A stretch of 64,000 bases of DNA, taken from assembly GCA_965221205.1 (NCBI GenBank), contig OZ244870.1, positions 1,374,782 through 1,438,781 on the forward strand, written 5' to 3'. Numbering within the stretch: position 1 is the first letter of the stretch; the number at the start of each line of letters is the position of its first letter. The position numbers were made by a program, and so were the translations under genes. The notes under the pieces were generated by a model. The model searched no databases, was not told the origin of the DNA, and worked only from the letters and a program-made list of their open reading frames with translations. Source of the DNA: a bacterium. Its GTDB lineage: Bacteria; SM23-31. Positions 1 to 64,000 of this stretch are shown in pieces.

Positions 1-2
1 AT

Positions 3-614
3 AAAAAGGATGCTGTCCAGACGAACATTATTCTCGGACATATTGGTATTACCCGTGATAATCCGGACTATTTTGCCGTCACCGTGATGAATACAATTCT
101 CGGTGGTGGATTCACGAGCAGACTTTTTTCGCGGGTCAGAACCCAGGAAGGATTAGCTTATTCGATTGGAGGAAGCCTTGGTTCTAACTACGACTATCCG
201 GGAATGTTTAGTGCTGCTTGTCAGACGAAGACAGAAACAACAGTGAAGGCCGGCAAGATTATTCTTGAAGAAATTGAACGCCTCACAAACGAACCAGTAA
301 CGAAAGAAGAATTGAATCTGGCAAAGGAAGGATTTCTCAACAGATTTGTCTTTAATTTCGACTCTAAGTCCGAGGTACTCAATAGGCTTTTAACCTACAA
401 ATATTTTGATTATCCGGATGATTTTATTATTCAAATAAAGAACAATGTCGAAAAGGTAACTATCTGGGATGTGCAGCGAGTTGCGCAAAAATATCTGCAT
501 CCCGATATAGTGCAGATTCTGTTTGTCGGGAATGCTGAATCATTCGATGAGCCGGTATCGGAATTTGGAAAAGTAACCCCGGTCGATATAACTATTCCCG
601 AACCGCAGCAGTAA
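3..614 (+). CDS. M16-family zinc peptidase, C-terminal (non-catalytic) domain; 5' end outside window
   Basis: ORF 84..614 stays open back to position 3. The GGGFTSRLFxxVRxxxGLAYSIG motif is typical of the insulinase/M16 C-terminal domain. Confidence 0.7.
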   Translation, partial: KKDAVQTNIILGHIGITRDNPDYFAVTVMNTILGGGFTSRLFSRVRTQEGLAYSIGGSLGSNYDYPGMFSAACQTKTETTVKAGKIILEEIERLTNEPVTKEELNLAKEGFLNRFVFNFDSKSEVLNRLLTYKYFDYPDDFIIQIKNNVEKVTIWDVQRVAQKYLHPDIVQILFVGNAESFDEPVSEFGKVTPVDITIPEPQQ

Positions 615-669
615 ATGTGCTTGGTAAAGAGATATTTTCAATGAAATTTTTTTAATATTATTAGATCTC

Positions 670-1701
670 ATGAATGTATCATGTGTGATATGTGGACTCG
701 GTTATGTCGGGAAAGCGCTTGCGCAACTTCTGGAGGAACGTAGTGCACTGCTCGAAAAGCAGTATGGAATCTCACTTGCCTGTCCTGCAATCATTGCAAG
801 CACTGGAGCAGCGGTTTCTACTGAGGGCTTGCCATTGAGCAAAATCGCCAAATATGTTCAAAACGGTAATCGGATTGATTCACACCCCAATTTCGGTCAG
901 GCCGGCTATACATTGCATGATGCGGTTTCGTCGTTCGAGCCGGGAATAGTATTCGAAGTTACCCCGACAAATATCAAAACCGGGGAACCGGGATTATCTC
1001 ATTTTCAGCAAAGCATTCAACAGAAGTGGCACATAGCATCTGCTAACAAAGGGCCTCTTATCCTCGGCATGCAAGAACTTAAAAGTGCAGCACATGATGC
1101 CGGAGTTCAGATAAAGGTCAGCGGTGCAACAGCGGCCGCGTTGCCAACAACCGATGTTGGGGTCACATGTCTTGCCGGAAGTACAATCTCCCGAATTGAA
1201 GGGATTGTGACCGGAACAGCTAATCTCCTCCTGACTCAAATGGCTGAGACAGGGCAGTCATATCATGAAGTACTCAAAAAAGCACGGGAAATGGGAATAT
1301 CGGAACCGGACCCGCGTCTCGATGTTGAAGGCTGGGACACTGCCTGTAAAATAATCATTCTTGCAAACGAACTTATGGATAGTACGGTTTCGCTGAGTGA
1401 AATGGAAATTGAAGGAATAACCGGATTGGATCCTAAATTGGTACAAGAGACAAAGCAAAATGGCCAGTCAATCAAACTGCTCGGTGTCGTAGAAAAAAAA
1501 GGGGATTCTGTCCGGGCATTTGTAAAACCGACAACTGTAGACAATACCCATCCTCTTTACACTGTCAACGGAACGGAAAAAGGGATTACCTTTACCACAG
1601 ATACTATGGGGGAAATAACCGTAACAGGAGGTAGGGCAGGGCCTGTCGGGACGTCAACGGCGCTCTTAAAAGATTTAATCAATATTTACCGGAAGAATTG
1701 A
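670..1701 (+). CDS. homoserine dehydrogenase-like NAD-binding oxidoreductase
   Basis: N-terminal GLGYVG Rossmann motif. The ASANKGPL...GATAAALP segment resembles the Homoserine_dh catalytic domain. 343 aa, no ACT domain. Confidence 0.6.
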   Translation: MNVSCVICGLGYVGKALAQLLEERSALLEKQYGISLACPAIIASTGAAVSTEGLPLSKIAKYVQNGNRIDSHPNFGQAGYTLHDAVSSFEPGIVFEVTPTNIKTGEPGLSHFQQSIQQKWHIASANKGPLILGMQELKSAAHDAGVQIKVSGATAAALPTTDVGVTCLAGSTISRIEGIVTGTANLLLTQMAETGQSYHEVLKKAREMGISEPDPRLDVEGWDTACKIIILANELMDSTVSLSEMEIEGITGLDPKLVQETKQNGQSIKLLGVVEKKGDSVRAFVKPTTVDNTHPLYTVNGTEKGITFTTDTMGEITVTGGRAGPVGTSTALLKDLINIYRKN

Positions 1702-1716
1702 ATTTCACCATACGCC

Positions 1717-3401
1717 ATGGATTCTATACCGGTCAATCATACGAATACATCTCTTCTCGAAACTTCTCTCACTCTATTACAGAAAATCTGTACAGCATTG
1801 GCTGAATCCGATAAGGATAAATCACTTTCTGCTGATAAACTCTTCAATAAGGGTACTGACATACTGCTTACTTACTTGTTCGGTCAATGTCGGAACACAA
1901 TTAATCAGTTTGAAAAGCAATTTTTGTGTACACAAGATGGTTCAGTTAATGCAGTAGACAAAGCGATTCTCACCGATATGCTGGAATCAACATGCTACGA
2001 TAGCTTTAAACATTGATAATATTCCCGATTTATATGGGAAACTAATCAGGTATTCCGTGCAGTGTAGTAAAAGGGTTATTGTTCTGAAAATCGGACAAAT
2101 AGGGCGGAAAGAAGGAAATTTACTACACACCTGCTGAAATAACATCATTTATTGTTCATGAAATGATCGCACCGCTGGTTGACAATCGCAGAGTTCATGA
2201 ATTAAAGCGAATCCGTGTCTGTGATCCGGCAATGGGCACAGGAGCATTTTTACGACAGGCTGCATGGGAGCTCACAAATGCGTTTGTAGAACAATCCGAT
2301 AAAAAAAGCGGACAATTGTGGGATACATGGTATCGGTTTGTAGTCAAAAACTGTATCTACGGAATCGACAAAGATGAAACAGCTGTGAAAGTAACCCGTG
2401 TATACTTTGCTCACTCTGCAGGATTAGCACCAGATGAATTAAAACATTTTATTGCCGGGGATAGTCTACTTAGCGAACTGCCGGACAATTGGAAATTTGA
2501 TGCTGTATTTGGCAACCCTCCATGGGTGAGTTTCGGATTACGTGGAGTTAAACGAATTCCTCTTCGACTGAGCAGACAATACAGAAAACGTTTTCCCGAA
2601 ACGGTCGAATACAAGTTATCAATATATTCCCTTTTTATTGAACAAGCGTTGAAGATGACAGTAGAAGGAGGGTATCACGGATTTATTGTGCCCGACAGTT
2701 GGCTTATGGGGCGTTATTTTTCTAAACTCCGGTCATTTCTTATTGCAAATACAACGTTTCAGCACCTTTTTTTCGTTAAGAATGATTTCTGGACGGGCCC
2801 TCATGTCGGGAGATGTACTGTTTATGTAGTTAAAAAAGAAAAACCGGCTGGAAAAAGCGGATCTATTCTGGCAGACATTATTAATAATCCTGAAGATCTG
2901 CAATCTGGAAACAATCGGAAGATTCAACTTTCATTAACCAGAATTGGTTGCAGATCGCGCCACCGAATCGTTGTCTATCCCGATGAAAAAAGCCGAAAAA
3001 TCGCTGAGTGGATGGAGGATTGCGGCGATGTACTCGGCAATCATATTCGATTTTATAGCGGTCTTATTGGGAAAAATGGTAAGCAGAGTATAGTTATTAC
3101 CAATGGTTTTGAGAATCATAGCATGGAGAATTACGAGAAGCTTATAGAATCGGGAAAAAATCTGAGTCCAAATAGTGTTACATTTACCGGATGTCATATA
3201 TTACACCAGCCGGAAATATATAAGAGTTGTTATGACGTCGAAAAGTATGAAAATCAAAAACTGTTTGTTAATCAGAATAGCATATCCGGTTCACGAACAT
3301 ACCGATCTGCGATTCTATGCAGCGCCGCTGAACAGCAGAATTCTCAATTTCTACTACAAGATTATGTCAATGGAACATGGCAGAGCACTTCCCCAAACTG
3401 A
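1717..3401 (+). pseudogene. Eco57I/TaqI-like (gamma-class) N6-adenine DNA methyltransferase, disrupted (99-aa N-terminal ORF 1717..2016, stops, then MTase body 2103..3401)
   Basis: Motif X YYTPAEI (2121-2141) lies upstream of the first Met at 2163. Motif I is DPAMGTGAFL and motif IV is FGNPPW. The MTase frame is closed by TAG at 2100-2102 and the upstream 99-aa ORF is in another frame, so at least two frameshifts/stops separate the pieces. Confidence 0.5.
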
Positions 3402-3635
3402 TATTGATTTTCTTCTGCAGCTTCCGCACGGGAAGAATGTTAAATACAGGGGAATAATTTAGAACCTGATTGAGCAAAATAGTCATCAAAACGTAGTTTG
3501 CCATTCCGACGGGTCGATTAAGTATTCGTTGACTATACCAGAAGAAATTCAACAGGAGATGGATGTCAATTTTATAAAATGGTATACCATCCCCTGATTA
3601 TTTACAAATAAAATTCTGACAGATATTGCATAATC

Positions 3636-6041
3636 CTATTTATCGGATTTTTTTGCTTTCAGCCCGCTCAAGAGTGATTTCGGCTGTTTGTGGAGAGCAA
3701 TTCCCAATACATCGTCAAGCTCTTTCACAAAATGAAAGGTCATTTTCCGTTTGATTTGTGCGGGGATTTCTATAAGATCATTCCTGTTTTTTTCCGGTAA
3801 AATAACCTGCATAATTCCCGCTCGGTTTGCCGCGAGAACTTTTTCCTTGATACCCCCAACGGGCAATACTAAACCGCGGAGGGTAATCTCACCGGTGAGT
3901 GCAATGTCGTTCCTCACTTTGGTACCCGTAATCAACGACACAAGAGCGGTAAGAATCGATATTCCGGCAGACGGTCCATCCTTAGGAATAGCCCCGGACG
4001 GAACATGGATATGGATATCGGTCTTGTCGAATGGGAAACCTGTTAATTTCCACTGGTGTGCTTGCGATTTAACATAACTGAGTGCAGCTTGTGCAGACTC
4101 TTTCATGACGTCTCCAAGCTTACCAGTGAGTGTTAAAATACCTTTACCCTGCATCTGAGTTGCCTCGATAAAAAGAATATCACCACCGGCAGGTGTCCAT
4201 GCAAGACCTGTTGCAACACCCGTTTTCATTGTTCGTTCAGCTACATCGTAGAAGAACCGATCGGGGCCGAGATATTGTTTAAGATTTCTCTTTGTGATCA
4301 CTGCTTTTTTGATCGATTTATCTACAATTTGCTTTGCGACCCCTCTGCACACCGATGCAATTTCTCTTTCGAGGTTTCTAACACCTGCTTCACGAGTGTA
4401 TGCGCTGACAATCTGACCAACAGCAGATGATTTTAGCTCTATCTGTTTTTCGGTTAGGCCGTGTTCTCGCATCTGTTTCGGAACAAGGAACTGCATTGCG
4501 ATTTGTTCTTTTTGCTCAGCCGTATAGCCCGGAAGATCAAGAACTTCCATTCTGTCCTTCAAAGCAGGTGGAATTGGGTCGGACAAATTTGCAGTCATTA
4601 TAAACATTACACGTGATAAATCACACGGGACATTCAAGTAATGGTCAATAAATGAATCGTTCTGCTCCGGGTCGAGCACTTCGAGAAGGGCACTTGCTGG
4701 ATCACCTCTGAAATCCTGGCCGACTTTATCAATTTCATCGAGCATAAATATAGGATTGATGGCACTTGCTTTTTTGAGTCCCTGAATAATCTTTCCGGGT
4801 AGCGCCCCGATATACGTCCTCCGGTGTCCGCGAATTTCTGCTTCGTCGTGAATTCCACCGAGCGATATTCTGACAAATTTCCGGCCGAGCGCACGTGCTA
4901 TCGATTTTCCGAGCGATGTTTTTCCAACACCCGGAGGTCCGATAAAGCAGAAAATCGGCCCCTTTTTACTTTTTCGCAGTTTTTGGACTGCGAGATATTC
5001 TATGATACGTTTTTTTATCTTATCGAGACCATGATGGTCTTCATTGAGAATTTTTTCGGCGTTACTGATATTTAACCTGTCTTTTGTATATGTTCCCCAA
5101 GGAATATCAGTGAGCCAGTCAAGATAGGTACGGGAAACAGTATATTCCGAAGATGAAGCAGGCATTTTTGACAGTCTGCTGATCTCTTTTAGAGCAACTT
5201 CTTTAACCTCCTCCGTCATTTTCGACGAATCAATTTTATCCGTCAATTCCTGAACTTCAACCGTGCGTTCATCACTTTCCCCGAGTTCTTTTTGAATTGC
5301 TTTCATTTGTTCATGGAGAAAATATTCTCTCTGGCTCTTATTGATTTCACCCATAATCTTCGATTGGATCTTATTTCCAAGCTCAAGAACATTTATTTCC
5401 TTAACGAGAAGCCGTGTAACTTTTTCAAGCCTGTGTTCAAGGTTGATCGTTTCGAGGATATCCTGCTTTTCCTGAGTAGAAATATTCAGACTCGATGAAA
5501 TGATGTCGGCAACTCTCCCCGGTTCTTCGGTATTCGCTATGATCAAACCCTGTTCAGGAGAGAGATATGGAGCAAGATCGACTGCCTTCTGAAACATACC
5601 TCTCAAATTTGAGATCATTGCGAGAACCGTATCGTTATCGGTTGAATTCTGCTCTTCAATCGTTTTAATAGATCCGGCAAAATAGGGATCGACTGATACA
5701 ATCCTGTTAATTTTCATTCGGTAAAGACCCTGAACAACGATATGCTGCGTCTGGTCGGGGAACTTTAAGACCTTCAGAATGAGTGCAGTAGTCCCAAATT
5801 TAAAAATTTCATTTTTCTGCGGTTCTTCAACCGTTCCATCAATTTGTGTTACAAGTCCGATAATTTTATCGTTATCGAGGGCATGTTCAACAAGCTTAAG
5901 CGATTTTTCACGCCCGACAGAGAGTGGTATAACCTGTCTCGGATAGACAACCGTACTCCGCAGCGGCATAATCGCTACCTTCTTAGGAAGTTCAGCTGGA
6001 TCGATATCGACCGTTTGTATAGGTTTGTCAAAAAATTCCAT
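3636..6041 (-). CDS. lon: ATP-dependent Lon protease
   Basis: 801 aa with an N-terminal LON substrate domain, Walker A GPPGVGKTS, and a C-terminal proteolytic domain containing the PKDGPSAG catalytic-Ser motif. Confidence 0.95.
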   Translation of the reverse strand: MEFFDKPIQTVDIDPAELPKKVAIMPLRSTVVYPRQVIPLSVGREKSLKLVEHALDNDKIIGLVTQIDGTVEEPQKNEIFKFGTTALILKVLKFPDQTQHIVVQGLYRMKINRIVSVDPYFAGSIKTIEEQNSTDNDTVLAMISNLRGMFQKAVDLAPYLSPEQGLIIANTEEPGRVADIISSSLNISTQEKQDILETINLEHRLEKVTRLLVKEINVLELGNKIQSKIMGEINKSQREYFLHEQMKAIQKELGESDERTVEVQELTDKIDSSKMTEEVKEVALKEISRLSKMPASSSEYTVSRTYLDWLTDIPWGTYTKDRLNISNAEKILNEDHHGLDKIKKRIIEYLAVQKLRKSKKGPIFCFIGPPGVGKTSLGKSIARALGRKFVRISLGGIHDEAEIRGHRRTYIGALPGKIIQGLKKASAINPIFMLDEIDKVGQDFRGDPASALLEVLDPEQNDSFIDHYLNVPCDLSRVMFIMTANLSDPIPPALKDRMEVLDLPGYTAEQKEQIAMQFLVPKQMREHGLTEKQIELKSSAVGQIVSAYTREAGVRNLEREIASVCRGVAKQIVDKSIKKAVITKRNLKQYLGPDRFFYDVAERTMKTGVATGLAWTPAGGDILFIEATQMQGKGILTLTGKLGDVMKESAQAALSYVKSQAHQWKLTGFPFDKTDIHIHVPSGAIPKDGPSAGISILTALVSLITGTKVRNDIALTGEITLRGLVLPVGGIKEKVLAANRAGIMQVILPEKNRNDLIEIPAQIKRKMTFHFVKELDDVLGIALHKQPKSLLSGLKAKKSDK

Positions 6042-6346
6042 GAGATATATCCAAACTATTTGAGCAAGTCTACTAAGGTTTCAATGGATTACAGTATCGT
6101 TCACTAAGAGAAAATGTACCAAAATTAACTTGAAAATTCAACAGAAACTTTGAATAAAGAACACTAGTATTTCACAAAACAAGTGCCCGATTTATGTCCG
6201 AATTCTGTACAAGTCAATAATGCAGAAACAGTTGTGAGTAGAGTTCTCCTATAATGAAAATGTCTTGCGTTCGTTCTATAATTTAAGTATATTACATACT
6301 CAATCTTCCATACTTTCCTTATCACTGTAACGTTAAAATAATTCCT

Positions 6347-7820
6347 ATGACAAGTAAAAAAGCTGAACCACAAAGTGGTGATCCTGCTGTACAAGATTTT
6401 GAACGAGCCATCGGGGCAAGCAACTTCAAAAAAGCGCTTGAAATTGCTCAAAAAAACAACTTGGATGAAGCAAAAACTCAGCAGGCAGCTGAAGGTGAAT
6501 ATGCGTATCTCATGGAGCGGGGAGAATATCGAAATGCATTTGCATTCGGTAAAGAAAACAATATAGTTCCTGAAAAAATAGGTGATTCAGCGGCAAAAGT
6601 GTTCTAGGATATGCTTGTCATGGGGAAGTATGATGAAGCCCGCCGCATCTTTGAAAAATATGATATCGATACATCGCAGTTGATTACCGTTTTCATGGAA
6701 GCGTTCCAGAATATGGTGGTCGAAAGAAAGGTTGATAAGGCGCTCAATTTTATTGAAAGTTTTAATATTCTGCCGGAAGATCTGAAAGATGGTCTGATGG
6801 ATTTCTACTCAGTAAGGACAAATTTGATGATGCAAAGCAGCTTATGAAGCAGTTTAATCTCGATGAGAAAAATATTGAATTACCAGTGAAAAGAGTCTAT
6901 GACAGATTGATGACCAATAACCACTTTATAACCGCTGCCCATACTGCAAAATCGTTCAATATGTCGCAAGAAGCAGTCGTTTTGGCCGGTTCCAAAGCGG
7001 TTGAAGAGTGTCTAGATCAAAACAAAGTTGAAAATGCTGACAACCTGCGAAATAGATATGAAGTACCTGTTGGAAAAGTTGTAAAAGCAGCATTTAGCGC
7101 TCTTATAAGGAGTATTGAGAGAAGTGATATTCCCAATGCGACACTCGTTAAAAAGAGTTTTGAACTTTCACCAAATCAGACCTCTCCTCATATTTTGAAA
7201 GTCTTCGTTAGACTCATGGAAGCAGAAAAATTGGATACGGCGATCGAGATTAATAAAGAATATGATCTTCAACTTAAGGATATTTTCAAGCCGGTATTTA
7301 TGCTTCTCATAAGTGATATGAAAAAAGGCCACTATAAGCGGGCAGCACTTCTGATAAAAGAATTTTCTCTTCCTGAAGACAAAGTGGCTGAAGCTGGTCT
7401 GGCGTCCCTGAAGCAGAAAATGAGTGTATCAAATTATGAGGCAGCAAAAGTCATTGCTGACACACATTTAAAATCAAAAAAGATGACTATATGCCGATTT
7501 TAACGCAGTATATTAACGGATTTTGCAATAAATTACAGTACGAAAAAGCCCTGTTTATTGCAAAAGAGTTCAAACTGAAAACACCTGAAGTTCAGAAAGC
7601 GGCATTCAAACAATTCGGCGTAAAACTCAAGGGTGGTTATTACCGTGATGCCGTAAAATTGGTCAAGGAATTCAAACTACCGAAAGAAGCTGTACAAAAA
7701 AACGTGCTGCACTTGCTAGAAATTCTCGAAACTAAGAAAGAAGAGAAAAAAGTGGAGGCGCTCAAATCGGCATTTGGCCTCCATAAAAAAGGGATGATCT
7801 CAGAGCTTTTTGGAGTATAG
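6347..7820 (+). pseudogene. helical-repeat protein gene split into four ORFs (6347-6607, 6611-6847, 6844-7503, 7491-7820) by an in-frame TAG and two frameshifts
   Basis: About 10 copies of a ~35-aa unit [FY]xxAxxxxxx[FY]xL(x)E run continuously across the ORF boundaries, e.g. FKKALEIAQKNNLDE, YDEARRIFEKYDID, FDDAKQLMKQFNLDE, YKRAALLIKEFSLPED, YEKALFIAKEFKLKTPE, YRDAVKLVKEFKLPKE. An amber stop sits at 6605-6607 inside the array. Frame changes occur near 6800 and in the A-run at 7470-7484. Confidence 0.45.
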
Positions 7821-7871
7821 TGTTTTTTTGCTTGAAAAGCGTACAATAGTTCTAAGTAATCAATAAAAAAT

Positions 7872-7904
7872 AATGTCCCGCAGCATAGCCGGGGCATTTT
7901 TTTG
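7872..7904 (+). terminator. Rho-independent terminator after the repeat-protein gene
   Basis: Hairpin aatgtcccg-cagcatagc-cggggcatt followed by TTTTTTT. Confidence 0.6.
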
Positions 7905-8001
7905 TGTTTTCAATGATAGACATAACCATAATGAAGATAATCATGATTGCAGATATTACTATGCACACGTTATGCAGTACTTTTTGATTTTAAGCCTGAT
8001 G

Positions 8002-8821
8002 TTACCTTCGGTCGTTTGAAGCTTCTGTGCTGCCCGAGTCCTTTAACACTTTCCTGATAAAATACTCGTCAACCTGTGCCAATGCAGCGTGATAATCGAG
8101 TTCATCAAGGACCGAAGGAGGATTTTTCGAAACAATATAAGGAAACACTTCTGTTGATAGTTCATCCTGCGGAGACATCTCAAGCATTGATTTAATCACA
8201 TTTCTGAGTTCGTCTGAGTTCGGTTGTATTACCGGACCAGTCATAGGCAATCATAGATTGAAAAAGCTCGTCGGAGACAGATGGAATATCGTCAAGATTG
8301 AGACTGTCCACGGTTTTTCTCAAATAATAATCAAATAAAAGTGGTATATCGCTTTTTCTCTTACGGATGGGTGCTATTTCAATTTCAAATTGATTGATGA
8401 GAGAAAACAGATGGTGGTTAAATATCGCAGAATCTCTCAATCTCCGATTATCGCTCTCAGCAATAATCCGGACTCCCTGTGGTTTTTTCTGCGGTGAAAA
8501 TTCATACACCCGTTTTGTAACCGTGAGAAGATTAAAGAGCTGTATCTGTCGGGGAGCAGGAAGATGATCTGCTTTTTTTAGAAAGAGTGTTCCCTGCCAG
8601 GCACTATTAAAGATATTCTGAAATTGTTCTTCCGACCCATGTTCATCTTCAAGGCTAAGCTGAGAACAATCCAGATCAATGAACACATCGTGTTTTTTGA
8701 GGGTTTTCCGGTGAATCTCAAAAGCGGTGGTATCTTTTTTGGCGCCTTGTTCACCATATAGATTAACATGGAGCTTAGTTAGGGCTGTTTTGCGGATTCG
8801 TCGGCGGACATCACGCGTCAA
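8002..8821 (-). pseudogene. sigma-54-dependent transcriptional activator remnant (central AAA+ plus C-terminal region), disrupted by a 10-bp tandem duplication
   Basis: GEQGAKKD (a degenerate GESGTGKE Walker A), a DIPLLFDYYL-like segment, and YDWSGNTTELR followed in the other frame by NVIKSML (consensus YDWPGNVRELRNVIER). Removing one copy of tctgagttcg (8203-8222) restores YDWSGNTTELRNVIKSML. No receiver domain is present upstream. Confidence 0.55.
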
Positions 8822-8976
8822 AATGGATGGTTGCCGATTATTTTATGTTCATCGTGTGCCATAAGGGTACTTTTGAACAATAAGGTACGGCTTCATTCGT
8901 ATATTTCAAGTAAAAATGAAAATATTATACGAAATTTAAATATTTTTATTTATTAATTGAGGAAAAATTCTCAAGT

Positions 8977-9681
8977 ATGTTGATGACATCAGCGATTTTA
9001 CAGAAATTGAATCGTGTCCGCAATGCGGTCATTGAATACACCTATCCCGATGTATGTTTTGTATGTAATAACTATGCGGAAATGGCTACTATTTTAGTAT
9101 GTGGTAAATGCTGGGATAAGCTATTGCGCAACAGCAAATATACGGTGACAACCGGAGAAAAACACATTTCAGGTAAAAGATACTTCTCTTTTCTATCCTG
9201 GCGGTTTTCATATAACGACAAAGTCCGAAGACTCATTCATTATTTTAAATTTGATAATTATCTGTTTCTAGCAGACCGAATCGGTGAAGAAATGGCGGAT
9301 ACTGCAAATCACATTCTTGGATTACAGCTGGCAAACCTGATCGTTCCGGTACCTCTTCATCCTGCTCGTAAACGTGAACGTGGTTTCGATCAAAGCATGC
9401 TGCTTGCAGAGGTTGTTGCGCGGATTACAGAAATACCTCTTGAAGAAAGTCTGGAAAGAATAAAATATTCTCCTCCACAGGCCTCAATGAAAGAGAGCCG
9501 TGAGAAGGAAAGGAATGTCCGTGGAATTATCAAAGAAAAACAAAATAATTCCCTCAAAGGGAGGAGAGTCATACTTATCGATGATTTATTTACCACAGGT
9601 GCCACAGCGAATGAATGTAGCAAAATACTAAAAAAAGCCGGCGCATCGGAAGTAATGGTTTTAACTGCAGCATATGCATAA
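8977..9681 (+). CDS. comF: ComF-family phosphoribosyltransferase (competence protein ComFC-like)
   Basis: N-terminal Cys cluster (CFVC...CGKCW) and a C-terminal PRTase motif VILIDDLFTTGAT. Confidence 0.8.
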   Translation: MLMTSAILQKLNRVRNAVIEYTYPDVCFVCNNYAEMATILVCGKCWDKLLRNSKYTVTTGEKHISGKRYFSFLSWRFSYNDKVRRLIHYFKFDNYLFLADRIGEEMADTANHILGLQLANLIVPVPLHPARKRERGFDQSMLLAEVVARITEIPLEESLERIKYSPPQASMKESREKERNVRGIIKEKQNNSLKGRRVILIDDLFTTGATANECSKILKKAGASEVMVLTAAYA

Positions 9682-9800
9682 TTGGATTGAAAATAGCAAT
9701 CCTTAATTTTACAGTATTACTATGAGACGTAATACATCGTAATAATTCAAATTGTATTTACTAGGATATGTAGAAATCTTGCAGTTAGAACAGGCAATGT

Positions 9801-10190
9801 TTAGGAATTGTCAGACTCTTTTGGTTCTTTGTGGGAAGCAAATTCTTCAATTTCTCTGATAAGATCGACATTGCCAAGTTCACCTTCGTATTTAAAAATT
9901 TCGCCTATGTGAATGTTAAAATCCTTCTGGTATAGGACCAAATCCTTCACCTGTTTCCGTGTGAGAACATTTAAATCAATAGCAATTTCACCAAATTTTT
10001 TGTTCGTATTTTCTTGCTGCTGGAGAATTCTCTGTACCTTTTGAGCCGTCAACATTTTCTGTTTTATTGCTAATTCTCCGATTTGTTTATTCGTTTCCTG
10101 CTGCACATGACGAGCAACCAGAATATCTTTTTCGGATATTAGGCCCTTCTTGCGCAAATATTCACCAAACAACAATGGTTTTCTCCCCAT
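9801..10190 (-). CDS. small protein with tandem T2SS-E N-terminal (MshEN-like) motifs
   Basis: Repeated GE(L/I)AIxxxxLTxxQVxxLL motifs resemble the GspE/MshE N-terminal domain. 129 aa. Confidence 0.45.
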   Translation of the reverse strand: MGRKPLLFGEYLRKKGLISEKDILVARHVQQETNKQIGELAIKQKMLTAQKVQRILQQQENTNKKFGEIAIDLNVLTRKQVKDLVLYQKDFNIHIGEIFKYEGELGNVDLIREIEEFASHKEPKESDNS

Positions 10191-10601
10191 AACAATCCAA
10201 TCAAGGTTGAGTTATCTTTAATGTGTACTATACTCACATATGTGTGAGCATTGAAGTATATAATAATAGATCGAAACGGAGAATTAGCCCGTTTTCATAC
10301 TATCAAATGTGTTGAGTAATTTATTAGGATGGTTATCCTCGCCCAAACTTTGTTCAACAACAAAGGATTTGTAAAGAGGAAGACAATCTTAAATAAAACA
10401 AAATTTCTTTTAATTGCAAGAATTATTTTACAGATTCAAGAAAATAATAGGTTTCATGAAAAGATATACTTTTTTTGTCTTCTATTTTAATTTGATTTAT
10501 TTAATTGTTTTTATACATTGAAAACAGGCCAGTTTAGCCCGATATTGCAACTTATCAATTTTAATGTGGATGTTTACGAGTAATGCTTAAGGAAGAGAGA
10601 A

Positions 10602-11147
10602 TTGACAAATAAAAGCAAAATTATATTCCTGACCGGATTTATGGGATCAGGAAAATCGACTATCGGCCCACCGCTGGCAAAGGATTTAGGATTTGATTTT
10701 TTTGATATTGATGCGATTATCGAACAATCTGCCGGAAAGTCGATTCCCGAGATTTTCCAGCAAGAAGGTGAATCGCTTTTCAGGGCGCTTGAAAAACAGG
10801 TGCTATTAGAGTGTGTTGATAAAAGTAATTGTGTTATTTCGCTTGGCGGGGGAACACTGATTGATCCTGAGAATGTAGATACTGTAAAGCAAAGCGGATT
10901 GCTTATTTATCTTTCTACAAAGCCCAACAGCATCTGGGATAGGGTCAAAAAATCCAATATACGTCCGCTGCTCCAAAAATCCGATGGCTCACTGCTCAGC
11001 GAAAGCGAAGCCCTTCATCTCATAGAACAACTGCTTGTAATACGTCAAAAGGGATATAACAATGCGGATGTTGCTATTCCAACGGATGGTAAAAGTATCG
11101 ATAACGTGCTACGGCAGCTTCACAACCATATTACAGACATAATGTAA
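10602..11147 (+). CDS. aroK: shikimate kinase
   Basis: IFLTGFMGSGKSTIG P-loop with a shikimate-kinase-like fold. Apparent TTG start preceded by AAGGAAG. Confidence 0.85.
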   Translation: MTNKSKIIFLTGFMGSGKSTIGPPLAKDLGFDFFDIDAIIEQSAGKSIPEIFQQEGESLFRALEKQVLLECVDKSNCVISLGGGTLIDPENVDTVKQSGLLIYLSTKPNSIWDRVKKSNIRPLLQKSDGSLLSESEALHLIEQLLVIRQKGYNNADVAIPTDGKSIDNVLRQLHNHITDIM

Positions 11148-11511
11148 ACGTACTATTCAATTCTTTTCATCGATTGATAGTACGATTCATATATATCGTT
11201 TACAGAAATATCCTTGCATTACATTGAAAATTGGATTCAGGTAAAGCACCCTCTCAGAATACTAACCTATCTATTATATTAACTATTCGAGGTTCGTATG
11301 TACATTCCCTTAAAAGGTTGCAGAAAAAGGCTGTTGCACTATACTGCAATAACGATTATATGTGCTTTTTTGCTGACGCTGCTGCTCAGAGTACAGCAAA
11401 TGTGAATAAGCCGATACAGAATCAACTTTAGAATCGTTTACCGGCTGGTATTTCAGATATAGTGATTCCCCAATAGATGTTTCTGTTCGTGCAGTTGCCA
11501 AACTAAAACCA

Positions 11512-12107
11512 TTGTTGAAGAAAGCGAGTGGCGAACAAGAAAAGATTCAACAATCTCTGAACATACTTGAAGAAAATAACAAAGTGACAGTGATTGCAGA
11601 TAAGCGGATTGCGAAAATTGTCAAAAGTCCGAAAAGTTTTACCAGACTTGATGAAGCTGATGTGCAAAAAGTTGATCTCCATGAAGGAATTGAGAATACG
11701 GTCACTCTTTTGCAGCACGGATTAAAAAACAAAATTGAAATCTATTATGAATTCGGTACATTGCCACCCATCACTTGCTACCCGAACCAGTTGAATCAGA
11801 TTTTTATGAATCTCCTCAAAAGTGCAATACAGACTATTGACAATGAAGGACTGATTACCATTACAATGTGGACTGAAAATGTATCTGTATTCATCCGAAT
11901 ATCCGACAGTGGCAAAGGTATTCCGCAGGATACAATACCAAAAATTTTCGATCCGGATTTTACACAAAAAAGTGTCTGGGTCGGAACCGGTCCGGGGCTT
12001 TCAGTGTGTACAATATAATTCGGAAACATAATGGTTCGACCCATGTTGGGAGCACTGTAGGGAAGGGGAGTGAATTTACTATTGCTCTGCCTGTTGAACT
12101 AGTATAA
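11512..12107 (+). pseudogene. histidine kinase remnant (HATPase_c only), frameshifted near 12005-12015
   Basis: N box NLLKSAIQ, G1 ISDSGKGIP, G2 GTGPGLSV. After a GTGTGT dinucleotide run the sequence continues in another frame as YNIIRKHNGSTHVGSTVGKGSEFTIALP. No H-box or sensor region precedes it. Confidence 0.5.
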
Positions 12108-12115
12108 ATAAAGTT

Positions 12116-12153
12116 AAAAAAAGTACCGGAAATGGTAACTCCGGCACTTTTTT
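12116..12153. terminator. bidirectional Rho-independent terminator between the HK remnant and aspC
   Basis: AAAAAAA-gtaccgga-aatggtaac-tccggcac-TTTTTT. Confidence 0.65.
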
Positions 12154-12179
12154 GTGTAATTTTAGCACGTTAATTGTGC

Positions 12180-13373
12180 TTAGGAAAGTTTTTTAAGACC
12201 TTCCTCAAAACGGTCAAGTCCAACTTTCAGTTCTTCGGTTCCAAGAGCATACGAAATACGTACATGATCGTCGTTTCCGAATGCCACACCTGGAACGGGT
12301 GAAATGAGCATCTCTTCGAGCATAAAAGAGCAGAATGAGAGTGAATCGGTAATCTCGAAATCTTTGTACTTCGTTCCGTAATATTGGGAAACTTTCGGGA
12401 AAATATAAAATGCACCTTTCGGATTGAATGTTTCGATATTGGGCATTTTCGAAATTCTGTTAAACGCCATATCACGCCGTTCTGCGAAGACTTCAAAAAT
12501 ATCGCTCAACTCTTCTTTCGTTTTTGAAAGAGCAGTGACACCCGCGTACTGTGAAATACTTGATGCATTTGACGTGGAATGGCTCTGGTATCGTGCCATC
12601 GCTCTGATTATCTCTTTCGGTCCACCTGCATAGCCGATCCGCCATCCGGTCATGGCAAACGCCTTCGATAATCCGTTGATTGTAATGGTAATATCTCTGA
12701 ATGCAGGGTCGAGCGATGCAATTGCATGTGCGGCTTCACCGTCATAGGTAAGGTATTCATACAACTCATCGGACAAGATCGTAACACCGTTATTCAGACA
12801 GATTTTTCCAATTTCAATCAGCAGTTCCTTGCTATACATTGTCCCGGTTGGATTCGATGGTGAATTTAGAAAAAGCAGCTTTGTCTTTTCAGTGATAGCC
12901 CTTTTAAGAGTTTCCGGATTAATCAAGAATAAATCGTCCAGTGTGGTATCGAGATAAACCGGCACACCGTCTGCAAGTTCGACCATAGAGGGATACGACA
13001 CCCAGTATGGTGTGGGTATGATTGCTTCGTCGCCGGGATTCAGGAGTGCAAGAACAGCATTGAATATTACATGTTTCCCTCCTGAACTGACAATAATCTC
13101 ATCCATAGAATAGTCAAGGTTGTTATCCCGTTTAAATTTTTGATCGATTGCATTTTTAAGTTCGATCGTTCCGTCAGCGGCAGTATATCGTGTTTGATTT
13201 GTATCAATGGCTTCCTTGCCCGCATCTTTAATGAAATCCGGTGTCGGGAAATCGGGTTGTCCTGCAGCAAGAACAATAACATTTTTACCATCTCGCTTCA
13301 TTGATTCGGCAAGAGCAGTGATCTGCATTGTAACCGAACCTTTCATAGTCTTAACTCGATTCGATAACTCCAT
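12180..13373 (-). CDS. aspC: class I/II pyridoxal-phosphate aminotransferase (aspartate aminotransferase-like)
   Basis: 397 aa with a typical AAT fold. SKAFAMTGWRIGY places the PLP lysine in SKxFxMTGWR. Confidence 0.85.
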   Translation of the reverse strand: MELSNRVKTMKGSVTMQITALAESMKRDGKNVIVLAAGQPDFPTPDFIKDAGKEAIDTNQTRYTAADGTIELKNAIDQKFKRDNNLDYSMDEIIVSSGGKHVIFNAVLALLNPGDEAIIPTPYWVSYPSMVELADGVPVYLDTTLDDLFLINPETLKRAITEKTKLLFLNSPSNPTGTMYSKELLIEIGKICLNNGVTILSDELYEYLTYDGEAAHAIASLDPAFRDITITINGLSKAFAMTGWRIGYAGGPKEIIRAMARYQSHSTSNASSISQYAGVTALSKTKEELSDIFEVFAERRDMAFNRISKMPNIETFNPKGAFYIFPKVSQYYGTKYKDFEITDSLSFCSFMLEEMLISPVPGVAFGNDDHVRISYALGTEELKVGLDRFEEGLKKLS

Positions 13374-13405
13374 AATACTGTCAACCTTTCATTCAAGAAT
13401 ATCAA

Positions 13406-13888
13406 TTACATAGCGCTGAATTTTTCTTTAAGGAGCCCTTCCACTAAGGGAGAGACAAAATTAGATACATCTCCTCCGAATCTGGCAATTTCACGAACAA
13501 TTGTCGAGTTCAGATAGGTGTACTTTTCATTCGGCATAAGAAAAACAGTAACGATTTCATCTTTTAGCCGCCTGTTCATAAGTGCCATCTGCATTTCATA
13601 TTCAAAATCTGTTACGGCACGCAGCCCCCGAATGATTGTCTGTGCACGTTTTTGCTCCGCATAGTCAACAAGAAGACCGGAAAATGCGTCAACTTCAACA
13701 TGATTAAATTGCTTTGTTATATCACTTATATGTTTGATCCGTTCATCAACCGAAAAAAAAGGTGTTTTCGTAATATTTTCAGCTACAGCGACTATTACCT
13801 TGCTGAATATGTCCGCTGCACGCTCAATAATATCAAGATGGCCGTAAGTAATCGGATCAAAAGATCCGGGATAAATTGCTGTTGTCAC
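13406..13888 (-). CDS. coaD: phosphopantetheine adenylyltransferase
   Basis: N-terminal PGSFDPITYGH(L)D nucleotidyltransferase motif. 160 aa. Confidence 0.9.
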   Translation of the reverse strand: MTTAIYPGSFDPITYGHLDIIERAADIFSKVIVAVAENITKTPFFSVDERIKHISDITKQFNHVEVDAFSGLLVDYAEQKRAQTIIRGLRAVTDFEYEMQMALMNRRLKDEIVTVFLMPNEKYTYLNSTIVREIARFGGDVSNFVSPLVEGLLKEKFSAM

Positions 13889-14436
13889 AAGTCCCTTCTT
13901 TCAAAAATTGTGATGCGCGTATCTCCAAAATGTTTTTCCCGCAGTGTTGCTAAAGATACCTCATCGGTTGCAACTACACTATGTATTCCCGACTCAAGGA
14001 TGAAAACACCGTTATCATCCAGCACTATACTATTAGCAATTGCACGCATCAGTGAATCATGTTCGCCGTAATCATACGGTGGATCAGCATGAATAATTTG
14101 AAACCTGTATTTTTTTGGATGTCTGCGGCGAAGAAATTTCAGAGCATCTTCTCTTACCATCCGAAATGACTGATCGCAGCCGAGGGGACGTAGATTGTTT
14201 CTTATGAGCTGACCTGTATTCGTGTCAACCAGAACTGCGAATTGGGATCCTCTGCTAACAGCTTCAATTCCCATCACGCCGGTACCTGCAAATAGATCAA
14301 GAAAATGTGCTCCATTTATATATGGTTCAAGGAATTGAAATATCCACTCACGAGTTTTGTCAGTTGTTGGTCGGATGGGGTACCGAGTTTTTCCTGAAAC
14401 GTGAATTCCCTTAAATTGTCCTGCTTGCACTCTCAT
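13885..14436 (-). CDS. rsmD: 16S rRNA (guanine966-N2)-methyltransferase RsmD
   Basis: LDLFAGTGVMGIEAVSRG SAM motif and DPPY motif, of typical RsmD size. Confidence 0.8.
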   Translation of the reverse strand: MRVQAGQFKGIHVSGKTRYPIRPTTDKTREWIFQFLEPYINGAHFLDLFAGTGVMGIEAVSRGSQFAVLVDTNTGQLIRNNLRPLGCDQSFRMVREDALKFLRRRHPKKYRFQIIHADPPYDYGEHDSLMRAIANSIVLDDNGVFILESGIHSVVATDEVSLATLREKHFGDTRITIFERRDL

Positions 14437-14443
14437 TACTTCA

Positions 14444-15331
14444 TCACATTAGTATCTCAAATTGGAAATTCAAAACCGAAGACTCTCCGTTTAGGATTCT
14501 GTGCAAACCAGAACTCGAAATCTTTGTAATATTAAGGTTTAACCGTTTCTCCAGAATAGAACCCAGATAATGTAGGATATTTGTTTCAGTGCCCTGAAGC
14601 TTGATCCATATCGGCAGGAGTGATATATTATTACGGACGGTAGGTACTGTATTGCCGCGTTCGCTGATGGTTACATTACTCTCTTGAGATATAGCATTTA
14701 GAACGGAAAGATTAGCATCAGGTGTTGAATAGTCAGGCGATGGGGAAACATCTGTCATGTTCATATCGTTTTTTCTGTTCCCCCAGATTTGCAGGGTCGA
14801 CTCCGTCGGTCTGAAATCAAACGTATAATCCGGTAATGCATTGGATATCGTAGACTGAAGCTCAACCAAAACATCCGCATCTATTTCTATTAATTCGGCA
14901 ACAATTCCATTTCTGCTGATGACAATTACATTATAGTCAGTTGTTTGCGGAAGAGCATGTATTAGGGTGGTAAACGCTTCGATGTGCGTTATACTTAATC
15001 CATAATCCCAGGGGAGTACTACTGTTTCCGGCTCCGGTTCCTGTACAGGTTCTGGTTCCTGGATAACCGGTTGTTCCTGCTGGGTGGCTAACTGCCGTTC
15101 TGCAAGCACCCTTTTTAAGCTGTCGAGACGTGCCTGTTGCGTATCAACTGCGGGAGCAGGAGAGGTATACATCATTCCGACAATTGTATCGCCAAAAATC
15201 AAAAACAGGCCCAGAAGTAAAACTGCGCTTCCGCCATATATCCCGACTTTTTTCCGGCTGAGCTGACTCAGAATCGACAGACCTTCAGGCTTTGTTTTTT
15301 GTTTTCCCCTTAAGAGATTTATATCTATCAT
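14444..15331 (-). CDS. PilN-like type IV pilus assembly protein with E/P-rich linker
   Basis: N-terminal MIDINLL (PilN INLLP-like), a single TM helix, a low-complexity linker QEPEPVQEPEPE, and a position directly downstream of the pilM-like gene. Confidence 0.45.
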   Translation of the reverse strand: MIDINLLRGKQKTKPEGLSILSQLSRKKVGIYGGSAVLLLGLFLIFGDTIVGMMYTSPAPAVDTQQARLDSLKRVLAERQLATQQEQPVIQEPEPVQEPEPETVVLPWDYGLSITHIEAFTTLIHALPQTTDYNVIVISRNGIVAELIEIDADVLVELQSTISNALPDYTFDFRPTESTLQIWGNRKNDMNMTDVSPSPDYSTPDANLSVLNAISQESNVTISERGNTVPTVRNNISLLPIWIKLQGTETNILHYLGSILEKRLNLNITKISSSGLHRILNGESSVLNFQFEILM

Positions 15332-15360
15332 ATCATAAAAATGTATGTGCTGTCATGCGC

Positions 15361-16308
15361 TTAATGTACGGTCAATCCAAGCGCCTCTACATACTGTGAA
15401 TTATCCGCCGAATAGTCTATCTGATCATGAAGCTTTGGATCGAGTCTGACTTTTTCAAATGGATTGAAGAGGGTGTATGTCCGATCAGCGGATTCAATTA
15501 TAGGTGCAATATCGTGTTTTGTGTTTGTTCGGTACAAATAAACATGGTCAAAGTCATTCTTATCGGTACTAAGCTCATAATTACTGAACAGCGTCTGCAA
15601 AGTAAGTGAAATAAGCTCTTGGACCAAATTAATAAAATCACTTTGAACAGAATTGTCAAGGAATAAGTGATGATGACCTATGAAAAAATTTCCCTCTAAA
15701 AGAGAGAATACAAGTTTCCGCTCTCCGATTTCAACGAGAGCAATTTTTTCACGAGGATGAAATTTGTAGTTTGCTTCGAATGCATTTACTGCCGAAAGAA
15801 CATCAACATTGATAAGCTCTAAATCCAATCCGGCATGTCCGCTCATTTCCTGAAAAAACGAGACCACTTTTTTTCGTGTTCCGACAAGCACTAATTCGGG
15901 ATATTTTACAGAAGGAGATTTGATAAGCTTATACGAATCGAAAGTATAATTTTCTATATCATCATCGATGTATTGTTGTAGTTCCCAAGCAAGATGATCA
16001 GTTAATTCTTTATCTGACAACTCCTTGCTAAAGGGTATTTTAACAATATTTCCAATTTCGAGATCTACTGAAAGGGCGAGTTTTTTTGTGCTGATGTCAT
16101 TAAGGCTGATTATCTTTTTGAGCTCTGAGCCAATCATTTCAGCACCAGAATCCTGGGTAAACATATCAATGCTGAACGAAAGGTCGCTTGATACATCAAG
16201 CAGTTCAGTAACTTTGAAATTCTTAGCAGCCTCTTCTGTTTCGATCAGATAGGGATCTTCAGATCCAAAACTCAATCCGAGTTTGTGGTTCTTACTTATC
16301 TTCGCCAT
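15361..16308 (-). CDS. PilM-like actin-fold pilus assembly ATPase
   Basis: 315 aa. N-terminal LGLSFGSEDPYLIE resembles PilM IGLDIGSxxIKxVE. Sits just upstream of the pilN-like gene. Confidence 0.45.
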   Translation of the reverse strand: MAKISKNHKLGLSFGSEDPYLIETEEAAKNFKVTELLDVSSDLSFSIDMFTQDSGAEMIGSELKKIISLNDISTKKLALSVDLEIGNIVKIPFSKELSDKELTDHLAWELQQYIDDDIENYTFDSYKLIKSPSVKYPELVLVGTRKKVVSFFQEMSGHAGLDLELINVDVLSAVNAFEANYKFHPREKIALVEIGERKLVFSLLEGNFFIGHHHLFLDNSVQSDFINLVQELISLTLQTLFSNYELSTDKNDFDHVYLYRTNTKHDIAPIIESADRTYTLFNPFEKVRLDPKLHDQIDYSADNSQYVEALGLTVH

Positions 16309-16314
16309 GAATAA

Positions 16315-16869
16315 TTACCAGGATGTTTCATTTCTCTGGTTTATCCACCCATGATTGTTGGTATTTCTTGTAAAGACTATGTATAGCGTTTGTGCTTTGG
16401 GCTCAGTCGGGCAGGAGACGGTGAAACCTTTCGGAGCATCTTCACGTTGTTCTTCATCCTCTAAAGGAGTAATTATATAGGGCTCATCTGCGGCAGGGCA
16501 GGTTAGCAAGGAACTGAGTGAAAGGTCCATCTGATGGTATTCGTAAGTCGGTGAATTGACTTTTACACGGTTTGCAAAGTCCTGACTGCTATTTAAATTA
16601 ATCATAGAATCGACTTCGACACTATATCGTTCATTTTCAAGAGCAAACTGCGTTAGCTGTTCCAAGCTGTCGGCATAGACATCGTTAATTCGGAAAAACT
16701 GATTCTGTGCTTCAATAATCATTGCAATATGGAATCGGCATGAATCCTGTTCATATAACTCTTCTTCCCAAATCTTTCCGGGCTTATAGATAGAATAAGC
16801 GAGTACAATAATAAGTAATCCAATAATTATTTTTAGAAAAATAGTTCCTTTAGCCTTAGGATAAGCCAT
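16315..16869 (-). CDS. hypothetical membrane-anchored protein
   Basis: N-terminal TM helix IFLKIIIGLLIIVLAYSIY. No recognisable family. Confidence 0.35.
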   Translation of the reverse strand: MAYPKAKGTIFLKIIIGLLIIVLAYSIYKPGKIWEEELYEQDSCRFHIAMIIEAQNQFFRINDVYADSLEQLTQFALENERYSVEVDSMINLNSSQDFANRVKVNSPTYEYHQMDLSLSSLLTCPAADEPYIITPLEDEEQREDAPKGFTVSCPTEPKAQTLYIVFTRNTNNHGWINQRNETSW

Positions 16870-17204
16870 TACTCCTCCATTATATAATCAGCGCGAAATA
16901 GTAAGCGTCTCGTCATACGAATGCAAACCGGATTTTACCGGTTGTAACAGTGTTTTTCCAGAGAACTCTTAATATTGAAATGTATCAGCGCAATCTTCTG
17001 TTTTCAATTTCTGTCTGAGTATGTTTTCGTATAAAACCGTTATAATAGCGGTTGAAGCTGAGAGAAAAATCCCCTCACTTCAACCGAAAACACTGTGTAA
17101 ATTCGGTGTGATTACAATAATAGTTGTACTGGTTAGAAATTGACAATTTAGTTACTTAATACATAAAAGTCAAGCAGGAATTCGCACAGTTGAGAGTGTA
17201 TGTT

Positions 17205-17645
17205 CTATTTGTTCAATCCATCAATATATTGTTGTATAACCTCTAGTTTTTTCCGGCCGATTCCGGAAACGGAGAGGAGCGCCTCAAAATTGTTCAACGG
17301 GCCATTCTGCACGCGAAAATCAAGAATTCTTTGAGCAAGCACATTGCCGATCCCCGGTAACCTAACAAGCTCTTCTTTTGTGATAGTGTTGACCGTTGGT
17401 ATGATCTTTTCGGTTTCTGGCGTCTGTTCAAGATGTGTGGTACTTCGCAAGATAAATAGGCTGTCTTCATGCGAATAATCAAATATAACTGCAGAGTTTT
17501 CCGGTATGGAATGAGAAGAGTAGAAGTTCAATACTGCACCAGTGAGGATTGCCGCAAAGAGGATGAGTATAACAATTCGCTCACGGGGGTTAAAACTGAA
17601 ATTTTTAATTAATGTAGTCTCTAATTTTCCTAAAGATTCCATTTT
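17205..17645 (-). CDS. comEA: ComEA-family helix-hairpin-helix DNA-binding competence protein
   Basis: C-terminal tandem Hh[14 protein letters not shown] and [10 protein letters not shown]. Start placed at the internal Met to avoid the overlap with dnaJ. Confidence 0.7.
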
Positions 17646-18753
17646 TATCTCGAGGGAGGGAGTTTTCTGATTGCGCAAGTTCGGCAAACAACTCTTTTTC
17701 CCGTTTCGATAGAGTAATAGGAGTATATACGAGAACAAGGACAAGCTGGTCTCCCACAGACCTGCTGTTCAAGTGGGGAAGCCCCTTGCTCCGCATGCGC
17801 AGAATTTTTCCCGACTGGATACCAGGGGGAATTGTGAGTTTTGCACGACCGTTTAAGGTCGGAACATCAATTTTATCACCCATCACAGCCTGGGTAAAAC
17901 TTACCCGCAGCTTCAGGAGGATATCATCGCCATGACGCTCAAAATAGTCGTGTTCTTTTTCTTCGATAACAACGATCAGATCGCCAGCAACACCGTTGTA
18001 TTTTCCGGCATCGCCCTGTCCGCGAAGTGTTATATAATTTCCGGAGCTGACGCCTACCGGTATCGTGACTTGTATAGTTTTCTCTTTCCGCACAACACCT
18101 TGACCGTTACATGTCGGACATCTGTCTTTAATAATGGTACCTTCACCGTTACAGGCGCCGCACGCTGTGATATTCACGAATTGTCCGAAAGCTGTCCGCT
18201 GTACCTGCCGGATTTCGCCATTGCCACCGCATGTCTGGCAACTTGTTTTGGAGTTTCCATCTTTTGCACCGGTGCCGCCGCATGTCTCACAGGAGACAAG
18301 TTTTTTGATCTTTACTTTTTTCGTTATACCGGTTTGAATTTCTTCAAGTGTAAGGCCAAGCTTAACCTGAAGATCTTGTCCTTGATACGTATGTGATCGC
18401 CGGCCACCAGATTTCCTGCCACCTCCGAACCCATCGAAAATATCGCCAAACCCGCCAAAATCATTGAAAAAATCGCCGAAATTACGGAATATATCTTCAA
18501 CATTTGAATACCCCCGATACCCGGTACTCCGTACTCCCTCATGGCCAAACTGGTCATACCGCTGCCGCTTTTCAGAATCGGAAAGAACATCATAAGCCTC
18601 AGCTGCTTCCTTGAACTTATCTTCAGCTTCAGTGCTGCCTGGATTCCGGTCAGGATGGAATTTCATAGCTAATTTTCGATATGCTTTTTTCATATCGTCT
18701 GTACCGGTATCTCTTCCGATACCAAGTACTTCATAGTAGTCTCTTTTAGTCAT
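17605..18753 (-). CDS. dnaJ: molecular chaperone DnaJ
   Basis: J domain with HPDRNPG, a G/F region, and four CxxCxGxG repeats. Confidence 0.9.
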
Positions 18754-18763
18754 AACGGTCTTA

Positions 18764-19363
18764 CTACTTACTTACACTCACTTTTGCATGACGGATTATT
18801 TTTTCATTGAGAGAGTACCCCTTTTCGAACGTTTCAACAATATGGCTCGAAGGCACTTCTTTATTTTCGAGTTGAATCATTGCATCATGTATTTCAGGAT
18901 TAAACTCTTTCCCGTCTGAATCCATGATTTTAAGTCCGGAATCCTCCAAAATTTTGAAAAACTTCGCAAAAATTAATTCAACTCCTCTACGGAAATCTTC
19001 TTTACCATTGTCATCAATTTGCTGGTTCAGTGCCCGTTCAAAATCGTCAATAACCGGAAGCAATTTGTGAATCATCGATCCATTAGCCTGAGATATTAAT
19101 TCGCCGTATTCTCGCTCAATTCGTTTTGTATAATTATCAAATTCTGCAAGTTTTCTGAGGAGTTGATCTTTGAGGTCATTATTCTCTTTTTGTAACCGCT
19201 CTACTTCGGATTGCAGCTTCTTAATGTCGGTTTTCTTACTCTTTTTCTGTTTTTTAGAAACATTACTCGTCTTGTTTTCATCCTGCATCTCAGATGTTTC
19301 CGGAGCTGTATCTTCCATATTTTTTATATTGTCCTTACGCATAGTATTATTTTGTTTTTCCAT
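18764..19363 (-). CDS. grpE: nucleotide exchange factor GrpE
   Basis: 199 aa with coiled-coil and GrpE C-terminal motifs. Lies between hrcA and dnaJ. Confidence 0.85.
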
Positions 19364-19398
19364 TAATTCACAATGCTTGCAAAATACAAGCTATACTA

Positions 19399-20301
19399 TT
19401 AATTAAATGACTGATTAATAACTTCGGCAGTGTAATTGACAAGGGGCACAATTTTTGGATACCACATTCTTGAAGGACCGATTATTCCGAGCGTGCCCAT
19501 ATGGCTACTGAAAGAATATGGAGTGGAAATGATTGAAAATGTTTTACTCAGATCGGGATTGTCAATTTCACCGATACTAATCGACACACCAGGCATTTTA
19601 TCCTGCTGATGAAATTCAGGTTGCTCAACTATGTTTTTCGTCCCACCGACAAAAATTTTGTGTCGGTCAAATTGAAAAAAGATATCCGCGGATTCTATAA
19701 ATAATCTGATAATTTCCGAATTTCCGAGATTTACATCGTGCAGTCTGCGTCCGATCGTCTCCCGTATTGTCAGTTCAGCGCTTTTAATGACTGAAGGTAT
19801 CTCAACGACAACACTTTTAACAATACCGGTTCGAAGTGACAAAACAATTAACAACTTATCATGTGCAACTTCTACCAGCGAAATCTTCTCAAAAATCGCA
19901 TCTTCGAAATTTGGGCCGATGACAACGCCAAGCTGATTTGAAACCATGCTTAAAATTTCCGATGCTTTAGTCAGAAGATATTCGCTGTTTTTATCGATAG
20001 TTTTTATAATTTCCCGGATTTTTTTCTTGAGATTGCTTGGGAGTTTTTCTACCTGCATAATGTTGTTTACATACAATCGATATCCCATAGAAGTAGGAAT
20101 TCTGCCTGCAGATGTGTGGGGATGTGTTAGATATCCTGCATCTTCAAGATCAGCCATGACGCTGCGAATAGTTGCAGGACTGAGCTTTAGTCCAAAATGT
20201 TTTGCAATTGTCCGCGAACTGACTGGCCGTGCAGTACGAATATAGCTTTGAATCACCGATTGGAGTACTACTTTATGACGTATTGAAAACGATTCTAACA
20301 T
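19399..20301 (-). CDS. hrcA: heat-inducible transcriptional repressor HrcA
   Basis: RxxxIL...Y...ARPVSSRTIA winged-helix N-terminus. The ORF extends to 20361; a more plausible start is at MLESF. Confidence 0.85.
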   Translation of the reverse strand: MLESFSIRHKVVLQSVIQSYIRTARPVSSRTIAKHFGLKLSPATIRSVMADLEDAGYLTHPHTSAGRIPTSMGYRLYVNNIMQVEKLPSNLKKKIREIIKTIDKNSEYLLTKASEILSMVSNQLGVVIGPNFEDAIFEKISLVEVAHDKLLIVLSLRTGIVKSVVVEIPSVIKSAELTIRETIGRRLHDVNLGNSEIIRLFIESADIFFQFDRHKIFVGGTKNIVEQPEFHQQDKMPGVSISIGEIDNPDLSKTFSIISTPYSFSSHMGTLGIIGPSRMWYPKIVPLVNYTAEVINQSFN

Positions 20302-20398
20302 GATCGATATATGTGAAACGTTAATCCGTTTGTTGAATACTTTTGCAAAAAATGAATTCAAAAAATATAAAGAATAATTAAAAATGAATCAAGTGAAA

Positions 20399-21247
20399 TC
20401 AGAGCCTGCTAAGATACTTCCGAACTGCGTTATAACTTCCACTGATTCCCAATAGACAACCTCCGCCGATAACTGACACCACTATTCTTTGAGGAAATTG
20501 AAAACTCAGATCAAGAAAGTAATTTGCTAAATGGCTCAATCCAACTGCAATTCCGATGCAAATCAATCCCCCCAGAAACCCCTGCAAAAATCCCTCAACT
20601 ACAAACGGTCCTTTTATAAAACGATTAGTTGCTCCGACAAGTTTCATGACTTCAATCGAATTCTTTCTTGAGTAAATAGAGAGCTTGGTTGTGTTTGCGA
20701 CTAATAGTAGCGTAAAAAAAATCAGCACAATTCCCGTAATGCTGTGGAGAATCCAAATCGATGTCCTGTAGCGGAAAATATCAAATATAAAATCGCTATA
20801 TGCTACAACATCATCCACTCCACTCAGATTTGACACAAATTCAGTCAGTGAATCGATCGAATCACGGCTTAGCAAATCAGGTTCGAGACCTATCCGGAAT
20901 GAAGAAGGGAGTGGGTTTTCTCCCAGCAAAGAATAAATATTTTCACCAATCTCTTCAGCAAACAATACAGCAGCGGAGTCTTTGGATATAAAATGTACCG
21001 ATCTTACACCGGGATAGGTGCGAAGTTCTTGCTGCAGCGATTCGATTTCACTCGTCTGTAACGATTCATTAAGAAATACTTCGATTTCGGCAGCGGAATC
21101 AAAGAAATCTGACGACTCCATAAGTTTTAGCGTGATGGCAAAAAACAGACCACTAATCAGAAGCGAAAGAGCAATCATTCCGGTGACAATAAGCGAAGCT
21201 AGTTTTGTGCGGAAGAGATTCCGTATACCTTCAAAAAGTAAAAACAT
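20399..21247 (-). CDS. ftsX: FtsX-like ABC permease
   Basis: Four TM segments with a large periplasmic loop. Sits downstream of ftsE. Confidence 0.75.
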   Translation of the reverse strand: MFLLFEGIRNLFRTKLASLIVTGMIALSLLISGLFFAITLKLMESSDFFDSAAEIEVFLNESLQTSEIESLQQELRTYPGVRSVHFISKDSAAVLFAEEIGENIYSLLGENPLPSSFRIGLEPDLLSRDSIDSLTEFVSNLSGVDDVVAYSDFIFDIFRYRTSIWILHSITGIVLIFFTLLLVANTTKLSIYSRKNSIEVMKLVGATNRFIKGPFVVEGFLQGFLGGLICIGIAVGLSHLANYFLDLSFQFPQRIVVSVIGGGCLLGISGSYNAVRKYLSRL

Positions 21248-21249
21248 AA

Positions 21250-21906
21250 TTACGTTTTCTTTACCAATGTACCCAAGTCAAGGGCGATCACTTTACCGGG
21301 GAACGACTCAATGAGTTTATAATTGTGTGTTGCAACAACAATAGCTATCCCGCGGCGGTTCAATGTCTGCAAAAGCATGAATATTTCACAAGCTGTTTCA
21401 GGGTCAAGGTTACCCGTCGGTTCATCTGCAAAAATAACCAGAGGATCATTCGAAATAGCCCGTGCAATACTGACTCTTTGAAGTTCTCCTCCGGAGAGTT
21501 CCCCAATTTCTGAATTACGCTTAGTGAGCATGCCAACGCTCGTAAGTGCTTTAATTGTCTTGCGTTTAGCATTGCGTGATGGCAATCCGGTTGCTCTCAA
21601 TGCAAAGGTGATATTTTCAAACACGTTTCTGTCTGACAGGAGTTTGAAATCCTGGAAGACTATCCCCATGCGCCTTCTCACGGATGCTATGTGATGCGGT
21701 TTCAGAGACAGTGAATTCAAATGCTCAAAAGTAATGTGACCCTCCTTGAGAGGAACATCAAAATACATTGAACGGAGCAAAGTCGTTTTTCCCGCACCGG
21801 TTGGTCCTATGATATAGAGATAATCGCCCCTTGACACAGAAAGATTTATCTTTTTCAATCCTGGGGATTGCCCAAAGTTGATGGAAGCGTTATGGAGATT
21901 GAGCAT
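21250..21906 (-). CDS. ftsE: cell-division ABC ATPase FtsE
   Basis: Walker A GPTGAGKTT, signature LSGGELQR, Walker B IFADEPTGNLD. Confidence 0.85.
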   Translation of the reverse strand: MLNLHNASINFGQSPGLKKINLSVSRGDYLYIIGPTGAGKTTLLRSMYFDVPLKEGHITFEHLNSLSLKPHHIASVRRRMGIVFQDFKLLSDRNVFENITFALRATGLPSRNAKRKTIKALTSVGMLTKRNSEIGELSGGELQRVSIARAISNDPLVIFADEPTGNLDPETACEIFMLLQTLNRRGIAIVVATHNYKLIESFPGKVIALDLGTLVKKT

Positions 21907-21915
21907 AGTAAAATT

Positions 21916-22767
21916 CTACGGTTTTTTAATGAATATATGTACCCGTTCGCATCGCTCTTCAGCAGGATCAAAGGTATAATCCTTAAACATTCGGACTTGG
22001 CCAGGCAAGATTTCTTCCAGTATGTTCCGGATATCCTGTATGGGATAAATATACTGCTCGTGACATTCGTTCCAGACCGATCCGTTAATAGTTGAAGTTA
22101 TGGTAAACTCTGTTAATTGTTTTCGCTTTCCCTGAATGTAACGGCTGTTCCGGATATAGGAATAAGAGTTGTAAGAATCCGATGCCGAATTGTTGTTAAA
22201 GTTACGGACCGAATTGTATTCGGTGCACATATCAAAAATAAACACGCCACCGGAACACAGCTTCGATACAATCAATTGAACAGTTTTTTGAATATCTTGT
22301 AATGATGTAAGATAGTTTATGCTGTCGTATATGCACAGAATTGTATTGAATCCCGAATAAACCGGAGGGTGAGTCATGTCTGAACGGATGAAACGGCACC
22401 TGTTCCCCGACACTTGTTTTCGGAATAATTTTTTTTGTGCCTGCTTTAGCATTTCTGGCGAGCGGTCTGCTGCTGTAACCGACAAGCCCGACTGAACCAG
22501 TTCGAAGGTTATATTACCGGTTCCGCAGGCCAGCTCGAGAATTTTTTTGGGAATATGGTTATGAATATGGCAAAGCAATAAAACATAATCTGCCCATGCT
22601 TTATAATCAACATGGACCATGAGATGGTCGTAAAGTTCTGCAAGTACCGAATAAGGATCAGTTTGTTGAGGAGCGCCGGTGTACGATTGCTGCTGCAAGT
22701 CTAATAGCCTCCATGTAACCGATATGATCAGCTTTCCCTTTCCCTGCAATATTGAGCGCGACACCAT
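21916..22767 (-). CDS. class I SAM-dependent methyltransferase
   Basis: LELACGTGN motif I. The 5' end overlaps the pdxA 3' end in the ORF track, so the real start is probably later. Confidence 0.6.
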   Translation of the reverse strand: MVSRSILQGKGKLIISVTWRLLDLQQQSYTGAPQQTDPYSVLAELYDHLMVHVDYKAWADYVLLLCHIHNHIPKKILELACGTGNITFELVQSGLSVTAADRSPEMLKQAQKKLFRKQVSGNRCRFIRSDMTHPPVYSGFNTILCIYDSINYLTSLQDIQKTVQLIVSKLCSGGVFIFDMCTEYNSVRNFNNNSASDSYNSYSYIRNSRYIQGKRKQLTEFTITSTINGSVWNECHEQYIYPIQDIRNILEEILPGQVRMFKDYTFDPAEERCERVHIFIKKP

Positions 22768-23680
22768 GATCGGGAGAAGTCCGAACTATGGGAAGTCCTG
22801 CAGATACATTGACTCCCGAAAATCCACAATACATTTTAAACGGAATGAGTCCCTGGTCATGATAGAGCGCAAGAATTCCGTCATAGTTATTCATATTTGA
22901 CTCAATAAACAACGTGTCGGACGGATGTGGTCCCGACCACTCCGCCGGTATACCCCGAAGCTCTTTTATAGCGGGTTCCAGCATAGTTTTTTCCTCATTA
23001 CCAAAGTTGCCTCCTTCACTGGCATGGGGATTGAGGCTGCAAAGAGCGATACGAGGATTGAGGATTCCAAAATCTGACACAAGAGATTTGTAAAATAGCA
23101 TCCCTTTTTCAACAATGAGTTCGGTAGTCAGCGATTCTGCGACTGATTTCAGCGGAATATGTGTGGTAACTAGCCCTACTCTCAGGTTATTATACGCCAT
23201 AATCATGAGTACCTGCTCACTTCCCACTGTTTCGGCGATCCATTCTGTCTGTCCGTTGAAATTGGTGTAGAGGGAAAAGAATGTCTTTTTCATTATAGGC
23301 CCGGTTACTACTCCCTGACAGGACCCCGCTTTCCAGCAGTCTACCGCTTCTTTCAGACAATCATAAGCATTCCCGCCAGATGTGACAGTAGATCGTCCCG
23401 GAGTAAAATCGTCAGTATCAATTTGAAAAATTGTTGAAGGAGTCCTGAGATTTTCCAGTGCGGCCTTGTATCCTGACTTGAACTTTTTTTGTTCATCCGA
23501 TGAAAAGCGGTCGAATGCAAAACTGAAAATGTTTTCGAATCCGATTACCTGATATGTATAAGATGATCGCAGTTCTGGATCGGAAAGTGATTTTATAAGA
23601 ATTTCCGGTCCGACACCGTTATAATCTCCTGCTGTCAAAGCAATAGTTATGTTTTTCATATTACATCCCTGTTGGCACAT
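22658..23680 (-). CDS. pdxA: 4-hydroxythreonine-4-phosphate dehydrogenase
   Basis: PdxA-family sequence along its length; C-terminal metal-binding His region. Confidence 0.85.
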   Translation of the reverse strand: MCQQGCNMKNITIALTAGDYNGVGPEILIKSLSDPELRSSYTYQVIGFENIFSFAFDRFSSDEQKKFKSGYKAALENLRTPSTIFQIDTDDFTPGRSTVTSGGNAYDCLKEAVDCWKAGSCQGVVTGPIMKKTFFSLYTNFNGQTEWIAETVGSEQVLMIMAYNNLRVGLVTTHIPLKSVAESLTTELIVEKGMLFYKSLVSDFGILNPRIALCSLNPHASEGGNFGNEEKTMLEPAIKELRGIPAEWSGPHPSDTLFIESNMNNYDGILALYHDQGLIPFKMYCGFSGVNVSAGLPIVRTSPDHGVALNIAGKGKADHIGYMEAIRLAAAIVHRRSSTN

Positions 23681-24413
23681 CGATAAATACCGTTTTCAAT
23701 CCGAAACGCTTTTCAAGGAGACTGCCGAGACAGCGGACTCCGAGTGTTTCGGTTGCATAATGGCCGGAGAAAATTAGATTAACCTGTAACTCTTTCGCAA
23801 GGTGATAACTTGTATGGTCTGCTTCTCCTGTAATGAAAAGGTCGATATCCGTACCTGTCACCTGCTCAAGGACCGATGTTCCCCGACCGGATATGACGCC
23901 TATGTGACGTATCTGGTCGTTTCCGAAGCGATATACAAGCGGATCAATGAAAAGCTCACTGTTCAGTTTATCTATAATAGATTGTATTCCAACAGGATCT
24001 CTTCTCCTACCGACATAGCCGATTGGAATACCGTGATAAATGCCGAAGGGTTCCGAAACATCGTATCCAAGCAGACGGATCAACTCAACATTATTTCCGA
24101 CTTCAGGATGCAGATCGAGTGGAAGATGTACTGCGTACAACGATATTCTGTTATCAAAAAGTAATTTAATCCGTTCAGCATGAATTCCCCGGAGCGGGTA
24201 GACCTTTCCCCAATATATGCCGTGATGTGCAAGCAACAAATCTGCACGCAATGATGCAGCTTTCATAAATGTTTCTGCACAAGCATCTGTTGCAAGTGCA
24301 ATCGTGTTCACTTCTTCATTTCCTTCAACCTGCAGCCCGTTCAGAGCAGTGTCGTCGATCTCATTTACTGATAAATAATCGTCGAGAAAATATGTCAGTT
24401 CGTTCAGTTTCAT
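23661..24413 (-). CDS. Nif3-family dinuclear metal centre protein (YqfO/YbgI-like)
   Basis: NGLQVEG near the N-terminus, LLLAHHG, and the HLPLDLH motif. Confidence 0.8.
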   Translation of the reverse strand: MKLNELTYFLDDYLSVNEIDDTALNGLQVEGNEEVNTIALATDACAETFMKAASLRADLLLAHHGIYWGKVYPLRGIHAERIKLLFDNRISLYAVHLPLDLHPEVGNNVELIRLLGYDVSEPFGIYHGIPIGYVGRRRDPVGIQSIIDKLNSELFIDPLVYRFGNDQIRHIGVISGRGTSVLEQVTGTDIDLFITGEADHTSYHLAKELQVNLIFSGHYATETLGVRCLGSLLEKRFGLKTVFIDVPTGM

Positions 24414-24428
24414 CTCAAATCCGTTGTA

Positions 24429-25640
24429 TTAAATTTGTTGTTTGATCTGTGCATTGTTCCACCACCATTGCGATGTTTTTCGAGCTCCATATCCGAGTGT
24501 AATATCGAGCTTTAAAATGAGTCTGCGAAGTGGGGATCCGGCCAGACGAATAAATATTTTCTGCAACCAACCGGGATACTTTTTATTATAGGGACAGACG
24601 CGGATACATATTGAACAGTCGCTATTTTGATTCGCCCAGAATCCAAAACATTTTTCCGCATCTGTTGTCCATTTTTTTAAGCCGACAAAGTTCGATTTAT
24701 TGATTGGTTCATCGGCCGGAGTTTCATTGGTGATTGCTTTCGGTGGACAGGCATCGGTACAGCGCCGACAGATATCGCAGAACTCTTTGACACCGAACTT
24801 GACAGGTTTATCATTAACCAGAGGCAGATCGGTGAAAACCTTTCCGAGGCGCACACGTGGGCCGAATTCTTTTGTGATAAGAAGACTGTGCCGACCGTAC
24901 TCTCCGAGACCAGCCTGAATTGCATACGGAATTGTAAGAGCCGTATCGTTAAGACTTGCTAACGCACGGTAACCCAGATTTTGTATATATTGTGCTAGAC
25001 CAAGCAGAATTACAGTATCCATCGCATAGCCTAAACCTGTTGCCGAACCGCTTAATGCAGATGGATTTGTTTTCACAAGTTCATAATCCATCTCGGTAGC
25101 TATAACAATTACATGCGAAAAACCATCCGGTAAGTCGGTCTCCTTTTCCTGCTTGGTTCTTTGGCTGTACTTATGTGAATATACCCAATTCTCATCATAA
25201 GCGGTAATGCCCACAAGATCGGCACCGAACATCTTACCGACCTGCTTAATCTCATTGCTCATTACTACAGGATCATCAACAGGAATCTTCGAATCTGGTG
25301 CGCTCTGATGTACCGAATACTCGTCGTGATATCCTTCACGCCTGTCCTCATCAGATTTTAATTCTGCAAAAATGTCGGTAACATGCCAAGAGGCGTTGCG
25401 CAATGCATAATCTTTCTGTCCAAATCCAACTGCCCGCTTAAAGCCCTGTACCTGTTTCCGGTACGTTTCAAAAAAGATTTCAGTCTTTTTTGACCGGATC
25501 GAATTATCCCAGAAGGCCCTGCAGAAAATATCGTTTTTTTGCCTGAACCGCTGAAAATTTGGCAGTATAGAATAGCCGTTATCCTGTTTGCTGTTCTGAT
25601 TATCGGAATTTATAGGAGAATTCTGCTTTCTGTTATTCAT
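24429..25640 (-). CDS. 4Fe-4S reductive dehalogenase-like / epoxyqueuosine reductase (QueG)-family protein
   Basis: Two ferredoxin-type clusters: CDICRRCTDACPPKAI and CSICIRVCPYN. Also a GADLVGI motif. 403 aa. Confidence 0.5.
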   Translation of the reverse strand: MNNRKQNSPINSDNQNSKQDNGYSILPNFQRFRQKNDIFCRAFWDNSIRSKKTEIFFETYRKQVQGFKRAVGFGQKDYALRNASWHVTDIFAELKSDEDRREGYHDEYSVHQSAPDSKIPVDDPVVMSNEIKQVGKMFGADLVGITAYDENWVYSHKYSQRTKQEKETDLPDGFSHVIVIATEMDYELVKTNPSALSGSATGLGYAMDTVILLGLAQYIQNLGYRALASLNDTALTIPYAIQAGLGEYGRHSLLITKEFGPRVRLGKVFTDLPLVNDKPVKFGVKEFCDICRRCTDACPPKAITNETPADEPINKSNFVGLKKWTTDAEKCFGFWANQNSDCSICIRVCPYNKKYPGWLQKIFIRLAGSPLRRLILKLDITLGYGARKTSQWWWNNAQIKQQI

Positions 25641-25731
25641 ACGTGCTTCATTTATACTTGATCAATAGGGACATACCATGTAATGCATTCACTTTCATCG
25701 AAAACGGTAATTCTGGTAGCACCATGCAATT

Positions 25732-26130
25732 TCAATGATGATAACTTTTGTAATTCCTGCAAGCAACACGGCAAACAACATTCCAAATTACACCGAGAAA
25801 TGTACCGCCGGCAAACACAGTAAATATAATGATTAAAGGATGCAGATCAACACTTTTTGCGACGACAGTCGGCTGAATTAAAGTCACATCAATTATCTGA
25901 ATGATTACAAAAAGTAGTATAATAATCGGAAGTGCTTCAAACGAACCCGATTCTACGATCGACATAATAAATAGTAGAATAATTCCCTTCAGTGGTGTTA
26001 GAACTACCCAGAGGACAAATCCGGAAAGCGCGACAAGAAAACCGATAAGTAGTATTATCAAAAGAGAGCGCAGCCAGGAGGCAGAAGTCTCGTTAAATGT
26101 TTCTTCCTGAAGAAAGCGTGAATCTTCCAT
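25732..26130 (-). pseudogene. AI-2E (UPF0118) family transporter, C-terminal fragment only
   Basis: LHPLIIIFTVFAGGTFLGVIW resembles the AI-2E C-terminal consensus. Only 132 aa of an expected ~350. The end is probably frameshifted. Confidence 0.4.
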
Positions 26131-26160
26131 AAATGTGCAGTACGTTTATGTGTATAACAA

Positions 26161-26688
26161 TTATATTTCCAGTTCGCTTTGAGATAATGTCGAATAATAT
26201 AAGGAGATAAACTCTCTGTTTAACTCCACAAGCCGCTCAGAAATTATATTAGTTAAATTGAGATAATATTTATTGGTGGTGCGCACATTTCTGCCGGTCA
26301 TTTTTCGGAAATTATCATATGTTAAGATAAGAATCTGACTTGGTGCGGCAACGGTACACGTCAGTGATGAAAATTCCGGATCAACGAGATTAGCCTCACC
26401 AAACGATTGCCCAGACTCAAGCAAAACAATCTGTTTTCCAAGGCTGTCCCTGAGTGTCTCTTTCACTTCCACAGATCCTTTTTTAATGATACTGAATCGA
26501 GTGTCAACAGGTCCGGAACAGGTAAATACCGTACCTGTGTCAAAGGAGTGTTCCTCAAAGTATGGTTCGATATATGTGAAGAAGGAACTTCTGAATTCCG
26601 CAAAAAACAGGATGAGAACGCACAGCTTCATCTGCAAAGATTTCCGGGTATCGCTTTTGAATAGAATAACGCATTCGTATACAAACAA
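26161..26688 (-). CDS. cyclic-nucleotide-binding domain protein (no HTH)
   Basis: cNMP-binding beta-roll signature GxxFGE (ESGQSFGEANL). 175 aa. Confidence 0.55.
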   Translation of the reverse strand: MFVYECVILFKSDTRKSLQMKLCVLILFFAEFRSSFFTYIEPYFEEHSFDTGTVFTCSGPVDTRFSIIKKGSVEVKETLRDSLGKQIVLLESGQSFGEANLVDPEFSSLTCTVAAPSQILILTYDNFRKMTGRNVRTTNKYYLNLTNIISERLVELNREFISLYYSTLSQSELEI

Positions 26689-26934
26689 TAAATTGATTCA
26701 ATGATCGGACATAACGTACAGTTAAATATAGACATGGAGCCTTCTGAAATCAAGCAATTTTTCTTGTAAAGTTTTGTGGTAATCTGTGGCATATGTTTTG
26801 CCATTATTTGAATTGCAGGAGTGCGGCCGCTCCATTATGCATAGTGCTGAGGAGTTATAGAAAACTTTTGTGTTGATTTTTTAGATTTTACAGACCATAT
26901 TTAAGTCTATTCTCGATTTATTGAACGGATATTC

Positions 26935-28122
26935 ATGAGACTCTTTTACGTCATACTCTTAGTGCTGTTTCTTATTTTCCCGGCACATCTTTCTGCCCGA
27001 CAAGTCAGCAGTACAGGGGAACTTGCACGAATCCGTTCGGAAATTGAATCTTTCAAGCAGCGGTTGGCCACAAACACGACTCAGGAAAAATCTCTTCTTG
27101 AAAGTCTTCAAGAACTTGAGTACGAAATTTCACTCCGTGAAAATCTAAAGCGTGAGTTGGAGAACAGAGAAAATACACTTACATCACAAATGCAGTCAAA
27201 CTCGTCTATTCTGAATACGTTGTCAAATGATCTTCAGCTTGTTCGGCATGTATTCCGGAAACGTGCTGTCAATATGTATAAATATTCTCGCTCCCGTTCC
27301 AAGTTGAATTTTCTTTCGGCAGATTCATTTCAGAATCTCCCTTCACTGCTTAAATATTACACAATTCTTGCTGAGCGTGACAGACGGATTCTTGTGGACA
27401 TCAGCATGAAAACTGATAAAACGAAATCGGTTTCGGACAGGCTTTCCAGTGACATAAATGAGCAATCTCGGCTTGTGCGGGAAGTGTTAGCAGAAGAGCG
27501 CATATTACAGAAAAAACTATCCGAGCGTCAACAACTTCTCTCGACTCTGCAGGCCGATAACAACAGTATGCGGGAAGTGTTAGCTGGACGCCAAAAAGCA
27601 GAACAGGATATCATTGCTACGATGACGGCGATTGTTGAAAATGACAGGAGTAATGTTGTTTTTTCAGAAACAATTTCTGGAGAACCATTTTCGTGGACAA
27701 AAGGAAAATTACAATATCCTGCCGAAGGAACGATAGTATCACATGCAGGAATAGAAAAAAATTCAATGAAGAAAACTCAGACAGTCAATCACGGAATAGA
27801 AATTGTGTCTGAATCCGATACAAGAGTCAGAGCTGTTTATGATGGAAGGATTGCACAGATTAAGTGGCTGCCCTGGTTTGGACAGACTGTGTTTGTTCAA
27901 CACACCGAAGGATATTACACAGTTTATGCGCGGTTATCCGATATTGTTGTTCATCCTGGCGATATTGTTACCCCACAGCAGTTGATCGGAAAATTTGGAG
28001 GAGATATTTCTTCATCACTCAATACCTTACACTTCCAGATATGGAAAGGATCGGAGACGCTCGATCCTGAAGAATGGTTTGTATCTTCTTACCGGGGAGT
28101 ATCGGGAAATGAAGATGATTAA
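26935..28122 (+). CDS. M23 peptidase / murein hydrolase activator (EnvC-like) with N-terminal coiled coil
   Basis: Signal peptide, long coiled-coil region, and a C-terminal M23 domain with HTEGYYTVYARL and HLHFQIW. Confidence 0.85.
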   Translation: MRLFYVILLVLFLIFPAHLSARQVSSTGELARIRSEIESFKQRLATNTTQEKSLLESLQELEYEISLRENLKRELENRENTLTSQMQSNSSILNTLSNDLQLVRHVFRKRAVNMYKYSRSRSKLNFLSADSFQNLPSLLKYYTILAERDRRILVDISMKTDKTKSVSDRLSSDINEQSRLVREVLAEERILQKKLSERQQLLSTLQADNNSMREVLAGRQKAEQDIIATMTAIVENDRSNVVFSETISGEPFSWTKGKLQYPAEGTIVSHAGIEKNSMKKTQTVNHGIEIVSESDTRVRAVYDGRIAQIKWLPWFGQTVFVQHTEGYYTVYARLSDIVVHPGDIVTPQQLIGKFGGDISSSLNTLHFQIWKGSETLDPEEWFVSSYRGVSGNEDD

Positions 28123-28204
28123 AAAAAATAGCAAAAAATTAAGTTTGATAAGCGATTGCCGATAATAATACTGAGTCGCTTATTGCCATAATAAACTCAC
28201 CGTA

Positions 28205-28240
28205 AGCCGAACGGAGCAATCCGTTCGGTTTTCCTTTTTT
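28205..28240 (+). terminator. Rho-independent terminator after the M23 peptidase gene
   Basis: ccgaacgg-agcaat-ccgttcgg followed by TTTTCCTTTTTT. Confidence 0.65.
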
Positions 28241-28485
28241 ATATACCTGTTAACATTATACTTATCTGACGTTTTATCTCGGAAATTCTTAAGTATCAGT
28301 ATGTACAACACCTACATACTCTGCCACTGTAATATCAGTTCCGTCCGGTATACACAAACAACGTGCTTTCTTCATTCAAAAATATAGTATGCTGCAGTAT
28401 TTTCTGGAACTTTCTCACGGATAACGTGATTATCAATAGAAAGAGCACGATACGAGAACAATCTAATTTAATTATTGGAGATATT

Positions 28486-28680
28486 ATGGGAAAGGCCATG
28501 CTCACTGTTGTCATACGAGAAAACGAATCGTTTGATAAAGCAGTACGTAGGTTTCAGACAGAGTGTAAGAAAGCGGGAATAATTCAATCTGCTCAACGGA
28601 AAATGTATTATGAGAAGCCGAGCCGGAAACGGTATTTGAGCAAAATTAAGTTAAAAAGCGGGAATGGAACACTCCACTAA
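28486..28680 (+). CDS. rpsU: 30S ribosomal protein S21
   Basis: VVIRENESFDKAVRRFQTECKKAGI...YYEKPS matches the S21 consensus (VREnEpfdvALRRFkrscekaG). The exact start is uncertain (28486 or 28498). Confidence 0.75.
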   Translation: MGKAMLTVVIRENESFDKAVRRFQTECKKAGIIQSAQRKMYYEKPSRKRYLSKIKLKSGNGTLH

Positions 28681-29463
28681 TTTTAAAGCGACCCGATAGG
28701 GCACTTTAAAATTGTGAATAAAGTTGATAGATACCGAGATCGGAATTTCTATAAATATAGGATGTTCCGGAGTGAAATATTCTCAATTTATGTAAAGACC
28801 TTCAGGAATTTATATGTCGTCTGTGTCTTCATCTTCTCCATTGTGGACATAGAGGTTGTATTGAACCAAAAACAGAGAGACGTTTTAACTATTTACACAG
28901 TAAATAGTGTTTACGCTCAGCACAATGGGAATAAATGGTTTATGGCGATTGTCATGGTTGTCAATTCCAAGAAAAGCCTGTCCAGTTGCCAGCTTGGCTG
29001 CAACCTGGGCATTACGCAACAAAAAGAAAAATCCATAGCTTGAGAAAACCCCCGTGTAGTAATTTAGTATCCAGTGTCAGACAAGATGCTCTCAAAGACA
29101 GCTCTCAAATCCGCGTTAAAGAATCTCCCTGAAATATAAAATAATTGTTGGTTGTTGTATAGAAATTTTATATTTTCGTTGGGGGACCCTCCCAAAGCCT
29201 GGTGAATAGTTAGGAACTTTTACGCCACGCCTTCGGTCGAATCAGCAAACGATACTGTTGTGATGACCGGCGGATCGTTGACCTTTCGCGCTGGGGTGGA
29301 TGAGGCGGCGAAGATCGCCCGTGAGCTGCGGGAGGTCTCATCAAAAACCGCTCAACACTGCGGAATCGTGATCGTGCAAAAGCGATAGCACCCCGGAGCT
29401 TCAAAGGCCAAGTGCGGTGACACCTGAATATATCGAAGCGCTCTCGGAGCTTTAGGGACAAAC

Positions 29464-32150
29464 ATGACGGGGACAATGATTTCAGATTACTTAATGAAGA
29501 AGGCGCAAGAGCTTCCCAGCGGCGCGCACTTCTACCGCTGCGCCTTGCAGGTAAACCCTTTCGCCTATTTGATCCGGTACAAAAAGCAAACGTCGTTCCA
29601 AAGTGAGGCGGAGTATAACGCGGCGATCATTGACGCGTGCCAGGAGGCGGAAATCAAGGTTATCGGTGTTACGGATCACTACCGGTTCGATGAATCGAAG
29701 GGCCTCTGGTCAAGGCGGCCCGCGATGCCGGGCTGTTCGCCTTCAGCGGCTTCGAGGCCGTCACCAAGGACGGCGTGCATTTTCTGTGCCTGTTCGATCC
29801 CGACAAGGACGATATACTCGAACGGTTCATTGGCGACTGCGAAGTTTATGATACGAAAGCGGCCTCGCCGACGGGAAGGTTCGATTCTACTGAACTGCTC
29901 GTCCAGGTGAAAAAGTGGGGTTCGGTCTGCGTGGCAGCACATGTCGCGGCCGAGGGAGGGCTTTTGAAAAAGCTCAATGGGCAGCCTCGCGCCAATGCGT
30001 GGAAGTCACCGGACCTACTAGCCTGCGCCCTTACCGGTCCGATTGCGGATGCGCCGGAAAACATCCGGCCTATTCTTGAGAACAAGGACGCGGCACACAG
30101 GCGCAACCGTCCTGTGGCCGTGATAAACGCCTCGAATGTGAACAGCCCCGAGGACCTGAAAAAGGAAGGAGCATTCTGTTTCGTCAAGATGTCGAGCATC
30201 TCCGTCGAAGGCTTGCGGCAGGCCTTCCTTGACCCTGAATCGCGGATCCATCTCAAGAGCGATCCGCAACCGGAACCGCACGCGGAGTTTCTGGCGGTGA
30301 CGTGGGAAGGTGGGTTCCTCAGCGATACATCCGTTCACTTCAACGGCAATCTGAATGTCCTGGTCGGCGGGAGAGGAACAGGTAAATCGACAATGATCGA
30401 GAGCATGCGCTATGCGCTTGGGCTGGATCCGCTCGGAGAAGAGGCTCGCAAGGCCCATGAAGGTGTTATCCGGCATGTGCTTCGCTCCGGAACCAAAGCC
30501 TCCTTGCTGGTGCGATCGCATAAGCCTTCCGAGCGGTACTATACTATCGAGCGATCGGTCCCGAATCCGCCGATCGTGAAGGACGAAACCGGGGCAGTTC
30601 TGACGCTCTCGCCGAAGGACGTGATGCCGGGTGCGGAGGTCTTCGGACAACACGAGATATCGGAACTCACCAAAAGCCGGGAAAAGCTGACACTGCTGCT
30701 GGAGCGGTTTGTTGACAGCGATCCAACACTGTCGGGGCGAAAGTTGAAGCTCAAGCTCGAGCTCGAACACTCGCGAAGCCGTATCATGGAGGTGCTCCGC
30801 GAGATGAAAGCTCTCGACGAGCGACTTGCGGCCCTTCCGGCTCTGGAAGAGACACAAAAGCGTTTCCAGGAAGCCGGGCTTGAAGAACGTCTGAAAGAGA
30901 GGAGCCTCGTCATTCGGGAAGAGCGCGTATTCGTGAGTGTCGGCGAACGACTTGATCCTGTCCGCACGCTCCACAGGGAATTGGTCGAGATGCTTCCCTT
31001 TGATGCCGCCTTCGTCTCCCCAAAGGCTTTGGAGGGACTCCCGAATGCGGCTATCTTGGAGAGGGTCGGATCGATTCTGTGGATGCTGAGCTCGAAGCTC
31101 AAGGCGATCCGCCGATCAGCTCGCCAAAGCGTTAGCGGAAGCGGACAGCGCTGTTGCCGGAACGAAAGCCCGATGGGAGAAGAAACGGGAAGTCATCGAA
31201 GACACCTATGAGAAGCTCCTGCGGGAGCTTCAGAAATCGAAGATCGACGGAGCCGAGTTCATCCGTCTGCGAAAGCAGCTTGAAGAGCTTCGACCGTTGC
31301 GGGAAAAGAAAGAGGACCTGAAGCGTTACTTAGCCAGTCACGAGAAGCACCGCCGCAAGCTGCTTGTCGAATGGGAGGACACCAAGGCAAGCGAGCATCG
31401 TGAGTTTCGAAGTGCGGCGAAGAAAGTTTCTCGCAAGCTCGGGGATCGGGTTCAGGTGGAAGTTACCATGGCGGGAAATCGTGATGCCGCTCGAGCGGCT
31501 CTTACGCAAGGTCGGGGGAAACCTGAGCGCCGCTCTGGAGCGGCTGCGTTCGCTGGACCAACTTTCGCTGCCGGACTTGGCGCAGTGCTGCCGTGAAGGG
31601 AAAGAGGCGCTGATGAAGAAATACTTCTTGCCGACAGGTTCGGCCGAGCGAATTACGCAAGCAGGCCCGGCCCTGTTCATGAGAATTGAGGAGTTGGACC
31701 TTCCGGCCGGCGACGACAAAGATCGAATTGAACACAGCACCGGACGGCGAGCCGTCCTCGTGGCAGACGTTGGAAACGCTATCGACCGGCCAGAAGGCAA
31801 CGGCTGTGTTGCTCCTTCTGCTGTTGGAGTCTGAAGCCCCGCTTGTTGTCGATCAGCCGGAAGACGACCTCGACAATCGGTTCATTACCGAGGGCGTGGT
31901 GCCGATTATGCGGCAGGAGAAACGCCGTCGGCAATTCGTCTTTTCGACCCACAACGCGAACATTCCAGTCCTCGGCGATGCGGAGTTGATCTTGGGCCTG
32001 GCGTCGGGAGAGGTTGGGGAAGGACATGCCAGAATAGCTACCAAGCATATGGGTTCAATTGACTCCAGACCGGTCCGCGAGCTGGTGGAAGAGATCCTCG
32101 AAGGGGGCAAGGATGCCTTCGAGATGCGGCGTTCCAAGTACGGGTTCTGA
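29464..32150 (+). pseudogene. PHP phosphoesterase + SMC/RecF-like ABC ATPase fusion (ppl-like defence gene), broken into at least 5 frames
   Basis: PHP motifs VIGVTDHYRFDE and GVHFLCLFD, Walker A VLVGGRGTGKSTM, coiled-coil middle, ABC signature LSTGQKATAVLLLLL, and Walker B/D-loop LVVDQPEDDLD. The pieces are ORFs 29464-29910, 29775-31211, 31297-31596, 31364-31834 and 31686-32150. Confidence 0.55.
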
Positions 32151-32153
32151 ATT

Positions 32154-33357
32154 ATGCCAATGCTCACCGAACTACTGGAGACCATTAGCAACGGAGAAAA
32201 CTCCGGGGTCGAGTTTAAGCGAGACACACTGCAAAACTACGATCTTGCAAAAGAGCTGGTCGCCTTCTCGAACCTTGGGGGCGGGATGGTGCTTCTTGGC
32301 GTGGAGGATGACGGAAGCATATCGGGCATCACCAGAGATAACCTCGAAGAATGGGTAATAACCACATGCCGGGACAAGATCAGACCGGCCATCATCCCCT
32401 TCTTTGAGATTGTTCGCAACGTCGAGCCGGGAAAGAACGTGGCAATTGTCCGTGTGACACGCGGCTACGACGTTCACAGCCTCTGGCACAGCAACAGCAG
32501 AAAGTATCACATCAGGGTAGGAACGCAGAGCAGGGAAGCGACTCCGGAAGAGCTGGGGCGGCTTTTCCAGCAACGGGGAACGGTCCGCGCTGAATTGCTG
32601 CCGGTCTCAGGATCGACTGTTGACGACTTGGACCGGCGACGACTTCGGGATTATTTTGTCCGTATTCGTCAACAGGACGTGCCCACTGACGCGGATGAAG
32701 CGGCCTGGATATCCCTTCTTGTAAACACGGAGATCATGACGGAGGATGGTGTCACCGTTAGCGGGATGCTCTTGTTTGGCACGACACCAAACCGTTTTCT
32801 TCCCCAGGCCGGCATTGACGCTGCAGCTTTCCCCGGAACGGGAAAAGACTATGCGGCGCGCGAACGCATGGCGCTCCGTGGCCCGATGACCACCTTGATC
32901 TCCGCAAATGGCGCTATCGTGGAAAACGGCCTGGTTGAACAGGCACTAGGGTTTGTGCTCCGGAATACCCCGGTGACGGCTGTCCTCGAAAACGGGAGAA
33001 GAGTCGAAAAGCCTGCCTATCCTCAAGAGGTGATCCGAGAGGCAGTTGTCAACGCGCTCATCCATCGCGACTACCTTCTCTCCAGCACGGATATCGAACT
33101 GGCCGTGTACAGCAATCGGCTGGAAATCGTTTCACCTGGACGGCTTTCAAACGGTATTACACGCCGGAACGGATGCGCGCAGGGACACGATCTGCCCGAA
33201 ATCAGCTCCTGAAGGATGTCATGCGGGACTACGGTTATCTGGAGCACATGGGGTGGGAATTCCGCTAAAGATCATCGCAGGGATGCAGAAGCACAACAAT
33301 ACAACGCCTGAACTGATTGAAGACCAGGAACGCTTCATCCTGCGCGTGCGGACATGA
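32154..33357 (+). pseudogene. AlbA_2 (Schlafen-like) DNA-binding + HATPase_c_4 protein, C-terminus frameshifted
   Basis: N-terminal ENSGVEFKRD...LAKELVAFSNLGGGMVLLGVEDDGSISGI is an AlbA_2 signature. C-terminal REAVVNALIHRDY...IEIVSPGRL is HATPase_c_4. The tail GYLEHMGWGIPLKIIAGM continues in a different frame (33181-33357). Confidence 0.55.
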
Positions 33358-33503
33358 CGGAGGTTCGTCAGATGGAGGATGCATTCCACCTCATCGAGGA
33401 AGATCTCATCTTGTGGTTGGCGATGTGCTGGGCGATCTCGAGATCACCGATTCGCTGCTGTCCCGACGCAGGTTGGACACGTGACTCCGCAACCGGATTA
33501 AGG

Positions 33504-35022
33504 AGCTAACACAATGAATAGAAAGTTTAAGAGATATGCAGAAAAGACCTACCCCCCCCCTCGAAAAATTAAATCTTCATTCAAGAACGATTTTCTGCCG
33601 CGATAATTTGCCGGTTCTGCGGGGCATTAACAGCAATTCCATAGACCTGATTTACTTAGACCCTCCGTGACCCTCCGTTTAATAAAGGACGTAATTTCCA
33701 TTTGCTCCTATTGGCACAACCGCAGAAGGGGCTGATTTCAGGGATATATGGTCGCCAGACGAAGTTAAGGACGAGTGGCATAATCAGATAAATGATCGCT
33801 TTCCCGAGTTATACAAATACCTCAATGCCGTTGGAGATATCGGAAGCAGGTCAGCAAAATATTATCTGATTTATATGGGGGTAAGGCTTATCGAGATGAA
33901 ACGAGTGTTGAAGGATACCGGAAGTCTGTATCTACATTGCGACCCGACCGTTTCGCATTATCTAAAATTGTTGTTGGATACAATTTTCGGACATGCGCAG
34001 TTCAGGTCCGAAATTTCATGGAAACGCACTTTTTCGCACAATGACAGTCGAACGTTTGGAAATGTTCGGGATGTAATTCTGTTTTACGGAAATTCGGACA
34101 TAAACACCGGTTCCGTTCGGGTTCCTTTGAATAACGAGTATGTCCAAAAATTCTATCGTTACGAAGATTCCGTAGGACGCTATGCGGCTATCGATTTAAC
34201 AGGGCAGGGACGTCGGTAGGGGAAAGTGGCAACCCGTGGAGAGGCATTAATCCTGGTGATGTGGGAAGGCAGTGGTCCGTTCCGTTGACAGGCAATTACG
34301 CCACGTGGATCGAGGAAAACATTATACCGGGATACAGATCTATCGGGAGGCCACAGGAACGACTGGACGCACTTGATAACGTTGGGATGATTCACCAATC
34401 CAGAACGGGACGGAGAGTACCGAGCCTCAAACGTTACCTCAAAGCCGCACAGGGTCAGGTTCCTTCTAACTCATGGGACGATATAAACGCTGTGCAGTCT
34501 CATTCCAAAGAACGCACCGGTTATCCTACGCAAAAACCACTTGCCCTGTTAGCGCGGATAATAAAAGCCAGTTCAAACCCGGGCGACATAGTGCTAGATC
34601 CGTTTTGTGGTTGTGCAACAACCTGTATTGCTGCTGAAAAACTTGAAAGGCAGTGGATTGGAATTGACGTTTCAAAAAAAGCATACGACTTGGTGATAGA
34701 GCGGCTTAAGAAGGAAGTTCCTCCAGACTTGTTCAGGGGAAAGCCTATTTTCAGAACGGATAGACCGACAAGAAACGATGTGCTCTATAAGAAAGTTCCG
34801 ACAAAGGAAGACAGGTTTTATCTATACGGAAAACAAAACGGCACGTGTTGCGGCTGCAATACCCAGTTTGAAATACAGCATCTTGAAATAGATCATATAG
34901 TTCCCCGTTCACAAGGTGGAGGTAGTGAGCGTGAAAACCTTCAACTACTCTGTGGTCATTGTAATCGTACAAAAGGCGACCGCCCAATGGAATATCTAAT
35001 GGCACGACTTAAAGTCGCTTAA
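33504..35022 (+). pseudogene. beta-class N4/N6 DNA methyltransferase (PF01555-like) fused to a C-terminal HNH endonuclease, with at least 4 disruptions
   Basis: RBS AAGGAG, then MNRKFKRYAEKTYPP and a C9 tract (33551-33559); one fewer C gives IFCRDNLPVLRGINSNSIDLIYLDPP. A 10-bp tandem duplication gaccctccgt (33659-33678) introduces a stop after DPP. Further along: KDTGSLYLHCD, TGYPTQKPLALLARII, FCGCATTCIAA, and HNH CCGCN...EIDHIVPRSQGG...LLCGHCNRTKGD. Confidence 0.6.
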
Positions 35023-35040
35023 ATCCTTTCATTAAAATAA

Positions 35041-35661
35041 GGACAAATCCATACCGACACGTTTAAGGAACAACTCAAATCTGTCATCAGTGAGTATGAA
35101 TCAGCTGCATCAGACACAATCTCCAACATGCAAATTATTGAAAGAATTGCTGGCCGAAATTCTGTTTATTTTAAACAGGTCATGAGAATTGATAAGGACA
35201 AGGAGTTCTCTAAGAAATTTAACATGATATCAATGAGTTCGGAAGAGGCTTACATATATAACACAATTTATATGATGGTGCACTATCTCGCCACATCGAT
35301 TTCGTTCGAAAACAGGGGGCTTGCAGCGCCCGGCAGTATCGATTCTGTTCCGGTGTCTGCAGATAAAGAGGATTATAACTCAAATGGCATGTGGAGCGCA
35401 CGTAAAGCTTGGAAAATTATCGAAAACGCTGAGCGGATTATTGCAGTTGAACTGTTATGCGCCGCTCAGGCTGTCGATTTCCACAGCGAGTACAAGCCGG
35501 GAAAAGGAACACAAGCGGCGTATAATGTGATTCGGTCAAAAGTGAAAATGCTGAAACAAGACCGAATAATCGGTAAAAATATTCAATCTGTCATCGGTCT
35601 AATCCGGACTGGCAATCTGGTAGAGGCTGTAGAAAAGTCTGTTGGAAAATTGTCGCTTTAG
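35041..35661 (+). pseudogene. hutH: histidine ammonia-lyase, C-terminal ~205 aa fragment only
   Basis: NAERIIAVELLCAAQAVDF is a HAL/PAL C-terminal motif. The frame opens right after a stop at 35038-35040. The N-terminal ~300 aa, including the MIO-forming ASG motif, are absent. Confidence 0.55.
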
Positions 35662-35688
35662 AGATCAATTTATTCTATATAAGAAGTT

Positions 35689-36684
35689 GTGATAATGGCA
35701 GGGAATATGAGAAACTGTTTTCGATTCACATTACTTTTTTCAGCAGTGCTAAGCGTTTTCTTCGTGATAGTTGCTTGCAACGGTGGCACAATATCGGAAA
35801 GTGAACACGCAGCCGTTCCAGTCGAAACGGGATCGCTCGATGTGAAATGGATTCATGGTTCCGATCCGTGTTCCGGGAATACCGGTCCACAGTTTCAAGT
35901 GCACCGATATGCGGCAAACACCTATATACTCCGTCAGAACAAATGCGATTCTCGCCATGCACCATTCAGCTATTTGCTGTTTGGTGAGGAAAGAGCAATC
36001 CTTTTCGATACCGGTGCTGAGCTGGATTCAGGTGGAGGCAACAACGGATTGAAAAAAGTTGTGGAGGATATATTTGCTGAATGGAGTGCGGAACAGGGAA
36101 GAGCAATACCGCCGTTGACAGTGGCACATTATCATGGCCACTTCGACCATTTCTACGCCGATCCTGAGTTTAGAGCTGATGAAAATACAATTGTTGTCGG
36201 TACAGGCCCAGAAAATGTCGAGAAGTTTTTCGGTATTACCGATTGGCCTAATAAAACAGTTTTTTATGATCTCGGAAACCGGAGTTTGACCGTTATTCCA
36301 ATCCCCGGCCACACGGAAGACAGTATTACGATATACGATCCATGGACACACTTTCTGCTGACTGGTGATTCGGTCTATCCGGGAACGCTTTTTATTCCGG
36401 ACTGGATGTCATTCAAACAGAGTATCAACAAACTGGCTTCGTTTGCCAATGAGCATCCGATATCGTATATACTCGGCACCCATATTGAGATGACCACAAC
36501 ACCAGACCAGGATTATAGCGGAACCTATGAACCGAATGAACATGCGCTGCAACTCGGTGTTGAGCACCTTTGGGAACTGCGTGATTCACTCGAAGCGTTA
36601 GGTGATACGCCGATAAAAAAGATACACGATGATTTTATCATTTTCCCGCGCATATTTGACGAGGATGCATCCGGCCAAAATTAA
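35689..36684 (+). CDS. MBL-fold metallo-hydrolase, probable lipoprotein
   Basis: Signal peptide plus lipobox (VIVACNG). HYHGHFDH metallo-beta-lactamase motif. Confidence 0.7.
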   Translation: MIMAGNMRNCFRFTLLFSAVLSVFFVIVACNGGTISESEHAAVPVETGSLDVKWIHGSDPCSGNTGPQFQVHRYAANTYILRQNKCDSRHAPFSYLLFGEERAILFDTGAELDSGGGNNGLKKVVEDIFAEWSAEQGRAIPPLTVAHYHGHFDHFYADPEFRADENTIVVGTGPENVEKFFGITDWPNKTVFYDLGNRSLTVIPIPGHTEDSITIYDPWTHFLLTGDSVYPGTLFIPDWMSFKQSINKLASFANEHPISYILGTHIEMTTTPDQDYSGTYEPNEHALQLGVEHLWELRDSLEALGDTPIKKIHDDFIIFPRIFDEDASGQN

Positions 36685-37020
36685 TTAAGTAAAAAATGAC
36701 TATAATCCAGGTTGTATGTTATTTCATTTTTGTGTATCTTTGAGATGTGAAAGCGGTAATGCCGGGGTGGTGAAATTGGTAGACGCGCTGGACTCAAAAT
36801 CCAGTAGGCTTCGGTCCGTGAGGGTTCGAGTTCCTCCCTCGGCACTGTAGTAAAAACAAGGACTTACAAGGATTGTTTATGAGTCCTATAAATGTCTGAA
36901 GATTTTACTCCCACCGCTATTCCCACCATAAAGCACATGTTTTGAGTGGCTTCATTAAATTAATTTGGTCTATTTATAGGATGATTTTGATGTGACCATT
37001 GCCCGACGTACCATTTCATT
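36648..37020 (+). repeat. direct repeat copy 1 (MBL 3' end + tRNA-Leu + ~180 bp downstream)
   Basis: About 85-90% identical to 39851-40213 by eye. Shared strings: cgcatatttgacgaggatgcatccgg, tgtgtatctttgagatgtgaaagcggtaatgccggggtggtgaaattggtagacgcgctggactcaaaatccagt, cgacgtaccatttcat. Confidence 0.8.
36761..36844 (+). tRNA. tRNA-Leu (anticodon CAA), copy 1; weak variable arm, possibly degenerate
   Basis: Acceptor stem GCCGGGG/CCTCGGC, D-arm TGGTGAAATTGGTAGAC, anticodon loop CTCAAAA, long variable arm, T-loop TTCGAGT. Confidence 0.7.
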
Positions 37021-37623
37021 CCCAGAACCATATTTCACATTTATAATCCCTCGCTAAAATATCCGAAAAATTTATGAAATATATAGATTTTGCTTATGTG
37101 TAAAGTAAACTTTCCACCTGGAGAGTTCTCACTTTATTAAAATCTCGCCTCAAACCTAATTCCTATCCCATTCGAAGAATATCGTCCTTGCAGGTAATTA
37201 AAGTTTGAATTGTTGTCTATGTATTAGGCAGGTGGAGAGTTATCTGGAAAGGTAATTTACGGAAAGATGTGAGTAAAAATCGCTTATAGAAATTAAGAGA
37301 TGCATTTTGCTTTATAAGTATTTTCTGCTCCCCGGGTGGGACGATGTTAGAACTTTTTTCAAGGATAAAAAGGAAGATATCCAAATCCCAGCTTTTGATC
37401 TTCCAGCCTCAGCATAACGGCTTGCGCATAACCGGCCCAAAGTATGCGGGCCTACTCCCTCAAAGCTAACTGAAAAGGACCTGCGGAGCAATGTCTATCC
37501 TGCCTGAACGGTGCACTTTGGGTTCGGCGTTGATTCACTGGTTATGCGGCGAACGTTAGGTTACTCCCCGCGGTAAGAGGCGAGCGAGGCGTATCGATCA
37601 TAGTGGCTAAATATCAACACGGC

Positions 37624-39297
37624 CTAATTTTTGGAGGGGATCGGCTGGTCGCCCCAGTGGCGTTGTGCATCCAAGATGATCTGTTCGTATCTGGTGCGCG
37701 CTACTTCGTAGTTCGCCAGTACCTCCTGTTGAGCGGCGGTGGATGGAAAGCGATCCGGTTGAGAACGGGCGATATCGGCCAGTATTTGAGTCCAGCGTAG
37801 CATGTAGGTTGCATCTTGGGCAAACGCTGTCGGCTTTTCATCTACCGATAGATAAACCGGGCTGGTGTGTGCTTGGCGGAGTAAGCCGTCCGGGGCCCGA
37901 TAGAGCGCGCGGGCGGCAATCCAGCCGCTTCTTTTCGGATACAGTTCGTAGGTTAGCGTCTGTCGTAAGATCGGTGCAGGTTTTTGATCGAGCAGGCTCA
38001 GCGAGGCAACGACGCGACCGTTGTGAACGAGTTGGAGCGATTCCAACGCTTCAATCGAACGCAGGGTTGCAATGAATTGAATGGGGCTGGTGTCCGATGA
38101 CGTTCTGGAGATCATTGTTCCCGGGCCCTGGCTGTCAGCATCCAGGGTCAGCATGGGCCCCGTGGTGACGAAGGAACGTCCGGCCTTGATCGAGTCCCAC
38201 ATTTTCTCTGCCGTCAACGGTCCGTTAATTCTGGCATAGACGCGGTTATGGCCGGTCGGTACCGGCATCACGCCGATGGCCGAGCCGCCGGAGACGCCTA
38301 GGCGAAAGCCGCAATTCAAGAAGCGGTAATACAGATTGTTCGTGCGATGGAACAAACCGTCGCCGACAGCAGCATTGGACTCACCCGCCGACAGCGGTCC
38401 GATCATGCCCCAGCCACCCACCAAGGTTGACCTGCGATGGTAGTGGTTGTGGCAGACTTGAATGGTGTTGAGCACCCCCAGCGCCGCACCGATGACGGTC
38501 TCTGCCCATGATGGTTTGTCGCTGTCGAATACAACGCCCGGTGACTGGGTTCGCGCGGTTCGGCAAAGCGCGGCGTCAGTGGGAAAATGCTCCCCGAATT
38601 GCTTGGTGGTGATGGGGCTGTCCAGGTTGAACAGAAATGTCGCGCCGATAGTCCAGCCGGGTGCGGCGTTGCGATCGATGCGTTCGATTTCGATGTTGTT
38701 TCGCGTGATGAGGTGGCGGTCGTCGATGACGATCGGCGCTGTGTAGGTTTCATCCGGCCACGTTGCGTGCCACGATTCCTCCCGTCCTCGCAGCCAGTAG
38801 GTGAATGCCGGCACGAGATGCACGTCGTCGGCCAGCGCCAGTTGTTGAAGGATGTGAGGATTGTTCTGTCCCAGATGCACGTGCAGATCGGCTGAATACC
38901 AGCCTTCGGACGGCAAATCGATCCAGCGCTTCAGCTGAATGGTATTCTCGATCGTTTCGCCGGCTTTCAGGGTGAATGCAAGGTCTACCGGAGTGTATTC
39001 TTTCCCTTTTTCAACATGCACCACCGCATTTCCGGCCGGCACCTCCATTGTGAAAACGCCATCGCAGCTAAAGCTTTGATCTTCGGCGTAGACCGTCGCC
39101 GTCTGCGGCGCTATTGGTTGGAAAAAACGCTGGCTGTCAACATCGATCCATGCGCGAGCCGGGGTTGTATTACCGCTTTCGTCGACAATCCGGATTGAGA
39201 TGCGGGCCAGTATCTTGAACGGATCGGATTGACCGCATGTAACAAGGATAGAGCAGCAAAATAAAATCGCAAATAGTAATGAGGACAATTTATTCAC
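37624..39297 (-). CDS. CehA/McbA-like PHP-domain metallophosphoesterase, lipoprotein, GC-rich
   Basis: Signal peptide plus lipobox LVTCGQS, a carboxypeptidase-regulatory-like N-terminal domain, and a DLHVHLGQ PHP motif. GC content is far above background. Confidence 0.5.
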   Translation of the reverse strand: MNKLSSLLFAILFCCSILVTCGQSDPFKILARISIRIVDESGNTTPARAWIDVDSQRFFQPIAPQTATVYAEDQSFSCDGVFTMEVPAGNAVVHVEKGKEYTPVDLAFTLKAGETIENTIQLKRWIDLPSEGWYSADLHVHLGQNNPHILQQLALADDVHLVPAFTYWLRGREESWHATWPDETYTAPIVIDDRHLITRNNIEIERIDRNAAPGWTIGATFLFNLDSPITTKQFGEHFPTDAALCRTARTQSPGVVFDSDKPSWAETVIGAALGVLNTIQVCHNHYHRRSTLVGGWGMIGPLSAGESNAAVGDGLFHRTNNLYYRFLNCGFRLGVSGGSAIGVMPVPTGHNRVYARINGPLTAEKMWDSIKAGRSFVTTGPMLTLDADSQGPGTMISRTSSDTSPIQFIATLRSIEALESLQLVHNGRVVASLSLLDQKPAPILRQTLTYELYPKRSGWIAARALYRAPDGLLRQAHTSPVYLSVDEKPTAFAQDATYMLRWTQILADIARSQPDRFPSTAAQQEVLANYEVARTRYEQIILDAQRHWGDQPIPSKN

Positions 39298-39850
39298 TAA
39301 AATTTCCTCCTTTAAGTGTATGATAGAAATTATCAGAAAAATTTATTGCTTGAACATTGGCTAACGTGACTCAATATGTTGTAAATTAAAAAACAGACCT
39401 GAACTTTGACAACATTTTGATATTGATAATTTTGTGCCACGAAATCCCATGATACTTCTTTTATGGACAGGCAACTGTGTTGTGCCTGTTATTGCATCGA
39501 GTATCAGGAAGTACTTGGATCATTAGATATCATTAGAATTATAAAGATTAATCTAAAATACTGACCATATCAAACCACAAACAACCAATTGCTCATCAAA
39601 TTATGTCTTAGTGACTTTAGTTGGAGAAATGAGGCTGAAGATAGATTAATTTATGAGAATATAAGAGATAAATTTTGAAAACACAACCCTTCAAAAATAA
39701 TTTATGCACCATCACTAACGGGTAGTTGGGAAACCATACTACCTTACGCGGCAATAGCCACACCATCAGTTTATAAAGTCGATAGCCGGCAATTCGTTGT
39801 GGTTGTCGCAGGCGGCGGCAAAGGCCTATACTCAGCACCTCAACCTTCCG

Positions 39851-40213
39851 GCGCATATTTGACGAGGATGCATCCGGCAAAAATTAATCAAGTAAAAAAT
39901 GACTATAATCCGGGTTGCATGTTATTTCATTTTTGTGTATCTTTGAGATGTGAAAGCGGTAATGCCGGGGTGGTGAAATTGGTAGACGCGCTGGACTCAA
40001 AATCCAGTGGGAGCAATCCCGTGAGGGTTCGAGTCCCTCCTCCGGCACTATAATAAAAAAGGACCTATAATGTTGAATTGTAAGTCCTTGTTTGTGTCCA
40101 ATATTTTATTCCCACCATAAAGTACATATTTTAAGTAGTTTCATTGAATCCTATTGATCAATCTTAATTTGTATGACACTGGTGTGAGTATTTCACGACG
40201 TACCATTTCATCC
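39851..40213 (+). repeat. direct repeat copy 2
   Basis: See copy 1. Confidence 0.8.
39964..40047 (+). tRNA. tRNA-Leu (anticodon CAA), copy 2; canonical variable arm and T-stem
   Basis: Same acceptor stem, D-arm and anticodon arm as copy 1. The variable arm gggagcaatccc pairs cleanly. T-stem GAGGG/CCCTC. Confidence 0.8.
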
Positions 40214-40359
40214 AATGAGGATGATTACTTAATGCCATTTTTTGAAATGATGGATAATTTAGATAGGATATTAAAGCAGGATATAGTAAACAATGCACAG
40301 ATTTTTTAATTCGACATGAGTATCATATCTAATTTGAGAATGATCAGCAAATAAATTAC

Positions 40360-42231
40360 TTATATCCAGCCCAAAATAACTTCATTCCCAAAATCTTTTA
40401 TTACTTTTAACCCCGCCTGTTCTATGCTCTCAGGAGTCCAATTTGGCATATCTGTTTCGTCAAGCAAATCCAAATGAACAATAAATATATTCACATTATA
40501 TGATTTGAGTGTTTCCTGACTAGCAGGATCAAGAATAGTATTAATACATGAAGTTATCTCTCTATAAGTTTCAGGAAAAAAAGTTGAATACCCATTGATG
40601 ATGGGCTTATTGTGATAAGTGGTATAGTAAAAATATTTTACCTCTCGCTGCGTAAATTCATGCCGCCGCTCTCCGTAAACCGGATCATACTTGGTTCCAT
40701 CTCCCTTTCTTGCTGGAACTTCAGCAACACCTCCATTTATCTCTTGGTCCTTTAACCAATGATACACCTCGGGCACATTATCGCCCGTTTGAATCAGATG
40801 CATCGGGAAGGGAAACGCCAAATATTCCATAATAACCAGACAGACAATGATAGGTGTAATCCATTTCTTTATAGGGTGCACTTTAAACCGGTCGAACAAA
40901 TAGTAAATACCTCCGATACTCAATATTGATGCTGCAAATAGCACTATGATCCCAAAACGTGCAGGTACACGCATAACATCAAAGGCGGGTAAAATGTAAT
41001 ACATCAATAAGTATGGCAGAGGAAGATAGAGAAAATGCCCAAATAACGTTAAGAATGGTCCAAAGGAAAGTATTAAGAATACAATCAATATCCAAAGAAA
41101 TGGTTTTTTGTACACAGCAATACCTGGATTCATTGATTCAGAAAAATAAAAAATACCCAAGATCATACATGTTATAAGGACAAATCCAAGATAGAGAGGG
41201 TTCCCTCCTGTACTATTAATAATGGAGGAAAAGCGCTCAAATGGAAGCTTTTCTTTAATGGTGTCACCGGGTAACTTGTCTGCTCCCAGATTTCTTGCTT
41301 GTTCCCCCAATAAGGGAAGTGCCATCTCAAAGACTCTGCGTTCCAGAGGTAGTTCACCAAAGAACGGTTTTTCTGACTGGAAACCACCCATTAGCATATT
41401 ATTGTCTGGAGCACGGAAATAATCATCAAGACTGGCGGAATATTGAAGGTTTTCGCCAAGCGATTTTTTCATTCCACCTTGAGATGTAATTGTGTTATAA
41501 TAATAAGCAAACGTGCCGACGACTATCAGGATCAACGCTATACCGGGAACAGCTTTAAAAGCCATCTTTTTAAGATCAATGGTTTTTCTTTCTTTCAAAA
41601 AGCATATTACAGTATAACATAAAATTGCTAGAGAGAGCATATAACCGATATACCAACTCGAAAGCATCTGCAGACAGTATACAATCGCTGCAAATATGAA
41701 AAATTTTGCTTTCTTTTCTTTCAGAAATTTATCGAAAAATAAAAAAAAGAGTGGGATCCAGTAGATCATATGTATGTGGAAAGTAAAAGCTTCTTTTAAT
41801 GGAGAAAAGCCGTAAAACAAACCTGCAATGAAGCTTATGGAGTAATTTTTAGATATATGAAAAGCAAAGAGAAACATGAACAGTGCTGATAGGAAGTATG
41901 AAAATAATATTAGTACATTTGTTGCAAGAATCGGATTACCGGTAAAATAAAATACTGGTGCAAAAAAAATCTGATGACCAACCAGGATATCATTGAGCGC
42001 GCTCTGAGTCTGAGGGTAAAAAATATTGATATCAAAAATGTTATTGCCCGGTTCAAGAAAAATATTATGGTAATTCCAGTAAAGGATTGAAGCATTGCCG
42101 ACAGGATCACCATTGCTATAAGAGATACTCGATGCGAAAGATACTATTAGAGGATACGTTAGAATTATTGCAAGTAAAAAATATATAGCAGCACAAACGA
42201 CAAAATGCTTACAACTCTCAATCTTTATCAT
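40360..42231 (-). CDS. polytopic membrane protein, GT-C-type glycosyltransferase-like (PMT_2/ArnT/YfhO-like)
   Basis: 623 aa with more than 12 predicted TM helices and large loops. Located in a sugar-modification gene context. Confidence 0.45.
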   Translation of the reverse strand: MIKIESCKHFVVCAAIYFLLAIILTYPLIVSFASSISYSNGDPVGNASILYWNYHNIFLEPGNNIFDINIFYPQTQSALNDILVGHQIFFAPVFYFTGNPILATNVLILFSYFLSALFMFLFAFHISKNYSISFIAGLFYGFSPLKEAFTFHIHMIYWIPLFFLFFDKFLKEKKAKFFIFAAIVYCLQMLSSWYIGYMLSLAILCYTVICFLKERKTIDLKKMAFKAVPGIALILIVVGTFAYYYNTITSQGGMKKSLGENLQYSASLDDYFRAPDNNMLMGGFQSEKPFFGELPLERRVFEMALPLLGEQARNLGADKLPGDTIKEKLPFERFSSIINSTGGNPLYLGFVLITCMILGIFYFSESMNPGIAVYKKPFLWILIVFLILSFGPFLTLFGHFLYLPLPYLLMYYILPAFDVMRVPARFGIIVLFAASILSIGGIYYLFDRFKVHPIKKWITPIIVCLVIMEYLAFPFPMHLIQTGDNVPEVYHWLKDQEINGGVAEVPARKGDGTKYDPVYGERRHEFTQREVKYFYYTTYHNKPIINGYSTFFPETYREITSCINTILDPASQETLKSYNVNIFIVHLDLLDETDMPNWTPESIEQAGLKVIKDFGNEVILGWI

Positions 42232-43254
42232 CAGGTTCCTTGTTTTAGTTTTGAAAAGAAATTGAGTTAAATATCAAAAAAAATTCAGGAATAGTCAAAT
42301 GAAAAAGTCCTATATGAATTCTGTTGAAATGTCTTTTCATTAGAAAATTATTCAAATAATAAATGATAATAAGACAAGATGAAAAGAGTTTTTCTTGCGG
42401 ATTCTACATTTGATTTTGCACACAGTTGATTCAGGATTCGTCTTTGGACTCTTACTCTTTATTAGCCCAGGTTGTTCGAGTGTGCAGATTCAGGCATTAA
42501 TCAGTAACAATTTGTTTGATAACTCCTTTTGGTTTACTATTACATTACTTCACTCAAATGACATTACTGTCGCTTCGTATTGTAACTATTATTACCTTGA
42601 ATATTCTGAACCGATAAAGTGTAACTATTGTTACAACGATAACAGCACTTACGATCAAATTCGTAACGAATGACCTTTACTTAACCATGCTTTTATTTTG
42701 ATTTAAAAGTTAATATATAGAAAATTATGCTTATTTTATACCTGTAGTCTATATAATAACTGATCAATATTTGAATACAATATATTAGCAAAGATATTAA
42801 GATGTCCTTTGCCATTAATTTTCTAAGAAACTTGTCAAGAGATAAAAAAAGCGGCGTCCATTAAATAGACATAAGTTGTATCAAACTATTAACGATTCTG
42901 AATGGCGAGAAACCAATAATGAATCTCATGATAAAGCTGGTCTTATCATTTTTGATCAAGTATAGGGTAGAAGTGAATATGAAAACTGCTGACAATATTC
43001 ACGAGAAAAAGATTACCTCAATTGTCGAAAGTACCTGTTATTTGCGATCTAAAAAGACGGCTCGATTATAAGTACACAAATAAGAATATAACTTAGAATC
43101 GCAAAAAATTTTGAGAATTAAATGTGGAAATCAAAAAATTTAGATAAGCTGTTATTTGTGTTCGAAAAATTTCAAAAAAGTACACTGGTTATAGCAAGTG
43201 GGTCACCAACATCTCCACATCTGCTTCCTGTGCTCTGTAAAATATAATATTATA

Positions 43255-44958
43255 TCATTTTTTTGAAACGATAAAATCCTCAAACAGGATGTAATCTGCA
43301 TTTTGAATTAAAAGACTTTTTATAGCATCTTCAGGAGAGCATACAATAGGTTCTTCATGATTATTAAAACTAGTATTTATTAATGTCGGAATACCTGTCA
43401 AATTATAATATTCCAGTAACAAATCGTAATAGAGCCGATTGAAATCACTATTGACAATTTGCGGTCTTGCAGTATTGTCCACGTGAACTATACCGGGAGT
43501 TTCCTTGTTCGCCCTCTCTGTGCAAACATAACACAGAGTCATAAAATAACTTGCTAAGTGCTCCTTTTTCCATCCGACGTAATATTCATGAGCATATTCT
43601 TCAAGGGTAATCGGAGCGAATGGCATGAATTCAGTTCGATTTAATCTTTTATTTAATATTTTTGTAATATCTTTATCTGTCGCCCTAACGATAATACTTC
43701 TAGCTCCAAGAGCTCTGGGACCGTATTCCATTCTTCCCTTGAAAATTCCGACATATTTACCATCTGAAATATCTTTTGCCACCAGTTTAAGAGTATAATC
43801 ATTCAAGGATGTAATGTTCAATTCTGTATTGTACCTATTCAGAACTTCACTTATTTCTGATTTTGAATATTTTGGACCTAAATAAACATGCTTTAAAGGA
43901 TATTTTATACTCCCACCGTTTTCGTAAAGTTTTATTAATGCACCTCCTAAAGCATTACCTCCATCACCCATTTGAGGAAATACATATATATTATCCACAT
44001 CTTCCAATTCATAGATTTTTTGATTTAACTTTACATTTCCAAACAAGCCACCAGCAACACAAATATTTCGGAGTCCGGTTTCGGCTATGAATTTTGATAG
44101 GTATTTAAGAGTAATATCTTCCGTTACATACTGTACTGCTGCTGAGATATCTTCTTTACTGAATTTATCCAACTCCTTTTCAATGTTTGGGAGTTTATTT
44201 GTAGGAAAGGGCGAAAATTTTTCCCCTATATTAGCGATTATTTTACCTTCTTTGTAATCAATCATAGATGTAATGATATCAACACACTTCGTATGGTCTC
44301 CGTATGCGGCAAGTCCAGTTACCTTACCTTCATGCTTATTTGGTGTAAATCCCAAGTAATTTGTAATATAGGCATATAAACTTCCTAAACTATTATACAT
44401 GCTCACGGAATCCAATAATTCAATGCCATCTTTACGAGATGCTGAACAAACCGTAGCACTTTTAAAATCTCCGCGTTGATCGATTGTTAAAACTAACGCA
44501 TCCTCAAACGGAGAGGGGTAAAAAGCTGTAAAGGCATGAGAAAGATGGTGGTCATAAAAGCTGATTTTTTCCTCTGGAAAACCAATTTTGACAACTTGTT
44601 CAATTAATTCCTTCTTAAATCTATGGTCACGCTCGACAGCAACTCTTGTACGGTCACTGAGGAGTTTTTCCGCAGTTGAATCATTCAATATCGCTTTTAG
44701 GACATCATCCATGCACTGGGGCAAGAATTTCTCATCGATACCTTTCCAGGCTCCACAAGCAACAAAATCTATGTCCTCCGGCTTAAGCGAACTGTTTTCC
44801 AAGCAATATTCTATTGATTTTCTTGGAAATGACCGATCGTTTTTGACTCTGGTAAAACGCTCTTCATTTACACTTGAAACAATCTCGCTATCGATAATTA
44901 TAGAAGCACCGCTTACCTGGGCGTTGCATACTCCAAGTATTATAGTATTATTTTTCAT
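43255..44958 (-). CDS. carbamoyltransferase (NodU/CmcH family)
   Basis: 567 aa with an N-terminal ASKHA-like fold (ILGVCNAQVSGASII..VNEERFTR) and a C-terminal YrdC-like carbamoyltransferase domain. Confidence 0.75.
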   Translation of the reverse strand: MKNNTIILGVCNAQVSGASIIIDSEIVSSVNEERFTRVKNDRSFPRKSIEYCLENSSLKPEDIDFVACGAWKGIDEKFLPQCMDDVLKAILNDSTAEKLLSDRTRVAVERDHRFKKELIEQVVKIGFPEEKISFYDHHLSHAFTAFYPSPFEDALVLTIDQRGDFKSATVCSASRKDGIELLDSVSMYNSLGSLYAYITNYLGFTPNKHEGKVTGLAAYGDHTKCVDIITSMIDYKEGKIIANIGEKFSPFPTNKLPNIEKELDKFSKEDISAAVQYVTEDITLKYLSKFIAETGLRNICVAGGLFGNVKLNQKIYELEDVDNIYVFPQMGDGGNALGGALIKLYENGGSIKYPLKHVYLGPKYSKSEISEVLNRYNTELNITSLNDYTLKLVAKDISDGKYVGIFKGRMEYGPRALGARSIIVRATDKDITKILNKRLNRTEFMPFAPITLEEYAHEYYVGWKKEHLASYFMTLCYVCTERANKETPGIVHVDNTARPQIVNSDFNRLYYDLLLEYYNLTGIPTLINTSFNNHEEPIVCSPEDAIKSLLIQNADYILFEDFIVSKK

Positions 44959-45051
44959 GTTTTTCCAAATAAATTTGTTTGTTCAGTTATAGTTAATAAT
45001 ATTCACTCTTATTATGAGAATCTGTAACATTTTCCTTGAGGATATATTTTG

Positions 45052-46464
45052 TTATACAAACAAAGGTGACTCCTCACTTAACGGTTTATCCAATTCTGGT
45101 TTTGGTTTACCTGAAGAAATATAATCGGCTATGGTAAAACCCATTTCAAGTGCTTGAAACATTTGAATATATGTAAAAAGTGCCTGTCTACCACCAGAAT
45201 AAAGATTTTCTATTTTGTTGAGGTACTGATAAATGTTTATAAGTTGTTCTTCATAGTCAATTGTCGGAATTGGATAACCAAATTTTGTTCGCAAAACAAT
45301 ACCACTACTATAGACTCTCTTAATATCGTAGCCTTCATTTTCTAAACCTGTCAATACTTTTTCTATAATTTCCTCATCAGTTAATGACCATATTTCATCC
45401 TCTGGAAAACAGGTTATCTCTGCCGTAAGGGCGCATTTCCCTTTAGGAGCTGATTCTTGAGAAAAATAATTCATCTGTCCTACTCTATTGAAAATCTGTT
45501 GGTGAAAATACATGTATTCAGCCCCTAAGATTGAATTGGTATTTACAACAATGCAGGCAATTAAAATCGCACGATATCTTAAACTATTCACTGCCTTTAA
45601 AATGTTTTCAGGTGGATGAGGTTCTATAGAATTTAGCAACGTAGTGACAGGAATTGTTGAGATACATATGTCGGATGACATGCTGATTTCAGATCCATTA
45701 ATATCAACAATAACTTCTTTAACTTTGTTTTTATTGATAATAATTTTCTTTACAGAGTGATTAAGCAAAGTTGTTCCGTAATTTTTTGTAATTAATTTAT
45801 CTATCCTCATTGGAAAAGTTCCTGACCCTTGAATAGGGTAATATTGGGATGTTACATAATTGTCCTTTGTCAATTTGTTTTTTTCTCTACCGAATAAATC
45901 AATAATCGAATTGACAGCTAACTGGATCAAAGTTCTATTGGGAATTCTGTGTTTTAAAAAAGCATTGCTTAAATCCTTTGGATGTATACCCCATACTTTT
46001 TGAGTATATTTCTCAAAAAATAGTTCATACAATTTTCGACCATAAAGCGAAATATAAAATTCTTCTAAACTGCCTACTATTAGTGAATTGTCCTTTATAA
46101 TTAGATTTTGTGTGTAGCTAAGTAGAGCAGATAAAATCGTGGATATGTTTAGATTTGCAAGTAAATTTATTGGCTTGATCGGATAGGATAACTTTTTATT
46201 TTGAAAAGTAATCATCACATTTTTTGTTAATTCATTGATATCACCATCCATAACTTCCATAAAGAAATCAAGAAACTCTTTGCTTCTTGCATGAAAAGTG
46301 TGTGGACCAAAATCAAAAAAACAGTCATTAAAGCGAAATGAAGCTGCCAATCCTCCGATATAATTCTGTTTCTCAATAATTGTAAGATCTGTTTCTTTTC
46401 CAGCAAGTTTAATTCCTGCACCCAGCCCCGCAAGGCCCGCACCTAATATAGTTATCTTCTTCAT
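45052..46464 (-). CDS. FAD-dependent oxidoreductase (amine-oxidase / UDP-galactopyranose-mutase superfamily)
   Basis: ILGAGLAGLGAG dinucleotide-binding motif and GGLAAS...GPHTFH. Confidence 0.6.
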   Translation of the reverse strand: MKKITILGAGLAGLGAGIKLAGKETDLTIIEKQNYIGGLAASFRFNDCFFDFGPHTFHARSKEFLDFFMEVMDGDINELTKNVMITFQNKKLSYPIKPINLLANLNISTILSALLSYTQNLIIKDNSLIVGSLEEFYISLYGRKLYELFFEKYTQKVWGIHPKDLSNAFLKHRIPNRTLIQLAVNSIIDLFGREKNKLTKDNYVTSQYYPIQGSGTFPMRIDKLITKNYGTTLLNHSVKKIIINKNKVKEVIVDINGSEISMSSDICISTIPVTTLLNSIEPHPPENILKAVNSLRYRAILIACIVVNTNSILGAEYMYFHQQIFNRVGQMNYFSQESAPKGKCALTAEITCFPEDEIWSLTDEEIIEKVLTGLENEGYDIKRVYSSGIVLRTKFGYPIPTIDYEEQLINIYQYLNKIENLYSGGRQALFTYIQMFQALEMGFTIADYISSGKPKPELDKPLSEESPLFV

Positions 46465-46484
46465 TTAAATATTGTTCACTTTCG

Positions 46485-47609
46485 TTATAAAGATCTTAAA
46501 ACGGCAATCACATAATCTTGTTCTTCAGTAGTCAAACCGGGATAAAGTGGCAGTGCAATTGTCTGTATTGTCGCTTTTTCTGTTTCAGGTAGATTTAAAT
46601 CTCGGTATTCTTCACAATATGCGAGTTCTTTATGAATAGACTGGATTCCTCGCTTTGCGTTAATTCCTTTGTTGTTAAGACATAAAAGTATCTCATTTCT
46701 GCTCAGTGTGGAATCGTTTTTTACCCGCACCAAATACGATTGATAATTTGGATCGCAATTATGCGGCACCTGCGGTATGATGAAAATTTTTGAACCTTTC
46801 AGCGCAGCATCATACCGTTCTGCTAATTCACAACGTTTTCTGATTATTTCATCAAGTTTATCCATCTGTTGAACGCCTATGGCAGACTGCATATCGGTTA
46901 TCCTGTAGTTATAACCTCTTTTCACATAATCCTCAAACAGAATTGTTTCGGATGTGTGGCGCTCTTGCGGTTGAACAGACATACCATGGTTTCGGAGAAG
47001 TATTAATGTTTTATACATTTTTTCATCATTCGTCAGCACTGCGCCACCCTCGCCTGTTGTAATTATTTTTCGCGGATGAAAACTGAAACAGCATAAATGC
47101 TCCGAGTTCCCTATTTGCTTCCCTTTATACTTAGCACCGAGGGCACACGCAGCGTCTTCAATAACTATTAGTCCATGCTTTTTTGCAATCACTGAAATCG
47201 CATCTATATCGGCAGGCATACCGACCTGATGAACCGGCATTATTGCTTTTGTTGCAGGTGTAATTGCGTTTTCAATATGTTGAGGATCGATGTTGTATGT
47301 AGATGGATCGATATCAACAAATACAGGTCGTGCACCAGTATGAACAATGGCATTAGCAGTTGCAATAAATGAAAAAGATGGTAATACTACCTCATCTCCA
47401 GGCACAATACCATGAACCGTTAAAGCAAGATGTAAAGCAGTTGTACCCGAAGATACTGCAACCGCATGATTAACTCCCGTATAAGCAGTTAAACGATCTT
47501 CAAATTTTTTTGTCTCGTTTCCTTGAGCTAACCATCCGCTGTTAATAATATTTTTGACGGACTCCGCCTCTGTTCCGTCGAAATATGGCTTTGTGATAGG
47601 AATGTTCAA
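46485..47609 (-). CDS. DegT/DnrJ/EryC1/StrS-family PLP-dependent sugar aminotransferase
   Basis: 374 aa of typical DegT-family sequence with the active-site Lys region SFHPRKIITTGEGG. Confidence 0.85.
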   Translation of the reverse strand: MNIPITKPYFDGTEAESVKNIINSGWLAQGNETKKFEDRLTAYTGVNHAVAVSSGTTALHLALTVHGIVPGDEVVLPSFSFIATANAIVHTGARPVFVDIDPSTYNIDPQHIENAITPATKAIMPVHQVGMPADIDAISVIAKKHGLIVIEDAACALGAKYKGKQIGNSEHLCCFSFHPRKIITTGEGGAVLTNDEKMYKTLILLRNHGMSVQPQERHTSETILFEDYVKRGYNYRITDMQSAIGVQQMDKLDEIIRKRCELAERYDAALKGSKIFIIPQVPHNCDPNYQSYLVRVKNDSTLSRNEILLCLNNKGINAKRGIQSIHKELAYCEEYRDLNLPETEKATIQTIALPLYPGLTTEEQDYVIAVLRSL

Positions 47610-47634
47610 GAAAAGTCCGAAAAGTCATTAATTA

Positions 47635-48618
47635 CTATAATATGTTTTTATACCAATCGATAGTCTTTTTAAGTCCTTCTTCAAGTGCAACTTTGGGACT
47701 ATATTCGAGCATCTGTTGAGCTTTTGATATATCAGGTACACGAAGTTGAACATCGATACCCATATGGTCATTAAATTCAATCTCTGAATCGGATTCGAGA
47801 TAATTAATAATTTTCTTAGCCAATTCAAAAATAGTAACCGTTGCCTGTGGATTACCGATATTGAATGAGTTACCTGTAATTTTAACGGAACAAATACTAC
47901 TTTCAACAGCATCTACAAAATCATCGATATAACACCAAGATCTGATCTGGACACCGTCTCCCGTTATTACAACATTTTCATTTGCAAGCGCATTGTTGGT
48001 AAATATCTGGATTGCGCCCTCTCCAACCTGACCGGGCCCATAAATATTGAATGGCCGCATTGCAACCATTGGAATTTTTTTCTCAAGAAAGAAGCAATAA
48101 CAGAGCTTCTCAGCCGCAAGTTTACTGATAGAATACGTCCATCGAGCATCTTTTATATCACCTTGGATGGTTTCTCCATGTTCAGATGCTCGAAAGATAT
48201 GTGGACCATAAATCTCACTTGTGGAGAAATATATTAACAACTCAAGATCGATCTCTTTAAGAATACTGAGTAGATTAAAGGTACCGATCATATTAACTTC
48301 CATGGTCTTAAGTGGCATCTTGTAATAAGAAGAAACACCAGCTATTGCTGCGGCGTGGATAACAATGTCAACATTCTTAATTGATTTCTTCAAATGTTCC
48401 ACATCAAGAATATCACCTTCGATAACAGTCACATTCTCATGGTCTTTACAGTCAAAATATTGTAATGCGTTCCGGTGTCTGTTGTCATATAGTATGACCT
48501 TATTATCTTTGTGAAACCGCTCGCAGAGTGCGGTGCCAATAAATCCTGCGCCTCCGGTAATGAAAATCACTTTATCTTTCACTTTCACGATGCTGGCCCT
48601 CTCTTCTTTAACTATCAA
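47635..48618 (-). CDS. NAD-dependent sugar epimerase/dehydratase (SDR extended family)
   Basis: TGGAGFIG Rossmann motif and YxxxK (YSISK). Confidence 0.85.
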   Translation of the reverse strand: MIVKEERASIVKVKDKVIFITGGAGFIGTALCERFHKDNKVILYDNRHRNALQYFDCKDHENVTVIEGDILDVEHLKKSIKNVDIVIHAAAIAGVSSYYKMPLKTMEVNMIGTFNLLSILKEIDLELLIYFSTSEIYGPHIFRASEHGETIQGDIKDARWTYSISKLAAEKLCYCFFLEKKIPMVAMRPFNIYGPGQVGEGAIQIFTNNALANENVVITGDGVQIRSWCYIDDFVDAVESSICSVKITGNSFNIGNPQATVTIFELAKKIINYLESDSEIEFNDHMGIDVQLRVPDISKAQQMLEYSPKVALEEGLKKTIDWYKNIL

Positions 48619-49251
48619 TGATCATTTCCGCAAAGAGTATACTAAAATCATGATGTTTAACTATCGGATTTACACTTGCTGCTCTTTAGATTTGAAACAA
48701 TGAGTCCAATTGATTAATATAACGAATATTCAAGCAATCTACAAAAATTATTTCTCTTGCTAAATTCGCTGGAGAATATTGGTCTCGAATACAAAAAACT
48801 AGCAGCTTGACCGCAGATTGTCGTTTATTTGGTTTTTGTCGTAAACTTTTTTTATTCTGACTGAAAAATCTGCTGAACGAAAAAGTTTTAAGAACTCCAT
48901 CTGCTATTATAGCCAGTCGACATGTCATTCAACGAACACGAAGACCAATATTTATTATTTTGTGACCATGAGCAGGCAATTGCCACCGAACGTGGAGTCG
49001 AGTATTTATATCCGCCACAAAAGGAGCTTATTCTCATTAAATAAATTCGCAAATCGTACAGTCTGGAGAACAGAAAATTCTTTGAAAAGCTAAATGAATC
49101 CTTTAATTTCAACTTATAGTGTCCGACTTGTTCTGACGACATACATCATATTTCTTGCACACTCCCAATTATTCTCTTTCAGAAGTTTAATATGGGGAAT
49201 ATCAGATAAATCAAATAATAATAACACTTCAAAGAAAACTTTGGAGGAGGA

Positions 49252-51807
49252 GTGTTTATGTGCATAAATAGCAAAATATTTGTTGCGTTCAGAATTCTTT
49301 TTATTCCCGTATTGCTCTCAATTTTTGTGATAAATGTTTTTGCCCAGAGAGGAGCTGGAACCAGTGTGTCATTAGAATATGATACCACATCACCGCAGTT
49401 ATCCTTCGCAGCCGGAGAGAGATCGGTAGAACACTTGAACACCCGGGATATTCCATCCTAATGGATAGTGCTGACACAAGAATCGCGCTGACTACCGATT
49501 CGCGGTTTTTGCAGCCTCAACATTACCGGATCCGTTACGAGCAGTCGGATGTTCTTCGTGTAACTGGTGGCGATGCGGTGAGTACGATGTACGGAGGCGT
49601 GGAACTTGAGGAGATGCTTCAGCTTGGCACGGATCTATCCGACATTCCGCAACGCGAAGGCAAACCGTTTATTCTCAAAAAAGGTCTCAAATTCAATATG
49701 CTCTTCGATACCCGGGTACCGAGTTATGACGATACTGGCGATGCCGCTCAAAAGAATATTGTGGAAATGTGGAATTTCGATTTCTGGCGGGAATTCCTGG
49801 ACGACATGGCTCGACACCGGTATAACTTTTTGACTCTCTGGTCGACCAATCTCTATCCCACACTTGTGAAGTTGGAGAACTATCCTGATGTAGCCTATGA
49901 TGACGTGAGCGTCCTCGATTTCCCGATTGATAACGAAACCCATTCGCACTGGACCAACACTGCCTGCAGCGACTATGACATTATGGATCCCGCCAGTCGC
50001 GTGTGGTCAAGAGCATAACCATTGATGAAAAAATCGCTTTCTGGCAGCGTGTCATGCAGTATGCCGCCGACCGAGGCATTGATATTTATTTTTTTCCTGG
50101 AATATCTTTATGTGGAACGCACTTGATAAATACGGGATTGATAATCGGCAAGATAATCAAAAAACCGTGGCATACCTGCGGGAGAGTGTTAAAGAGTTGC
50201 TCCTGACGTATCCTCTCCTCAAAGGGATCGGTGTGTCGACCGGCGAGAACATGGACCGGAGACTGACGGGGGAGTATAGCAATGAGAACTGGATTTGGAA
50301 GACGTACGGTTTTGGGGGTTATGGATGCCAAGGCCGTTCAGCCCGACCGGCATGTGCGTTTCATTTTCCGCCAACTCGATTGCACTTTAGCGAATATTGA
50401 CACGGCTTTCGAAGAATACACGGATGTGCTTGAGACGAGTTTTAAATATTCGCGCGCCCGGATCTATACAACCACTAATCCACAATTCTTCGATCAAGGG
50501 TATCGCGACGACGTTGAACAGTACCAAATAAAGTTCTGGATAAATCTTCGGAACGACGATATTTTCGTCCATTGCTGGGGTAATCCCGAACATGTGAGGA
50601 AATTTCTGGACAATCTACCCCACGATGTAATGGCCGGGTTTTACATGGGGTCGGACGGATATGTGTGGGCACGGGAATTTATTAGTCTCGATTCCGAGCA
50701 GTTCCGCCAATTTGAAATTCGGAAACACTGGTACAATTTCATGCTATTGGGTCGTCTTGCTTACGATCTCACCCTGGGCCGCACCTTTTTCGAAGACAAA
50801 CTGGTTGATCAATTCCCCGGTGTCGATGCATCGCTGCTGTACGATACCTGGAAGACTTCATCCGAGATCATTCCACAGCTCAACCGTTTCTATTGGTTCG
50901 GGAATGATAGACAATGGTCCCCGGAAGCTAGTCTCGATATGCATAATAAATTTCACAGCGTCAATCGATTCATCGATTATAGGCGGAGTGATGACAGCAT
51001 TCTTCCGAACCAGTTTGGCAGTCTGACATTCAGGCAATATGTGGAATCCATTACCTCCGGTACAGACATCTCTGGTGTGACTCCACTCCAAGTTGCCTTG
51101 AATCTGGATCCGTTTCGCCGAGCAGGCGCTTGCAGGTGTTTCTACCCTCAGGAAGACAAGAATAATTCCAAAGAACTTGAGCAGACCTTTACAGATATCG
51201 AATCGATGTTCCACCTTGGGCAATATTATGCCGACAAAATCCGTGGAGCCGTGGAACTGGCACTTTTTCGTATTACCAATGATCACACAGCAGCGACAGG
51301 CAGTTCGAGCACTGGAAGCAGCGGTTGACACATTGGAAATCATACGCCACTGCCGCCAGCAATCAGTATAAGCCGCAACTGCTTGCTACAACACAGCAGC
51401 TTGACTGGTGGAAGATCATGGAAGATGTCGAAATGGACGTCATTATTGCAAAAGAGAACATTCAGCTTTGGTCTGGGGCTCCTCTATTAAGATCTCTTGA
51501 AACTGAATTTCAACCGAAATGGGAAGAATTAAAAGATACATTGACTAAAAATAAAATCGAAGAATTTGCTATCGATATAGAAAAGCTTGGCATAGAATAT
51601 AGATATTTCCAATTAACGCAATGGGGAAAGAAACTTGCAGCTCAGGCAGGTAGAGGTCCGACATTGATGCCATGTCGAAAACTCTGGAGAGGTTTCCGAA
51701 TCCGATCAAGGAACATCAAGGAACTTAAAGACAAAAGGTATGCCGAATACATCCGCGGTATGATCAGGAATAATGTGTTTTTCTTCTGGAAAATCTATAT
51801 ATTTTAA
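49252..51807 (+). pseudogene. secreted glycoside-hydrolase-like gene with at least 5 frameshifts
   Basis: A signal-peptide ORF (49252-49461) followed by consecutive ORFs in shifting frames: 49461-50018, 50003-50206, 50110-50400, 50282-51328, 51325-51807. The frame change at 50087-50094 falls in a T8 run and the one near 50310 in a G5 run. GC content is higher than background. Confidence 0.45.
51634..51735 (+). repeat. direct repeat copy A (3' end of the GH pseudogene), containing the 10-bp tandem duplication atcaaggaac x2
   Basis: Matches 51873-51963, except for the extra 10 bp at 51715-51724 and a few substitutions. Confidence 0.8.
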
Positions 51808-51872
51808 GGAACATTTTTCTTTAGCACTTTGTTCAAACGTGGTGTACATTAATGATTTTCTACAAACTAATC

Positions 51873-51963
51873 TTGCAGTTCAGGCAGGTAGAAGTCCGAC
51901 ATCGATGCCATATCGAAAACTCTGGAGAGGTTTCCGAATCTGATCAAGGAACTTAAAGACAAA
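51873..51963 (+). repeat. direct repeat copy B
   Basis: cttgcagttcaggcaggtagaagtccgacatcgatgccatatcgaaaactctggagaggtttccgaatctgatcaaggaacttaaagacaaa. Confidence 0.8.
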
Positions 51964-52461
51964 CTGATACTGTTTATGCATTTACTCCATGAATATCTAT
52001 ACAAATAATTGTCTATGTGTATGACATCACAAATAATGTCATATTTCAACACTAACCCAATTTATTCTCTTTTTGATAATTGATATGAGGAATGTCAGAT
52101 GTAGATACTCGGTTACACAAAGATTCAATTTATGAGACGACTGCAAATTTTCGTGCAGTGTTCGTAACATCACTTCATACTGGTTCCTGAATTCTCGAAT
52201 AGAAGTCGATATTTCAATGTAATTGCCCGCTGGAACAACTTCTTGGTGTTTAAATGATTCAAAAATCATTTAAAAAAATGAATCTTTTTCTTACAGTTGA
52301 TGTCCTGATTTAACGAGCATCGCAGGATATAAATAAAGATAGTTGAAAATTTATAGCGTACCCAGAGCATTCAAAAGTATGAATCGTATAATGAAAAACA
52401 GTATTTACTGGAGGCGATTAATGTTAGAACTGTATAGCAATCATACTATGTATAAGGAGAA

Positions 52462-55400
52462 ATGATTATGAAAAGAATGCAATTAAATGAGCTTGTTTTT
52501 GTGGCGTATTTCATAGTGCTTTTCACTATAGCGCAGCCGGGCGATCTTCCGGCGCAAAATGTTTCTGAACTTCTTGAATCGACTGCAAATAATCTTCATT
52601 TTCGAAATATCGGTCCCGCCATCATGGGGGGAAGGATCGATGACATAGCGGTTGTGGAGAGCGATCCCTATACCATATATGTTGGGACCGCTGCCGGAGG
52701 TCTATGGAAAACAGTCAATAACGGAGTGACCTGGCGGCCGATATTCGACGATCAGAAAACGAGTTCTATCGGTGCTGTCTCCATAGCGCCATCCAATCCG
52801 GAAATACTCTGGGTAGGAACTGGTGAAGCGAATAACCGGCAAAGTTCATCTTGGGGTAGTGGTGTGATGAAAAGTTATGACGGGGGAACTACCTGGAAAC
52901 ATACCGGTCTGGAAGATACACATCATATCGGCGGGATAGCTATTAATCATACTGATCCGGATGTCGTTTTTATTGCTGCTGCCGGGCACCTTTGGGGACC
53001 GAACGAAGACCGGGGGCTATACAGAACGCTCGATGGGGGTGATACCTGGGATAAGGTACTGTATACCGATAAAGATACCGGCTGTATCGACGTTATGATG
53101 GATCCGTCGAACAATAAGATCATCTACGCGGCAATGTATCAGCGGAGAAGAAGAGGATGGGGATTTATCGGCGGTGGATCCGGAAGTGGTCTATATAAAT
53201 CAGTAGACGGTGGATCGACATGGAAGCAATTGACCAATGGACTTCCGGACGGAGATACCGGCAGGATAGGCATCGATATTTACCTAAAGGATCCGAATGT
53301 AGTGTATACCACATATGAGAACAAAAATGGTGGCGTTTTTAGATCCGAAGACAAAGGCGAATCGTGGGTCAAAATGAGCGATACCAATCCACGACCGATG
53401 TATTATAGCACTATCAGGATAGATCCGAATAACGATCAGAGGATATGGATGCTCGGTGCACAGATGTTTACATCGGTGGATGGAGGCAAGATATTTGTTA
53501 CCGATGTTGTCTCGAGGATACATGGAGACCATCAGGCACTCTGGATCAATCCGGCAAATTCGGATCACATGATTATTGGATCGGATGGCGGTATTTATTT
53601 TTCATATGACAGAGGCCTGACATGGGACTTCATCAATACGCTGCCGCTGGCACAGTTTTATGAGATCGGGTACGATATGCGAGAACCGTATAATGTATAC
53701 GGGGGATTGCAGGACAACGGAAGCTGGCAGGGACCATCAGCAACGAAAAACCGTATTGGTATAACCAATGACGATTGGTTCACTGTCGGGGGAGGTGACG
53801 GTTTTTACACGCAGATTGAACTCACCGATCAGGAACTGCTCTATCTCGAGAGCCAGAACGGTGAATTGATGTTCTTCAATCTTAATACTAAAGAAAGTAA
53901 ATTCATTTATCCCGAACCCGGTGACGGTGAAGAGTCGTACAGGTTCAACTGGAATTCTCCGATAGTGGTGTCGTCACACAATTCTGATATAATTTACTTT
54001 GGCGGTAATAGACTGTTCAGATCAGGAGATAAAGGAATCAACTGGACGAGAAGTAAAGATCTCACTAAACAAAAGAACAGGAAAGAACTGCCGTTCATGG
54101 GAATGCTTCCCAACGAGAATAGCCTTTCGCTCAATGACGGAACTACTTCATACGGAAATATCATAACGATCGCTGAATCACCAGTGACGCAGGGTGTGCT
54201 TTGGATAGGTACCGATGACGGGAATGTACAACTCACCCGTGATGACGGCGCGACATGGACAGATATGACCGAAAAATTTCCCGGTTTACCTGATGATACA
54301 TACGTCAGCAGAATCGCTGCGTCCTATTTTGACGAATCGCGTGTCTATGTAACGTTTGACGGTCATCGGAACAACGATTTTAAGCCCTATGTCTATGTTA
54401 CGGACAATTTCGGGCGCACTTGGCGTTCGATAAACAGCGGCTTGCCTGAGGGTGGTACCGTTAATGTAATAAGAGAACACCACAGGAATCCTGATCTGTT
54501 GTTCATCGGAACGGAGCGTGAAGCATATTTTTCAATCAACCGGGGAATCTCATGGACAAGGTTCAAAAATATCCCGGTCGTTCCGGTTGACGATATTGCA
54601 ATTCACCCCCGTGAGAATGACCTGATCTTCGGAACTCATGGAAGGAGTATCTACATTCTCGATGACATCACTTCACTTGAATTGCTCACTGAGGATGTTC
54701 TGGCAAGAGAAATGTATCTTTTTCCTGTCCGTGATGCAGAACGATTTCAATTTTATAACGGTAAAGCTAATCCCGGATTTAAAATTTTCACCGGTGAAAA
54801 TCCCGAATTTGGAGCGCTTATCACCTACTATTTAAATACTCACCTCGATACCGATGATGAAGTTTTAATCAACATCTATTACGATACAAGTTCAGTCCGT
54901 ACACTGAAGGGTTCGAAAGTGAAAGGTTTCAACAGAATCGCATGGGATTTACGCTCGGAAAGTCTCGATGACGATGGCCGTAGCCGGGCACCCTTCGTTC
55001 TTCCTGGTGATTATACGATCGAATTATCGGTGAAGGGAATGAAGGAAACAGTAGCGGTCAGAGTAAAACTCGATCCTCGGATATCGGTTACGATGACCGA
55101 TTTGCAGGCACAGCGTTCGGCAGCATTAAGGATTCACAGGATGGAAGTCCTTTCATCGTCAGCAGAGAGAAAAATTCATGATCTTCAAAAACAGGTGACT
55201 GAGATATCCGAATCAGAGAAATCGTTGCAGGTTCTCGGTTCGGTGTCTGATGAGATCCGGTCGCTATCGGATAATCTTCAGAATCTCAACACTCAACTGA
55301 GAGGAGAAGGGCAGAGGATCAGTGAACGATCTATCTTGAGATTGATCGGAAATCTTGAAGAAAATATTAACGGATATACTGCGGCTCCGACTTCGAGACG

Positions 55401-55560
55401 GTTGGAACAAATTGGATCTTTAGAAATGAAACTTGATTCGATTCTTGACAATCTGAACCGGATAATAACAGTGGAGATCCCCGCGGTCAACAGGAAATTA
55501 AATGAATACGGAGCACCATTTCTGGATCCGGGTTCAATTATTGAATTATCCGGCAGATGA
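52462..55560 (+). CDS. secreted BNR/Asp-box repeat protein (sortilin/VPS10- or sialidase-like beta-propellers) with C-terminal coiled coil
   Basis: Signal peptide, about 10 SxDxGxTW Asp-box motifs (SYDGGTTWK, TLDGGDTWD, SVDGGSTWK and others), and a C-terminal heptad-rich region. 1032 aa. Confidence 0.7.
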   Translation: MIMKRMQLNELVFVAYFIVLFTIAQPGDLPAQNVSELLESTANNLHFRNIGPAIMGGRIDDIAVVESDPYTIYVGTAAGGLWKTVNNGVTWRPIFDDQKTSSIGAVSIAPSNPEILWVGTGEANNRQSSSWGSGVMKSYDGGTTWKHTGLEDTHHIGGIAINHTDPDVVFIAAAGHLWGPNEDRGLYRTLDGGDTWDKVLYTDKDTGCIDVMMDPSNNKIIYAAMYQRRRRGWGFIGGGSGSGLYKSVDGGSTWKQLTNGLPDGDTGRIGIDIYLKDPNVVYTTYENKNGGVFRSEDKGESWVKMSDTNPRPMYYSTIRIDPNNDQRIWMLGAQMFTSVDGGKIFVTDVVSRIHGDHQALWINPANSDHMIIGSDGGIYFSYDRGLTWDFINTLPLAQFYEIGYDMREPYNVYGGLQDNGSWQGPSATKNRIGITNDDWFTVGGGDGFYTQIELTDQELLYLESQNGELMFFNLNTKESKFIYPEPGDGEESYRFNWNSPIVVSSHNSDIIYFGGNRLFRSGDKGINWTRSKDLTKQKNRKELPFMGMLPNENSLSLNDGTTSYGNIITIAESPVTQGVLWIGTDDGNVQLTRDDGATWTDMTEKFPGLPDDTYVSRIAASYFDESRVYVTFDGHRNNDFKPYVYVTDNFGRTWRSINSGLPEGGTVNVIREHHRNPDLLFIGTEREAYFSINRGISWTRFKNIPVVPVDDIAIHPRENDLIFGTHGRSIYILDDITSLELLTEDVLAREMYLFPVRDAERFQFYNGKANPGFKIFTGENPEFGALITYYLNTHLDTDDEVLINIYYDTSSVRTLKGSKVKGFNRIAWDLRSESLDDDGRSRAPFVLPGDYTIELSVKGMKETVAVRVKLDPRISVTMTDLQAQRSAALRIHRMEVLSSSAERKIHDLQKQVTEISESEKSLQVLGSVSDEIRSLSDNLQNLNTQLRGEGQRISERSILRLIGNLEENINGYTAAPTSRRLEQIGSLEMKLDSILDNLNRIITVEIPAVNRKLNEYGAPFLDPGSIIELSGR

Positions 55561-55658
55561 AAGTAACAGCAGGCAATCACAGATTAGTTTTAAGAACGAA
55601 TACTTGTGTATCAACAGGTCCATAAATAACCTGATCAAAGTAAATCTGGAGAAAACTT

Positions 55659-56545
55659 ATGAAAGCAATAGTATACACAAGATATGGACCATCTGATGTT
55701 CTTCAGCTCAAAGAAGTAGAAAAACCTACTCCCAAGGACAATGAAGTATTGATAAGGGCGTATGCGACAACAGTAACGTCAAAGGAGTGCGCCTTTCGAG
55801 AAAGGGTGACCAATTTGCTGCAAGACTTTACACTGGTCTCATAAGACCCAAAAATTACTATACTAGGAGAAGAGCTAGCTGGGGAAATTGAAGCAGTAGG
55901 CAAAGATGTAAAGCGATTTAGAGAAGGTGACTAGATTTCTGGATGTATCGGTACCAGTTTTGGTGCTTATACCGCGTACATATGTCTGCCAGGAGAAGGA
56001 GTACTGGTGATAAAACCGGCCAATATGACCTATTAAGAATCCGCATCAATGGTGCCCCTGGAAGTATAGGTACTTTCTCGGTACAGCTTGGCAAGTACTT
56101 TGGGGCGGAAGTTACAGAGGTATGCAGTACCACGAATTTAGAATTGGTGAAATCTCTGGGAGCCGATAAGGTAATTGATTACATTCAAGGGGATTTTACC
56201 AAAACCGGCCAGACCTATGATATTATTTTTGATTCAGTAGGCAAGAGTTCATATTCACGCTGTAAAAGCTCGCTAAAGCAAAGAGGGGGTTTATCTTTCA
56301 ACTGTCTTTTTGCTGCCAATTATTCTTCAAGTGTTATGGACTTCAAAGATCGGCAGCAAAAAGGCAATGATTGCGGCTACAGGTTTGAGGCTAGCAAGCG
56401 AAAAGACTAAATATCTACTCTTCCTCAAAGAGCATATTGAGGTGGGAAAGATAAAACCGGTCATAGATAAACGCTATCCGCGTTGGAACAGACTGCCGAG
56501 GCTCACAGGTATGTCGACAAAGGGCACAAAAAGGGAAATGTAGTA
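55659..56545 (+). pseudogene. zinc-type alcohol dehydrogenase / quinone oxidoreductase (MDR family), multiply disrupted
   Basis: N-terminal MKAIVYTRYGPSDVLQLKEVEKPTPKDNEVLIRAYATTV. Later fragments in other frames: [52 protein letters not shown]. Many stops and frameshifts. Confidence 0.55.
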
Positions 56546-57286
56546 ATAACTGTGGAACATAATAACAAAACCTAACAGAGCGTTGCAGTTGACGACGTGG
56601 AGCTGTGGTTTTTAATAATGTTTCTGAGTTGCGATAGGTTTGGTTGGTCGGACGCCAAGACCCCCCTCCCCGCAACTGAACTTAGGTCGTTATGTGCAGG
56701 AAAATTGAATATGACTGTGTCGGTTCAGAATCTGTTGGACATTTAGGAGTCTAAAGTTAAGAGACAGTTTGATTTTGCTATAGTGTTTGGATTAGCAGAG
56801 CTGTTGAGAGAATATCCAGCGAATGCAAAACTAAACATTTTACAACTCAGTATCACCCGTACAACCAATCGAATTCCATTTCGGCTTTGCTCAATTTTTT
56901 GACTCTTCAACCAACTTGTCTATTCGTTATAAATCTTCTTAATGGAAAATAAAATTTGAAAAGTTTTTTTGTTTTGGTAGTTGAAGAACTGTCTATGTAG
57001 GTGGTATATGACTGAATAAGAACAGTTTAGAATCAGAAATAACTCTTGTTCTTGCCAAAGGTTTTTATAATATTTAATTCAAAGTATTTGAAGGTTTTGA
57101 TGACGAACAACCTATAGAAACATTTTTAATCGTAATGGAAATAACATTTTGCTGTGCTCGAACAAAATTGTATTGAATACTATAACAGTGAAAAGCTACT
57201 GGAGTTATATTACACGATACACGATGGCCCATTTTTAACCTGAATACTTAATTTGTTTAAATACTGGAAATGCTGAATTTGCCAAT

Positions 57287-58717
57287 TTGGAGACCGATAT
57301 GAGTGAGCAAAACTTTGGAATGATTGGATTAGGTGTCATGGGGCGAAATCTTACCATGAATATCGAAAGAAATGGATTCTCGGTTGTTGGATTCGATAAA
57401 TATATAAACAAAGAAAATACTGCTCTCAAAGTTTTTGAAGGGAAAGACATAATTGTAACACAGTCGATAGGAGAATTACTCAAAAATCTTGAAAAACCAC
57501 GTATTATAATGATACAGGTGCCAGCAGGAAACCCTGTCAATTCTGTAATAGGTGATCTCAAACCGCATTTATCTCGTGGTGATGTTATAATCGATAGTGG
57601 TAATTCTTTTTTTAAAGATACAAATCTGAGAAATGAAGAATTAAAAAAGGATAAAATTCTTTATATAGGAGCCGGAGTCAGTGGAGGTGAAAAAGGTGCA
57701 CTGTACGGCCCATCAATAATGCCGGGGGGAAATCCTGATGCATGGCCGATAGTTAAACCTATTTTTCAAGCAATATCCGCAAAAATGGATAACGGAACGC
57801 CATGCTGCGACTGGATTGGTAGCGGTGGAGCCGGACATTTTGTCAAAATGGTTCACAACGGCATTGAATACAGCGATATGCAGATGATTTGCGAAGCATA
57901 TTTTCTTATGGATAAATTCCTGAAGTTAACTTCTGAAGAAATGAAGGATATATTTGCAGATTGGAATGAAGGTGAGTTGAAAAGCTATTTGATTGAAATT
58001 ACCAGCAGAATTATGGCAAAAAAAGATCCAGGAACAGGGAAACCTATGATAAATATAATTCTTGATACTGCCGGTCAAAAAGGAACTGGAAAATGGACGA
58101 GCCAGACTGCACTTGATTTGGGAATTCCCGCACAGACAATCGCAGAAGCTGTATTTGCAAGAACATTGAGCGCAGCTAAAGAAGAACGAGTAGTTGCTGC
58201 TAGAGAATTACAGGGCCCGTCGAATAAATTTAAGGGAAATAAAAAGGAATTTATTGAAAAAATCAAAAAAACCCTTTACGCGTCAAAAATATGCTCTTAT
58301 GCACAGGGTTTTCAGTTAATACGGGCTGCTTCGAAAGAGTATAACTGGAATATAAATGTTGGAAATTTAGCAATGATCTGGCGTGGAGGATGCATAATCC
58401 AAGCTCAATTTCTGGATAGAATCATAGATGTGTATGATAGTAATCCGAATATTCCAAATTTACTATTGGATACCTATTTCAAATCGGTTATGGAATCGTA
58501 TCAAAATGCTTGGAGAGACGTTGTTGTTCAAGCAATTAATTTAGGGGTACCGGTTCCAGCATTCAGCAGCGCATTATCCTATTACGACAGTTATCGAAGC
58601 AGTCGATTACCAGCAAATTTACTCCAGGCCCAAAGAGACTATTTTGGTGCACACAAATATGAACGTGTAGATAGACCGCGAAATCAGTTTTTTCATACAG
58701 ATTGGTTGAAAGATTAG
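57287..58717 (+). CDS. gnd: 6-phosphogluconate dehydrogenase, decarboxylating
   Basis: GMIGLGVMGRNL Rossmann motif and 6PGD C-terminal domain motifs. The real start is probably MSEQNF at 57299. Confidence 0.9.
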   Translation: METDMSEQNFGMIGLGVMGRNLTMNIERNGFSVVGFDKYINKENTALKVFEGKDIIVTQSIGELLKNLEKPRIIMIQVPAGNPVNSVIGDLKPHLSRGDVIIDSGNSFFKDTNLRNEELKKDKILYIGAGVSGGEKGALYGPSIMPGGNPDAWPIVKPIFQAISAKMDNGTPCCDWIGSGGAGHFVKMVHNGIEYSDMQMICEAYFLMDKFLKLTSEEMKDIFADWNEGELKSYLIEITSRIMAKKDPGTGKPMINIILDTAGQKGTGKWTSQTALDLGIPAQTIAEAVFARTLSAAKEERVVAARELQGPSNKFKGNKKEFIEKIKKTLYASKICSYAQGFQLIRAASKEYNWNINVGNLAMIWRGGCIIQAQFLDRIIDVYDSNPNIPNLLLDTYFKSVMESYQNAWRDVVVQAINLGVPVPAFSSALSYYDSYRSSRLPANLLQAQRDYFGAHKYERVDRPRNQFFHTDWLKD

Positions 58718-58792
58718 ACCAGTCTTATATAATTGTTCTTAAAATAATTTGTATAAAACAAATATTTTAATTAATTTCTTGCAGGAAACCTC

Positions 58793-60058
58793 ATGATTAT
58801 TGGGACAGGTTCACGGGACGATTTGCTTTCCGAAAAAATAATTTTAGAACTATGTAAAGAGGCTTTCTCTAAAAAGAATCTTAATAATAAACGTGTTCTT
58901 GCAATTATTCCCGATAATACTCGGACAGCACCCATCGACACTATGTTTAGAATAGTCTTCAATCTGTTGAAAAACCGAGTAAAGTCACTTGATTTTCTTA
59001 TCGCTCTCGGTACTCATCCCGCTCTGAGTGAAAAAATGATATATGAAAGAGTAGGTATCACCCGGAAAGAAAGGCAGTCTCTTTATGCTGATGTCAAGTT
59101 TTACAATCATGAGTGGAAAAATCTTGACCAGTTGCAATATATTGGAACAATCGATGAATGTGAGGTTGAAGAAATCTCACATGGATTAATGCGCCAAAAT
59201 GTGGATATAACGATCAATAAGCTTGTTTTTGGGTATGATGTACTTTTAATTATAGGCCCTACGTTCCCTCATGAAGTGGTAGGTTTTTCAGGTGGAAATA
59301 AATATCTGTTTCCTGGAATTGCCGGAGAGAAGACAATACATATGTTTCACTGGCTTGGAGCGCTCATTTCAAATCCATACATTAGTGGCATAAAAGACAA
59401 TTCTGTTCGACAGATAGTGGATAAAGCAGCTTCTTTATTACCCATGGAGCGGGTTTGCATGAGTCTTGTTGTAAAAGAAGAAGGTCTTGCGGGTCTTTTT
59501 ATTGGTATACCGGAAGAGGCTTATTCAGCTGCAGCAGATCTTTCAAAAGAAATACATATAATTTACAAAAATCATTCATTTAACAAGGTACTGACATGTG
59601 CTCCCGCGATGTATAAGGACTTGTGGACAGGCGGAAAGTGTATATACAAGCTTGAATCGGTAGTATCGGACGGTGGGGAATTGATAATGTACGCTCCGCA
59701 TATAACAGAAGTCTCCGTAACTCATGGGAAAATACTGGAAAACATTGGCTATCATGCCATGGATTATTTTATAAAAAATTCAACAAAATTCAACAATATC
59801 CCGGGAGCATTAAAAGCTCATTCAACTCATGTAAAAGGAATTGGTTCTTATGATAACGGCATAGAAAAATCTCGGATTAATGTGGTACTGGCTTCAAAAA
59901 TTCCTGAACAATTATGTAAAAAAATAAATCTCGGATATCGTGATCCGAATTCAATTCATATTGATGAATGGAAAAACCGTGAAGATGATGGAGTTTTATT
60001 TGTTTCTAAAGCAGGAGAAATATTATATCGGCTAAAAGAAGACCCATTCATAAATTGA
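58793..60058 (+). CDS. LarA-family (nickel-dependent lactate racemase-like, DUF2088) protein
   Basis: 421 aa. RVLAIIPDNTRTAP resembles the LarA N-terminal DxTR region. Overall LarA-like length and layout. Confidence 0.55.
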   Translation: MIIGTGSRDDLLSEKIILELCKEAFSKKNLNNKRVLAIIPDNTRTAPIDTMFRIVFNLLKNRVKSLDFLIALGTHPALSEKMIYERVGITRKERQSLYADVKFYNHEWKNLDQLQYIGTIDECEVEEISHGLMRQNVDITINKLVFGYDVLLIIGPTFPHEVVGFSGGNKYLFPGIAGEKTIHMFHWLGALISNPYISGIKDNSVRQIVDKAASLLPMERVCMSLVVKEEGLAGLFIGIPEEAYSAAADLSKEIHIIYKNHSFNKVLTCAPAMYKDLWTGGKCIYKLESVVSDGGELIMYAPHITEVSVTHGKILENIGYHAMDYFIKNSTKFNNIPGALKAHSTHVKGIGSYDNGIEKSRINVVLASKIPEQLCKKINLGYRDPNSIHIDEWKNREDDGVLFVSKAGEILYRLKEDPFIN

Positions 60059-60099
60059 AGCATTAATTTATTATCCTGCATAAAGAGTGTTCAAAAAAG

Positions 60100-61389
60100 A
60101 TGTCGAATAAAAATGTCATTATAGCCCAATCGGGTGGTCCAACAACTGTTATAAATAATACACTCCGGGGAATTATCGAAACCTGCAAAATGTTTCCGAA
60201 CAAATTCAGTAAAATTTATGGCGGTTATCATGGTATCGAAGGGATTCTCAAAGAAGAACTGATTAATATTTCTGCTCAAAGTAATGAAGAAATTCAATTA
60301 CTTAGAACAACTCCTGCTTCTGGATCTATCGGTACATGTCGATATAAATTAAAGAATAATCAGAAGGAAGATTTTAATCGAATCATTGAAGTGTTTAAGA
60401 CTCACAACATCGGATATTTTTTCTATATTGGTGGGAATGATTCTATGGATACTGCTCATAAAGTTGCACAACTTGCACACGATCAGGGCCTTGATGTAAC
60501 AGTAGTAGGTGTGGCAAAAACGATTGACAATGATCTTGGTGATTCCCAATTTAAATTGATAGATCATACCCCAGGCTACGGCAGTATTGCGCGGTATTGG
60601 GCTTATTATATACAAAATGTGAATGAAGAAAATCTTGGATCCAGTCCTTCTGATCCTGTTATGGTGATTCAAGTAATGGGGAGAAAAATTGGATTCATTC
60701 CGGCCTCTGCTCGACTTGCCGACTGTAATAGAGAACTACCACTCCAGATTTATATGCCGGAATCCAGTTTAAGCATTGATGAAGCCACTGATACTATAAA
60801 CGATGGACTCAATAAGAACGGGAGAGTCATTGTTGTTATTAGCGAAGGATTTGATGTTGGAAGTATTAAGAAAGTAAAAGATTCCTTTGGACATACACAA
60901 TATGGTTCAAGTGCAATATCCGCTCAACAGCTGCTTGTAAATCATCTCAACACGGTTGGAATAAATGCCCACGGTTCTGCCCGAGGGCAAATTTCAGGAA
61001 CTGACCAGCGTAATGCTATGATTTATGCTTCAACGATCGATCTTGACGAGTCATATAAAATTGGTCAGAATGCAGTCGTGATTGCAGTTAATCACGGTAC
61101 AGGATTTATGTCAACTATTCTCCGCAAAAACGGATTTATTTATGATGTTGAATATGATAGAGTATTATTAGAAACTGTAGCAAATTCAGAACGGAAATTT
61201 CCCGAACACTGGATCGCTTCGAACAGAATCGACGTAACGGATGATTTCATCAAATATGCACTCCCCTTAATCGGTGAAGATTGGGTGAGCATACCCTTAA
61301 TAAATGGAGTACAGCGATTCACACGTTTCGAGAAAATATTTGCTGATCAAAAACTGCCTCAATACATACCTCAAGCTTATCGACATTGA
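60100..61389 (+). CDS. pfp: 6-phosphofructokinase, probably pyrophosphate-dependent type
   Basis: QSGGPTTVIN (GGxxPGxN-like), GGNDS, and the MGR motif (VMGRKIG). 429 aa. Confidence 0.75.
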   Translation: MSNKNVIIAQSGGPTTVINNTLRGIIETCKMFPNKFSKIYGGYHGIEGILKEELINISAQSNEEIQLLRTTPASGSIGTCRYKLKNNQKEDFNRIIEVFKTHNIGYFFYIGGNDSMDTAHKVAQLAHDQGLDVTVVGVAKTIDNDLGDSQFKLIDHTPGYGSIARYWAYYIQNVNEENLGSSPSDPVMVIQVMGRKIGFIPASARLADCNRELPLQIYMPESSLSIDEATDTINDGLNKNGRVIVVISEGFDVGSIKKVKDSFGHTQYGSSAISAQQLLVNHLNTVGINAHGSARGQISGTDQRNAMIYASTIDLDESYKIGQNAVVIAVNHGTGFMSTILRKNGFIYDVEYDRVLLETVANSERKFPEHWIASNRIDVTDDFIKYALPLIGEDWVSIPLINGVQRFTRFEKIFADQKLPQYIPQAYRH

Positions 61390-61417
61390 TATACACTGAA
61401 TAGTATTATGGAGATTA

Positions 61418-62311
61418 TTGGCGATGTCTGATCCTCAGGCTGGATTGAAAGAACTAAAACCTGAACATGATTTTTTAGTTGCAATAGATTCGGATGGATG
61501 TGCTTTTGATTCAATGGGAATAAAACATAAAGAATGTTTTATTCCAAATATAATAAAATTTTGGAATCTTCAACCGGTTTCGAAATATGCGCGTGCGGCC
61601 GCTGAATTTGTGAATCTGTACTCAAAATGGCGGGGAACGAACCGTTTTCCAGCGTTGGTTAAAGTCTTTGAATTACTTCTTGATTGGCAGGATGTTAAAA
61701 ATCGAAATGCTGAAATTCCCTCCACTCTTTCTTTGATCGAGTGGATTAATAAAGAAACTAAACTGAGTAATCTTAGTTTAAAAGCCGAAGTAGATAAATC
61801 AAATGATCAAGTATTAGAAAATGCTTTAAAGTGGAGCGAATCTGTAAACTCATCAATAGAAGATATTGTCCAGGGAATTCCCCCATTTCCTTATGTCCGT
61901 GAAAGTCTGAAGAAAATCAGTCAATGGGCGGATATTATCGTATGTTCGGCAACTCCTTATGACGCGTTGAAACGTGAATGGGAAGAACATGCTATTGCTG
62001 AATACGCAAAGGTCATCGCTGGTCAAGAAATGGGAAGCAAAAAAGAGCATATACATTTAGCCTTGAATGGAAAATATGATAAAAATAAAGTTTTAATGAT
62101 CGGGGATGCACCTGGTGATAAAAATGCAGCAAAATTGAATGACGTGTTCTTTTATCCAATTAATCCAGGGCGGGAAGCAATATCATGGAAATTGTTTTTT
62201 GATGAAGTGAGTGACACATTTTTCAAAGGAAATTATACAATAAAACATGAATCAAGATTAATCGCTGATTTTGAAAAGCTTCTCCCCGAAATTCCACCCT
62301 GGAAAAAATAA
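61418..62311 (+). CDS. HAD-superfamily hydrolase-like protein
   Basis: AIDSDGC (DxDG motif I) and a later GDAPGD (motif IV-like). Confidence 0.45.
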   Translation: MAMSDPQAGLKELKPEHDFLVAIDSDGCAFDSMGIKHKECFIPNIIKFWNLQPVSKYARAAAEFVNLYSKWRGTNRFPALVKVFELLLDWQDVKNRNAEIPSTLSLIEWINKETKLSNLSLKAEVDKSNDQVLENALKWSESVNSSIEDIVQGIPPFPYVRESLKKISQWADIIVCSATPYDALKREWEEHAIAEYAKVIAGQEMGSKKEHIHLALNGKYDKNKVLMIGDAPGDKNAAKLNDVFFYPINPGREAISWKLFFDEVSDTFFKGNYTIKHESRLIADFEKLLPEIPPWKK

Positions 62312-62355
62312 CATAAAACATTGCTCGAACGCAAAATCGTAAACGATAATATTAT

Positions 62356-62380
62356 CTTTTCGAAGAAAAGTTGTTATTTC
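62356..62380. terminator. hairpin between the convergent HAD gene and dctM
   Basis: cttttc-gaa-gaaaag followed by ttgttattt. Confidence 0.4.
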
Positions 62381-63656
62381 ACCGAGCGAAAAATTCCGGT
62401 AAAAAGAGTACAAGGTCCGGAAAAAGAGCAAGTAATAGAGCTATTACAAACATAATACCCACAAAAGGCAAAACGGTCTTGGAAACACTATGTATTGTTT
62501 CGCCGGAAATCGAACATGCAATAAATAAGGTGACACCGACCGGTGGAGTTGCAAGCCCTATAGCAAGAACAAACACCATTAAAACACCGAAATGAATTGG
62601 ATTAACTCCAACTTGGACAACAGCGGGCAGTAATATCGGTACAAGTATTATCAATGCTGGAGTAGGATCAAGAAATGTCCCAATTGCAAGCAAAAAAAAG
62701 CATATAAATATCAGTAATATAGTTTGGTTTTGCGAAACTATGAGAAGTAGTTCGACAACTTTTTGGGGAATTTGCTCACTTGCTATTATCCATGCAAAAC
62801 TGAACGAGGTTGCTATGAGTAGCATGGACAAAGATGTTTTAACGGCAGTATCAAGAAAGATTGCAGATAGGTCTCTTAGTTTTAGCTTTTTATAGACAAA
62901 AAATCCAAGAATAAAACCATAAAACACGGCTAGTATTGCAGCTTCGGTTGGTGTAACGATCCCTCCGAATATTCCACCTAAAATAATCACGGGCATCATA
63001 AATGCAATGATTGAATCCTTGAACGAAAGGGCAATTGATTTCAGGCTCTGTTTTTGTCGTACAGGGTAATTGTTTTTTTTAGCAATAAAATACATTACGA
63101 ACATAAGAGCAAAACCGACAATAATCCCCGGAATAATACCTCCCAAAAATAAATCGCCGATTGAAGCCGAGCCGACAACACCGAAAATAATCATCGGAAT
63201 ACTTGGTGGAATTATAACTCCTATAGAACCGGCTGCTGCCTGTACCGATGTTGCAACAGGTTTGTCATATGAGTTCTTTATCATTGCTGGTATCAATACC
63301 GCACCGATTGCAGCTGTGGCCGCTGCTGCTGCACCACTCATGCTTGCGAAGAGCATCGCAGCCAGTATACATACCATTCCAATGCCACCGCTAATGTGCC
63401 CGATAACATTATCTGCAAATTTGATCAATTGTGACGATATACCACCATGTTCCATTAAGGAACCTGCAAGCATGAAGAAGGGAAGTGCCATTAACGGAAA
63501 TGAATCGCATGCGACAAACATGCGCTGGGCTAACAATGTTAATGGGATATCGCCGGCAAAAAGCAGTGCAATAAGTGATGTAAGCCCGATCGAAAATGCT
63601 ATGGGAACGTTAATGGTAAAGAAAAACAGAAGACTGAGTACTAGAATAATTTCCAT
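62379..63656 (-). CDS. dctM: TRAP transporter large permease
   Basis: 425 aa, about 12 TM helices, DctM-family motifs. Confidence 0.85.
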   Translation of the reverse strand: MEIILVLSLLFFFTINVPIAFSIGLTSLIALLFAGDIPLTLLAQRMFVACDSFPLMALPFFMLAGSLMEHGGISSQLIKFADNVIGHISGGIGMVCILAAMLFASMSGAAAAATAAIGAVLIPAMIKNSYDKPVATSVQAAAGSIGVIIPPSIPMIIFGVVGSASIGDLFLGGIIPGIIVGFALMFVMYFIAKKNNYPVRQKQSLKSIALSFKDSIIAFMMPVIILGGIFGGIVTPTEAAILAVFYGFILGFFVYKKLKLRDLSAIFLDTAVKTSLSMLLIATSFSFAWIIASEQIPQKVVELLLIVSQNQTILLIFICFFLLAIGTFLDPTPALIILVPILLPAVVQVGVNPIHFGVLMVFVLAIGLATPPVGVTLFIACSISGETIHSVSKTVLPFVGIMFVIALLLALFPDLVLFLPEFFAR

Positions 63657-63685
63657 ATTATTAATACCGGATCAACCAAAAACTC

Positions 63686-64000
63686 TTATTCTTTTTTGAG
63701 TGATGATATAATTTCCTTAATAACATACATGCTCATAATAAATGATGAAAATGGTATTGCAGCATATGGAAAACTCATTGGTATTCTCATAGCGGGAGAA
63801 TACTGAGTCCAATTTCTTATTGTCAATTGGAAACCTTCAAACAATACCACACCAAGGAAACAAAGTATGAACCAACTACCCACTATTTTGAGAATGTGTT
63901 GAGACCTCGGTTTCAATTTTTTGACCACCATATCCACACCGAAGTGTGCATTTTTCTTTACCCCTGCCGCCGCACCCATGAGAGAAAGCCAAACAAACAG
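63686..64000 (-). CDS. dctQ: TRAP transporter small permease (partial, continues beyond window)
   Basis: DctQ-like, 4 TM helices, immediately upstream of dctM. Confidence 0.7.
   Translation of the reverse strand: MFVWLSLMGAAAGVKKNAHFGVDMVVKKLKPRSQHILKIVGSWFILCFLGVVLFEGFQLTIRNWTQYSPAMRIPMSFPYAAIPFSSFIMSMYVIKEIISSLKKE

Follow-up and report, generated by a model that had tools for sequence, protein, structure and literature searches.

Short tandem duplications in bacteria usually arise by replication slippage. Short direct repeats are also left by transposition, with target-site duplications of about 8-13 bp for the IS4 and ISAs1 families according to ISfinder and of 3-5 bp for IS3 elements. 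To our knowledge, tandem target-site-duplication footprints remaining after excision are not an established phenomenon in bacteria. Fill-in at staggered double-strand breaks is a further known process, found in bacterial Ku/LigD end joining and in the offset paired-nick duplications of genome editing. The window analyzed here, a stretch of 64,000 nucleotides, belongs to an uncultivated bacterium represented by a 3.4-Mb circular MAG. In it, three perfect 10-bp tandem duplications were found at disrupted loci. On balance, we favor the view that these are genuine, independent and recent insertions in dispensable or decaying genes, made by a microhomology-free process that would operate throughout the clade, probably by fill-in, and that their shared length is a modest coincidence or a modal stagger.

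Tandem duplications in the window and beyond

An earlier note on this DNA had reported the three duplications and the absence of microhomology beside them, and both points hold. Two copies of TCTGAGTTCG occupy 8203-8222 (site 1), two of GACCCTCCGT 33659-33678 (site 2) and two of ATCAAGGAAC 51705-51724 (site 3); all are perfect, and at none of them does the period-10 match run extend beyond 10 bases. Counting perfect tandem repeats with primitive units over the whole window gave two at a unit length (k) of 8, none at k = 9, four at k = 10 and none at k = 11-30. The window and both extensions together comprise 82,987 bp of the lineage, in which five repeats with k = 10 were observed against 0.125 expected, a number reached by 0 of 200 second-order Markov shuffles. 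Counts for the other values of k from 7 to 20 were at chance level in the same sequence, and perfect tandem repeats of 9 or 11-20 bp were absent from these 83 kb. The empirical background for k = 10 was two in 616 kb of unrelated bacterial loci, or about 0.2 per 64 kb. Tolerating one mismatch brought no extra excess of 10-bp repeats, so that the over-representation is confined to perfect copies. Older, decayed 10-bp duplications were likewise rejected, as no length was in excess when one or two mismatches were allowed. Perfect tandem repeats of at least 10 bp numbered about 4 in the 83 kb of this lineage, against about 3 in 175 kb from clade relatives and about 13 in 616 kb from unrelated loci, and the overall repeat rate is thus not clearly elevated, in what is a small sample of about 83 kb from a 3.4-Mb genome. 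Rfam and tRNA scans returned two tRNA-Leu genes only, and no match at the duplication sites.

The fourth 10-bp repeat in the window (59775-59796, plus strand; AAAATTCAAC in 2.2 copies, with a match run of 12) was not listed in the earlier note. It encodes KNSTKFNN in the frame of an intact 421-aa LarA-like (Lar_N) gene, whose product aligns without gaps over these residues with seven homologues and shares them with the sister protein P0001, and removing one copy breaks the ORF. This repeat is native coding sequence with a chance similarity, not an insertion. The fifth lies outside the window, in the extensions, and is flanked by a 4-nt CGGA repeat. Only one sister sequence (L062) covers it. 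That sequence is 72% identical there and about 10 nt shorter, which is suggestive of, but not conclusive for, a derived insertion.

The three loci and their sister-species counterparts

Site 1 lies in a decaying gene for a regulator with a sigma-54 interaction domain (8005..8842, minus strand; Pfam Sigma54_activat and AAA_lid_14), which the duplication frameshifts. When one copy of the unit was deleted in silico, the ORF grew from 216 to 276 codons. A second lesion, a 17-bp deletion at about 8030, affects the HTH-coding part. Both sister genomes, L009 (about 94% nucleotide identity) and L008, have a single copy at the position of site 1. The L008 orthologue is intact, with 306 aa and an HTH_8 domain. 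In L009, the gene is broken into pieces of 201 and 126 aa by a 19-bp tandem duplication, also perfect but of separate origin, about 90 bp from the position of site 1. Different duplications have inactivated this sigma-54-type regulator in two sister species, in independent events.

At site 2, the duplication falls within the codons of motif IV (L-D-P-P-F) of a DNA methyltransferase and creates a TGA stop directly after DPP. The host is a pseudogene of an N6/N4 methyltransferase-HNH fusion (33518..35022, plus strand), recognized by three-frame translation and by Pfam matches on fragments. It carries three lesions, namely the 10-bp duplication, a C run at about 33690-33700 shortened by 1 nt, and a further frameshift at about 34215. 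Removing one copy and mending one 1-nt frameshift gave an unbroken match to positions 1-126 of PF01555 (N6_N4_Mtase). A look-up (S21) for the sister-species state at this site gave the same species alone, and the orthologue of the CehA-like protein (P0123) sits in a non-syntenic locus.

The ORF that carries site 3, in its 3' tail, is small and lies downstream of a fragmented gene without a Pfam match. A single copy is present in the sister-species loci L055 and L054 (about 98% nucleotide identity), and the duplication alters the tail of the ORF, which has 129 aa here versus 111 aa in the sister. The earlier note had pointed to a nearby paralogous copy without the extra 10 bp. We confirmed its existence and shifted its position from 51873-51963 to 51872-51962 (plus strand). 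The sister species lack this 91-bp dispersed copy of the segment 51634-51734, and no direct repeat flanks it; it is about 94% identical to the upstream copy, and likewise to the sister's single copy.

Together, the single copies in sister species (sites 1 and 3) and the split DPPF motif (site 2) identify all three as derived insertions. Chance similarity is ruled out for them by the shuffles, the empirical control and the sister-species alignments, in keeping with the original description of insertion-type events. The host genes all carry further lesions, and the loci are indeed disrupted. A reversible phase-variation switch was also considered and rejected; copy number did not differ among the window, a second-sample assembly (ERZ25067264) and the Logan contigs, and the host genes bear additional inactivating lesions.

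The earlier note had further proposed an artefact of assembly or polishing; with sequencing errors included, this alternative would mean that the extra 10 bp are not in the DNA at all. The contig names (ctgNNN_34x_c) do suggest a single long-read metagenome pipeline for most assemblies. Nevertheless, the Logan contigs of run ERR13605531, a separate k-mer assembly, show 100% identity to the window throughout sites 1-3, and ERZ25067264, a separately assembled 3.42-Mb ENA contig from a second sample, carries every duplication, although about 17 SNPs and two 2-bp indels set it apart from the window. Sister-species assemblies with contigs named in the same style have no duplication at sites 1 and 3, and an analogous 14-bp duplication in a sister occurs in three assemblies, one of them with another naming style (contig_66). 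Polishing errors at fixed consensus-window boundaries do not fit either, as the site spacings (25456, 18046 and 8070 bp) share no factor beyond 2 and independent assemblies agree. An artefact is hence hardly credible, the frameshifts are biological, and long-read metagenome assemblies appear trustworthy at this scale.

Origin of the duplications

Perfect tandem duplications of 6, 14 and 19 bp, also devoid of microhomology, were found in the sister lineages. Extra flanking match was zero in 6 out of 6 tandem duplications of at least 6 bp, i.e. sites 1-3 and the three sister events, as judged from alignments for sites 1 and 3 and the sister events and from match-run length for site 2. About half of the non-tandem indels in the same alignments show 1-7 nt of microhomology. 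Six zeros out of six are slightly below chance expectation (0.56^6 = 0.03), which we count against the explanation we favor. The sister lengths show that, in the clade as a whole, the process is not confined to 10 bp, and the short duplications of this clade, lacking microhomology, point to an origin in break repair rather than in slippage.

Under the favored explanation, the 10-, 10- and 10-bp events here and the 6-, 14- and 19-bp events in sisters would form one clade-wide class of microhomology-independent duplications, each insertion here repeating the neighboring 10 bp exactly, head to tail, and shifting the frame of a gene already dispensable or decaying. Most likely, two nicks, one per strand and separated by about one helical turn or more, would open a break with 5' overhangs; the overhangs would then be filled in and the blunt ends rejoined, doubling the stretch between the nicks. 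This is the geometry of a target-site duplication and would require no mobile element. As expected of end joining with fill-in, the six events are perfect, free of microhomology and of varying length (6, 10, 10, 10, 14 and 19 bp). Such scars would show only in pseudogenes and non-coding DNA, which tolerate a frameshift, and all three sites would lie at disrupted loci because frameshift scars survive only in dispensable DNA. The identical length may be a modest coincidence or reflect a modal stagger of about 10 bp, rather than the signature of one element. Against this stands that three, possibly four, derived events are all exactly 10 bp and that no event of 9 or 11-20 bp is seen across 83 kb. 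The earlier note considered such identity unlikely to be random. It is mildly improbable, with p of about 0.015-0.05 for all events having the same length under a rough empirical length distribution gathered here, and the argument from it is weaker than it looks, the length also having been picked after the fact because it was striking. At that value, a process specific to 10 bp stays in contention.

Slippage or template switching, in which the nascent strand re-pairs 10 nt upstream and copies 10 nt twice, clearly has its place in these genomes: tandem duplications of 2-3 bp are common between the lineages and even between strains, several deletions have 3-7 nt of microhomology, and the CGGA repeat beside the fifth 10-bp repeat is what slippage predicts. 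However, re-pairing of a 3' end should leave a flanking direct repeat of at least a few bases, and none is seen on either side of the 10-bp events of sites 1-3 or of those of 6, 14 and 19 bp, which makes slippage a rather unlikely source. The three duplications could instead be excision footprints of a cut-and-paste transposon with 10-bp target-site duplications (IS4/ISAs1-like, as the earlier note suggested, or a MITE), whose insertion duplicates 10 bp and whose flush excision, followed by rejoining of the donor ends, leaves tandem copies. Perfect, microhomology-free copies are the expected product of flush excision and blunt rejoining, the undisturbed single-copy state is found in sister species, and the length is the same at three sites that are unrelated, and perhaps at a fourth beyond the window. 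The sister lineages nonetheless bear scars of this type that measure 6, 14 and 19 bp, beyond the reach of one element. Among the genes called across the 83 kb from this lineage, none has a transposase or integrase Pfam match, and only IS3-type elements (HTH_Tnp_1 and rve) were found, in distant relatives. Nor did any assembly contain an occupied site; L009, L008, L055 and L054 are single-copy and empty, and L001-L006 have the tandem duplication. By eye, no motif is shared among TCTGAGTTCG, GACCCTCCGT and ATCAAGGAAC and their flanks, and no consensus emerges from the targets, three being a small number for a verdict on target preference or symmetry. For 83 kb, of which only a small fraction is neutral, to hold three or four footprints without a surviving copy nearby, the element would have to have been very active and to have since vanished. 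Of the larger indels between the window and the sisters (62-478 bp), considered as MITE or IS insertions, none has 10-bp terminal direct repeats; several look like deletions between 3-7-nt repeats, and one of 91 bp is a copy of nearby sequence. Literature searches on 10-bp tandem duplications and bacterial excision footprints found nothing relevant, and a full-text search for excision footprints with insertion sequences yielded papers on eukaryotic transposons alone. The transposon proposal is therefore unsupported, and we hold it to be decidedly unlikely.

Another possibility, without any transposon, is a nuclease or recombinase peculiar to this lineage that cuts at a fixed 10-nt stagger, e.g. 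a guided or restriction-type nuclease cleaving its own genome, with the ends then filled in and rejoined. It would fit the lack of microhomology and the exclusive 10 bp of this lineage versus the 14 and 19 bp of sisters. Yet no candidate enzyme was found, the flanks have no common motif, and three or four events make a weak statistical case, so that we rate it very unlikely. A CasX-type cleavage with a 10-nt stagger was rejected at site 1, where inspection by eye of either strand showed no TTCN 12-14 nt from the duplication. Taken more broadly, the proposition that this lineage alone has or had an activity cutting its chromosome with a fixed 10-nt 5' stagger, be it a flush-excising element or an element-free nuclease, is unlikely. 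If true, perfect 10-bp tandem footprints would be expected genome-wide; they would amount to an excision or cleavage scar of the eukaryotic type, which is not established for bacteria, and from them past transposition or self-cleavage could be read. The duplications would be notable in this respect, as traces in a bacterium of either transposon excision or a nuclease with a fixed stagger, only if the 10-bp spike were sharp, lineage-specific and genome-wide.

Comparison with known systems

The target-site duplications of DDE transposons (IS4, ISAs1) and footprints of the eukaryotic style resemble the present duplications in being perfect direct repeats of fixed length, made by a staggered cut and fill-in. 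They differ in that there was no sign here of an element, of terminal inverted repeats, of a transposase or of an occupied site, and in that related lineages show other lengths. Fill-in at staggered breaks shares with our favored explanation an exact duplication of the stretch between offset nicks, the lack of microhomology and a length that varies with the offset. The likeness is one of outcome alone. Spontaneous short tandem-duplication frameshifts in bacterial pseudogenes are alike in consisting of a perfect head-to-tail copy that shifts the frame, in being retained only in dispensable genes, and in being accompanied by 1-2-bp indels and deletions in the same genes; the classical ones are flanked by short direct repeats, owing to their origin by slippage, whereas those described here are not. 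The finding provides a clean example of how lesions build up in the pseudogenes of an uncultivated bacterium.

Perfect 10-bp tandem repeats and their status as insertions

By scanning the window for perfect tandem repeats of primitive units, we found two repeats with a unit of 8 bp, none of 9 bp, four of 10 bp and none of 11-30 bp. Three of the 10-bp repeats are the duplications described in the earlier note, whose sequences and positions were confirmed, namely TCTGAGTTCG x2 at 8203-8222 (site 1), GACCCTCCGT x2 at 33659-33678 (site 2) and ATCAAGGAAC x2 at 51705-51724 (site 3). At all three the run of period-10 matches is exactly 10 bases long and the unit shares zero bases with either flank, in keeping with the absence of microhomology noticed before. 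No excess was seen at any length in the window when one or two mismatches were allowed, so the over-representation is limited to perfect copies. Over 82,987 bp of the same lineage (the window plus 9.3 kb to its left and 9.7 kb to its right), five 10-bp repeats were observed against 0.125 expected, a number reached by none of 200 second-order Markov shuffles. The other lengths between 7 and 20 were at chance level. Unrelated bacterial loci (616 kb) held 26, 2, 5 and 4 perfect repeats with units of 9, 10, 11 and 12 bp, respectively, and one each of 13 and 18 bp.

Polarity was judged from relatives found by searching a genome collection with the Lon protease, i.e. a sister species (L009, OZ252239.1; ~94% nucleotide identity to the window) and a more distant relative (L008, OZ251221.1; ~70%), both of which have a single copy at site 1. 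A closer sister, represented by three assemblies (L054, L055 and L056), is ~98% identical to the window over 50.3-64 kb, and the two assemblies aligned across site 3 (L054 and L055) have a single copy there. The site 2 duplication falls on the L-D-P-P-F codons (motif IV of an N6/N4 DNA methyltransferase) and produces a TGA stop straight after DPP; with one copy removed and a neighboring 1-nt frameshift mended, the translation matches Pfam PF01555 positions 1-126 unbroken. The single-copy sisters at sites 1 and 3, and the interrupted methyltransferase motif at site 2, show that all three are derived insertions, as the earlier note had concluded for site 3.

The duplications are also present in other assemblies. 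A separate k-mer assembly, built from run ERR13605531, yields four Logan contigs that match the window at 100% identity over 4659-29795, 33467-36745 and 40282-55724, thereby covering sites 1, 2 and 3. All duplications recur in ERZ25067264 ctg836592_34x_c, a circular 3.42-Mb contig of the same species; over 61 kb it shows ~17 SNPs and two 2-bp indels relative to the window. Together, these contradict the earlier alternative that the extra 10 bp arose in assembly or polishing, which is ruled out at the assembly level and thus highly improbable. The two indels that set the window apart from this 99.97%-identical contig are tandem duplications (ACAC for AC and GAGA for GA, at window positions 33159-33160 and 55798-55799), and are either very recent frameshifts or leftover consensus errors; the former cuts a Schlafen/AlbA_2 gene from 370 to 352 aa.

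The fourth repeat in the window, AAAATTCAAC at 59775-59796, was rejected as an insertion. It encodes KNSTKFNN in frame within an intact 421-aa LarA-like gene, alignment with seven homologues shows no gap in the region, these residues are shared by the sister protein, and the ORF breaks when one copy is removed. The gene is absent from the L009-type genome (L062 18475-21510), where just ~330 bp separate PFK from 6-phosphogluconate dehydrogenase. A fifth repeat, CGGACAATTA x2.4, is intergenic, with an amidohydrolase gene on one side and a LamG-domain gene on the other, ~6 kb past the window's right end (locus L058, 3609-3632). It differs from the others in its flanking 4-nt CGGA repeat, and (A)CGGA motifs at 10-bp spacing surround it. 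A distant sister is ~10 nt shorter there, in a region of only 72% identity. The fifth repeat might represent one more derived 10-bp duplication, the fourth, or else a series of sites bound by a regulator.

Decay of the host genes

The host genes of all three insertions are already decaying. Site 1 lies in a sigma-54-interaction-domain regulator (8005-8842, minus strand), whose HTH-coding part carries a 17-bp deletion as well. The regulator is intact in L008 (306 aa, with HTH_8), while in L009 a perfect 19-bp tandem duplication (L009 7696-7733, equivalent to window ~8293) splits it into 201 and 126 aa. This event is independent, ~90 bp from site 1, and the regulator is thus inactivated in parallel in two lineages. 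The methyltransferase-HNH gene (33518-35022) carries two further frameshifts in addition to site 2. Site 3 falls in the tail of a small ORF downstream of a fragmented gene without a Pfam match, in which the sister carries a 146-bp deletion.

The methyltransferase-HNH gene belongs to a defence-type cluster (29775-36684) with an AAA_23/SMC-like ATPase, the Schlafen/AlbA_2 protein (with an HATPase_c_4 match), an aromatic-lyase fragment and a metallo-beta-lactamase-fold protein. Several members are fragmentary, and the cluster may therefore be a decaying defence island. Elsewhere, different glycoside-hydrolase genes are broken in 99.7%-identical strains: a 1-nt indel interrupts GH95 in one, and a 77-bp deletion splits an alpha-L-fucosidase in the other (L058 5947-8378 vs L059 5946-8378; L059 129-1467 vs L058 53-1468). 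Judging from these, gene decay appears rapid and strain-specific.

Mobile elements and the indel spectrum

No called gene in the 83 kb of the window lineage matched a transposase or integrase Pfam domain. The only insertion sequences seen in the clade are of the IS3 type (HTH_Tnp_1 plus rve), in distant relatives, and the IS3 family makes 3-5-bp duplications.

A tRNA-Leu(CAA) gene (36761-36845 and 39964-40048) is duplicated with its flanks 3.2 kb apart (36643-36915 and 39846-40116; ~276 bp, ~87% identity overall and 96% across the first 166 nt), bracketing a 557-aa CehA/McbA-like metallohydrolase gene (37624-39297, minus strand), and resembles an old hot spot for integration or duplication at a tRNA gene. 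Directly past the second copy, ~10 kb (40215-50276) is replaced by just ~142 bp in the sister L055. It encodes a 623-aa protein without a Pfam match, a carbamoyltransferase, an amine-oxidase-like protein, a DegT aminotransferase and an epimerase, and has the appearance of a glycan-modification island lacking an integrase.

In alignments of the window to L009 (16 kb) and L055 (13.5 kb), the perfect tandem duplications measured 2, 2, 2, 10 and 10 bp in the window lineage and 3, 6, 14 and 19 bp in the sister lineages, the 14-bp one in three sister assemblies; the two 2-bp duplications described above even differ between strains at 99.97% identity. Every duplication of at least 6 bp had zero extra flanking match. 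Of the non-tandem indels, about half showed microhomology of 1-7 nt; the rest had none. A 91-bp insertion (51872-51962) that the sister species lacks copies a segment 238 bp upstream at ~94% identity, with neither direct repeat nor microhomology at its flanks. It looks like a templated, dispersed duplication, with divergence exceeding that between the species.

Origin of the duplications

The three insertions are thus real, recent and lineage-specific 10-bp tandem duplications, free of microhomology and located in dispensable genes, and the sister lineages bear the same type of scar at other lengths. For perfect tandem repeats of at least 10 bp, the count is ~4 in 83 kb of this lineage, as against ~3 in 175 kb of the relatives and ~13 in 616 kb of unrelated loci; the overall rate is not clearly elevated, leaving equality of length as the sole striking feature. 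The earlier argument that identical lengths are unlikely to be random carries less weight than it might seem to: under a rough length distribution pooled from the controls, all events share one length with p ~0.05 (three events) or 0.015 (four), values uncorrected for the finding having been chosen because it is striking.

We consider ordinary mutation somewhat better than an even bet. Slippage is an unlikely route even if visible microhomology is not demanded, since it needs 3'-end re-pairing and flanking repeats are therefore expected, which the insertions lack. The simplest mechanism would then be a break at offset nicks. Such nicks would leave 5' overhangs, and filling these in and rejoining the ends would duplicate the sequence between the nicks. 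The proposal that the duplications are footprints of an excised element with 10-bp target-site duplications (e.g. IS4/ISAs1-like) would account for the common length, but it is rather improbable given the lack of transposase or integrase matches among the called genes of the 83 kb and of any recovered locus in which an element separates the copies. Another nuclease, specific for 10 bp, is a poor candidate as well.

Two points are of minor interest, namely that microhomology is lacking and that the same regulator became inactive in parallel in two sister species. The proposed nick and fill-in route shares its geometry with target-site duplication while requiring no transposon, and short tandem duplications are already known to cause frameshifts in pseudogenes.

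What the first reader, a model, noticed from the sequence alone, without database searches (positions are those of the whole stretch)
29180..35030. Foreign GC-rich island carrying three defence-type genes, inserted between rpsU and a truncated hutH
Base composition jumps from about 38% to about 60% GC at ~29.2 kb and returns to background near 33.5 kb. Inside are three consecutive plus-strand genes:
- a PHP phosphoesterase fused to an SMC/RecF-like ABC ATPase;
- an AlbA_2 (Schlafen-like) + HATPase_c_4 protein;
- a lower-GC PF01555-type DNA methyltransferase fused to an HNH nuclease.
PHP+ATPase, Schlafen-like ATPase and MTase-HNH are all domain pairs associated with anti-phage islands. Directly downstream sits a hutH gene missing its N-terminal ~300 aa, which marks the right-hand insertion boundary. 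No integrase or transposase accompanies the island. All three genes are frameshifted, so this looks like an old, decaying defence island, or an island whose high-GC sequence was poorly assembled.
Basis: partly seen in the sequence, partly recalled or inferred. Interest (0 to 1): 0.7.

Follow-up and report, generated by a model that had tools for sequence, protein, structure and literature searches.

The report
Broken imported defence-gene cassette beside rpsU
A GC-rich piece of foreign DNA carrying a two-gene candidate anti-virus module, plus an unrelated methylase-nuclease gene, replaced part of the histidine-degradation gene hutH in an uncultured low-GC bacterium; in this strain all three genes are dead, while a sister strain keeps the two-gene module intact at the same spot.

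Summary
GC rises from about 39% to 56-59% at 29181 and falls again near 33.4 kb. Three consecutive plus-strand genes with the stated domains are all frameshifted, and hutH is truncated.

The interpretation needs correcting in five ways.
1. The "island" is composite. It has a GC-rich fragment of an integrative element, whose tyrosine-recombinase 3' remnant lies on the minus strand at 33368-33460, and a separate lower-GC MTase-HNH gene.
2. Genes 1 and 2 are one conserved operon: a TrlF-family PHP/SMC-like ATPase (NCBIfam NF045780, a distant Ppl relative) plus a Schlafen-like AlbA_2/HATPase_c_4 partner. They are adjacent in 67 of 68 metagenomic loci. On an IncC plasmid they sit inside a type I R-M operon. 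MTase-HNH never accompanies them elsewhere.
3. The frameshifts are real. They recur in independent assemblies and include tandem duplications of 2, 4 and 10 bp.
4. The decay is not old. GC3 is not ameliorated. A 90%-identical relative has the empty site with intact hutH. A sister strain with 99.4%-identical flanks has the same insertion with both cassette genes intact.
5. Cassette alleles differ far more between sister strains (dS 0.2-0.4, dN/dS 0.2-0.3) than the flanks do (dS 0.02). This points to allele exchange by recombination.

Verdict: an ordinary but well-resolved dead copy of a catalogued, experimentally uncharacterised defence-type module.

The parts
28854..29180 (.). Low-GC filler at the left junction. 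Homology to the island-free relative L003 ends at 28853. Origin unknown.
   Evidence: It is matched only by the same locus in the sister strain L091.
29181..33357 (+). GC-rich foreign segment (56-59% GC) carrying the TrlF-partner operon. The JGI contigs L004 and L005 start exactly at 29181.
29464..32150 (+). Pseudogene of a TrlF-family protein: an N-terminal PHP-like phosphoesterase fused to an SMC/Rad50-like ABC ATPase with a coiled-coil insert. It has four frame-breaking insertions: +2 at 29703-29706, +1 at 31109, +1 at 31485 and +4 at 31703-31706.
   Evidence: (493 bits against a 350-bit cut-off when stitched).
32154..33357 (+). Pseudogene of the conserved partner, with a Schlafen-like AlbA_2 domain and a HATPase_c_4 domain (COG2865-type). 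Lesions: an AC duplication at 33159-33160 and a 1-nt deletion at 33254.
33368..33460 (-). Degraded 3' remnant of a tyrosine recombinase gene. It has a 37-bp deletion that removes the catalytic-Tyr region.
   Evidence: The homologous C-terminus in L009 is a called product with a PF00589 hit marked weak.
33514..35022 (+). Pseudogene of a beta-class N6/N4 DNA methyltransferase fused to an HNH nuclease (43-49% GC). Lesions: -11 at 33550-33559 (which creates a C9 tract), a +10 tandem duplication of GACCCTCCGT at 33659-33668 inside the DPPF motif, +2 near 33697 (shared with the sister strains), and -1 at 34205.
35023..35259 (.). Filler of unknown origin between MTase-HNH and the hutH remnant.
35260..35661 (+). 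3' remnant of hutH (residues 384-516 of 516). This is the right junction of the insertion/deletion.

Best explanation
Window 28854-35259 is a composite, horizontally acquired replacement. About 6.4 kb of foreign DNA took the place of 2.27 kb of native DNA. The lost DNA held an 80-aa ORF, an ArsP-type permease gene and the first 383 codons of hutH.

The insert has two unrelated parts.

**Part 1: the GC-rich fragment.** This is the end of an integrative element, shown by the tyrosine-recombinase remnant. It carries a tightly coupled two-gene operon, typically with 3 nt between the genes.
- TrlF has a PHP-like phosphoesterase domain fused to an SMC/Rad50-like ABC ATPase, whose two head halves are separated by an approximately 240-residue coiled coil.
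- Its partner has a Schlafen-like AlbA_2 domain and a GHKL-like HATPase_c_4 domain.

By analogy with the distant relative Ppl, and from the operon's recurrent position next to or inside R-M operons, the intact module most likely acts as an anti-phage or anti-plasmid nuclease system. In this model the ATPase/coiled-coil part senses DNA (ends), the PHP domain degrades it, and the partner acts as a nucleic-acid sensor or second effector. This function is inferred, not shown.

**Part 2: the MTase-HNH gene.** It circulates separately in this low-GC clade. It was already dead in the common ancestor of the three sister strains, which share a +2 lesion.

**State in this strain.** The module is non-functional. 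Small insertions and deletions accumulated stepwise. The JGI contig has 3 TrlF lesions and 1 partner lesion, L001 has 4 and 1, and the window has 4 and 2. A sister strain keeps an intact allele at the same junctions. The cassette coding regions differ between sister strains far more than the flanks do, mostly at synonymous sites. Alleles have therefore been exchanged by recombination rather than having diverged in place.
For: **Foreign origin and junctions.**
- GC profile.
- Empty site in L003.
- Identical junctions in L001, L091 and L096.
- An independent Logan contig crosses the left junction at 100% identity.

**Family assignment.**
- The stitched TrlF scores 493 bits against a 350-bit cut-off.
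- A model of an intact homologue has pLDDT 84.8. Foldseek matches it to SMC, JetC, MukB, Rad50 and RecN heads with coiled coil (E 1e-10 to 1e-5) and to the PHP phosphoesterase 3e0f (E 1.5e-4).

**Operon conservation.**
- 67 of 68 loci have the partner 1-18 nt downstream of TrlF.
- 70 of 71 TrlF genes and 55 of 58 partners are uninterrupted.
- The partner on the IncC plasmid is 42% identical to ours and sits between hsdS and hsdR.
- A minority of loci have a methyltransferase homologue plus a large ORF upstream of TrlF (type III-like by order and size only).

**Defence link.**
- Ppl mechanism: PMC12904381.
- Bacterial AlbA_2 domains are associated with defence systems, and the domain acts as an effector in SAMD9 and Avs9: PMC12680541.
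- Acidic AlbA_2 residues E15, D24, D52 and E65 are conserved in at least 97% of 55 partners.

**The lesions are real.**

**Intact sister allele.**

**Recombination.**
- TrlF dS is 0.22-0.44 with dN/dS 0.2-0.3.
- The flanking M23 peptidase gene has dS 0.019.
- Window against the island-free L003 has dS 0.24 at that gene.
- The divergent block is confined to 29.45-33.1 kb.

**MTase-HNH is separate.**

**Integrase remnant.**
Against: - No experiment shows that TrlF or its partner defends against phage. Literature searches for TrlF found nothing biological.
- PADLOC-DB v2 has no model for the pair. Its only related hit is a partial Ppl match.
- Pfam PHP is below threshold on the window copy. I did not verify the canonical PHP metal ligands.
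- No att repeats or target duplication were found at the ends. The insertion mechanism is therefore not shown.
- The JGI contigs stop exactly at the left junction. Whether they come from this host or from another one is unknown.
- L091 is probably a Flye assembly (a guess from the name contig_3), so its private frameshifts could be errors.
- Recombination is inferred from divergence patterns only. I made no formal test.
Confidence: 0.8

Rival explanations
1. The three genes form one three-component, R-M-like defence system. MTase-HNH would supply self-marking and cutting, and TrlF with its partner would be accessory.
For: TrlF pairs are found inside a type I R-M operon. They also lie downstream of methyltransferase homologues in a few metagenomic loci. 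A methylase next to the pair is therefore not unusual.
Against: - None of the 67 loci with sequence downstream has MTase-HNH after the pair.
- A recombinase remnant separates the pair from MTase-HNH.
- GC differs: 57% for the pair against 45% for MTase-HNH.
- MTase-HNH occurs alone and intact at another locus.
- In L096 the pair is intact while MTase-HNH carries the shared +2 frameshift.
Confidence: 0.05
2. The frameshifts, or the island junctions, are assembly or sequencing artefacts of a GC-rich region in a metagenome-assembled genome.
For: The source is a metagenome assembly. One lesion lies in a G4 run (33254) and one in a CC pair (34205).
Against: - The same junctions and lesions occur in L001, in two JGI contigs from another sample and in a Logan contig.
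- Five of the ten lesions are 2-, 4- and 10-bp tandem duplications.
- L096, an assembly with the same contig-naming style, has both genes intact.
- About 70 homologous loci are uninterrupted.
Confidence: 0.04
3. An ancient island has been decaying in place since a single old insertion.
For: There are many lesions per gene. MTase-HNH carries a lesion shared by three strains.
Against: - GC3 is 0.68, equal to that of intact homologues.
- The island is absent from the 90%-identical relative L003.
- An intact allele is present in a strain whose flanks are 99.4% identical.
- Divergence between alleles is mostly synonymous (dN/dS 0.2-0.3), so it arose under selection and not as pseudogene drift.
- Lesions accumulate stepwise among copies that are 99.7% identical or more over the cassette.
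Confidence: 0.08
4. TrlF and its partner are a DNA-repair or maintenance module of mobile elements (an SbcCD/Rad50-Mre11 analogue) rather than an immune system.
For: The architecture, an SMC/Rad50-like ATPase plus a phosphoesterase, parallels Mre11-Rad50. The module is frequent on conjugative plasmids. RefSeq gives a GO term for double-strand break repair.
Against: - The module is embedded between hsdS and hsdR.
- Its nearest named relative is the anti-phage protein Ppl.
- The partner carries a Schlafen-like domain that is statistically associated with defence systems.
- Flanks vary and alleles turn over, as is typical of defence genes.
Confidence: 0.15

Closest known systems
TrlF family AAA-like ATPase (NCBIfam NF045780), as annotated on IncC and other plasmids
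   Same: The match runs end to end above the curated cut-off when the window copy is stitched (493 against 350 bits). The same partner gene lies immediately downstream; the IncC partner is 42% identical to ours.
   Different: - The window copy is a pseudogene with four frameshifts.
- It stands alone next to a recombinase remnant rather than inside a type I R-M operon.
- Plasmid TrlFs are only about 35% identical to it.
- I found no experimental study of the family.
Ppl (PHP-ATPase single-gene anti-phage system; NF042955, PADLOC PDLC02208)
   Same: It has the same order of domains: an N-terminal PHP-type phosphoesterase followed by an ABC/SMC-like NTPase. It is the best named defence relative. 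Ppl is described as a 3'-5' ssDNA exonuclease gated by NTPs and by DNA 3'-OH ends (PMC12904381).
   Different: The score is 160 bits against a 1000-bit cut-off, and the best-scoring aligned stretch is the C-terminal head. Ppl works alone, whereas TrlF has an almost obligatory partner gene.
Mre11-Rad50 / SbcCD and the SMC-like defence ATPases (Lamassu LmuB, Wadjet JetC, PARIS AriA)
   Same: The model shows a split ABC head with a long antiparallel coiled coil, and the top structural matches are these proteins. There are weak HMM hits to LmuB, JetC and AriA.
   Different: In TrlF the nuclease-type domain is fused in cis and is of PHP type, not Mre11 type. No LmuA/LmuC, JetABD or AriB partners are present.
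Schlafen / SAMD9 / Avs9 AlbA_2 effector domains; COG2865-type AlbA_2 + HATPase_c_4 proteins
   Same: [quoted passage not shown] Bacterial AlbA_2 domains are significantly associated with defence systems (PMC12680541).
   Different: There is no STAND NTPase, SIR2 or TPR module. Here AlbA_2 is joined to a GHKL-like HATPase_c_4 domain and is paired with TrlF. Nuclease activity is untested.
Beta-class (PF01555) type II/III DNA methyltransferases; MTase-HNH fusion proteins
   Same: DPPF and the other N6_N4_Mtase motifs and a C-terminal HNH motif are present. The best PADLOC models are MTase_II. The fusion family is very large, with about 8000 hits at E<=1e-10 among the 8000 candidates scored.
   Different: - It is a single polypeptide without a separate restriction partner.
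- The window copy has four frame-breaking indels.
- Phage homologues are at most 39% identical, and the listed matches end before the HNH motif.

Membership tests
TrlF family (NF045780) | Full-length HMM match above the curated cut-off (350 bits) | tested here: met
   The stitched window protein scores 493.2 bits over residues 10-881 against profile positions 2-944. The separate fragments sum to a similar score.
TrlF family (NF045780) | N-terminal PHP-type phosphoesterase domain | tested here: inconclusive
   Pfam PHP gives E 0.049 on the window copy. It scores 26.7 bits against a 26.4-bit cut-off in family member P0107. The model of the homologue matches the PHP phosphoesterase 3e0f (E 1.5e-4, 257 columns). 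I did not check the metal-ligand residues.
TrlF family (NF045780) | ABC/SMC-type ATPase head (Walker A, signature motif, Walker B/D-loop) split by a coiled coil | tested here: met
   The motifs GGRGTGKS, LSTGQKA and LVVDQPEDDLD are present in the stitched sequence and invariant in alignment A1. The model has helices at 410-647. SMC, Rad50 and JetC are the top structural matches.
TrlF family (NF045780) | Intact open reading frame, that is, a functional member | tested here: not met
   There are four frame-breaking insertions relative to the intact sister allele L096.
Ppl anti-phage protein (NF042955 / PDLC02208) | Full-length match above the cut-off (1000 bits) | tested here: not met
   The score is 160.5 bits in two stretches, the best-scoring one being the C-terminal head. 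PADLOC Ppl scores 122 bits for the homologue P0003.
Ppl anti-phage protein (NF042955 / PDLC02208) | Single-gene system | tested here: not met
   67 of 68 loci have the AlbA_2/HATPase_c_4 partner immediately downstream.
Two-gene TrlF-COG2865 module (proposed here) | The partner gene lies within about 20 nt downstream on the same strand | tested here: met
   In the window the TrlF stop is at 32150 and the partner start at 32154. The same arrangement holds in 67 of 68 loci and on the IncC plasmid.
Two-gene TrlF-COG2865 module (proposed here) | Protection against phage or plasmids | not testable with these tools
   This needs cloning of an intact pair (L096 or the IncC pair) and challenge assays.
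Integrative genomic island | Compositional deviation, and absence from a close relative | tested here: met
Integrative genomic island | Integrase gene | tested here: not met
   Only a remnant of about 90 nt of the 3' end of a tyrosine recombinase gene is present.
Integrative genomic island | Flanking direct repeats (att) or a tRNA target | tested here: not met
   There are no flanking repeats of 14 nt or more. The nearest tRNA is at 36761 and belongs to a different insertion.
Type II R-M / MTase-HNH fusion | N6_N4 MTase motifs and an HNH motif in one reading frame | tested here: not met
   Both domains are recognisable, but the frame is broken four times. The intact relative P0251 has both domains in 491 aa.
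Lamassu / Wadjet | SMC-like ATPase together with LmuA/LmuC or JetA/B/D partners | tested here: not met
   Only weak LmuB and JetC head matches were found, and no partner genes.

The most novel reading that the evidence does not exclude
TrlF and its Schlafen-like AlbA_2/HATPase_c_4 partner would be an unrecognised, widespread two-gene immune module. It would be Ppl-like in its nuclease-ATPase core but dependent on a partner. It travels on integrative elements and plasmids and plugs into type I R-M operons, and possibly type III-like ones.

In this uncultured lineage one chromosomal site would be a hotspot. Alleles of the module are swapped by recombination between near-identical strains and are inactivated strain by strain through small tandem duplications. 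That would give a natural series from intact to dead that could reveal the module's cost.
Probability: 0.5. Interest if true: 0.55.

Novelty: new member of a known kind. Interest (0 to 1): 0.35.

Why it matters
For this window the result is mainly a clean annotation: a dead, composite insertion that should not be counted as an active defence system.

The comparative data have wider use. They define a tight two-gene TrlF-partner operon that defence-system catalogues (PADLOC-DB v2) do not list and that I could not find studied. It occurs in more than 1000 plasmid records, including IncC resistance plasmids, where it is embedded in type I R-M.

The sister strains also give a natural series: an intact allele, then copies with 3+1, 4+1 and 4+2 lesions (TrlF + partner). 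The accompanying allele replacement is a small but concrete example of defence-gene turnover at a fixed chromosomal site in an uncultured bacterium.

Tried and rejected
- **Literature.** Searches for "TrlF" returned only spectroscopy (TRLFS) and unrelated papers. The origin of the name stays unknown.
- **Solved structures.** PDB sequence and profile searches with TrlF found no relative beyond generic SMC head motifs, and no entry named Ppl.
- **Repeats.** A repeat search at the island ends found no att-like or target-duplication repeats.
- **RNA and signals.** Rfam (E<=0.1) found only the two tRNA-Leu genes outside the island. The promoter and terminator scan gave nothing above shuffles that I would interpret.
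- **Filler segments.** The left filler (28854-29180), the leader (29181-29463) and the right filler (35023-35259) match nothing else among the fetched loci, apart from the same locus in sister strains.
- **Programmed frameshifting or phase variation.** I considered this and rejected it. The lesions are not in repeat tracts, there are several per gene, they differ between strains, and an intact allele exists. The C9 tract at 33551-33559 is the by-product of an 11-bp deletion.
- **Rescue of the MTase frame.** The 10-bp duplication plus the shared +2 sum to +12. I checked whether this restores the MTase. It does not, because the 33 nt in between contain four stop codons.
- **Host taxonomy.** This could only be approximated. 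The best named DnaJ relatives are candidate division KSB1 at 63-65% identity. Cluster look-ups carried no names.

Full report
**1. Observation**

A sliding-window profile confirms the composition jump. GC is 0.36-0.42 up to 29.0 kb and 0.56-0.59 from 29.25 to 33.25 kb. It is intermediate (0.43-0.49) from 33.5 to 35.0 kb and then returns to background. The rest of the window is 0.30-0.45, apart from a second GC-rich block at 37.25-39.3 kb.

Three-frame translation shows three consecutive plus-strand genes, each split over several frames.

- Gene 1 matches AAA_23, SMC_N and AAA_21 in Pfam. NCBIfam assigns it to TrlF_fam_ATP (NF045780), with weaker matches to Spaf_1101 and to the anti-phage protein Ppl.
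- Gene 2 matches SLFN_AlbA_2 and HATPase_c_4.
- Gene 3 matches N6_N4_Mtase and HNH.
- Downstream, ORF 35128-35661 matches only the last approximately 95 profile positions of Lyase_aromatic (HutH). Upstream lie rpsU and an M23 peptidase gene.

**2. Source, host and the empty site**

The window belongs to a circular metagenome-assembled chromosome of about 3.4-3.8 Mb. Locus L001 (ERZ25067264, 3.42 Mb) differs from the window by 5 substitutions and one 2-bp indel over 21 kb. An independent Logan contig (ERR13605531) is 100% identical from 16935 to 29795, so it crosses the left junction. The best named DnaJ relatives are candidate division KSB1 at 63-65% identity, followed by Bacteroidota and Ignavibacteria at 54-59%. 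The host is therefore an uncultured bacterium whose nearest named relatives are in KSB1.

One relative, OZ252239.1 (L003), has an M23 peptidase 90% identical to the window's. It shows the empty site:

- rpsU, then an 80-aa ORF and an ArsP-type permease gene on the minus strand;
- an intact 516-aa hutH;
- the metallo-beta-lactamase-fold gene, then a region 91% identical to the window's tRNA-Leu repeat.

Homology to the window stops at 28853 and resumes at about 35260. Thus 2.27 kb of native DNA was replaced by about 6.4 kb. The hutH remnant corresponds to residues 384-516 at 89% identity, so about 383 aa are missing rather than about 300.

**3. Gene 1 and gene 2 are one conserved operon**

*Gene 1.* I used an intact homologue (P0003, 883 aa, 82% identical) as a guide and stitched gene 1 across four frameshifts. 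The stitched protein matches NF045780 end to end with 493 bits against a cut-off of 350. Ppl reaches only 160 of 1000 bits.

An AlphaFold2 model of P0003, built from 33 homologues, has a mean pLDDT of 84.8. It shows three elements:

- an N-terminal alpha/beta domain;
- a split ABC head;
- helices spanning residues 410-647.

Foldseek against the PDB returns SMC, MukB, JetC, condensin, Rad50 and RecN heads with coiled coil (E 2e-10 to 1e-5). It also returns the PHP-type metal-dependent phosphoesterase 3e0f (E 1.5e-4, 257 columns).

Pfam PHP is sub-threshold on the window copy (E 0.049) but passes in family member P0107.

*The pair.* In 80 metagenomic loci found with the TrlF fragment (64-84% identity, locus GC 47-66%):

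- 70 of 71 complete TrlF genes are uninterrupted;
- 67 of the 68 loci with sequence downstream carry an AlbA_2/HATPase_c_4 gene 1-18 nt after the TrlF stop, most often 3 nt;
- 55 of 58 complete partners are uninterrupted.

Other neighbours are not conserved. A minority of loci have a methyltransferase homologue and a large ORF of about 1140 aa upstream. I call these type III-like from their order and size only; I did not run a family search on them.

TrlF homologues occur in 1123 plasmid records, mostly conjugative. On IncC plasmid pCFR-0b27 the gene order is tyrosine recombinases, hsdM, hsdS, TrlF, partner, hsdR, SprT. The partner there is 42% identical to ours over its full length.

Named TrlF relatives at 56-81% identity come from Rhodospirillaceae, Rhodocyclaceae, Leptospirales, Deltaproteobacteria, Planctomycetota, Methylocystis and Nitrospira. 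The cassette is therefore highly mobile.

PADLOC-DB v2 has no model for either protein, beyond a partial Ppl match and matches to domains of pAgo-associated proteins. I found no paper on TrlF.

**4. An integrase remnant, and a separate third gene**

*Integrase remnant.* Two JGI contigs (L004 and L005, sample 3300047102) start exactly at window 29181. Up to 33297 they differ from the window at only 12 positions (about 99.7% identity). Beyond that they diverge into GC-rich DNA that encodes, on the minus strand, the C-terminus of a tyrosine recombinase (...IGNHTFHATGITAYLEN...IANHESPRTTKLYDRCQDEISLDEVERILI*).

The window keeps a degraded piece of this at 33368-33460. A 37-bp deletion removes the catalytic-Tyr region. 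A homologous recombinase C-terminus lies directly downstream of TrlF in Methylocystis (L009), where the called product has a PF00589 hit marked weak. The GC-rich part is therefore the end of an integrative element that has lost most of itself.

*Gene 3.* MTase-HNH belongs to a very large fusion family with a typical length of 480-490 aa. It is not found after the TrlF pair in any of the 67 loci.

An intact copy of 491 aa (P0251, 88% nucleotide identity) sits alone in another 38%-GC genome, between a fragmented metH and a methionyl-tRNA synthetase-type gene. Its homology to the window covers only the gene, 33567-35031.

At the window's locus it carries a +2 frameshift near 33697 that the sister strains L096 and L091 share, so it was already dead in their common ancestor. 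The window adds an 11-bp deletion, a 10-bp tandem duplication inside the DPPF motif, and a 1-bp deletion.

**5. The frameshifts are real and recent, and the cassette alleles are exchanged**

A sister strain (L096, ERZ25071132, a 3.79-Mb circular contig) has flanks 99.4% identical to the window's and the same junctions. It carries an intact TrlF (896 aa) and an intact partner (400 aa).

Relative to L096 the window has these frame-breaking changes:

| Gene | Change | Position |
|---|---|---|
| TrlF | +2 (CT) | 29703-06 |
| TrlF | +1 | 31109 |
| TrlF | +1 | 31485 |
| TrlF | +4 (CCGG) | 31703-06 |
| Partner | +2 (AC) | 33159-60 |
| Partner | -1 | 33254 |

The lesions accumulate stepwise. The JGI contigs lack the 31109 and 33159-60 changes, and L001 lacks only 33159-60.

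Five of the ten lesions across the three genes are tandem duplications of 2 to 10 bp, and none lies in a homopolymer longer than 4 nt. They recur in assemblies from different pipelines, so assembly error is excluded.

GC3 of the window's TrlF is 0.68, within the range of intact homologues (0.58-0.74), so there is no amelioration.

Divergence between sister strains is very uneven:

| Gene and comparison | dS | dN/dS |
|---|---|---|
| M23 flank, window vs L091 | 0.019 | 0.12 |
| M23 flank, window vs island-free L003 | 0.24 | 0.18 |
| TrlF, window vs L096 | 0.22 | 0.29 |
| TrlF, window vs L091 | 0.42-0.44 (two guide proteins) | 0.20-0.21 |
| Partner, window vs L096 and vs L091 | 0.19-0.21 | 0.26-0.30 |
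| MTase-HNH, window vs L096 and vs L091 | 0.09-0.11 | 0.23-0.29 |

The highly divergent block is confined to about 29.45-33.1 kb. The leader (29181-29460), the junctions and the last 150 nt of the partner gene are 97-98% identical between strains.

The cassette alleles are about as far apart as, or further apart than, the host is from a relative that lacks the island. Their differences are mostly synonymous. They therefore cannot have diverged in place. The simplest reading is replacement of the cassette coding region by homologous recombination with other functional alleles, followed by inactivation in the window's lineage. This is an inference, and I ran no formal recombination test.

**6. 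Likely mechanism of the intact module (inferred)**

- TrlF probably dimerises through ATP-bound ABC heads and a Rad50/SMC-like coiled coil. It carries a PHP-type phosphoesterase in cis.
- Its closest named relative, Ppl, is described as a 3'-5' ssDNA exonuclease. That enzyme is held off by NTPs and triggered by nucleotide depletion together with 3'-OH ends made by phage homing endonucleases (PMC12904381).
- The partner has a Schlafen-like AlbA_2 domain whose acidic residues (E15, D24, D52, E65) are conserved in at least 97% of 55 sequences. It also has an E-x3-N-A-x2-H-R-D-Y motif in its HATPase_c_4 part.
- AlbA_2 is the effector domain of SAMD9/9L, SLFN and Avs9, and bacterial AlbA_2 domains are significantly associated with defence systems (PMC12680541).
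- The module's position between hsdS and hsdR recalls other genes embedded in type I R-M operons, such as PrrC. That comparison rests on my own knowledge.

I therefore favour a DNA-sensing nuclease/ATPase defence module, with the partner acting as sensor or second effector, at a probability of about 0.6. A repair or maintenance role for mobile elements is the main functional rival. In this window none of this operates.

**7. Comparison and verdict**

Gene 1 is a degraded member of the TrlF family. It is related to Ppl but is not a member of that family. The pair is not Lamassu or Wadjet. The island lacks the integrase, att sites and tRNA target of a classical integrative island. Gene 3 is an ordinary, and dead, member of a large MTase-HNH family.

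The feature itself is ordinary, a dead composite insertion. It comes with two useful by-products. One is the definition of a tight, uncatalogued TrlF-partner operon. The other is a natural intact-to-dead allele series at one chromosomal site.

Noticed in passing
window 36643-40116: A second GC-rich insertion (56-60% GC, about 37.25-39.3 kb) lies between two copies of tRNA-Leu(CAA) (36761-36845 and 39964-40048). The tRNAs sit inside repeats of about 270 bp that are 87% identical. The insertion carries one intact 557-aa minus-strand ORF (37624-39297) with a CehA/McbA-family metallohydrolase domain and no PADLOC hit. The relative L003 has no matching sequence there.
   Followed up: partly
window 25732-26130 (minus strand): This ORF is only a 132-aa fragment of an AI-2E family transporter, matching profile positions 222-307 of 327. 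The relative L003 also has a shortened 220-aa version. It looks like a native pseudogene.
   Followed up: partly
window 33551-33559: A C9 homopolymer lies in the 5' end of the MTase-HNH gene. An 11-bp deletion relative to the sister strains created it. It looks like a phase-variation tract but is a deletion scar.
   Followed up: yes
L093:5831-9736 (ERZ25072076, a 38% GC genome): Next to the intact MTase-HNH copy, the methionine synthase gene metH is split into at least six ORFs. This suggests pseudogenes elsewhere in this group of genomes, or local assembly problems there.
   Followed up: no
L091:16197-18417: In a sister strain, the region after the second tRNA-Leu carries an IS1595-family transposase gene and a second, distant MTase-HNH paralogue (about 39% identical). 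The window has different sequence there.
   Followed up: no
L094 (NZ_CP026233.1, IncC plasmid pCFR-0b27) 183606-200236: The TrlF-partner pair sits between hsdS and hsdR of a type I R-M operon. Upstream are tyrosine recombinase genes and a small gene annotated as a protein kinase; downstream is an SprT-family protease gene. TrlF homologues occur in 1123 plasmid records, 811 of them conjugative.
   Followed up: partly
L092:10001-15474: Another MTase-HNH homologue (77% identical) lies directly upstream of a 1223-aa SIR2_2 protein gene, near an IS1595 transposase gene. The surroundings look like a defence island.
   Followed up: no
window 40360-42231 (minus strand): A 623-aa ORF in a 30-36% GC stretch has no Pfam or NCBIfam match.
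   Followed up: no
L004 and L005 (JGI 3300047102), positions 4291 onward: The two JGI contigs are identical up to 4291 and then diverge inside the recombinase gene. They also begin exactly at the island's left boundary. This pattern suggests that the GC-rich element sits in more than one context in that sample.
   Followed up: partly

What the first reader, a model, noticed from the sequence alone, without database searches (positions are those of the whole stretch)
29464..32150. PHP-phosphoesterase + SMC/RecF-like ABC ATPase single-gene architecture (ppl-like), fragmented
Read across five overlapping ORFs, the order is:
- PHP motifs (VIGVTDHYRFDE, HFLCLFD);
- Walker A GGRGTGKST;
- a long coiled-coil segment;
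- ABC signature LSTGQK;
- Walker B/D-loop VVDQPEDDLD.
That is a PHP nuclease/phosphatase fused to an SbcC/OLD-like ATPase head. As I recall it, this domain pair matches the single-gene anti-phage system reported as ppl (polymerase/histidinol-phosphatase-like) by Gao et al. 2020. Here it is GC-rich and interrupted at least four times, so it is probably non-functional. If repaired, it would be a two-domain nuclease-ATPase.
Basis: partly seen in the sequence, partly recalled or inferred. Interest (0 to 1): 0.6.

Follow-up and report, generated by a model that had tools for sequence, protein, structure and literature searches.

The report
Decayed PHP-ATPase plus Schlafen defence cassette
The five overlapping reading frames are one 892-codon gene for a PHP-nuclease-like domain fused to a Rad50/SMC-like ATPase, a relative (not a member) of the anti-phage protein Ppl, broken by four small insertions, and it is half of a widespread two-gene cassette (with a Schlafen-type partner) that this bacterium acquired by horizontal transfer and is now losing.

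Summary
Window 29464-32150 (+) is a single gene interrupted by four insertions (+2, +1, +1, +4 nt). Deleting 8 nt restores a clean 892-aa frame with PHP-like motifs, Walker A, a long coiled coil, the ABC signature and Walker B/D-loop.

- The protein passes NCBIfam's "TrlF family AAA-like ATPase" cut-off (495 vs 350 bits) and fails the Ppl equivalog (160 vs 1000 bits). It is a sister family of Ppl.
- It is not a single-gene system. In 75 of 79 assessable loci from named genomes, a ~400-aa Schlafen(AlbA_2)+GHKL-ATPase gene ("Schlatpase") starts 3-15 nt downstream. That partner is present here (32154-33357) and has two frameshifts of its own.
- The PHP fold is real (AF2 pLDDT 93.9; Foldseek hits EndoQ, RNase AM and Pol III PHP domains), but this whole clade lacks the canonical HxH.

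The frameshifts are real mutations. Three of the four are shared with independent metagenome contigs, and housekeeping genes are intact. Assemblies with 99.1%-identical flanks carry intact alleles (896, 400 and 375 aa), and a sister species has the empty site. The host is a ~40% GC candidate division KSB1 bacterium; the island is ~54% GC. This is a dead copy of a likely, so far untested, two-gene defence cassette.

The parts
29181..35022 (+). Horizontally acquired GC-rich island (53.8% GC; left flank 40.9%, right flank 35.7%). It holds three pseudogenes: the TrlF-like gene, the Schlatpase partner and an MTase-HNH gene.
   Evidence: Composition. Contigs L001/L002 start exactly at 29181. Sister species L089 lacks window 28837-35267 and has ArsP_1 plus a full-length hutH there instead. 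L090/L091 have the same island with intact genes.
29464..32150 (+). TrlF-family PHP-ABC ATPase pseudogene (892 codons after repair), in five ORF pieces.
   Evidence: NCBIfam NF045780 495 bits (cut-off 350), residues 20-891 against model positions 2-944. The intact same-locus allele in L091 is 896 aa with the same MTGTMISDYLMKKAQELP start.
29707..29708 (+). Frameshift 1: +2 nt (TG; placement ambiguous within 29703-29708). Frame 1 to 0. Shared with L001/L002.
31109..31110 (+). Frameshift 2: +1 nt (C in atcCgcc). Frame 0 to 1. Private to the window; absent from L001/L002 and L090/L091.
31485..31486 (+). Frameshift 3: +1 nt. Frame 1 to 2. Shared with L001/L002.
31703..31706 (+). Frameshift 4: +4 nt, tandem duplication of CCGG. 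Frame 2 to 0. Shared with L001/L002.
29464..30290 (+). PHP-fold domain (repaired residues 1 to about 275). Motif I is CALQVNP (29539-29559) instead of DxHxH. TDH lies within 29659-29694, GFE..GVH at 29748-29798 and AAH at 29931-29945. The last motif is NASNVN (30126-30143), with N224 where the family has D.
   Evidence: Profile vs PDB: 3e0f E = 7.7e-5. AF2 pLDDT 93.9. Foldseek: EndoQ, 3e0f, RNase AM, Pol III alpha PHP. Motif conservation.
30291..32150 (+). SMC/Rad50-like ABC ATPase. Walker A GGRGTGKST 30366-30392; Q-loop FGQHE 30642-30656; coiled coil with a conserved apex LPxDxAFxSxxALxxLP 30993-31043; signature LSTGQK 31779-31796; Walker B/D-loop VVDQPEDDLD 31845-31874; H-loop STHNAN 31944-31961.
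   Evidence: Pfam AAA_23, SMC_N, AAA_21. Invariant columns. Coordinates.
32154..33357 (+). Partner pseudogene: Schlafen AlbA_2 + GHKL-type ATPase (HATPase_c_4) + C-terminal tail ('Schlatpase'), about 400 aa when intact. Two frameshifts: +2 (AC) at 33159-60, private to the window, and -1 near 33250-33254, shared with L001.
   Evidence: Pfam. tblastn in three frames. Indels. Intact 400 aa in L090/L091. Conserved 3-15 nt downstream in 75 of 79 loci. Family-conserved residues retained.
33536..35022 (+). N6/N4 DNA methyltransferase-HNH fusion pseudogene (three or more pieces; -11, +10 and -1 nt relative to the intact 375-aa allele). It is a neighbour in this island, not a conserved part of the cassette.
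   Evidence: Methylases flank only 4 of 125 neighbour ORFs elsewhere.
35128..35661 (+). Truncated host hutH (only about residues 377-502 of histidine ammonia-lyase). It marks the right-hand junction and the deletion that came with island insertion.
   Evidence: Full-length 511-aa gene at the empty site in L089.

Best explanation
Window 29464-32150 is a pseudogene of a TrlF-family protein: an N-terminal PHP-fold domain fused to a Rad50/SMC-like ABC ATPase with a long coiled coil. The family is a sister of the anti-phage protein Ppl.

It is the first gene of a tightly coupled two-gene cassette. The second gene (32154-33357) encodes a 'Schlatpase', a Schlafen/AlbA_2 nuclease-type domain plus a GHKL ATPase and a C-terminal tail.

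The cassette and an adjacent methyltransferase-HNH gene arrived as a ~54% GC island in a ~40% GC candidate division KSB1 genome. Insertion replaced ArsP_1 and the 5' two-thirds of hutH. In the window's lineage all three island genes have been inactivated stepwise by small indels (4 + 2 + at least 3), while assemblies whose host flanks are 99.1% identical keep a diverged but intact allele.

Likely function when intact (inferred, not shown): an anti-phage or anti-mobile-DNA system.
- The ABC/coiled-coil ATPase senses foreign DNA, such as ends or abnormal structures, and possibly the nucleotide state, as reported for Ppl.
- Attack then comes from the PHP-like domain acting on DNA, from the partner's Schlafen domain acting on RNA (tRNA), or from both. 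The GHKL ATPase would control the partner's oligomerisation.
- Such systems carry a fitness cost, which would explain repeated loss.

Shown: gene structure, family assignment, fold, partner linkage, horizontal acquisition, reality of the frameshifts, and the intact/broken polymorphism. Inferred: defence function, the roles of the two proteins, and the cause of decay.
For: - One gene, four insertions, clean 892-aa repair.
- TrlF equivalog passed, Ppl not. Homology to Ppl.
- PHP fold.
- Partner linked in 75 of 79 loci across many phyla, with otherwise unrelated neighbours: 140 Pfam families among 125 flanking ORFs, led by methylases, integrases and transposases.
- On an IncC plasmid the pair sits between hsdS and hsdR of a type I R-M operon.
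- The partner is the SLFN+GHKL class whose Schlafen domain is a tRNA-cleaving defence effector in other architectures (PMC13056530; bioRxiv 10.64898/2026.05.29.728809). It keeps E15, F21-K22, D24 and the GHKL N-box.
- Ppl is reported as a single-gene, NTP-inhibited 3'-5' ssDNA exonuclease that senses 3'-OH ends (PMC12904381; Xu et al. Mol Cell 2026, as cited in PMC13434339).
- Frameshifts are real: 3 of 4 in this gene and 1 of 2 in the partner are shared with the independent contigs L001/L002, which differ by SNPs and lack the other two. None is in a long homopolymer. Lon, DnaJ, Gnd and AspAT are full length.
- Five derived G>A changes at conserved residues, including D224N and G126E, each invariant in 77 of 77 homologues.
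- Intact alleles and the empty site.
- Host is KSB1. GC contrast.
Against: - No experiment exists for any member of this TrlF clade or for this gene pair. The defence role rests on homology and context.
- The PHP domain lacks HxH and the terminal His, so it may not be a nuclease at all.
- The context signal in chromosomes is diffuse: only a few methylases, integrases and transposases among 125 neighbours. NCBI attaches a 'double-strand break repair' GO term.
- The broken allele is not a recent derivative of the intact one (dS 0.21 against 0.01-0.02 for host genes), so the history involves allele replacement that I cannot polarise.
- I had no reads, so read support for the window's private indels (31109/31110 and 33159-60) is untested.
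Confidence: 0.8

Rival explanations
1. The frameshifts are sequencing or assembly errors in a GC-rich patch of an AT-rich genome, and the gene is really intact and functional in this organism.
For: Assemblies with a 100%-identical flanking gene (L090, L091) carry uninterrupted genes of 896, 400 and 375 aa at the same locus. One of the four indels (31109/31110) and the AC at 33159-60 are seen only in the window. The exact 352-aa partner fragment is not on record elsewhere.
Against: - Three of the four indels, and one of the two in the partner, are identical in L001/L002 from a JGI metagenome. Those contigs differ from the window by SNPs, so they are not the same sequence.
- The indels are not homopolymer slips; one is a 4-nt tandem duplication.
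- Lon, DnaJ, Gnd and AspAT are full length, and 11 kb of host flank shows no frame-disrupting difference inside a gene.
- L090/L091 carry a different allele (87% aa identity), so they say nothing about this allele's integrity.
- The broken lineage also carries derived substitutions at invariant residues.
Confidence: 0.06
2. It is a genuine, if divergent, member of the single-gene Ppl system. The downstream gene is an unrelated neighbour.
For: Ppl is the top PADLOC hit (E = 3e-37). The domain order is the same. Some TrlF-family genes on plasmids stand alone with no partner (L087, L088).
Against: - NCBIfam Ppl equivalog: 160 bits against a cut-off of 1000. TrlF: 495 against 350.
- The Ppl model aligns only over two stretches (about 149-308 and 772-889 of 894) and not over the N-terminal PHP motifs.
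- The partner begins 3-15 nt after the stop in 75 of 79 loci from many phyla with otherwise unrelated neighbours.
Confidence: 0.07
3. When intact, the TrlF-Schlatpase pair is not an immune system. It is a DNA-repair or DNA-processing module, or a plasmid/mobile-element maintenance module (SbcCD/Rad50-like), and its decay here is ordinary loss of dispensable acquired DNA.
For: - RefSeq attaches 'double-strand break repair' to TrlF.
- There are weak Rad50 matches.
- TrlF homologues occur on 1131 plasmids, 815 of them conjugative, which could reflect a plasmid-biology role.
- Chromosomal neighbours are mostly unrelated to defence.
Against: - The closest characterised relative is a validated anti-phage protein (Ppl).
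- The partner belongs to a class whose Schlafen domain is a validated defence effector (PMC13056530).
- The pair is embedded in a type I R-M operon and lies next to an MTase-HNH gene here.
- Patchy distribution, horizontal transfer, presence/absence and intact/broken polymorphism among close relatives are typical of defence genes, not of core repair functions.
Confidence: 0.12

Closest known systems
Ppl (Gao et al. 2020 single-gene anti-phage system; NCBIfam NF042955, PADLOC PDLC02208)
   Same: Same domain order: N-terminal PHP, then an ABC/SMC-like ATPase split by a coiled coil. Detectable homology (E = 3e-37 to 5e-47), strongest over the C-terminal ATPase lobe. Similar length, about 880-895 aa.
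   Different: Far below the Ppl equivalog cut-off (160 vs 1000 bits). The N-terminal PHP motifs do not align to the Ppl model. The canonical HxH is absent. It has a conserved downstream partner, whereas Ppl is described as acting alone. Ppl's reported biochemistry (NTP-inhibited 3'-5' ssDNA exonuclease sensing 3'-OH ends; PMC12904381) is untested for this clade.
TrlF family AAA-like ATPase (NCBIfam NF045780), as annotated on many plasmids
   Same: Passes the curated cut-off end to end (495-545 bits against 350). Plasmid members at about 34% identity share the CALQVNP motif, and one (IncC pCFR-0b27) has the same Schlatpase partner, 41% identical.
   Different: The window's clade is chromosomal, from high-GC environmental phyla, and only 28-35% identical to plasmid TrlFs. 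Some TrlFs (E. coli IncF, L087) keep a canonical DFHLHT motif and have no partner. I found no literature on the family. The 'TrlF' of the tropolone pathway is an unrelated PaaY-like thioesterase.
Prokaryotic Schlafen defence proteins: pSlfn-HisKinase(-HTH) class (PMC13056530) and the 'Schlatpase' supradomain of SLFN-pAgo (bioRxiv 10.64898/2026.05.29.728809)
   Same: The partner has PF04326 + PF13749 and hits the SLFN+GHKL part of PADLOC's pAgo model. It keeps an N-terminal acidic motif (E15, D24) and the GHKL N-box. Stand-alone Schlatpases are reported next to type I R-M genes, as in L086.
   Different: Those papers describe single-protein systems or fusions (pAgo, NACHT, HsdS). They do not mention a PHP or ABC ATPase partner: word searches of both papers' main text for PHP, and of PMC13056530 for ATPase, SMC and operon, found nothing. 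tRNase activity of this partner is untested.
SMC/Rad50-like ATPase plus nuclease defence systems (Lamassu LmuB, Gabija GajA, Septu PtuA, PARIS AriA, MADS mad3)
   Same: The ABC head shows weak matches to all of these. The general logic of an ABC/coiled-coil ATPase sensor coupled to a nuclease effector is shared.
   Different: Only the P-loop and signature regions match (E = 1e-5 to 1e-12). Accessory proteins and effector domains differ, so it is a member of none of these families.
PHP-fold nucleases: Endonuclease Q, RNase AM (YciV), PHP domains of PolX, PolC and DnaE
   Same: The predicted fold of residues 1-275 superposes on these (Foldseek probability 1.00, TMq up to 0.59). The TDH, GxE..H and AAH motifs align.
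   Different: Sequence identity is 13-17%. The first-strand HxH and the final His are replaced (N31-P32..Y35; D224 followed by a variable residue). This recalls PHP domains that have lost catalysis, such as E. coli Pol III alpha (my recollection, not tested).

Membership tests
Ppl (anti-phage protein, NCBIfam NF042955 equivalog) | Whole-protein score at or above the curated equivalog cut-off (1000 bits) | tested here: not met
   160.3 bits for the repaired protein. 158.7 and 158.6 bits for the intact alleles L091 and L004.
Ppl | PHP domain followed by an ABC/SMC-like ATPase in one polypeptide | tested here: met
   PHP fold. Walker A, signature and Walker B in one repaired ORF.
Ppl | Acts as a single-gene system | tested here: not met
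   A conserved partner gene lies 3-15 nt downstream in 75 of 79 loci. This tests genomic linkage only, not functional dependence.
Ppl | NTP-inhibited 3'-5' ssDNA exonuclease activity of the PHP domain; sensing of 3'-OH overhangs (PMC12904381; Xu et al. 2026, cited in PMC13434339) | not testable with these tools
   This is biochemistry. The sequence hints at a difference: HxH is absent.
TrlF family AAA-like ATPase (NCBIfam NF045780 equivalog) | Whole-protein score at or above the cut-off (350 bits), with end-to-end alignment | tested here: met
   495 bits, residues 20-891 against model positions 2-944 of 944. 509.7 (L091) and 476.5 (L004).
PHP superfamily (Pfam PF02811; Aravind and Koonin motifs) | PHP (distorted TIM-barrel) fold | tested here: met
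   AF2 model pLDDT 93.9, pTM 0.89. The top 29 Foldseek PDB hits are all PHP proteins. Profile vs PDB: 3e0f E = 7.7e-5. Pfam PF02811 itself did not hit the repaired protein, but is on record for some homologues.
PHP superfamily | Full set of metal ligands: HxH (motif I), H (II), E and H (III), H (IV), DxH (V) | tested here: not met
   Motif I is C-A-L-Q-V-N-P (61 of 61 database homologues match C..[QH][VIL]NP; N31 and P32 invariant). In the last motif D224 is kept but the His position varies. D71-H72, E97, H105 and H159 are kept. The window copy additionally has D224N. Residue equivalences come from sequence alignment only; I had no model coordinates.
ABC ATPase of the SMC/Rad50/RecF type | Walker A, Q-loop, ABC signature, Walker B/D-loop and H-loop, with a coiled-coil insertion between the N and C lobes | tested here: met
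   GGRGTGKST, FGQHE, LSTGQK, VVDQPEDDLD and STHNAN at the coordinates. About 370 residues separate the Q-loop from the signature. Pfam AAA_21 and AAA_23 are above or at cut-off and SMC_N below (30.6 vs 40). The coiled coil itself is inferred from the sequence pattern and was not modelled.
Schlatpase / pSlfn-HisKinase(-HTH) (partner gene) | PF04326 SLFN_AlbA_2 followed by a PF13749 GHKL-type ATPase | tested here: met
   Window fragment: PF04326 E = 1.8e-18; PF13749 21 bits, below its cut-off of 26 because the gene is truncated. Both families are on record for the intact orthologues. Conserved E15, K22, D24 and N300..H304-R305-D306-Y307.
Schlatpase / pSlfn | Mn-dependent tRNA cleavage; ATP-driven oligomerisation | not testable with these tools
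   Reported for RorSlfn5 (PMC13056530) and RzAgo (bioRxiv 10.64898/2026.05.29.728809), not for this protein.

The most novel reading that the evidence does not exclude
The TrlF-clade PHP-ABC ATPase and the stand-alone Schlatpase form a previously undescribed two-component defence system. A Rad50-like DNA sensor, whose PHP domain has lost the canonical HxH metal site and may have become a regulatory or binding module, licenses a Schlafen tRNase effector. That would link DNA-end sensing to translation shut-off. The KSB1 population, with intact, partly broken and more broken alleles plus an empty site, would be a natural series recording the system's gain, allele replacement and loss.
Probability: 0.3. 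Interest if true: 0.7.

Novelty: new variant of a known kind. Interest (0 to 1): 0.45.

Why it matters
The locus in this window is a dead gene and matters little for the organism. Working out what it was turned up three things of wider use:

1. "Ppl-like" hits from defence-finder HMMs can in fact be TrlF-family proteins, which fail the Ppl equivalog. Annotation pipelines should keep the two apart.
2. A large TrlF clade (at least 514 loci in species-representative genomes, across many phyla) is almost always coupled to a Schlafen+GHKL "Schlatpase" gene. The two recent Schlafen papers I read describe that domain class as the commonest prokaryotic Schlafen architecture but assign the stand-alone proteins no partner. 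The pairing offers a concrete, testable candidate sensor-effector pair.
3. The clade's PHP domain has systematically replaced the HxH metal site. That raises the question of whether it is still a nuclease.

The polymorphism among close relatives (empty site, intact allele, three-hit and four-hit pseudogenes) is also a clean example of the turnover of defence genes.

Tried and rejected
- **Literature on 'TrlF'.** The only TrlF found is a PaaY-like thioesterase of tropolone biosynthesis, unrelated to this protein. The origin of the NCBIfam name could not be traced.
- **Sequence search against PDB chains.** The single repaired protein found only a marginal SMC head hit and no Ppl structure. A profile of the N-terminal domain was needed to reach PHP structures.
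- **Idea that the family is disrupted unusually often.** This was prompted by L003 (IS insertion), L005 (frameshift) and several out-of-frame tails among database proteins. It is not supported: 77 of the 80 best genome loci are intact. That list is ranked by score and so favours intact copies.
- **Idea that the window's copy is an outlier in substitutions at conserved sites.** It has 5 deviations against a median of 2.5, but ranks only about 14th of 78, so the count alone is not significant. What is notable is which residues are hit, and that the intact L091 allele keeps the consensus at all five.
- **Flanking repeats or att sites around the island:** none found. No integrase lies inside the island.
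- **Looking up the exact 352-aa partner fragment** to count assemblies with the window's allele: not on record.
- **The primary Ppl mechanism paper** (Mol Cell 2026) is not held. Its content is cited second-hand.
- **A third conserved gene in the cassette:** none. Flanking ORFs fall into 140 Pfam families.
Full report
**1. What is in the sequence**

Between 29464 and 32150 on the + strand there are five overlapping ORFs. Three-frame translation and tblastn with full-length homologues show that they are collinear pieces of one protein, read in the frame order 1>0>1>2>0.

The four junctions are small insertions:
- TG at 29707-8 (placement ambiguous within 29703-8)
- one C at 31109/31110
- one base at 31485-6
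- a tandem duplication of CCGG at 31703-6

None lies in a long homopolymer. Deleting these 8 nt gives an 892-codon ORF with no internal stop.

The gene is 57.5% GC and lies in a 53.8% GC block (29181-35022). The flanks are 41% and 36% GC.

**2. Which family it belongs to**

The PADLOC Ppl model is the best defence-model hit (E = 3e-37), but it aligns over only two stretches: model positions about 149-308 and 772-889 of 894. NCBIfam separates three related equivalogs:

| Model | Score (bits) | Cut-off (bits) |
|---|---|---|
| TrlF family AAA-like ATPase (end to end, residues 20-891 vs model 2-944) | 495 | 350 |
| Spaf_1101 family | 173 | 475 |
| Anti-phage protein Ppl | 160 | 1000 |

Two naturally intact relatives give the same pattern, so my repair did not create it. 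The protein is therefore a TrlF-family member and a sister of Ppl, with the same architecture.

I found no literature on this TrlF. The tropolone-pathway "TrlF" is an unrelated thioesterase. RefSeq uses the TrlF name for homologues on 1131 plasmids, mostly conjugative, which are 28-35% identical to this protein.

**3. The N-terminal domain**

Pfam's PHP model does not hit the repaired protein. Three other lines of evidence show the fold is PHP:
- A profile of the first ~280 residues from 41 homologues finds PHP structures: 3e0f at E = 7.7e-5, the PolC PHP domain at 0.006 and 9etk at 0.014. The TDH, GxE...H and AAH motifs are aligned.
- An AlphaFold2 model of repaired residues 1-275, built with 61 database homologues, is very confident (pLDDT 93.9, pTM 0.89).
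- Its top 29 Foldseek matches in the PDB are all PHP-fold proteins: Endonuclease Q (TMq 0.58-0.59), BAD_1165, RNase AM, and Pol III alpha and PolC PHP domains.

The metal site, however, is not canonical. Where PHP domains have DxHxH on the first strand, every member of this clade has C-A-L-Q-V-N-P. All 61 database homologues that contain the N-terminus match C..[QH][VIL]NP, and N31, P32 and Y35 are invariant in the 41-sequence alignment. In the last motif the Asp (D224) is kept but the His position is variable. D71-H72, E97, H105 and H159 are retained.

Plasmid TrlFs at 34% identity share CALQVNP, while a more distant E. coli IncF TrlF has a canonical DFHLHT. The loss of HxH is therefore a derived feature of a large subclade. 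Whether the domain is still a phosphoesterase cannot be decided here.

**4. It is half of a two-gene cassette**

In three unrelated metagenomic contexts the gene is followed, 3-4 nt after its stop, by a ~400-aa gene with SLFN_AlbA_2 and HATPase_c_4 domains.

A scan of species-representative genomes found at least 514 relatives, in Acidobacteriota, Alpha- and Gammaproteobacteria, Nitrospirota, Latescibacterota, Planctomycetota and others. Among the 80 best loci:
- 77 have an intact single-frame gene. One has an IS insertion, one a frameshift, and one runs off its contig.
- 75 of the 79 assessable loci have partner homology starting 3-15 nt downstream. A few of those partners are cut off by a contig end or internally disrupted.

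The other neighbours are unrelated to one another. There are 140 Pfam families among 125 flanking ORFs, and the most frequent are DNA methylases (4), phage integrases (3), and transposases, reverse transcriptases and ResIII. The two genes are therefore the unit.

On an IncC plasmid the pair (partner 41% identical, E = 2e-94) sits between hsdS and hsdR of a type I R-M operon. Two other plasmid TrlFs stand alone.

The partner belongs to the class called pSlfn-HisKinase(-HTH), reported as the commonest prokaryotic Schlafen architecture (PMC13056530). A 2026 preprint calls the same domain pair "Schlatpase" (10.64898/2026.05.29.728809). That explains its PADLOC hit to the SLFN+GHKL part of a pAgo model. 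[quoted passage not shown]

Across 69 orthologues the partner keeps E15, F21-K22, D24 and the GHKL N-box N300...H304-R305-D306-Y307. Word searches of both papers' main text found no mention of a PHP domain, and none of ATPase, SMC or operon in PMC13056530.

**5. The state of the cassette in the window, and whether the breaks are real**

The partner (32154-33357) is itself in three frames. It has a +2 insertion (AC) at 33159-60 and a -1 deletion near 33250-33254. The next gene, a methyltransferase-HNH fusion (33536-35022), is also in pieces.

Several observations show that these are mutations and not errors:
- Two contigs from a JGI metagenome (L001/L002) are 99% identical to window 29181-33407 but differ by SNPs. 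They share three of the four frameshifts in the first gene and one of the two in the partner, and lack the other two. This is a nested pattern of stepwise decay.
- Lon, DnaJ, Gnd and aspartate aminotransferase in the window are full length.
- The repaired protein carries five derived G>A substitutions at positions that are at least 97% conserved in 77 homologues: R22H, E65K, G126E, D224N and R262H. All are in the PHP domain, and two hit residues invariant in 77 of 77. The intact allele at the same locus has the consensus residue at all five. The count itself (5, against a median of 2.5) is not an outlier.

**6. Origin and population context**

Lon places the host in candidate division KSB1.

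A sister species (L089, flanks about 92-94% identical) has an empty site. It reads M23 peptidase, rpsU, a 70-aa ORF, ArsP_1, a full-length 511-aa hutH, then lactamase_B. In the window only the last ~125 codons of hutH remain (35128-35661). The island therefore replaced about 2.3 kb of host DNA.

Two other assemblies (L090, L091) have a 100%-identical M23 peptidase gene and flanks 99.1% identical to the window. They carry the same island with all three genes intact: 896, 400 and 375 aa.

The intact and broken alleles are not close. The proteins are 87% identical, with dS = 0.21 and dN/dS = 0.30, whereas flanking host genes have dS = 0.008-0.019. The excess divergence (5-12%) is confined to the two-gene cassette. 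It is about 4% over the methyltransferase and 0.2-2.4% elsewhere, including the island's 5' leader. The simplest reading is cassette-level allele replacement by recombination with a diverged source, followed by inactivation in the window's lineage. The direction cannot be determined.

The closest genome-resident relatives (82-83% identity) are in Acidobacteriota and other high-GC taxa, which fits a high-GC donor.

**7. How it most likely works when intact**

This section is inference. The ABC/coiled-coil ATPase resembles the DNA-sensing ATPases of Ppl, Lamassu, Gabija, Septu and PARIS. Ppl is reported to be an NTP-inhibited PHP 3'-5' ssDNA exonuclease activated by 3'-OH ends and nucleotide depletion (PMC12904381; Xu et al. 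2026, cited in PMC13434339). Prokaryotic Schlafen domains are tRNases used as abortive-infection effectors.

I therefore propose that the TrlF-like protein senses foreign DNA and possibly nucleotide status. It would then act itself through the PHP-like domain, or activate or cooperate with the Schlatpase, whose GHKL ATPase controls assembly of an active Schlafen nuclease. Because the PHP site has lost HxH, the division of labour may have shifted toward the partner.

The evidence for a defence role is contextual:
- homology to two validated defence families
- embedding in a type I R-M operon
- adjacency to an MTase-HNH gene
- horizontal transfer and patchy distribution
- presence/absence and intact/broken polymorphism among close relatives

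The main rival is a repair or plasmid-maintenance role.

**8. Verdict**

In this window the feature is a pseudogene remnant of an acquired island, which is ordinary in itself. It is wrong about family (TrlF, not Ppl) and about "single-gene". The non-canonical PHP site and the near-obligate coupling to a Schlatpase gene are the points that go beyond what the sources I could search describe. They make the intact alleles, such as L091, worthwhile experimental targets.

Noticed in passing
window 36761-36845 and 39964-40048 (insert 36846-39963): Two tRNA-Leu(CAA) genes, each with about 120 nt of upstream sequence (87% identical over 276 nt), bracket a 3.1-kb insert. The insert holds a 56.5% GC CehA/McbA-family metallohydrolase gene (37624-39297, minus strand). 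It looks like a second, separate foreign insertion at a tRNA gene, with duplication of the target.
   Followed up: partly
window 35128-35661: Only the C-terminal ~125 residues of histidine ammonia-lyase (HutH) are encoded. The sister species L089 has a full 511-aa hutH plus an ArsP_1 gene at the corresponding empty site, so island insertion came with a ~2.3-kb deletion.
   Followed up: yes
window 33536-35022: An N6/N4 DNA methyltransferase fused to a C-terminal HNH nuclease domain (IscB/Cas9-type HNH) is broken into at least three pieces (-11, +10 and -1 nt relative to the intact allele). It is intact (375 aa) in L090/L091. A methylase with a built-in HNH is an unusual fusion, and I did not investigate it further.
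   Followed up: partly
window 29500-33000 compared with L091:12447-16343: Divergence between the broken and intact alleles is 5-12% across the two-gene cassette but only 0.2-2.4% in the host flanks and the island leader (gene dS 0.21 against 0.01-0.02). This suggests the cassette alone was swapped by recombination with a diverged source.
   Followed up: partly
L003/L027 (N-terminus at about 5985-6098 and 7881 onward), L005:7789-8016, L039:8514-8648; proteins P0002, P0011, P0064, P0065, P0106: Independent disruptions of the same gene in other lineages: an IS (DDE_Tnp_1_4) insertion, frameshifts at different positions, and out-of-frame C-terminal tails. Even so, 77 of the 80 best genome loci are intact.
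   Followed up: partly
L036, L048, L079, L080 (downstream of the TrlF-like gene): Four loci, including the isolate Azospirillum endophyticum (L048), lack the Schlatpase partner and have other large ORFs immediately downstream (for example L080:8733-11534 and L048:8798-10681). These may be alternative partners.
   Followed up: no
L087:5974-8592 (E. coli IncF plasmid TrlF): This TrlF has a canonical DFHLHT PHP motif. Its N-terminus matches PADLOC candidate PDC-M49A (E = 2.9e-17), which links TrlF-type PHP-ATPases to a multi-gene candidate defence system.
   Followed up: no
window 2163-3401: A 412-aa ORF with a weak match (51 bits) to the BREX PglX methyltransferase lies next to a normal housekeeping lon gene (3636-6041).
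   Followed up: no
protein ids P0003, P0006, P0038, P0050 compared with L004:7827-10502: Gene callers in public collections often start this gene about 60 codons too late, just before the TDH motif, even though the upstream frame is open. This removes the CALQVNP strand from the deposited proteins. None of the 120 database hits is complete at both ends except one that is only 764 aa long.
   Followed up: partly

What the first reader, a model, noticed from the sequence alone, without database searches (positions are those of the whole stretch)
33504..35022. DNA methyltransferase-HNH fusion with a C9 tract near the start codon and a 10-bp tandem duplication
The MTase reads correctly only if the poly-C run at 33551-33559 has 8 residues rather than 9 (YPP-LEKLNLHSRTIFCRDNLPVLRGI...IDLIYLDPPF). 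Tracts of this length are the classic slipped-strand phase-variation switch of mod genes. Independently, gaccctccgt is duplicated in tandem at 33659-33678, placing a stop right after the DPP(F) catalytic motif. Further shifts occur near 33680 and 34212. The C-terminus is an intact-looking HNH nuclease (CCGCN...HIVPRSQGG...CGHCNRTKGD), so the original protein methylated and cut DNA in one polypeptide. The combination suggests a formerly phase-variable R-M-like enzyme that has since been inactivated.
Basis: seen in the sequence. Interest (0 to 1): 0.6.

Follow-up and report, generated by a model that had tools for sequence, protein, structure and literature searches.

The report
Dead phase-variable methylase-nuclease gene
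This is the broken remnant of a single gene that both methylates and probably cuts DNA. Its intact relatives in other uncultured bacteria carry the same run of C's just after the start codon, in lengths that switch the gene on or off, so the run looks like a real genetic switch that no longer matters here.

Summary
Once repaired, the sequence is a 491-aa Mod-like beta-class N6_N4 methyltransferase with an intact C-terminal HNH. The fusion is ancestral: more than 8000 homologues were found, and almost all of those listed carry both domains.

All four lesions recur in two further public assemblies, one of them a 34x circular 3.4-Mb contig, so they are not an assembly artefact. A low-coverage strain in the same sample has C9 but none of the other three lesions. 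The decay is therefore recent.

The main new result is that every member I inspected of the clade 61-77% identical in protein has a poly-C run (C9-C16) at this position. Some are in frame and some are not. In one case two proteins identical over 463 residues are ON on one contig and OFF on others. In another, two strains 99.7% identical carry C10 and C13. Four more distant species carry their own C or G runs at the same place, against 0.04 expected for runs of 9 or more.

Verdict: a pseudogene of a contingency-type methylase-nuclease gene. It is a new member of a known kind, of moderate interest.

The parts
33500..33505 (+). Shine-Dalgarno sequence AAGGAG, 8 nt before ATG 33514
   Evidence: Read from the sequence. 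Conserved in L001, L174 and L176.
33514..33606 (+). Likely ancestral start codon and the 30-codon out-of-frame ORF it now opens (MNRKFKRYAEKTYPPPRKIKSSFKNDFLPR*)
   Evidence: The same ATG is in frame with the methylase in L001 and L176.
33536..33538 (+). Second ATG, which is in frame with the methylase at C9. It has no good SD.
   Evidence: It is the gene caller's start in L174 (P0122).
33552..33560 (+). Poly-C tract (C9), a remnant of the contingency switch
   Evidence: Homologous tracts of C9-C16 occur in L002-L006 and L166-L171.
33659..33678 (+). Exact 10-bp tandem duplication of GACCCTCCGT across the DPPF motif IV codons. It creates TGA at 33668-33670.
   Evidence: Absent from L001, L174, L176 and all orthologues. 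Present in L172 and L173.
33701..33703 (+). TTT containing a +2 insertion (ancestral CAT GCT, now CAT TT GCT)
   Evidence: L174 has CCATGCTCC and the window has CCATTTGCTCC.
34204..34206 (+). Site of a 1-nt deletion (GGGCCAGGG became GGGCAGGG), leading to TAG at 34217-34219
34597..34623 (+). AdoMet-binding motif I (DPFCGCATT)
   Evidence: Six of these nine residues (D, P, F, G, C, T) are invariant in the family alignment.
34846..34968 (+). HNH core (CCGC ... DH ... N ... CGHCN)
   Evidence: PF01844 5.7e-13 and PF14279 6.4e-10. The Cys/DH/N columns are invariant.
33514..35022 (+). The whole MTase-HNH pseudogene, stop TAA at 35020-35022

Best explanation
The locus is a recently decayed copy of a solitary gene. 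That gene encodes a Type III Mod-like, beta-class N6_N4 DNA methyltransferase fused to a C-terminal HNH nuclease domain.

In intact relatives, a poly-C run lies between the start codon and the first conserved strand (..R-T-I-F-C-x-D-N-L..). When it is in frame it encodes 3-5 prolines. Slipped-strand mispairing that changes the run by one base moves the start codon out of or into the methylase frame. Two of every three lengths therefore give a peptide of 30 residues or fewer (OFF), and one gives the full enzyme (ON).

In this genome the run (C9) is out of frame with the SD-preceded ATG. I infer that the unexpressed gene then accumulated a 10-bp tandem duplication, a +2 insertion and a -1 deletion, and these make the OFF state irreversible.

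Shown here: the domain identity, the lesions and their reproducibility, the recurrence of the tract, and the ON/OFF length variation among relatives. Inferred: that switching actually occurs and is adaptive, that the HNH cuts DNA, and the order of events (OFF first, then decay).
For: Domains: Pfam hits and PADLOC Type II/III MTase hits. The AF2 model (pLDDT 87.9) best matches EcoP15I Mod and beta-class N6A MTases.

Fusion: it is conserved across the family, with catalytic residues invariant.

Lesions: all are private to the window lineage relative to L174, which comes from the same sample, and all are reproduced in L172 and L173. The repaired protein keeps every family-invariant residue. dN/dS against L001 is 0.15, so selection acted until recently.

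Tract lengths and states in the close clade: C11 ON (L002, L003, L171), C10 ON (L005), C9 OFF from the homologous ATG (L004), C16 OFF (L006), C10 OFF (L166, L167, L169), C13 OFF (L168, 99.7% identical to L167), C12 OFF (L170).

ON/OFF pairs: P0302 (OFF, on 10 contigs) is an exact suffix of P0308 (ON). Within clusters at 90% identity or more, about 17 long (ON) and 34 short (OFF) gene calls were listed.

Independent tracts in distant members: C10 in a Gammaproteobacterium, C9 in Paracoccaceae, G9 in Hyphomonadaceae and G7 in Rhodobacter. Four of 79 species-level loci have a run of 9 or more in the 90-nt 5' zone against 0.04 expected (P about 9e-8). The count is 0 of 76 and 0 of 78 in the two control sets of distant relatives, most of which lack the HNH domain.

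DNA-level conservation: CCC is only 23% of proline codons elsewhere in these genes, so selection for prolines alone would not keep an unbroken C run.

Locked-ON case: the intact near relative L175 has lost the tract and uses a new ATG.
Against: No reads were available, so tract heterogeneity within a population was not seen directly. All four window-type assemblies show C9. Many OFF calls come from HiFi metaMDBG contigs, where long homopolymer lengths can be miscalled by one base. The ON:OFF ratio of about 1:2 is what unselected drift of tract length would also give. ATG 33536 is in frame at C9, so the tract state in this genome is ambiguous. No member of this family has been characterised biochemically, and no paper on the fusion was found.
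Confidence: 0.7

Rival explanations
1. The C run is only a proline-coding linker, or a translational pause site, at the N-terminus. It happens to be mutable, and the length differences among relatives are neutral polymorphism or homopolymer miscalls rather than a switch.
For: In ON alleles the run encodes PPP to PPPPP. The ON:OFF ratio is close to the random 1:2. Most OFF alleles are from HiFi assemblies. The intact L175 works without any tract.
Against: Unbroken C runs persist in orthologues only 61-77% identical, although CCC is just 23% of proline codons elsewhere. Two distant members use G runs that would encode Gly, not Pro. OFF alleles keep long intact downstream ORFs. The C10 versus C13 difference is larger than a typical miscall. 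OFF calls also occur in Logan assemblies, which were built independently of the metaMDBG HiFi contigs. Illumina scaffold L004 has C9 out of frame with the homologous ATG, although an upstream GTG is in frame.
Confidence: 0.2
2. The frameshifts and the duplication are assembly or sequencing artefacts, and the gene is really intact.
For: Homopolymers and low-coverage regions are error-prone. L174 (2x coverage) does show scattered single-base noise.
Against: L172 is a 34x circular contig from another assembly and is 99.91% identical. L173 comes from a different assembler and is 100% identical. Both carry C9, the 10-bp duplication, the TT insertion and the 1-nt deletion. The flanks align to L001 with no gaps over 4.1 kb, whereas the island has 23 gap openings, so indels are local to the island and not a general error.
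Confidence: 0.03
3. The gene is still expressed, through ATG 33536 plus recoding, or as a shorter HNH-containing product from the 253-codon ORF 34261-35022.
For: ATG 33536 is in frame at C9. The C-terminal ORF keeps motif I and the HNH intact. dN/dS is 0.15.
Against: An in-frame TGA follows DPP and there are several more stops before the next frame. No slippery site is evident. The 253-aa product would lack motif IV and most of the target-recognition domain. Relative L176 has also mutated DPP to DHS. The low dN/dS is explained by recent inactivation, as the L174 allele shows.
Confidence: 0.03

Closest known systems
Phase-variable Type III mod genes (phasevarions, e.g. modA and modH of Haemophilus, Neisseria and Helicobacter)
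   Same: A beta-class, Mod-like methyltransferase fold, with EcoP15I Mod as the best PDB match. A simple-sequence repeat in the 5' coding region shifts the frame. The N- and C-termini are conserved while the central target-recognition domain is swapped between alleles (P0012, P0013, P0015).
   Different: There is no Res partner, and no conserved neighbour at all in 88 loci. An HNH domain is fused to the C-terminus instead. The hosts are uncultured environmental or symbiont bacteria rather than host-adapted pathogens. The repeat is a homopolymer, not the tetra- or pentanucleotide repeats common in mod genes (own knowledge).
Phase-variable single-polypeptide restriction-modification enzymes and HNH restriction enzymes with homopolymer tracts (Campylobacter Cj0031 Type IIG, own knowledge; H. 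pylori HpyAII, a phase-variable HNH Type IIS enzyme, PMC7494987 abstract)
   Same: A G/C homopolymer in the ORF gates expression. Methylase and nuclease functions sit in one chain (Cj0031), or the nuclease is an HNH (HpyAII).
   Different: Type IIG enzymes combine an N-terminal PD-(D/E)XK nuclease with a gamma-class methylase. Here a beta-class methylase precedes a C-terminal HNH. HpyAII is a separate endonuclease, not a fusion.
Solitary beta-class N6-adenine methyltransferases (CcrM, M.RsrI, M.MboIIA, M.BceJIV)
   Same: Motif order IV (DPPF), then target-recognition domain, then motif I. Sequence and fold matches.
   Different: Those enzymes have no nuclease domain and no repeat tract. This family also has a larger Mod-like inserted recognition domain.

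Membership tests
N6_N4 (beta-class) DNA methyltransferase, PF01555 | Profile match above the curated cut-off | tested here: met
   152.5 bits against a cut-off of 26.7 on the repaired protein.
N6_N4 (beta-class) DNA methyltransferase, PF01555 | Catalytic motif IV (D/S)PP(Y/F) placed N-terminal to AdoMet motif I (the beta-class order) | tested here: met
   DPPF is at repaired residues 42-45 and DPFCGCATT at 351-359. D, P, P and F of motif IV and six of the nine motif-I residues are invariant in 30 sequences. In the window, DPPF is split by the 10-bp duplication.
HNH / His-Me finger nuclease, PF01844 | Profile match above the cut-off, with a catalytic Asp-His, a conserved Asn and two CxxC zinc ligands | tested here: met
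   49.2 bits against a cut-off of 21.4. C434, C437, D449, H450, N464, C469, C472 and N473 are invariant.
HNH / His-Me finger nuclease, PF01844 | DNA cleavage or nicking activity | not testable with these tools
   Inferred only from the conserved catalytic residues.
Phase-variable (contingency) methyltransferase or R-M gene | A simple-sequence repeat inside the 5' ORF whose length sets the reading frame | tested here: met
   C9 lies 12 codons after the SD-preceded ATG. C8 or C11 would be in frame.
Phase-variable (contingency) methyltransferase or R-M gene | Repeat length differs among closely related strains, giving both ON and OFF alleles | tested here: met
   Met for relatives: C10 versus C13 at 99.7% identity; P0302 OFF versus P0308 ON with otherwise identical sequence; about 17 long and 34 short calls within clusters at 90% identity. 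Not seen in the window lineage itself, where all four assemblies have C9.
Phase-variable (contingency) methyltransferase or R-M gene | Reversible switching within a population, with a change in the methylome | not testable with these tools
   Needs read pile-ups and kinetic methylation data.
Type III restriction-modification system | A mod gene paired with a res (helicase-nuclease) gene | tested here: not met
   No conserved neighbouring gene in 88 loci. The only recurrent neighbour is an IS1595-family transposase, in 14 of 88.
Type IIG/IIL single-chain R-M enzymes (MmeI-like) | An N-terminal PD-(D/E)XK nuclease followed by a gamma-class methylase | tested here: not met
   The architecture here is a beta-class methylase followed by a C-terminal HNH.
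Pseudogene | Frame-disrupting lesions relative to intact orthologues that are reproducible across assemblies | tested here: met
   Three indels plus the tract, compared with intact homologues of 484-498 aa. The same lesions occur in L172 and L173.

The most novel reading that the evidence does not exclude
The Mod-like MTase-HNH fusion is a mobile, self-contained one-gene restriction-modification (or homing-type) module. It circulates among uncultured bacteria of many phyla, many of them from taxa known in sponges, and it is often found next to IS1595 transposases. One clade of it, plus several independent members, has evolved a 5' poly-C/G contingency tract. That would make it a phasevarion-like epigenetic and defence switch in uncultured, apparently host-associated bacteria rather than pathogens. 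Separately, the excess of exact 10-bp tandem duplications in this genome may be the footprint of an undescribed excision or staggered-cut repair process.
Probability: 0.35. Interest if true: 0.6.

Novelty: new member of a known kind. Interest (0 to 1): 0.45.

Why it matters
Phase-variable methyltransferases have been studied mostly in host-adapted pathogens. Here the same device, a homopolymer in the 5' coding region, is conserved across a clade of an uncharacterised methylase-HNH fusion. The hosts are uncultured bacteria from several phyla, and ON and OFF alleles coexist in public metagenomes. This suggests that stochastic switching of defence or epigenetic state also operates in environmental and symbiont communities. 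It also names concrete public samples in which this could be tested from existing HiFi reads. The copy in this window is simply a dead gene. Its value is that it shows one likely fate of such a gene: stuck OFF, then decayed.

Tried and rejected
- The JGI metagenome scan and the viral scan returned only relatives at 50% identity or less, most without HNH and none with a tract. I used them as negative controls only.
- Literature searches for the fusion under several spellings found nothing. Papers on phase-variable R-M concern pathogens.
- The promoter/terminator scan of 33200-35300 gave no more sites than shuffled sequence.
- I tested whether the fast-diverging island (29.4-33.15 kb, 12% from L001 against 0.8% in the flanks) reflects hypermutation. 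The substitution spectrum is symmetric and GC content is equal in both copies, so I rejected that.
- I first read the +2 insertion as a frameshift shared with L001. L174 shows that the window-type allele lacked it, so the two +2 events are independent.
- I looked for a conserved partner nuclease or helper gene and found none.
- Recoding, or a functional split gene, was considered and rejected because of the multiple stops.

Full report
**What is in the sequence**

The C run is nine bases long, at 33552-33560. It is the only C/G homopolymer of 7 or more in the 64-kb window. GACCCTCCGT is duplicated exactly at 33659-33668 and 33669-33678. The methylase frame therefore reads ..L-D-P-P-TGA.

The three-frame translation and alignment to relatives place two further lesions:
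- a +2 insertion inside TTT at 33701-33703 (ancestral CAT GCT);
- a missing C beside 34205 (relatives have GGGCCAGGG), which leads to TAG at 34217-19.

An AAGGAG Shine-Dalgarno sequence (33500-05) precedes ATG 33514. From that ATG, C9 is out of frame and translation ends at 33606. A second ATG at 33536, without a good SD, is in frame with the methylase at C9.

**What the gene was**

After removing the three indels, the protein is 491 aa (the first repair, used, was 492 aa). It matches N6_N4_Mtase (2e-44) and HNH (6e-13), both above the curated cut-offs. It also matches PADLOC Type II and Type III methyltransferase models.

More than 8000 homologues were found. Nearly all of the best 120 are 450-510 aa and carry both domains. 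In an alignment of 30 sequences, DPPF, the motif-I core (DPF.GC.T) and the HNH residues (two CxxC, D-H, N, N) are invariant.

An AlphaFold model of the intact homologue P0001 (pLDDT 87.9) best matches EcoP15I Mod and beta-class N6-adenine methyltransferases. No solved structure contains the fusion.

No neighbouring gene is conserved across 88 loci. The gene often sits alone between housekeeping genes, for example between coaBC and ilvD, or next to rpsT. In 14 of 88 loci an IS1595-family transposase is adjacent. The central recognition domain is swapped among otherwise similar proteins (P0012, P0013, P0015). Phage contigs carry methylase-only relatives.

**The lesions are real and recent**

The window's own ORFs occur in public assemblies. 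L172 is a 34x circular 3.42-Mb contig that is 99.91% identical to the window. L173 is a Logan assembly that is 100% identical. Both carry C9, the duplication, the TT insertion and the 1-nt deletion.

The flanks align to a related genome (L001) at 99.2% identity with no gaps. The island at 28.6-36.0 kb has 23 gap openings. The indels are therefore local decay rather than general sequencing error.

L174 is a 2x-coverage contig from the same sample as L172. It has the same allele with C9 but lacks the duplication, the +2 and the -1. So all three arose recently.

Three further observations fit recent decay:
- The repaired protein keeps every family-invariant residue.
- dN/dS against L001 is 0.15.
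- Relatives L001 and L176 carry a different allele. The tract is interrupted and 11 nt longer, so ATG 33514 is in frame. They have their own +2 at the same spot (CCA-CG-CGCTCC), and L176 has DPP mutated to DHS.

The neighbouring Ppl/TrlF-like ATPase and the AlbA_2/HATPase_c_4 genes are also frameshifted here, yet both are intact in L176.

**The tract is a conserved, length-variable feature of the clade**

Every orthologue I could inspect in the clade 61-77% identical in protein has a poly-C run at the homologous place, between the start codon and ..R-T-I-F-C-x-D-N-L.

| Locus | Tract | State |
|---|---|---|
| L002, L003 | C11 | ON |
| L171 | C11 | ON |
| L005 | C10 | ON |
| L004 | C9 | OFF from the homologous ATG |
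| L006 | C16 | OFF |
| L166 | C10 | OFF |
| L167, L169 | C10 | OFF |
| L168 | C13 | OFF |
| L170 | C12 | OFF |

L168 differs from L167 by only 14 of 4440 downstream bases. P0302 (OFF, on 10 contigs) is an exact suffix of P0308 (ON).

Within clusters at 90% identity or more, gene calls fall into two groups. About 17 are long forms, with N-termini such as MPPPPNF, MTPPPNF and MNLPPPPNFQ, or ..HRPPPPNF versus ..HRPPPPPNF. About 34 are short forms that start downstream.

CCC makes up only 23% of proline codons elsewhere in these genes. Selection for prolines alone would not preserve an unbroken C run at this level of divergence.

Distant family members in Gamma- and Alphaproteobacteria have their own runs at the same position: C10, C9, G9 and G7. 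Four of 79 species-level loci have a run of 9 or more in the 90-nt 5' zone, against 0.04 expected (P about 9e-8). The count is 0 of 76 and 0 of 78 in the two control sets of distant relatives, most of which lack the HNH domain.

The intact near relative L175 has lost the tract and uses a new ATG.

**Interpretation**

The evidence fits a contingency gene switched by slipped-strand mispairing. In this lineage it then decayed; I infer that this happened while the gene sat in an OFF state.

Caveats:
- No reads were examined.
- All four window-type assemblies show C9.
- Many OFF calls come from HiFi assemblies, in which long homopolymers can be miscalled.
- The 1:2 ratio of ON to OFF is also what neutral drift would give.
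- Nuclease activity and the methylated base are inferred from conserved motifs only.

**Host**

The window's Lon protease is closest (75-76% identity) to proteins named candidate division KSB1. The best family hits in species-level genomes are mostly MAGs of Poribacteria, Dehalococcoidia and other taxa that I know as sponge-associated. They also include a Nitrosopumilus.

**Comparison with known systems**

The locus works like a Type III mod phasevarion. It shares the Mod-like fold, the 5' repeat and the swappable recognition domain. It fails the defining mod-res pairing. It also resembles phase-variable single-chain or HNH restriction enzymes, but it does not have the Type IIG architecture.

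I found no paper on this fusion. I rate it a new member of a known kind, of moderate interest. The copy in this window is an ordinary pseudogene.

Noticed in passing
window 8203-8222, 33659-33678, 51705-51724, 59775-59796: Exact 10-bp tandem duplications are over-represented: 4 observed against 0.08 expected from Markov simulations, with none of period 9 or 11-15. Only 2 unrelated ones occur in 1.04 Mb of other loci. Those at 33659 and 51705 are absent from relative L001, so they are recent. The one at 8203 sits at the truncated end of a sigma-54 activator fragment. The one at 59775 lies in a LarA-like ORF that is 421 aa in all relatives, so it is old. This could be an excision or staggered-cut footprint. 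The cause is unknown.
   Followed up: partly
window 33699-33704; L001 about 9800; L176 about 3800: Two allele lineages have independent +2 insertions at exactly the same position after the NFH codons (TT in the window, CG in L001 and L176). L174 has neither. This coincidence is unexplained.
   Followed up: partly
window 29400-33150: A high-GC (0.57) stretch holds a frameshifted Ppl/TrlF-like ATPase and a frameshifted AlbA_2/HATPase_c_4 gene. It is 12% diverged from L001, while the flanks are 0.8% diverged. The substitution spectrum is symmetric and many small indels occur in both lineages. Both genes are intact in L176.
   Followed up: partly
window 36761-36845 and 39964-40048; 40200-50300: Two tRNA-Leu(CAA) genes have repeated flanks. 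After the second one the window has about 10 kb of low-GC DNA (carbamoyltransferase, DegT aminotransferase). At that place L001 has an IS1595 transposase plus a second MTase-HNH paralogue, itself frameshifted. This looks like an integration hotspot.
   Followed up: partly
L011, L020, L029, L036, L043, L047, L070, L071, L073, L074, L079, L080, L170, L171; L001 16197-16928: An IS1595-family transposase lies directly next to the MTase-HNH gene in 14 of 88 loci, and also next to L001's second copy, which was not among the 88. The gene may travel with, or be targeted by, this IS family.
   Followed up: partly
proteins P0012, P0013, P0015 compared with the window gene: Family members share near-identical N- and C-terminal parts but have unrelated central recognition domains. 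P0012 combines the scaffold of the second paralogue type with the window-type recognition domain, which indicates domain swapping by recombination.
   Followed up: partly
window 35128-35661: This 177-aa ORF matches only the last 95 or so positions of the 466-position aromatic amino-acid lyase profile, so it is a gene fragment.
   Followed up: no
window 2163-3401: The Eco57I-like N6 methylase ORF is 412 aa here but 267 aa and 658 aa in close relatives. It is another variably truncated R-M gene in this lineage.
   Followed up: no
L001 11172-11194: A 23-nt near-copy of the HNH 3' coding sequence is inserted about 100 nt downstream, after the stop codon, in L001. It is absent from the window and looks like a templated insertion.
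   Followed up: no
L078 3839-3852: A G14 run lies inside the coding region of a Gammaproteobacterial family member, about 740 nt after DPPF. It may be a second kind of tract position.
   Followed up: no
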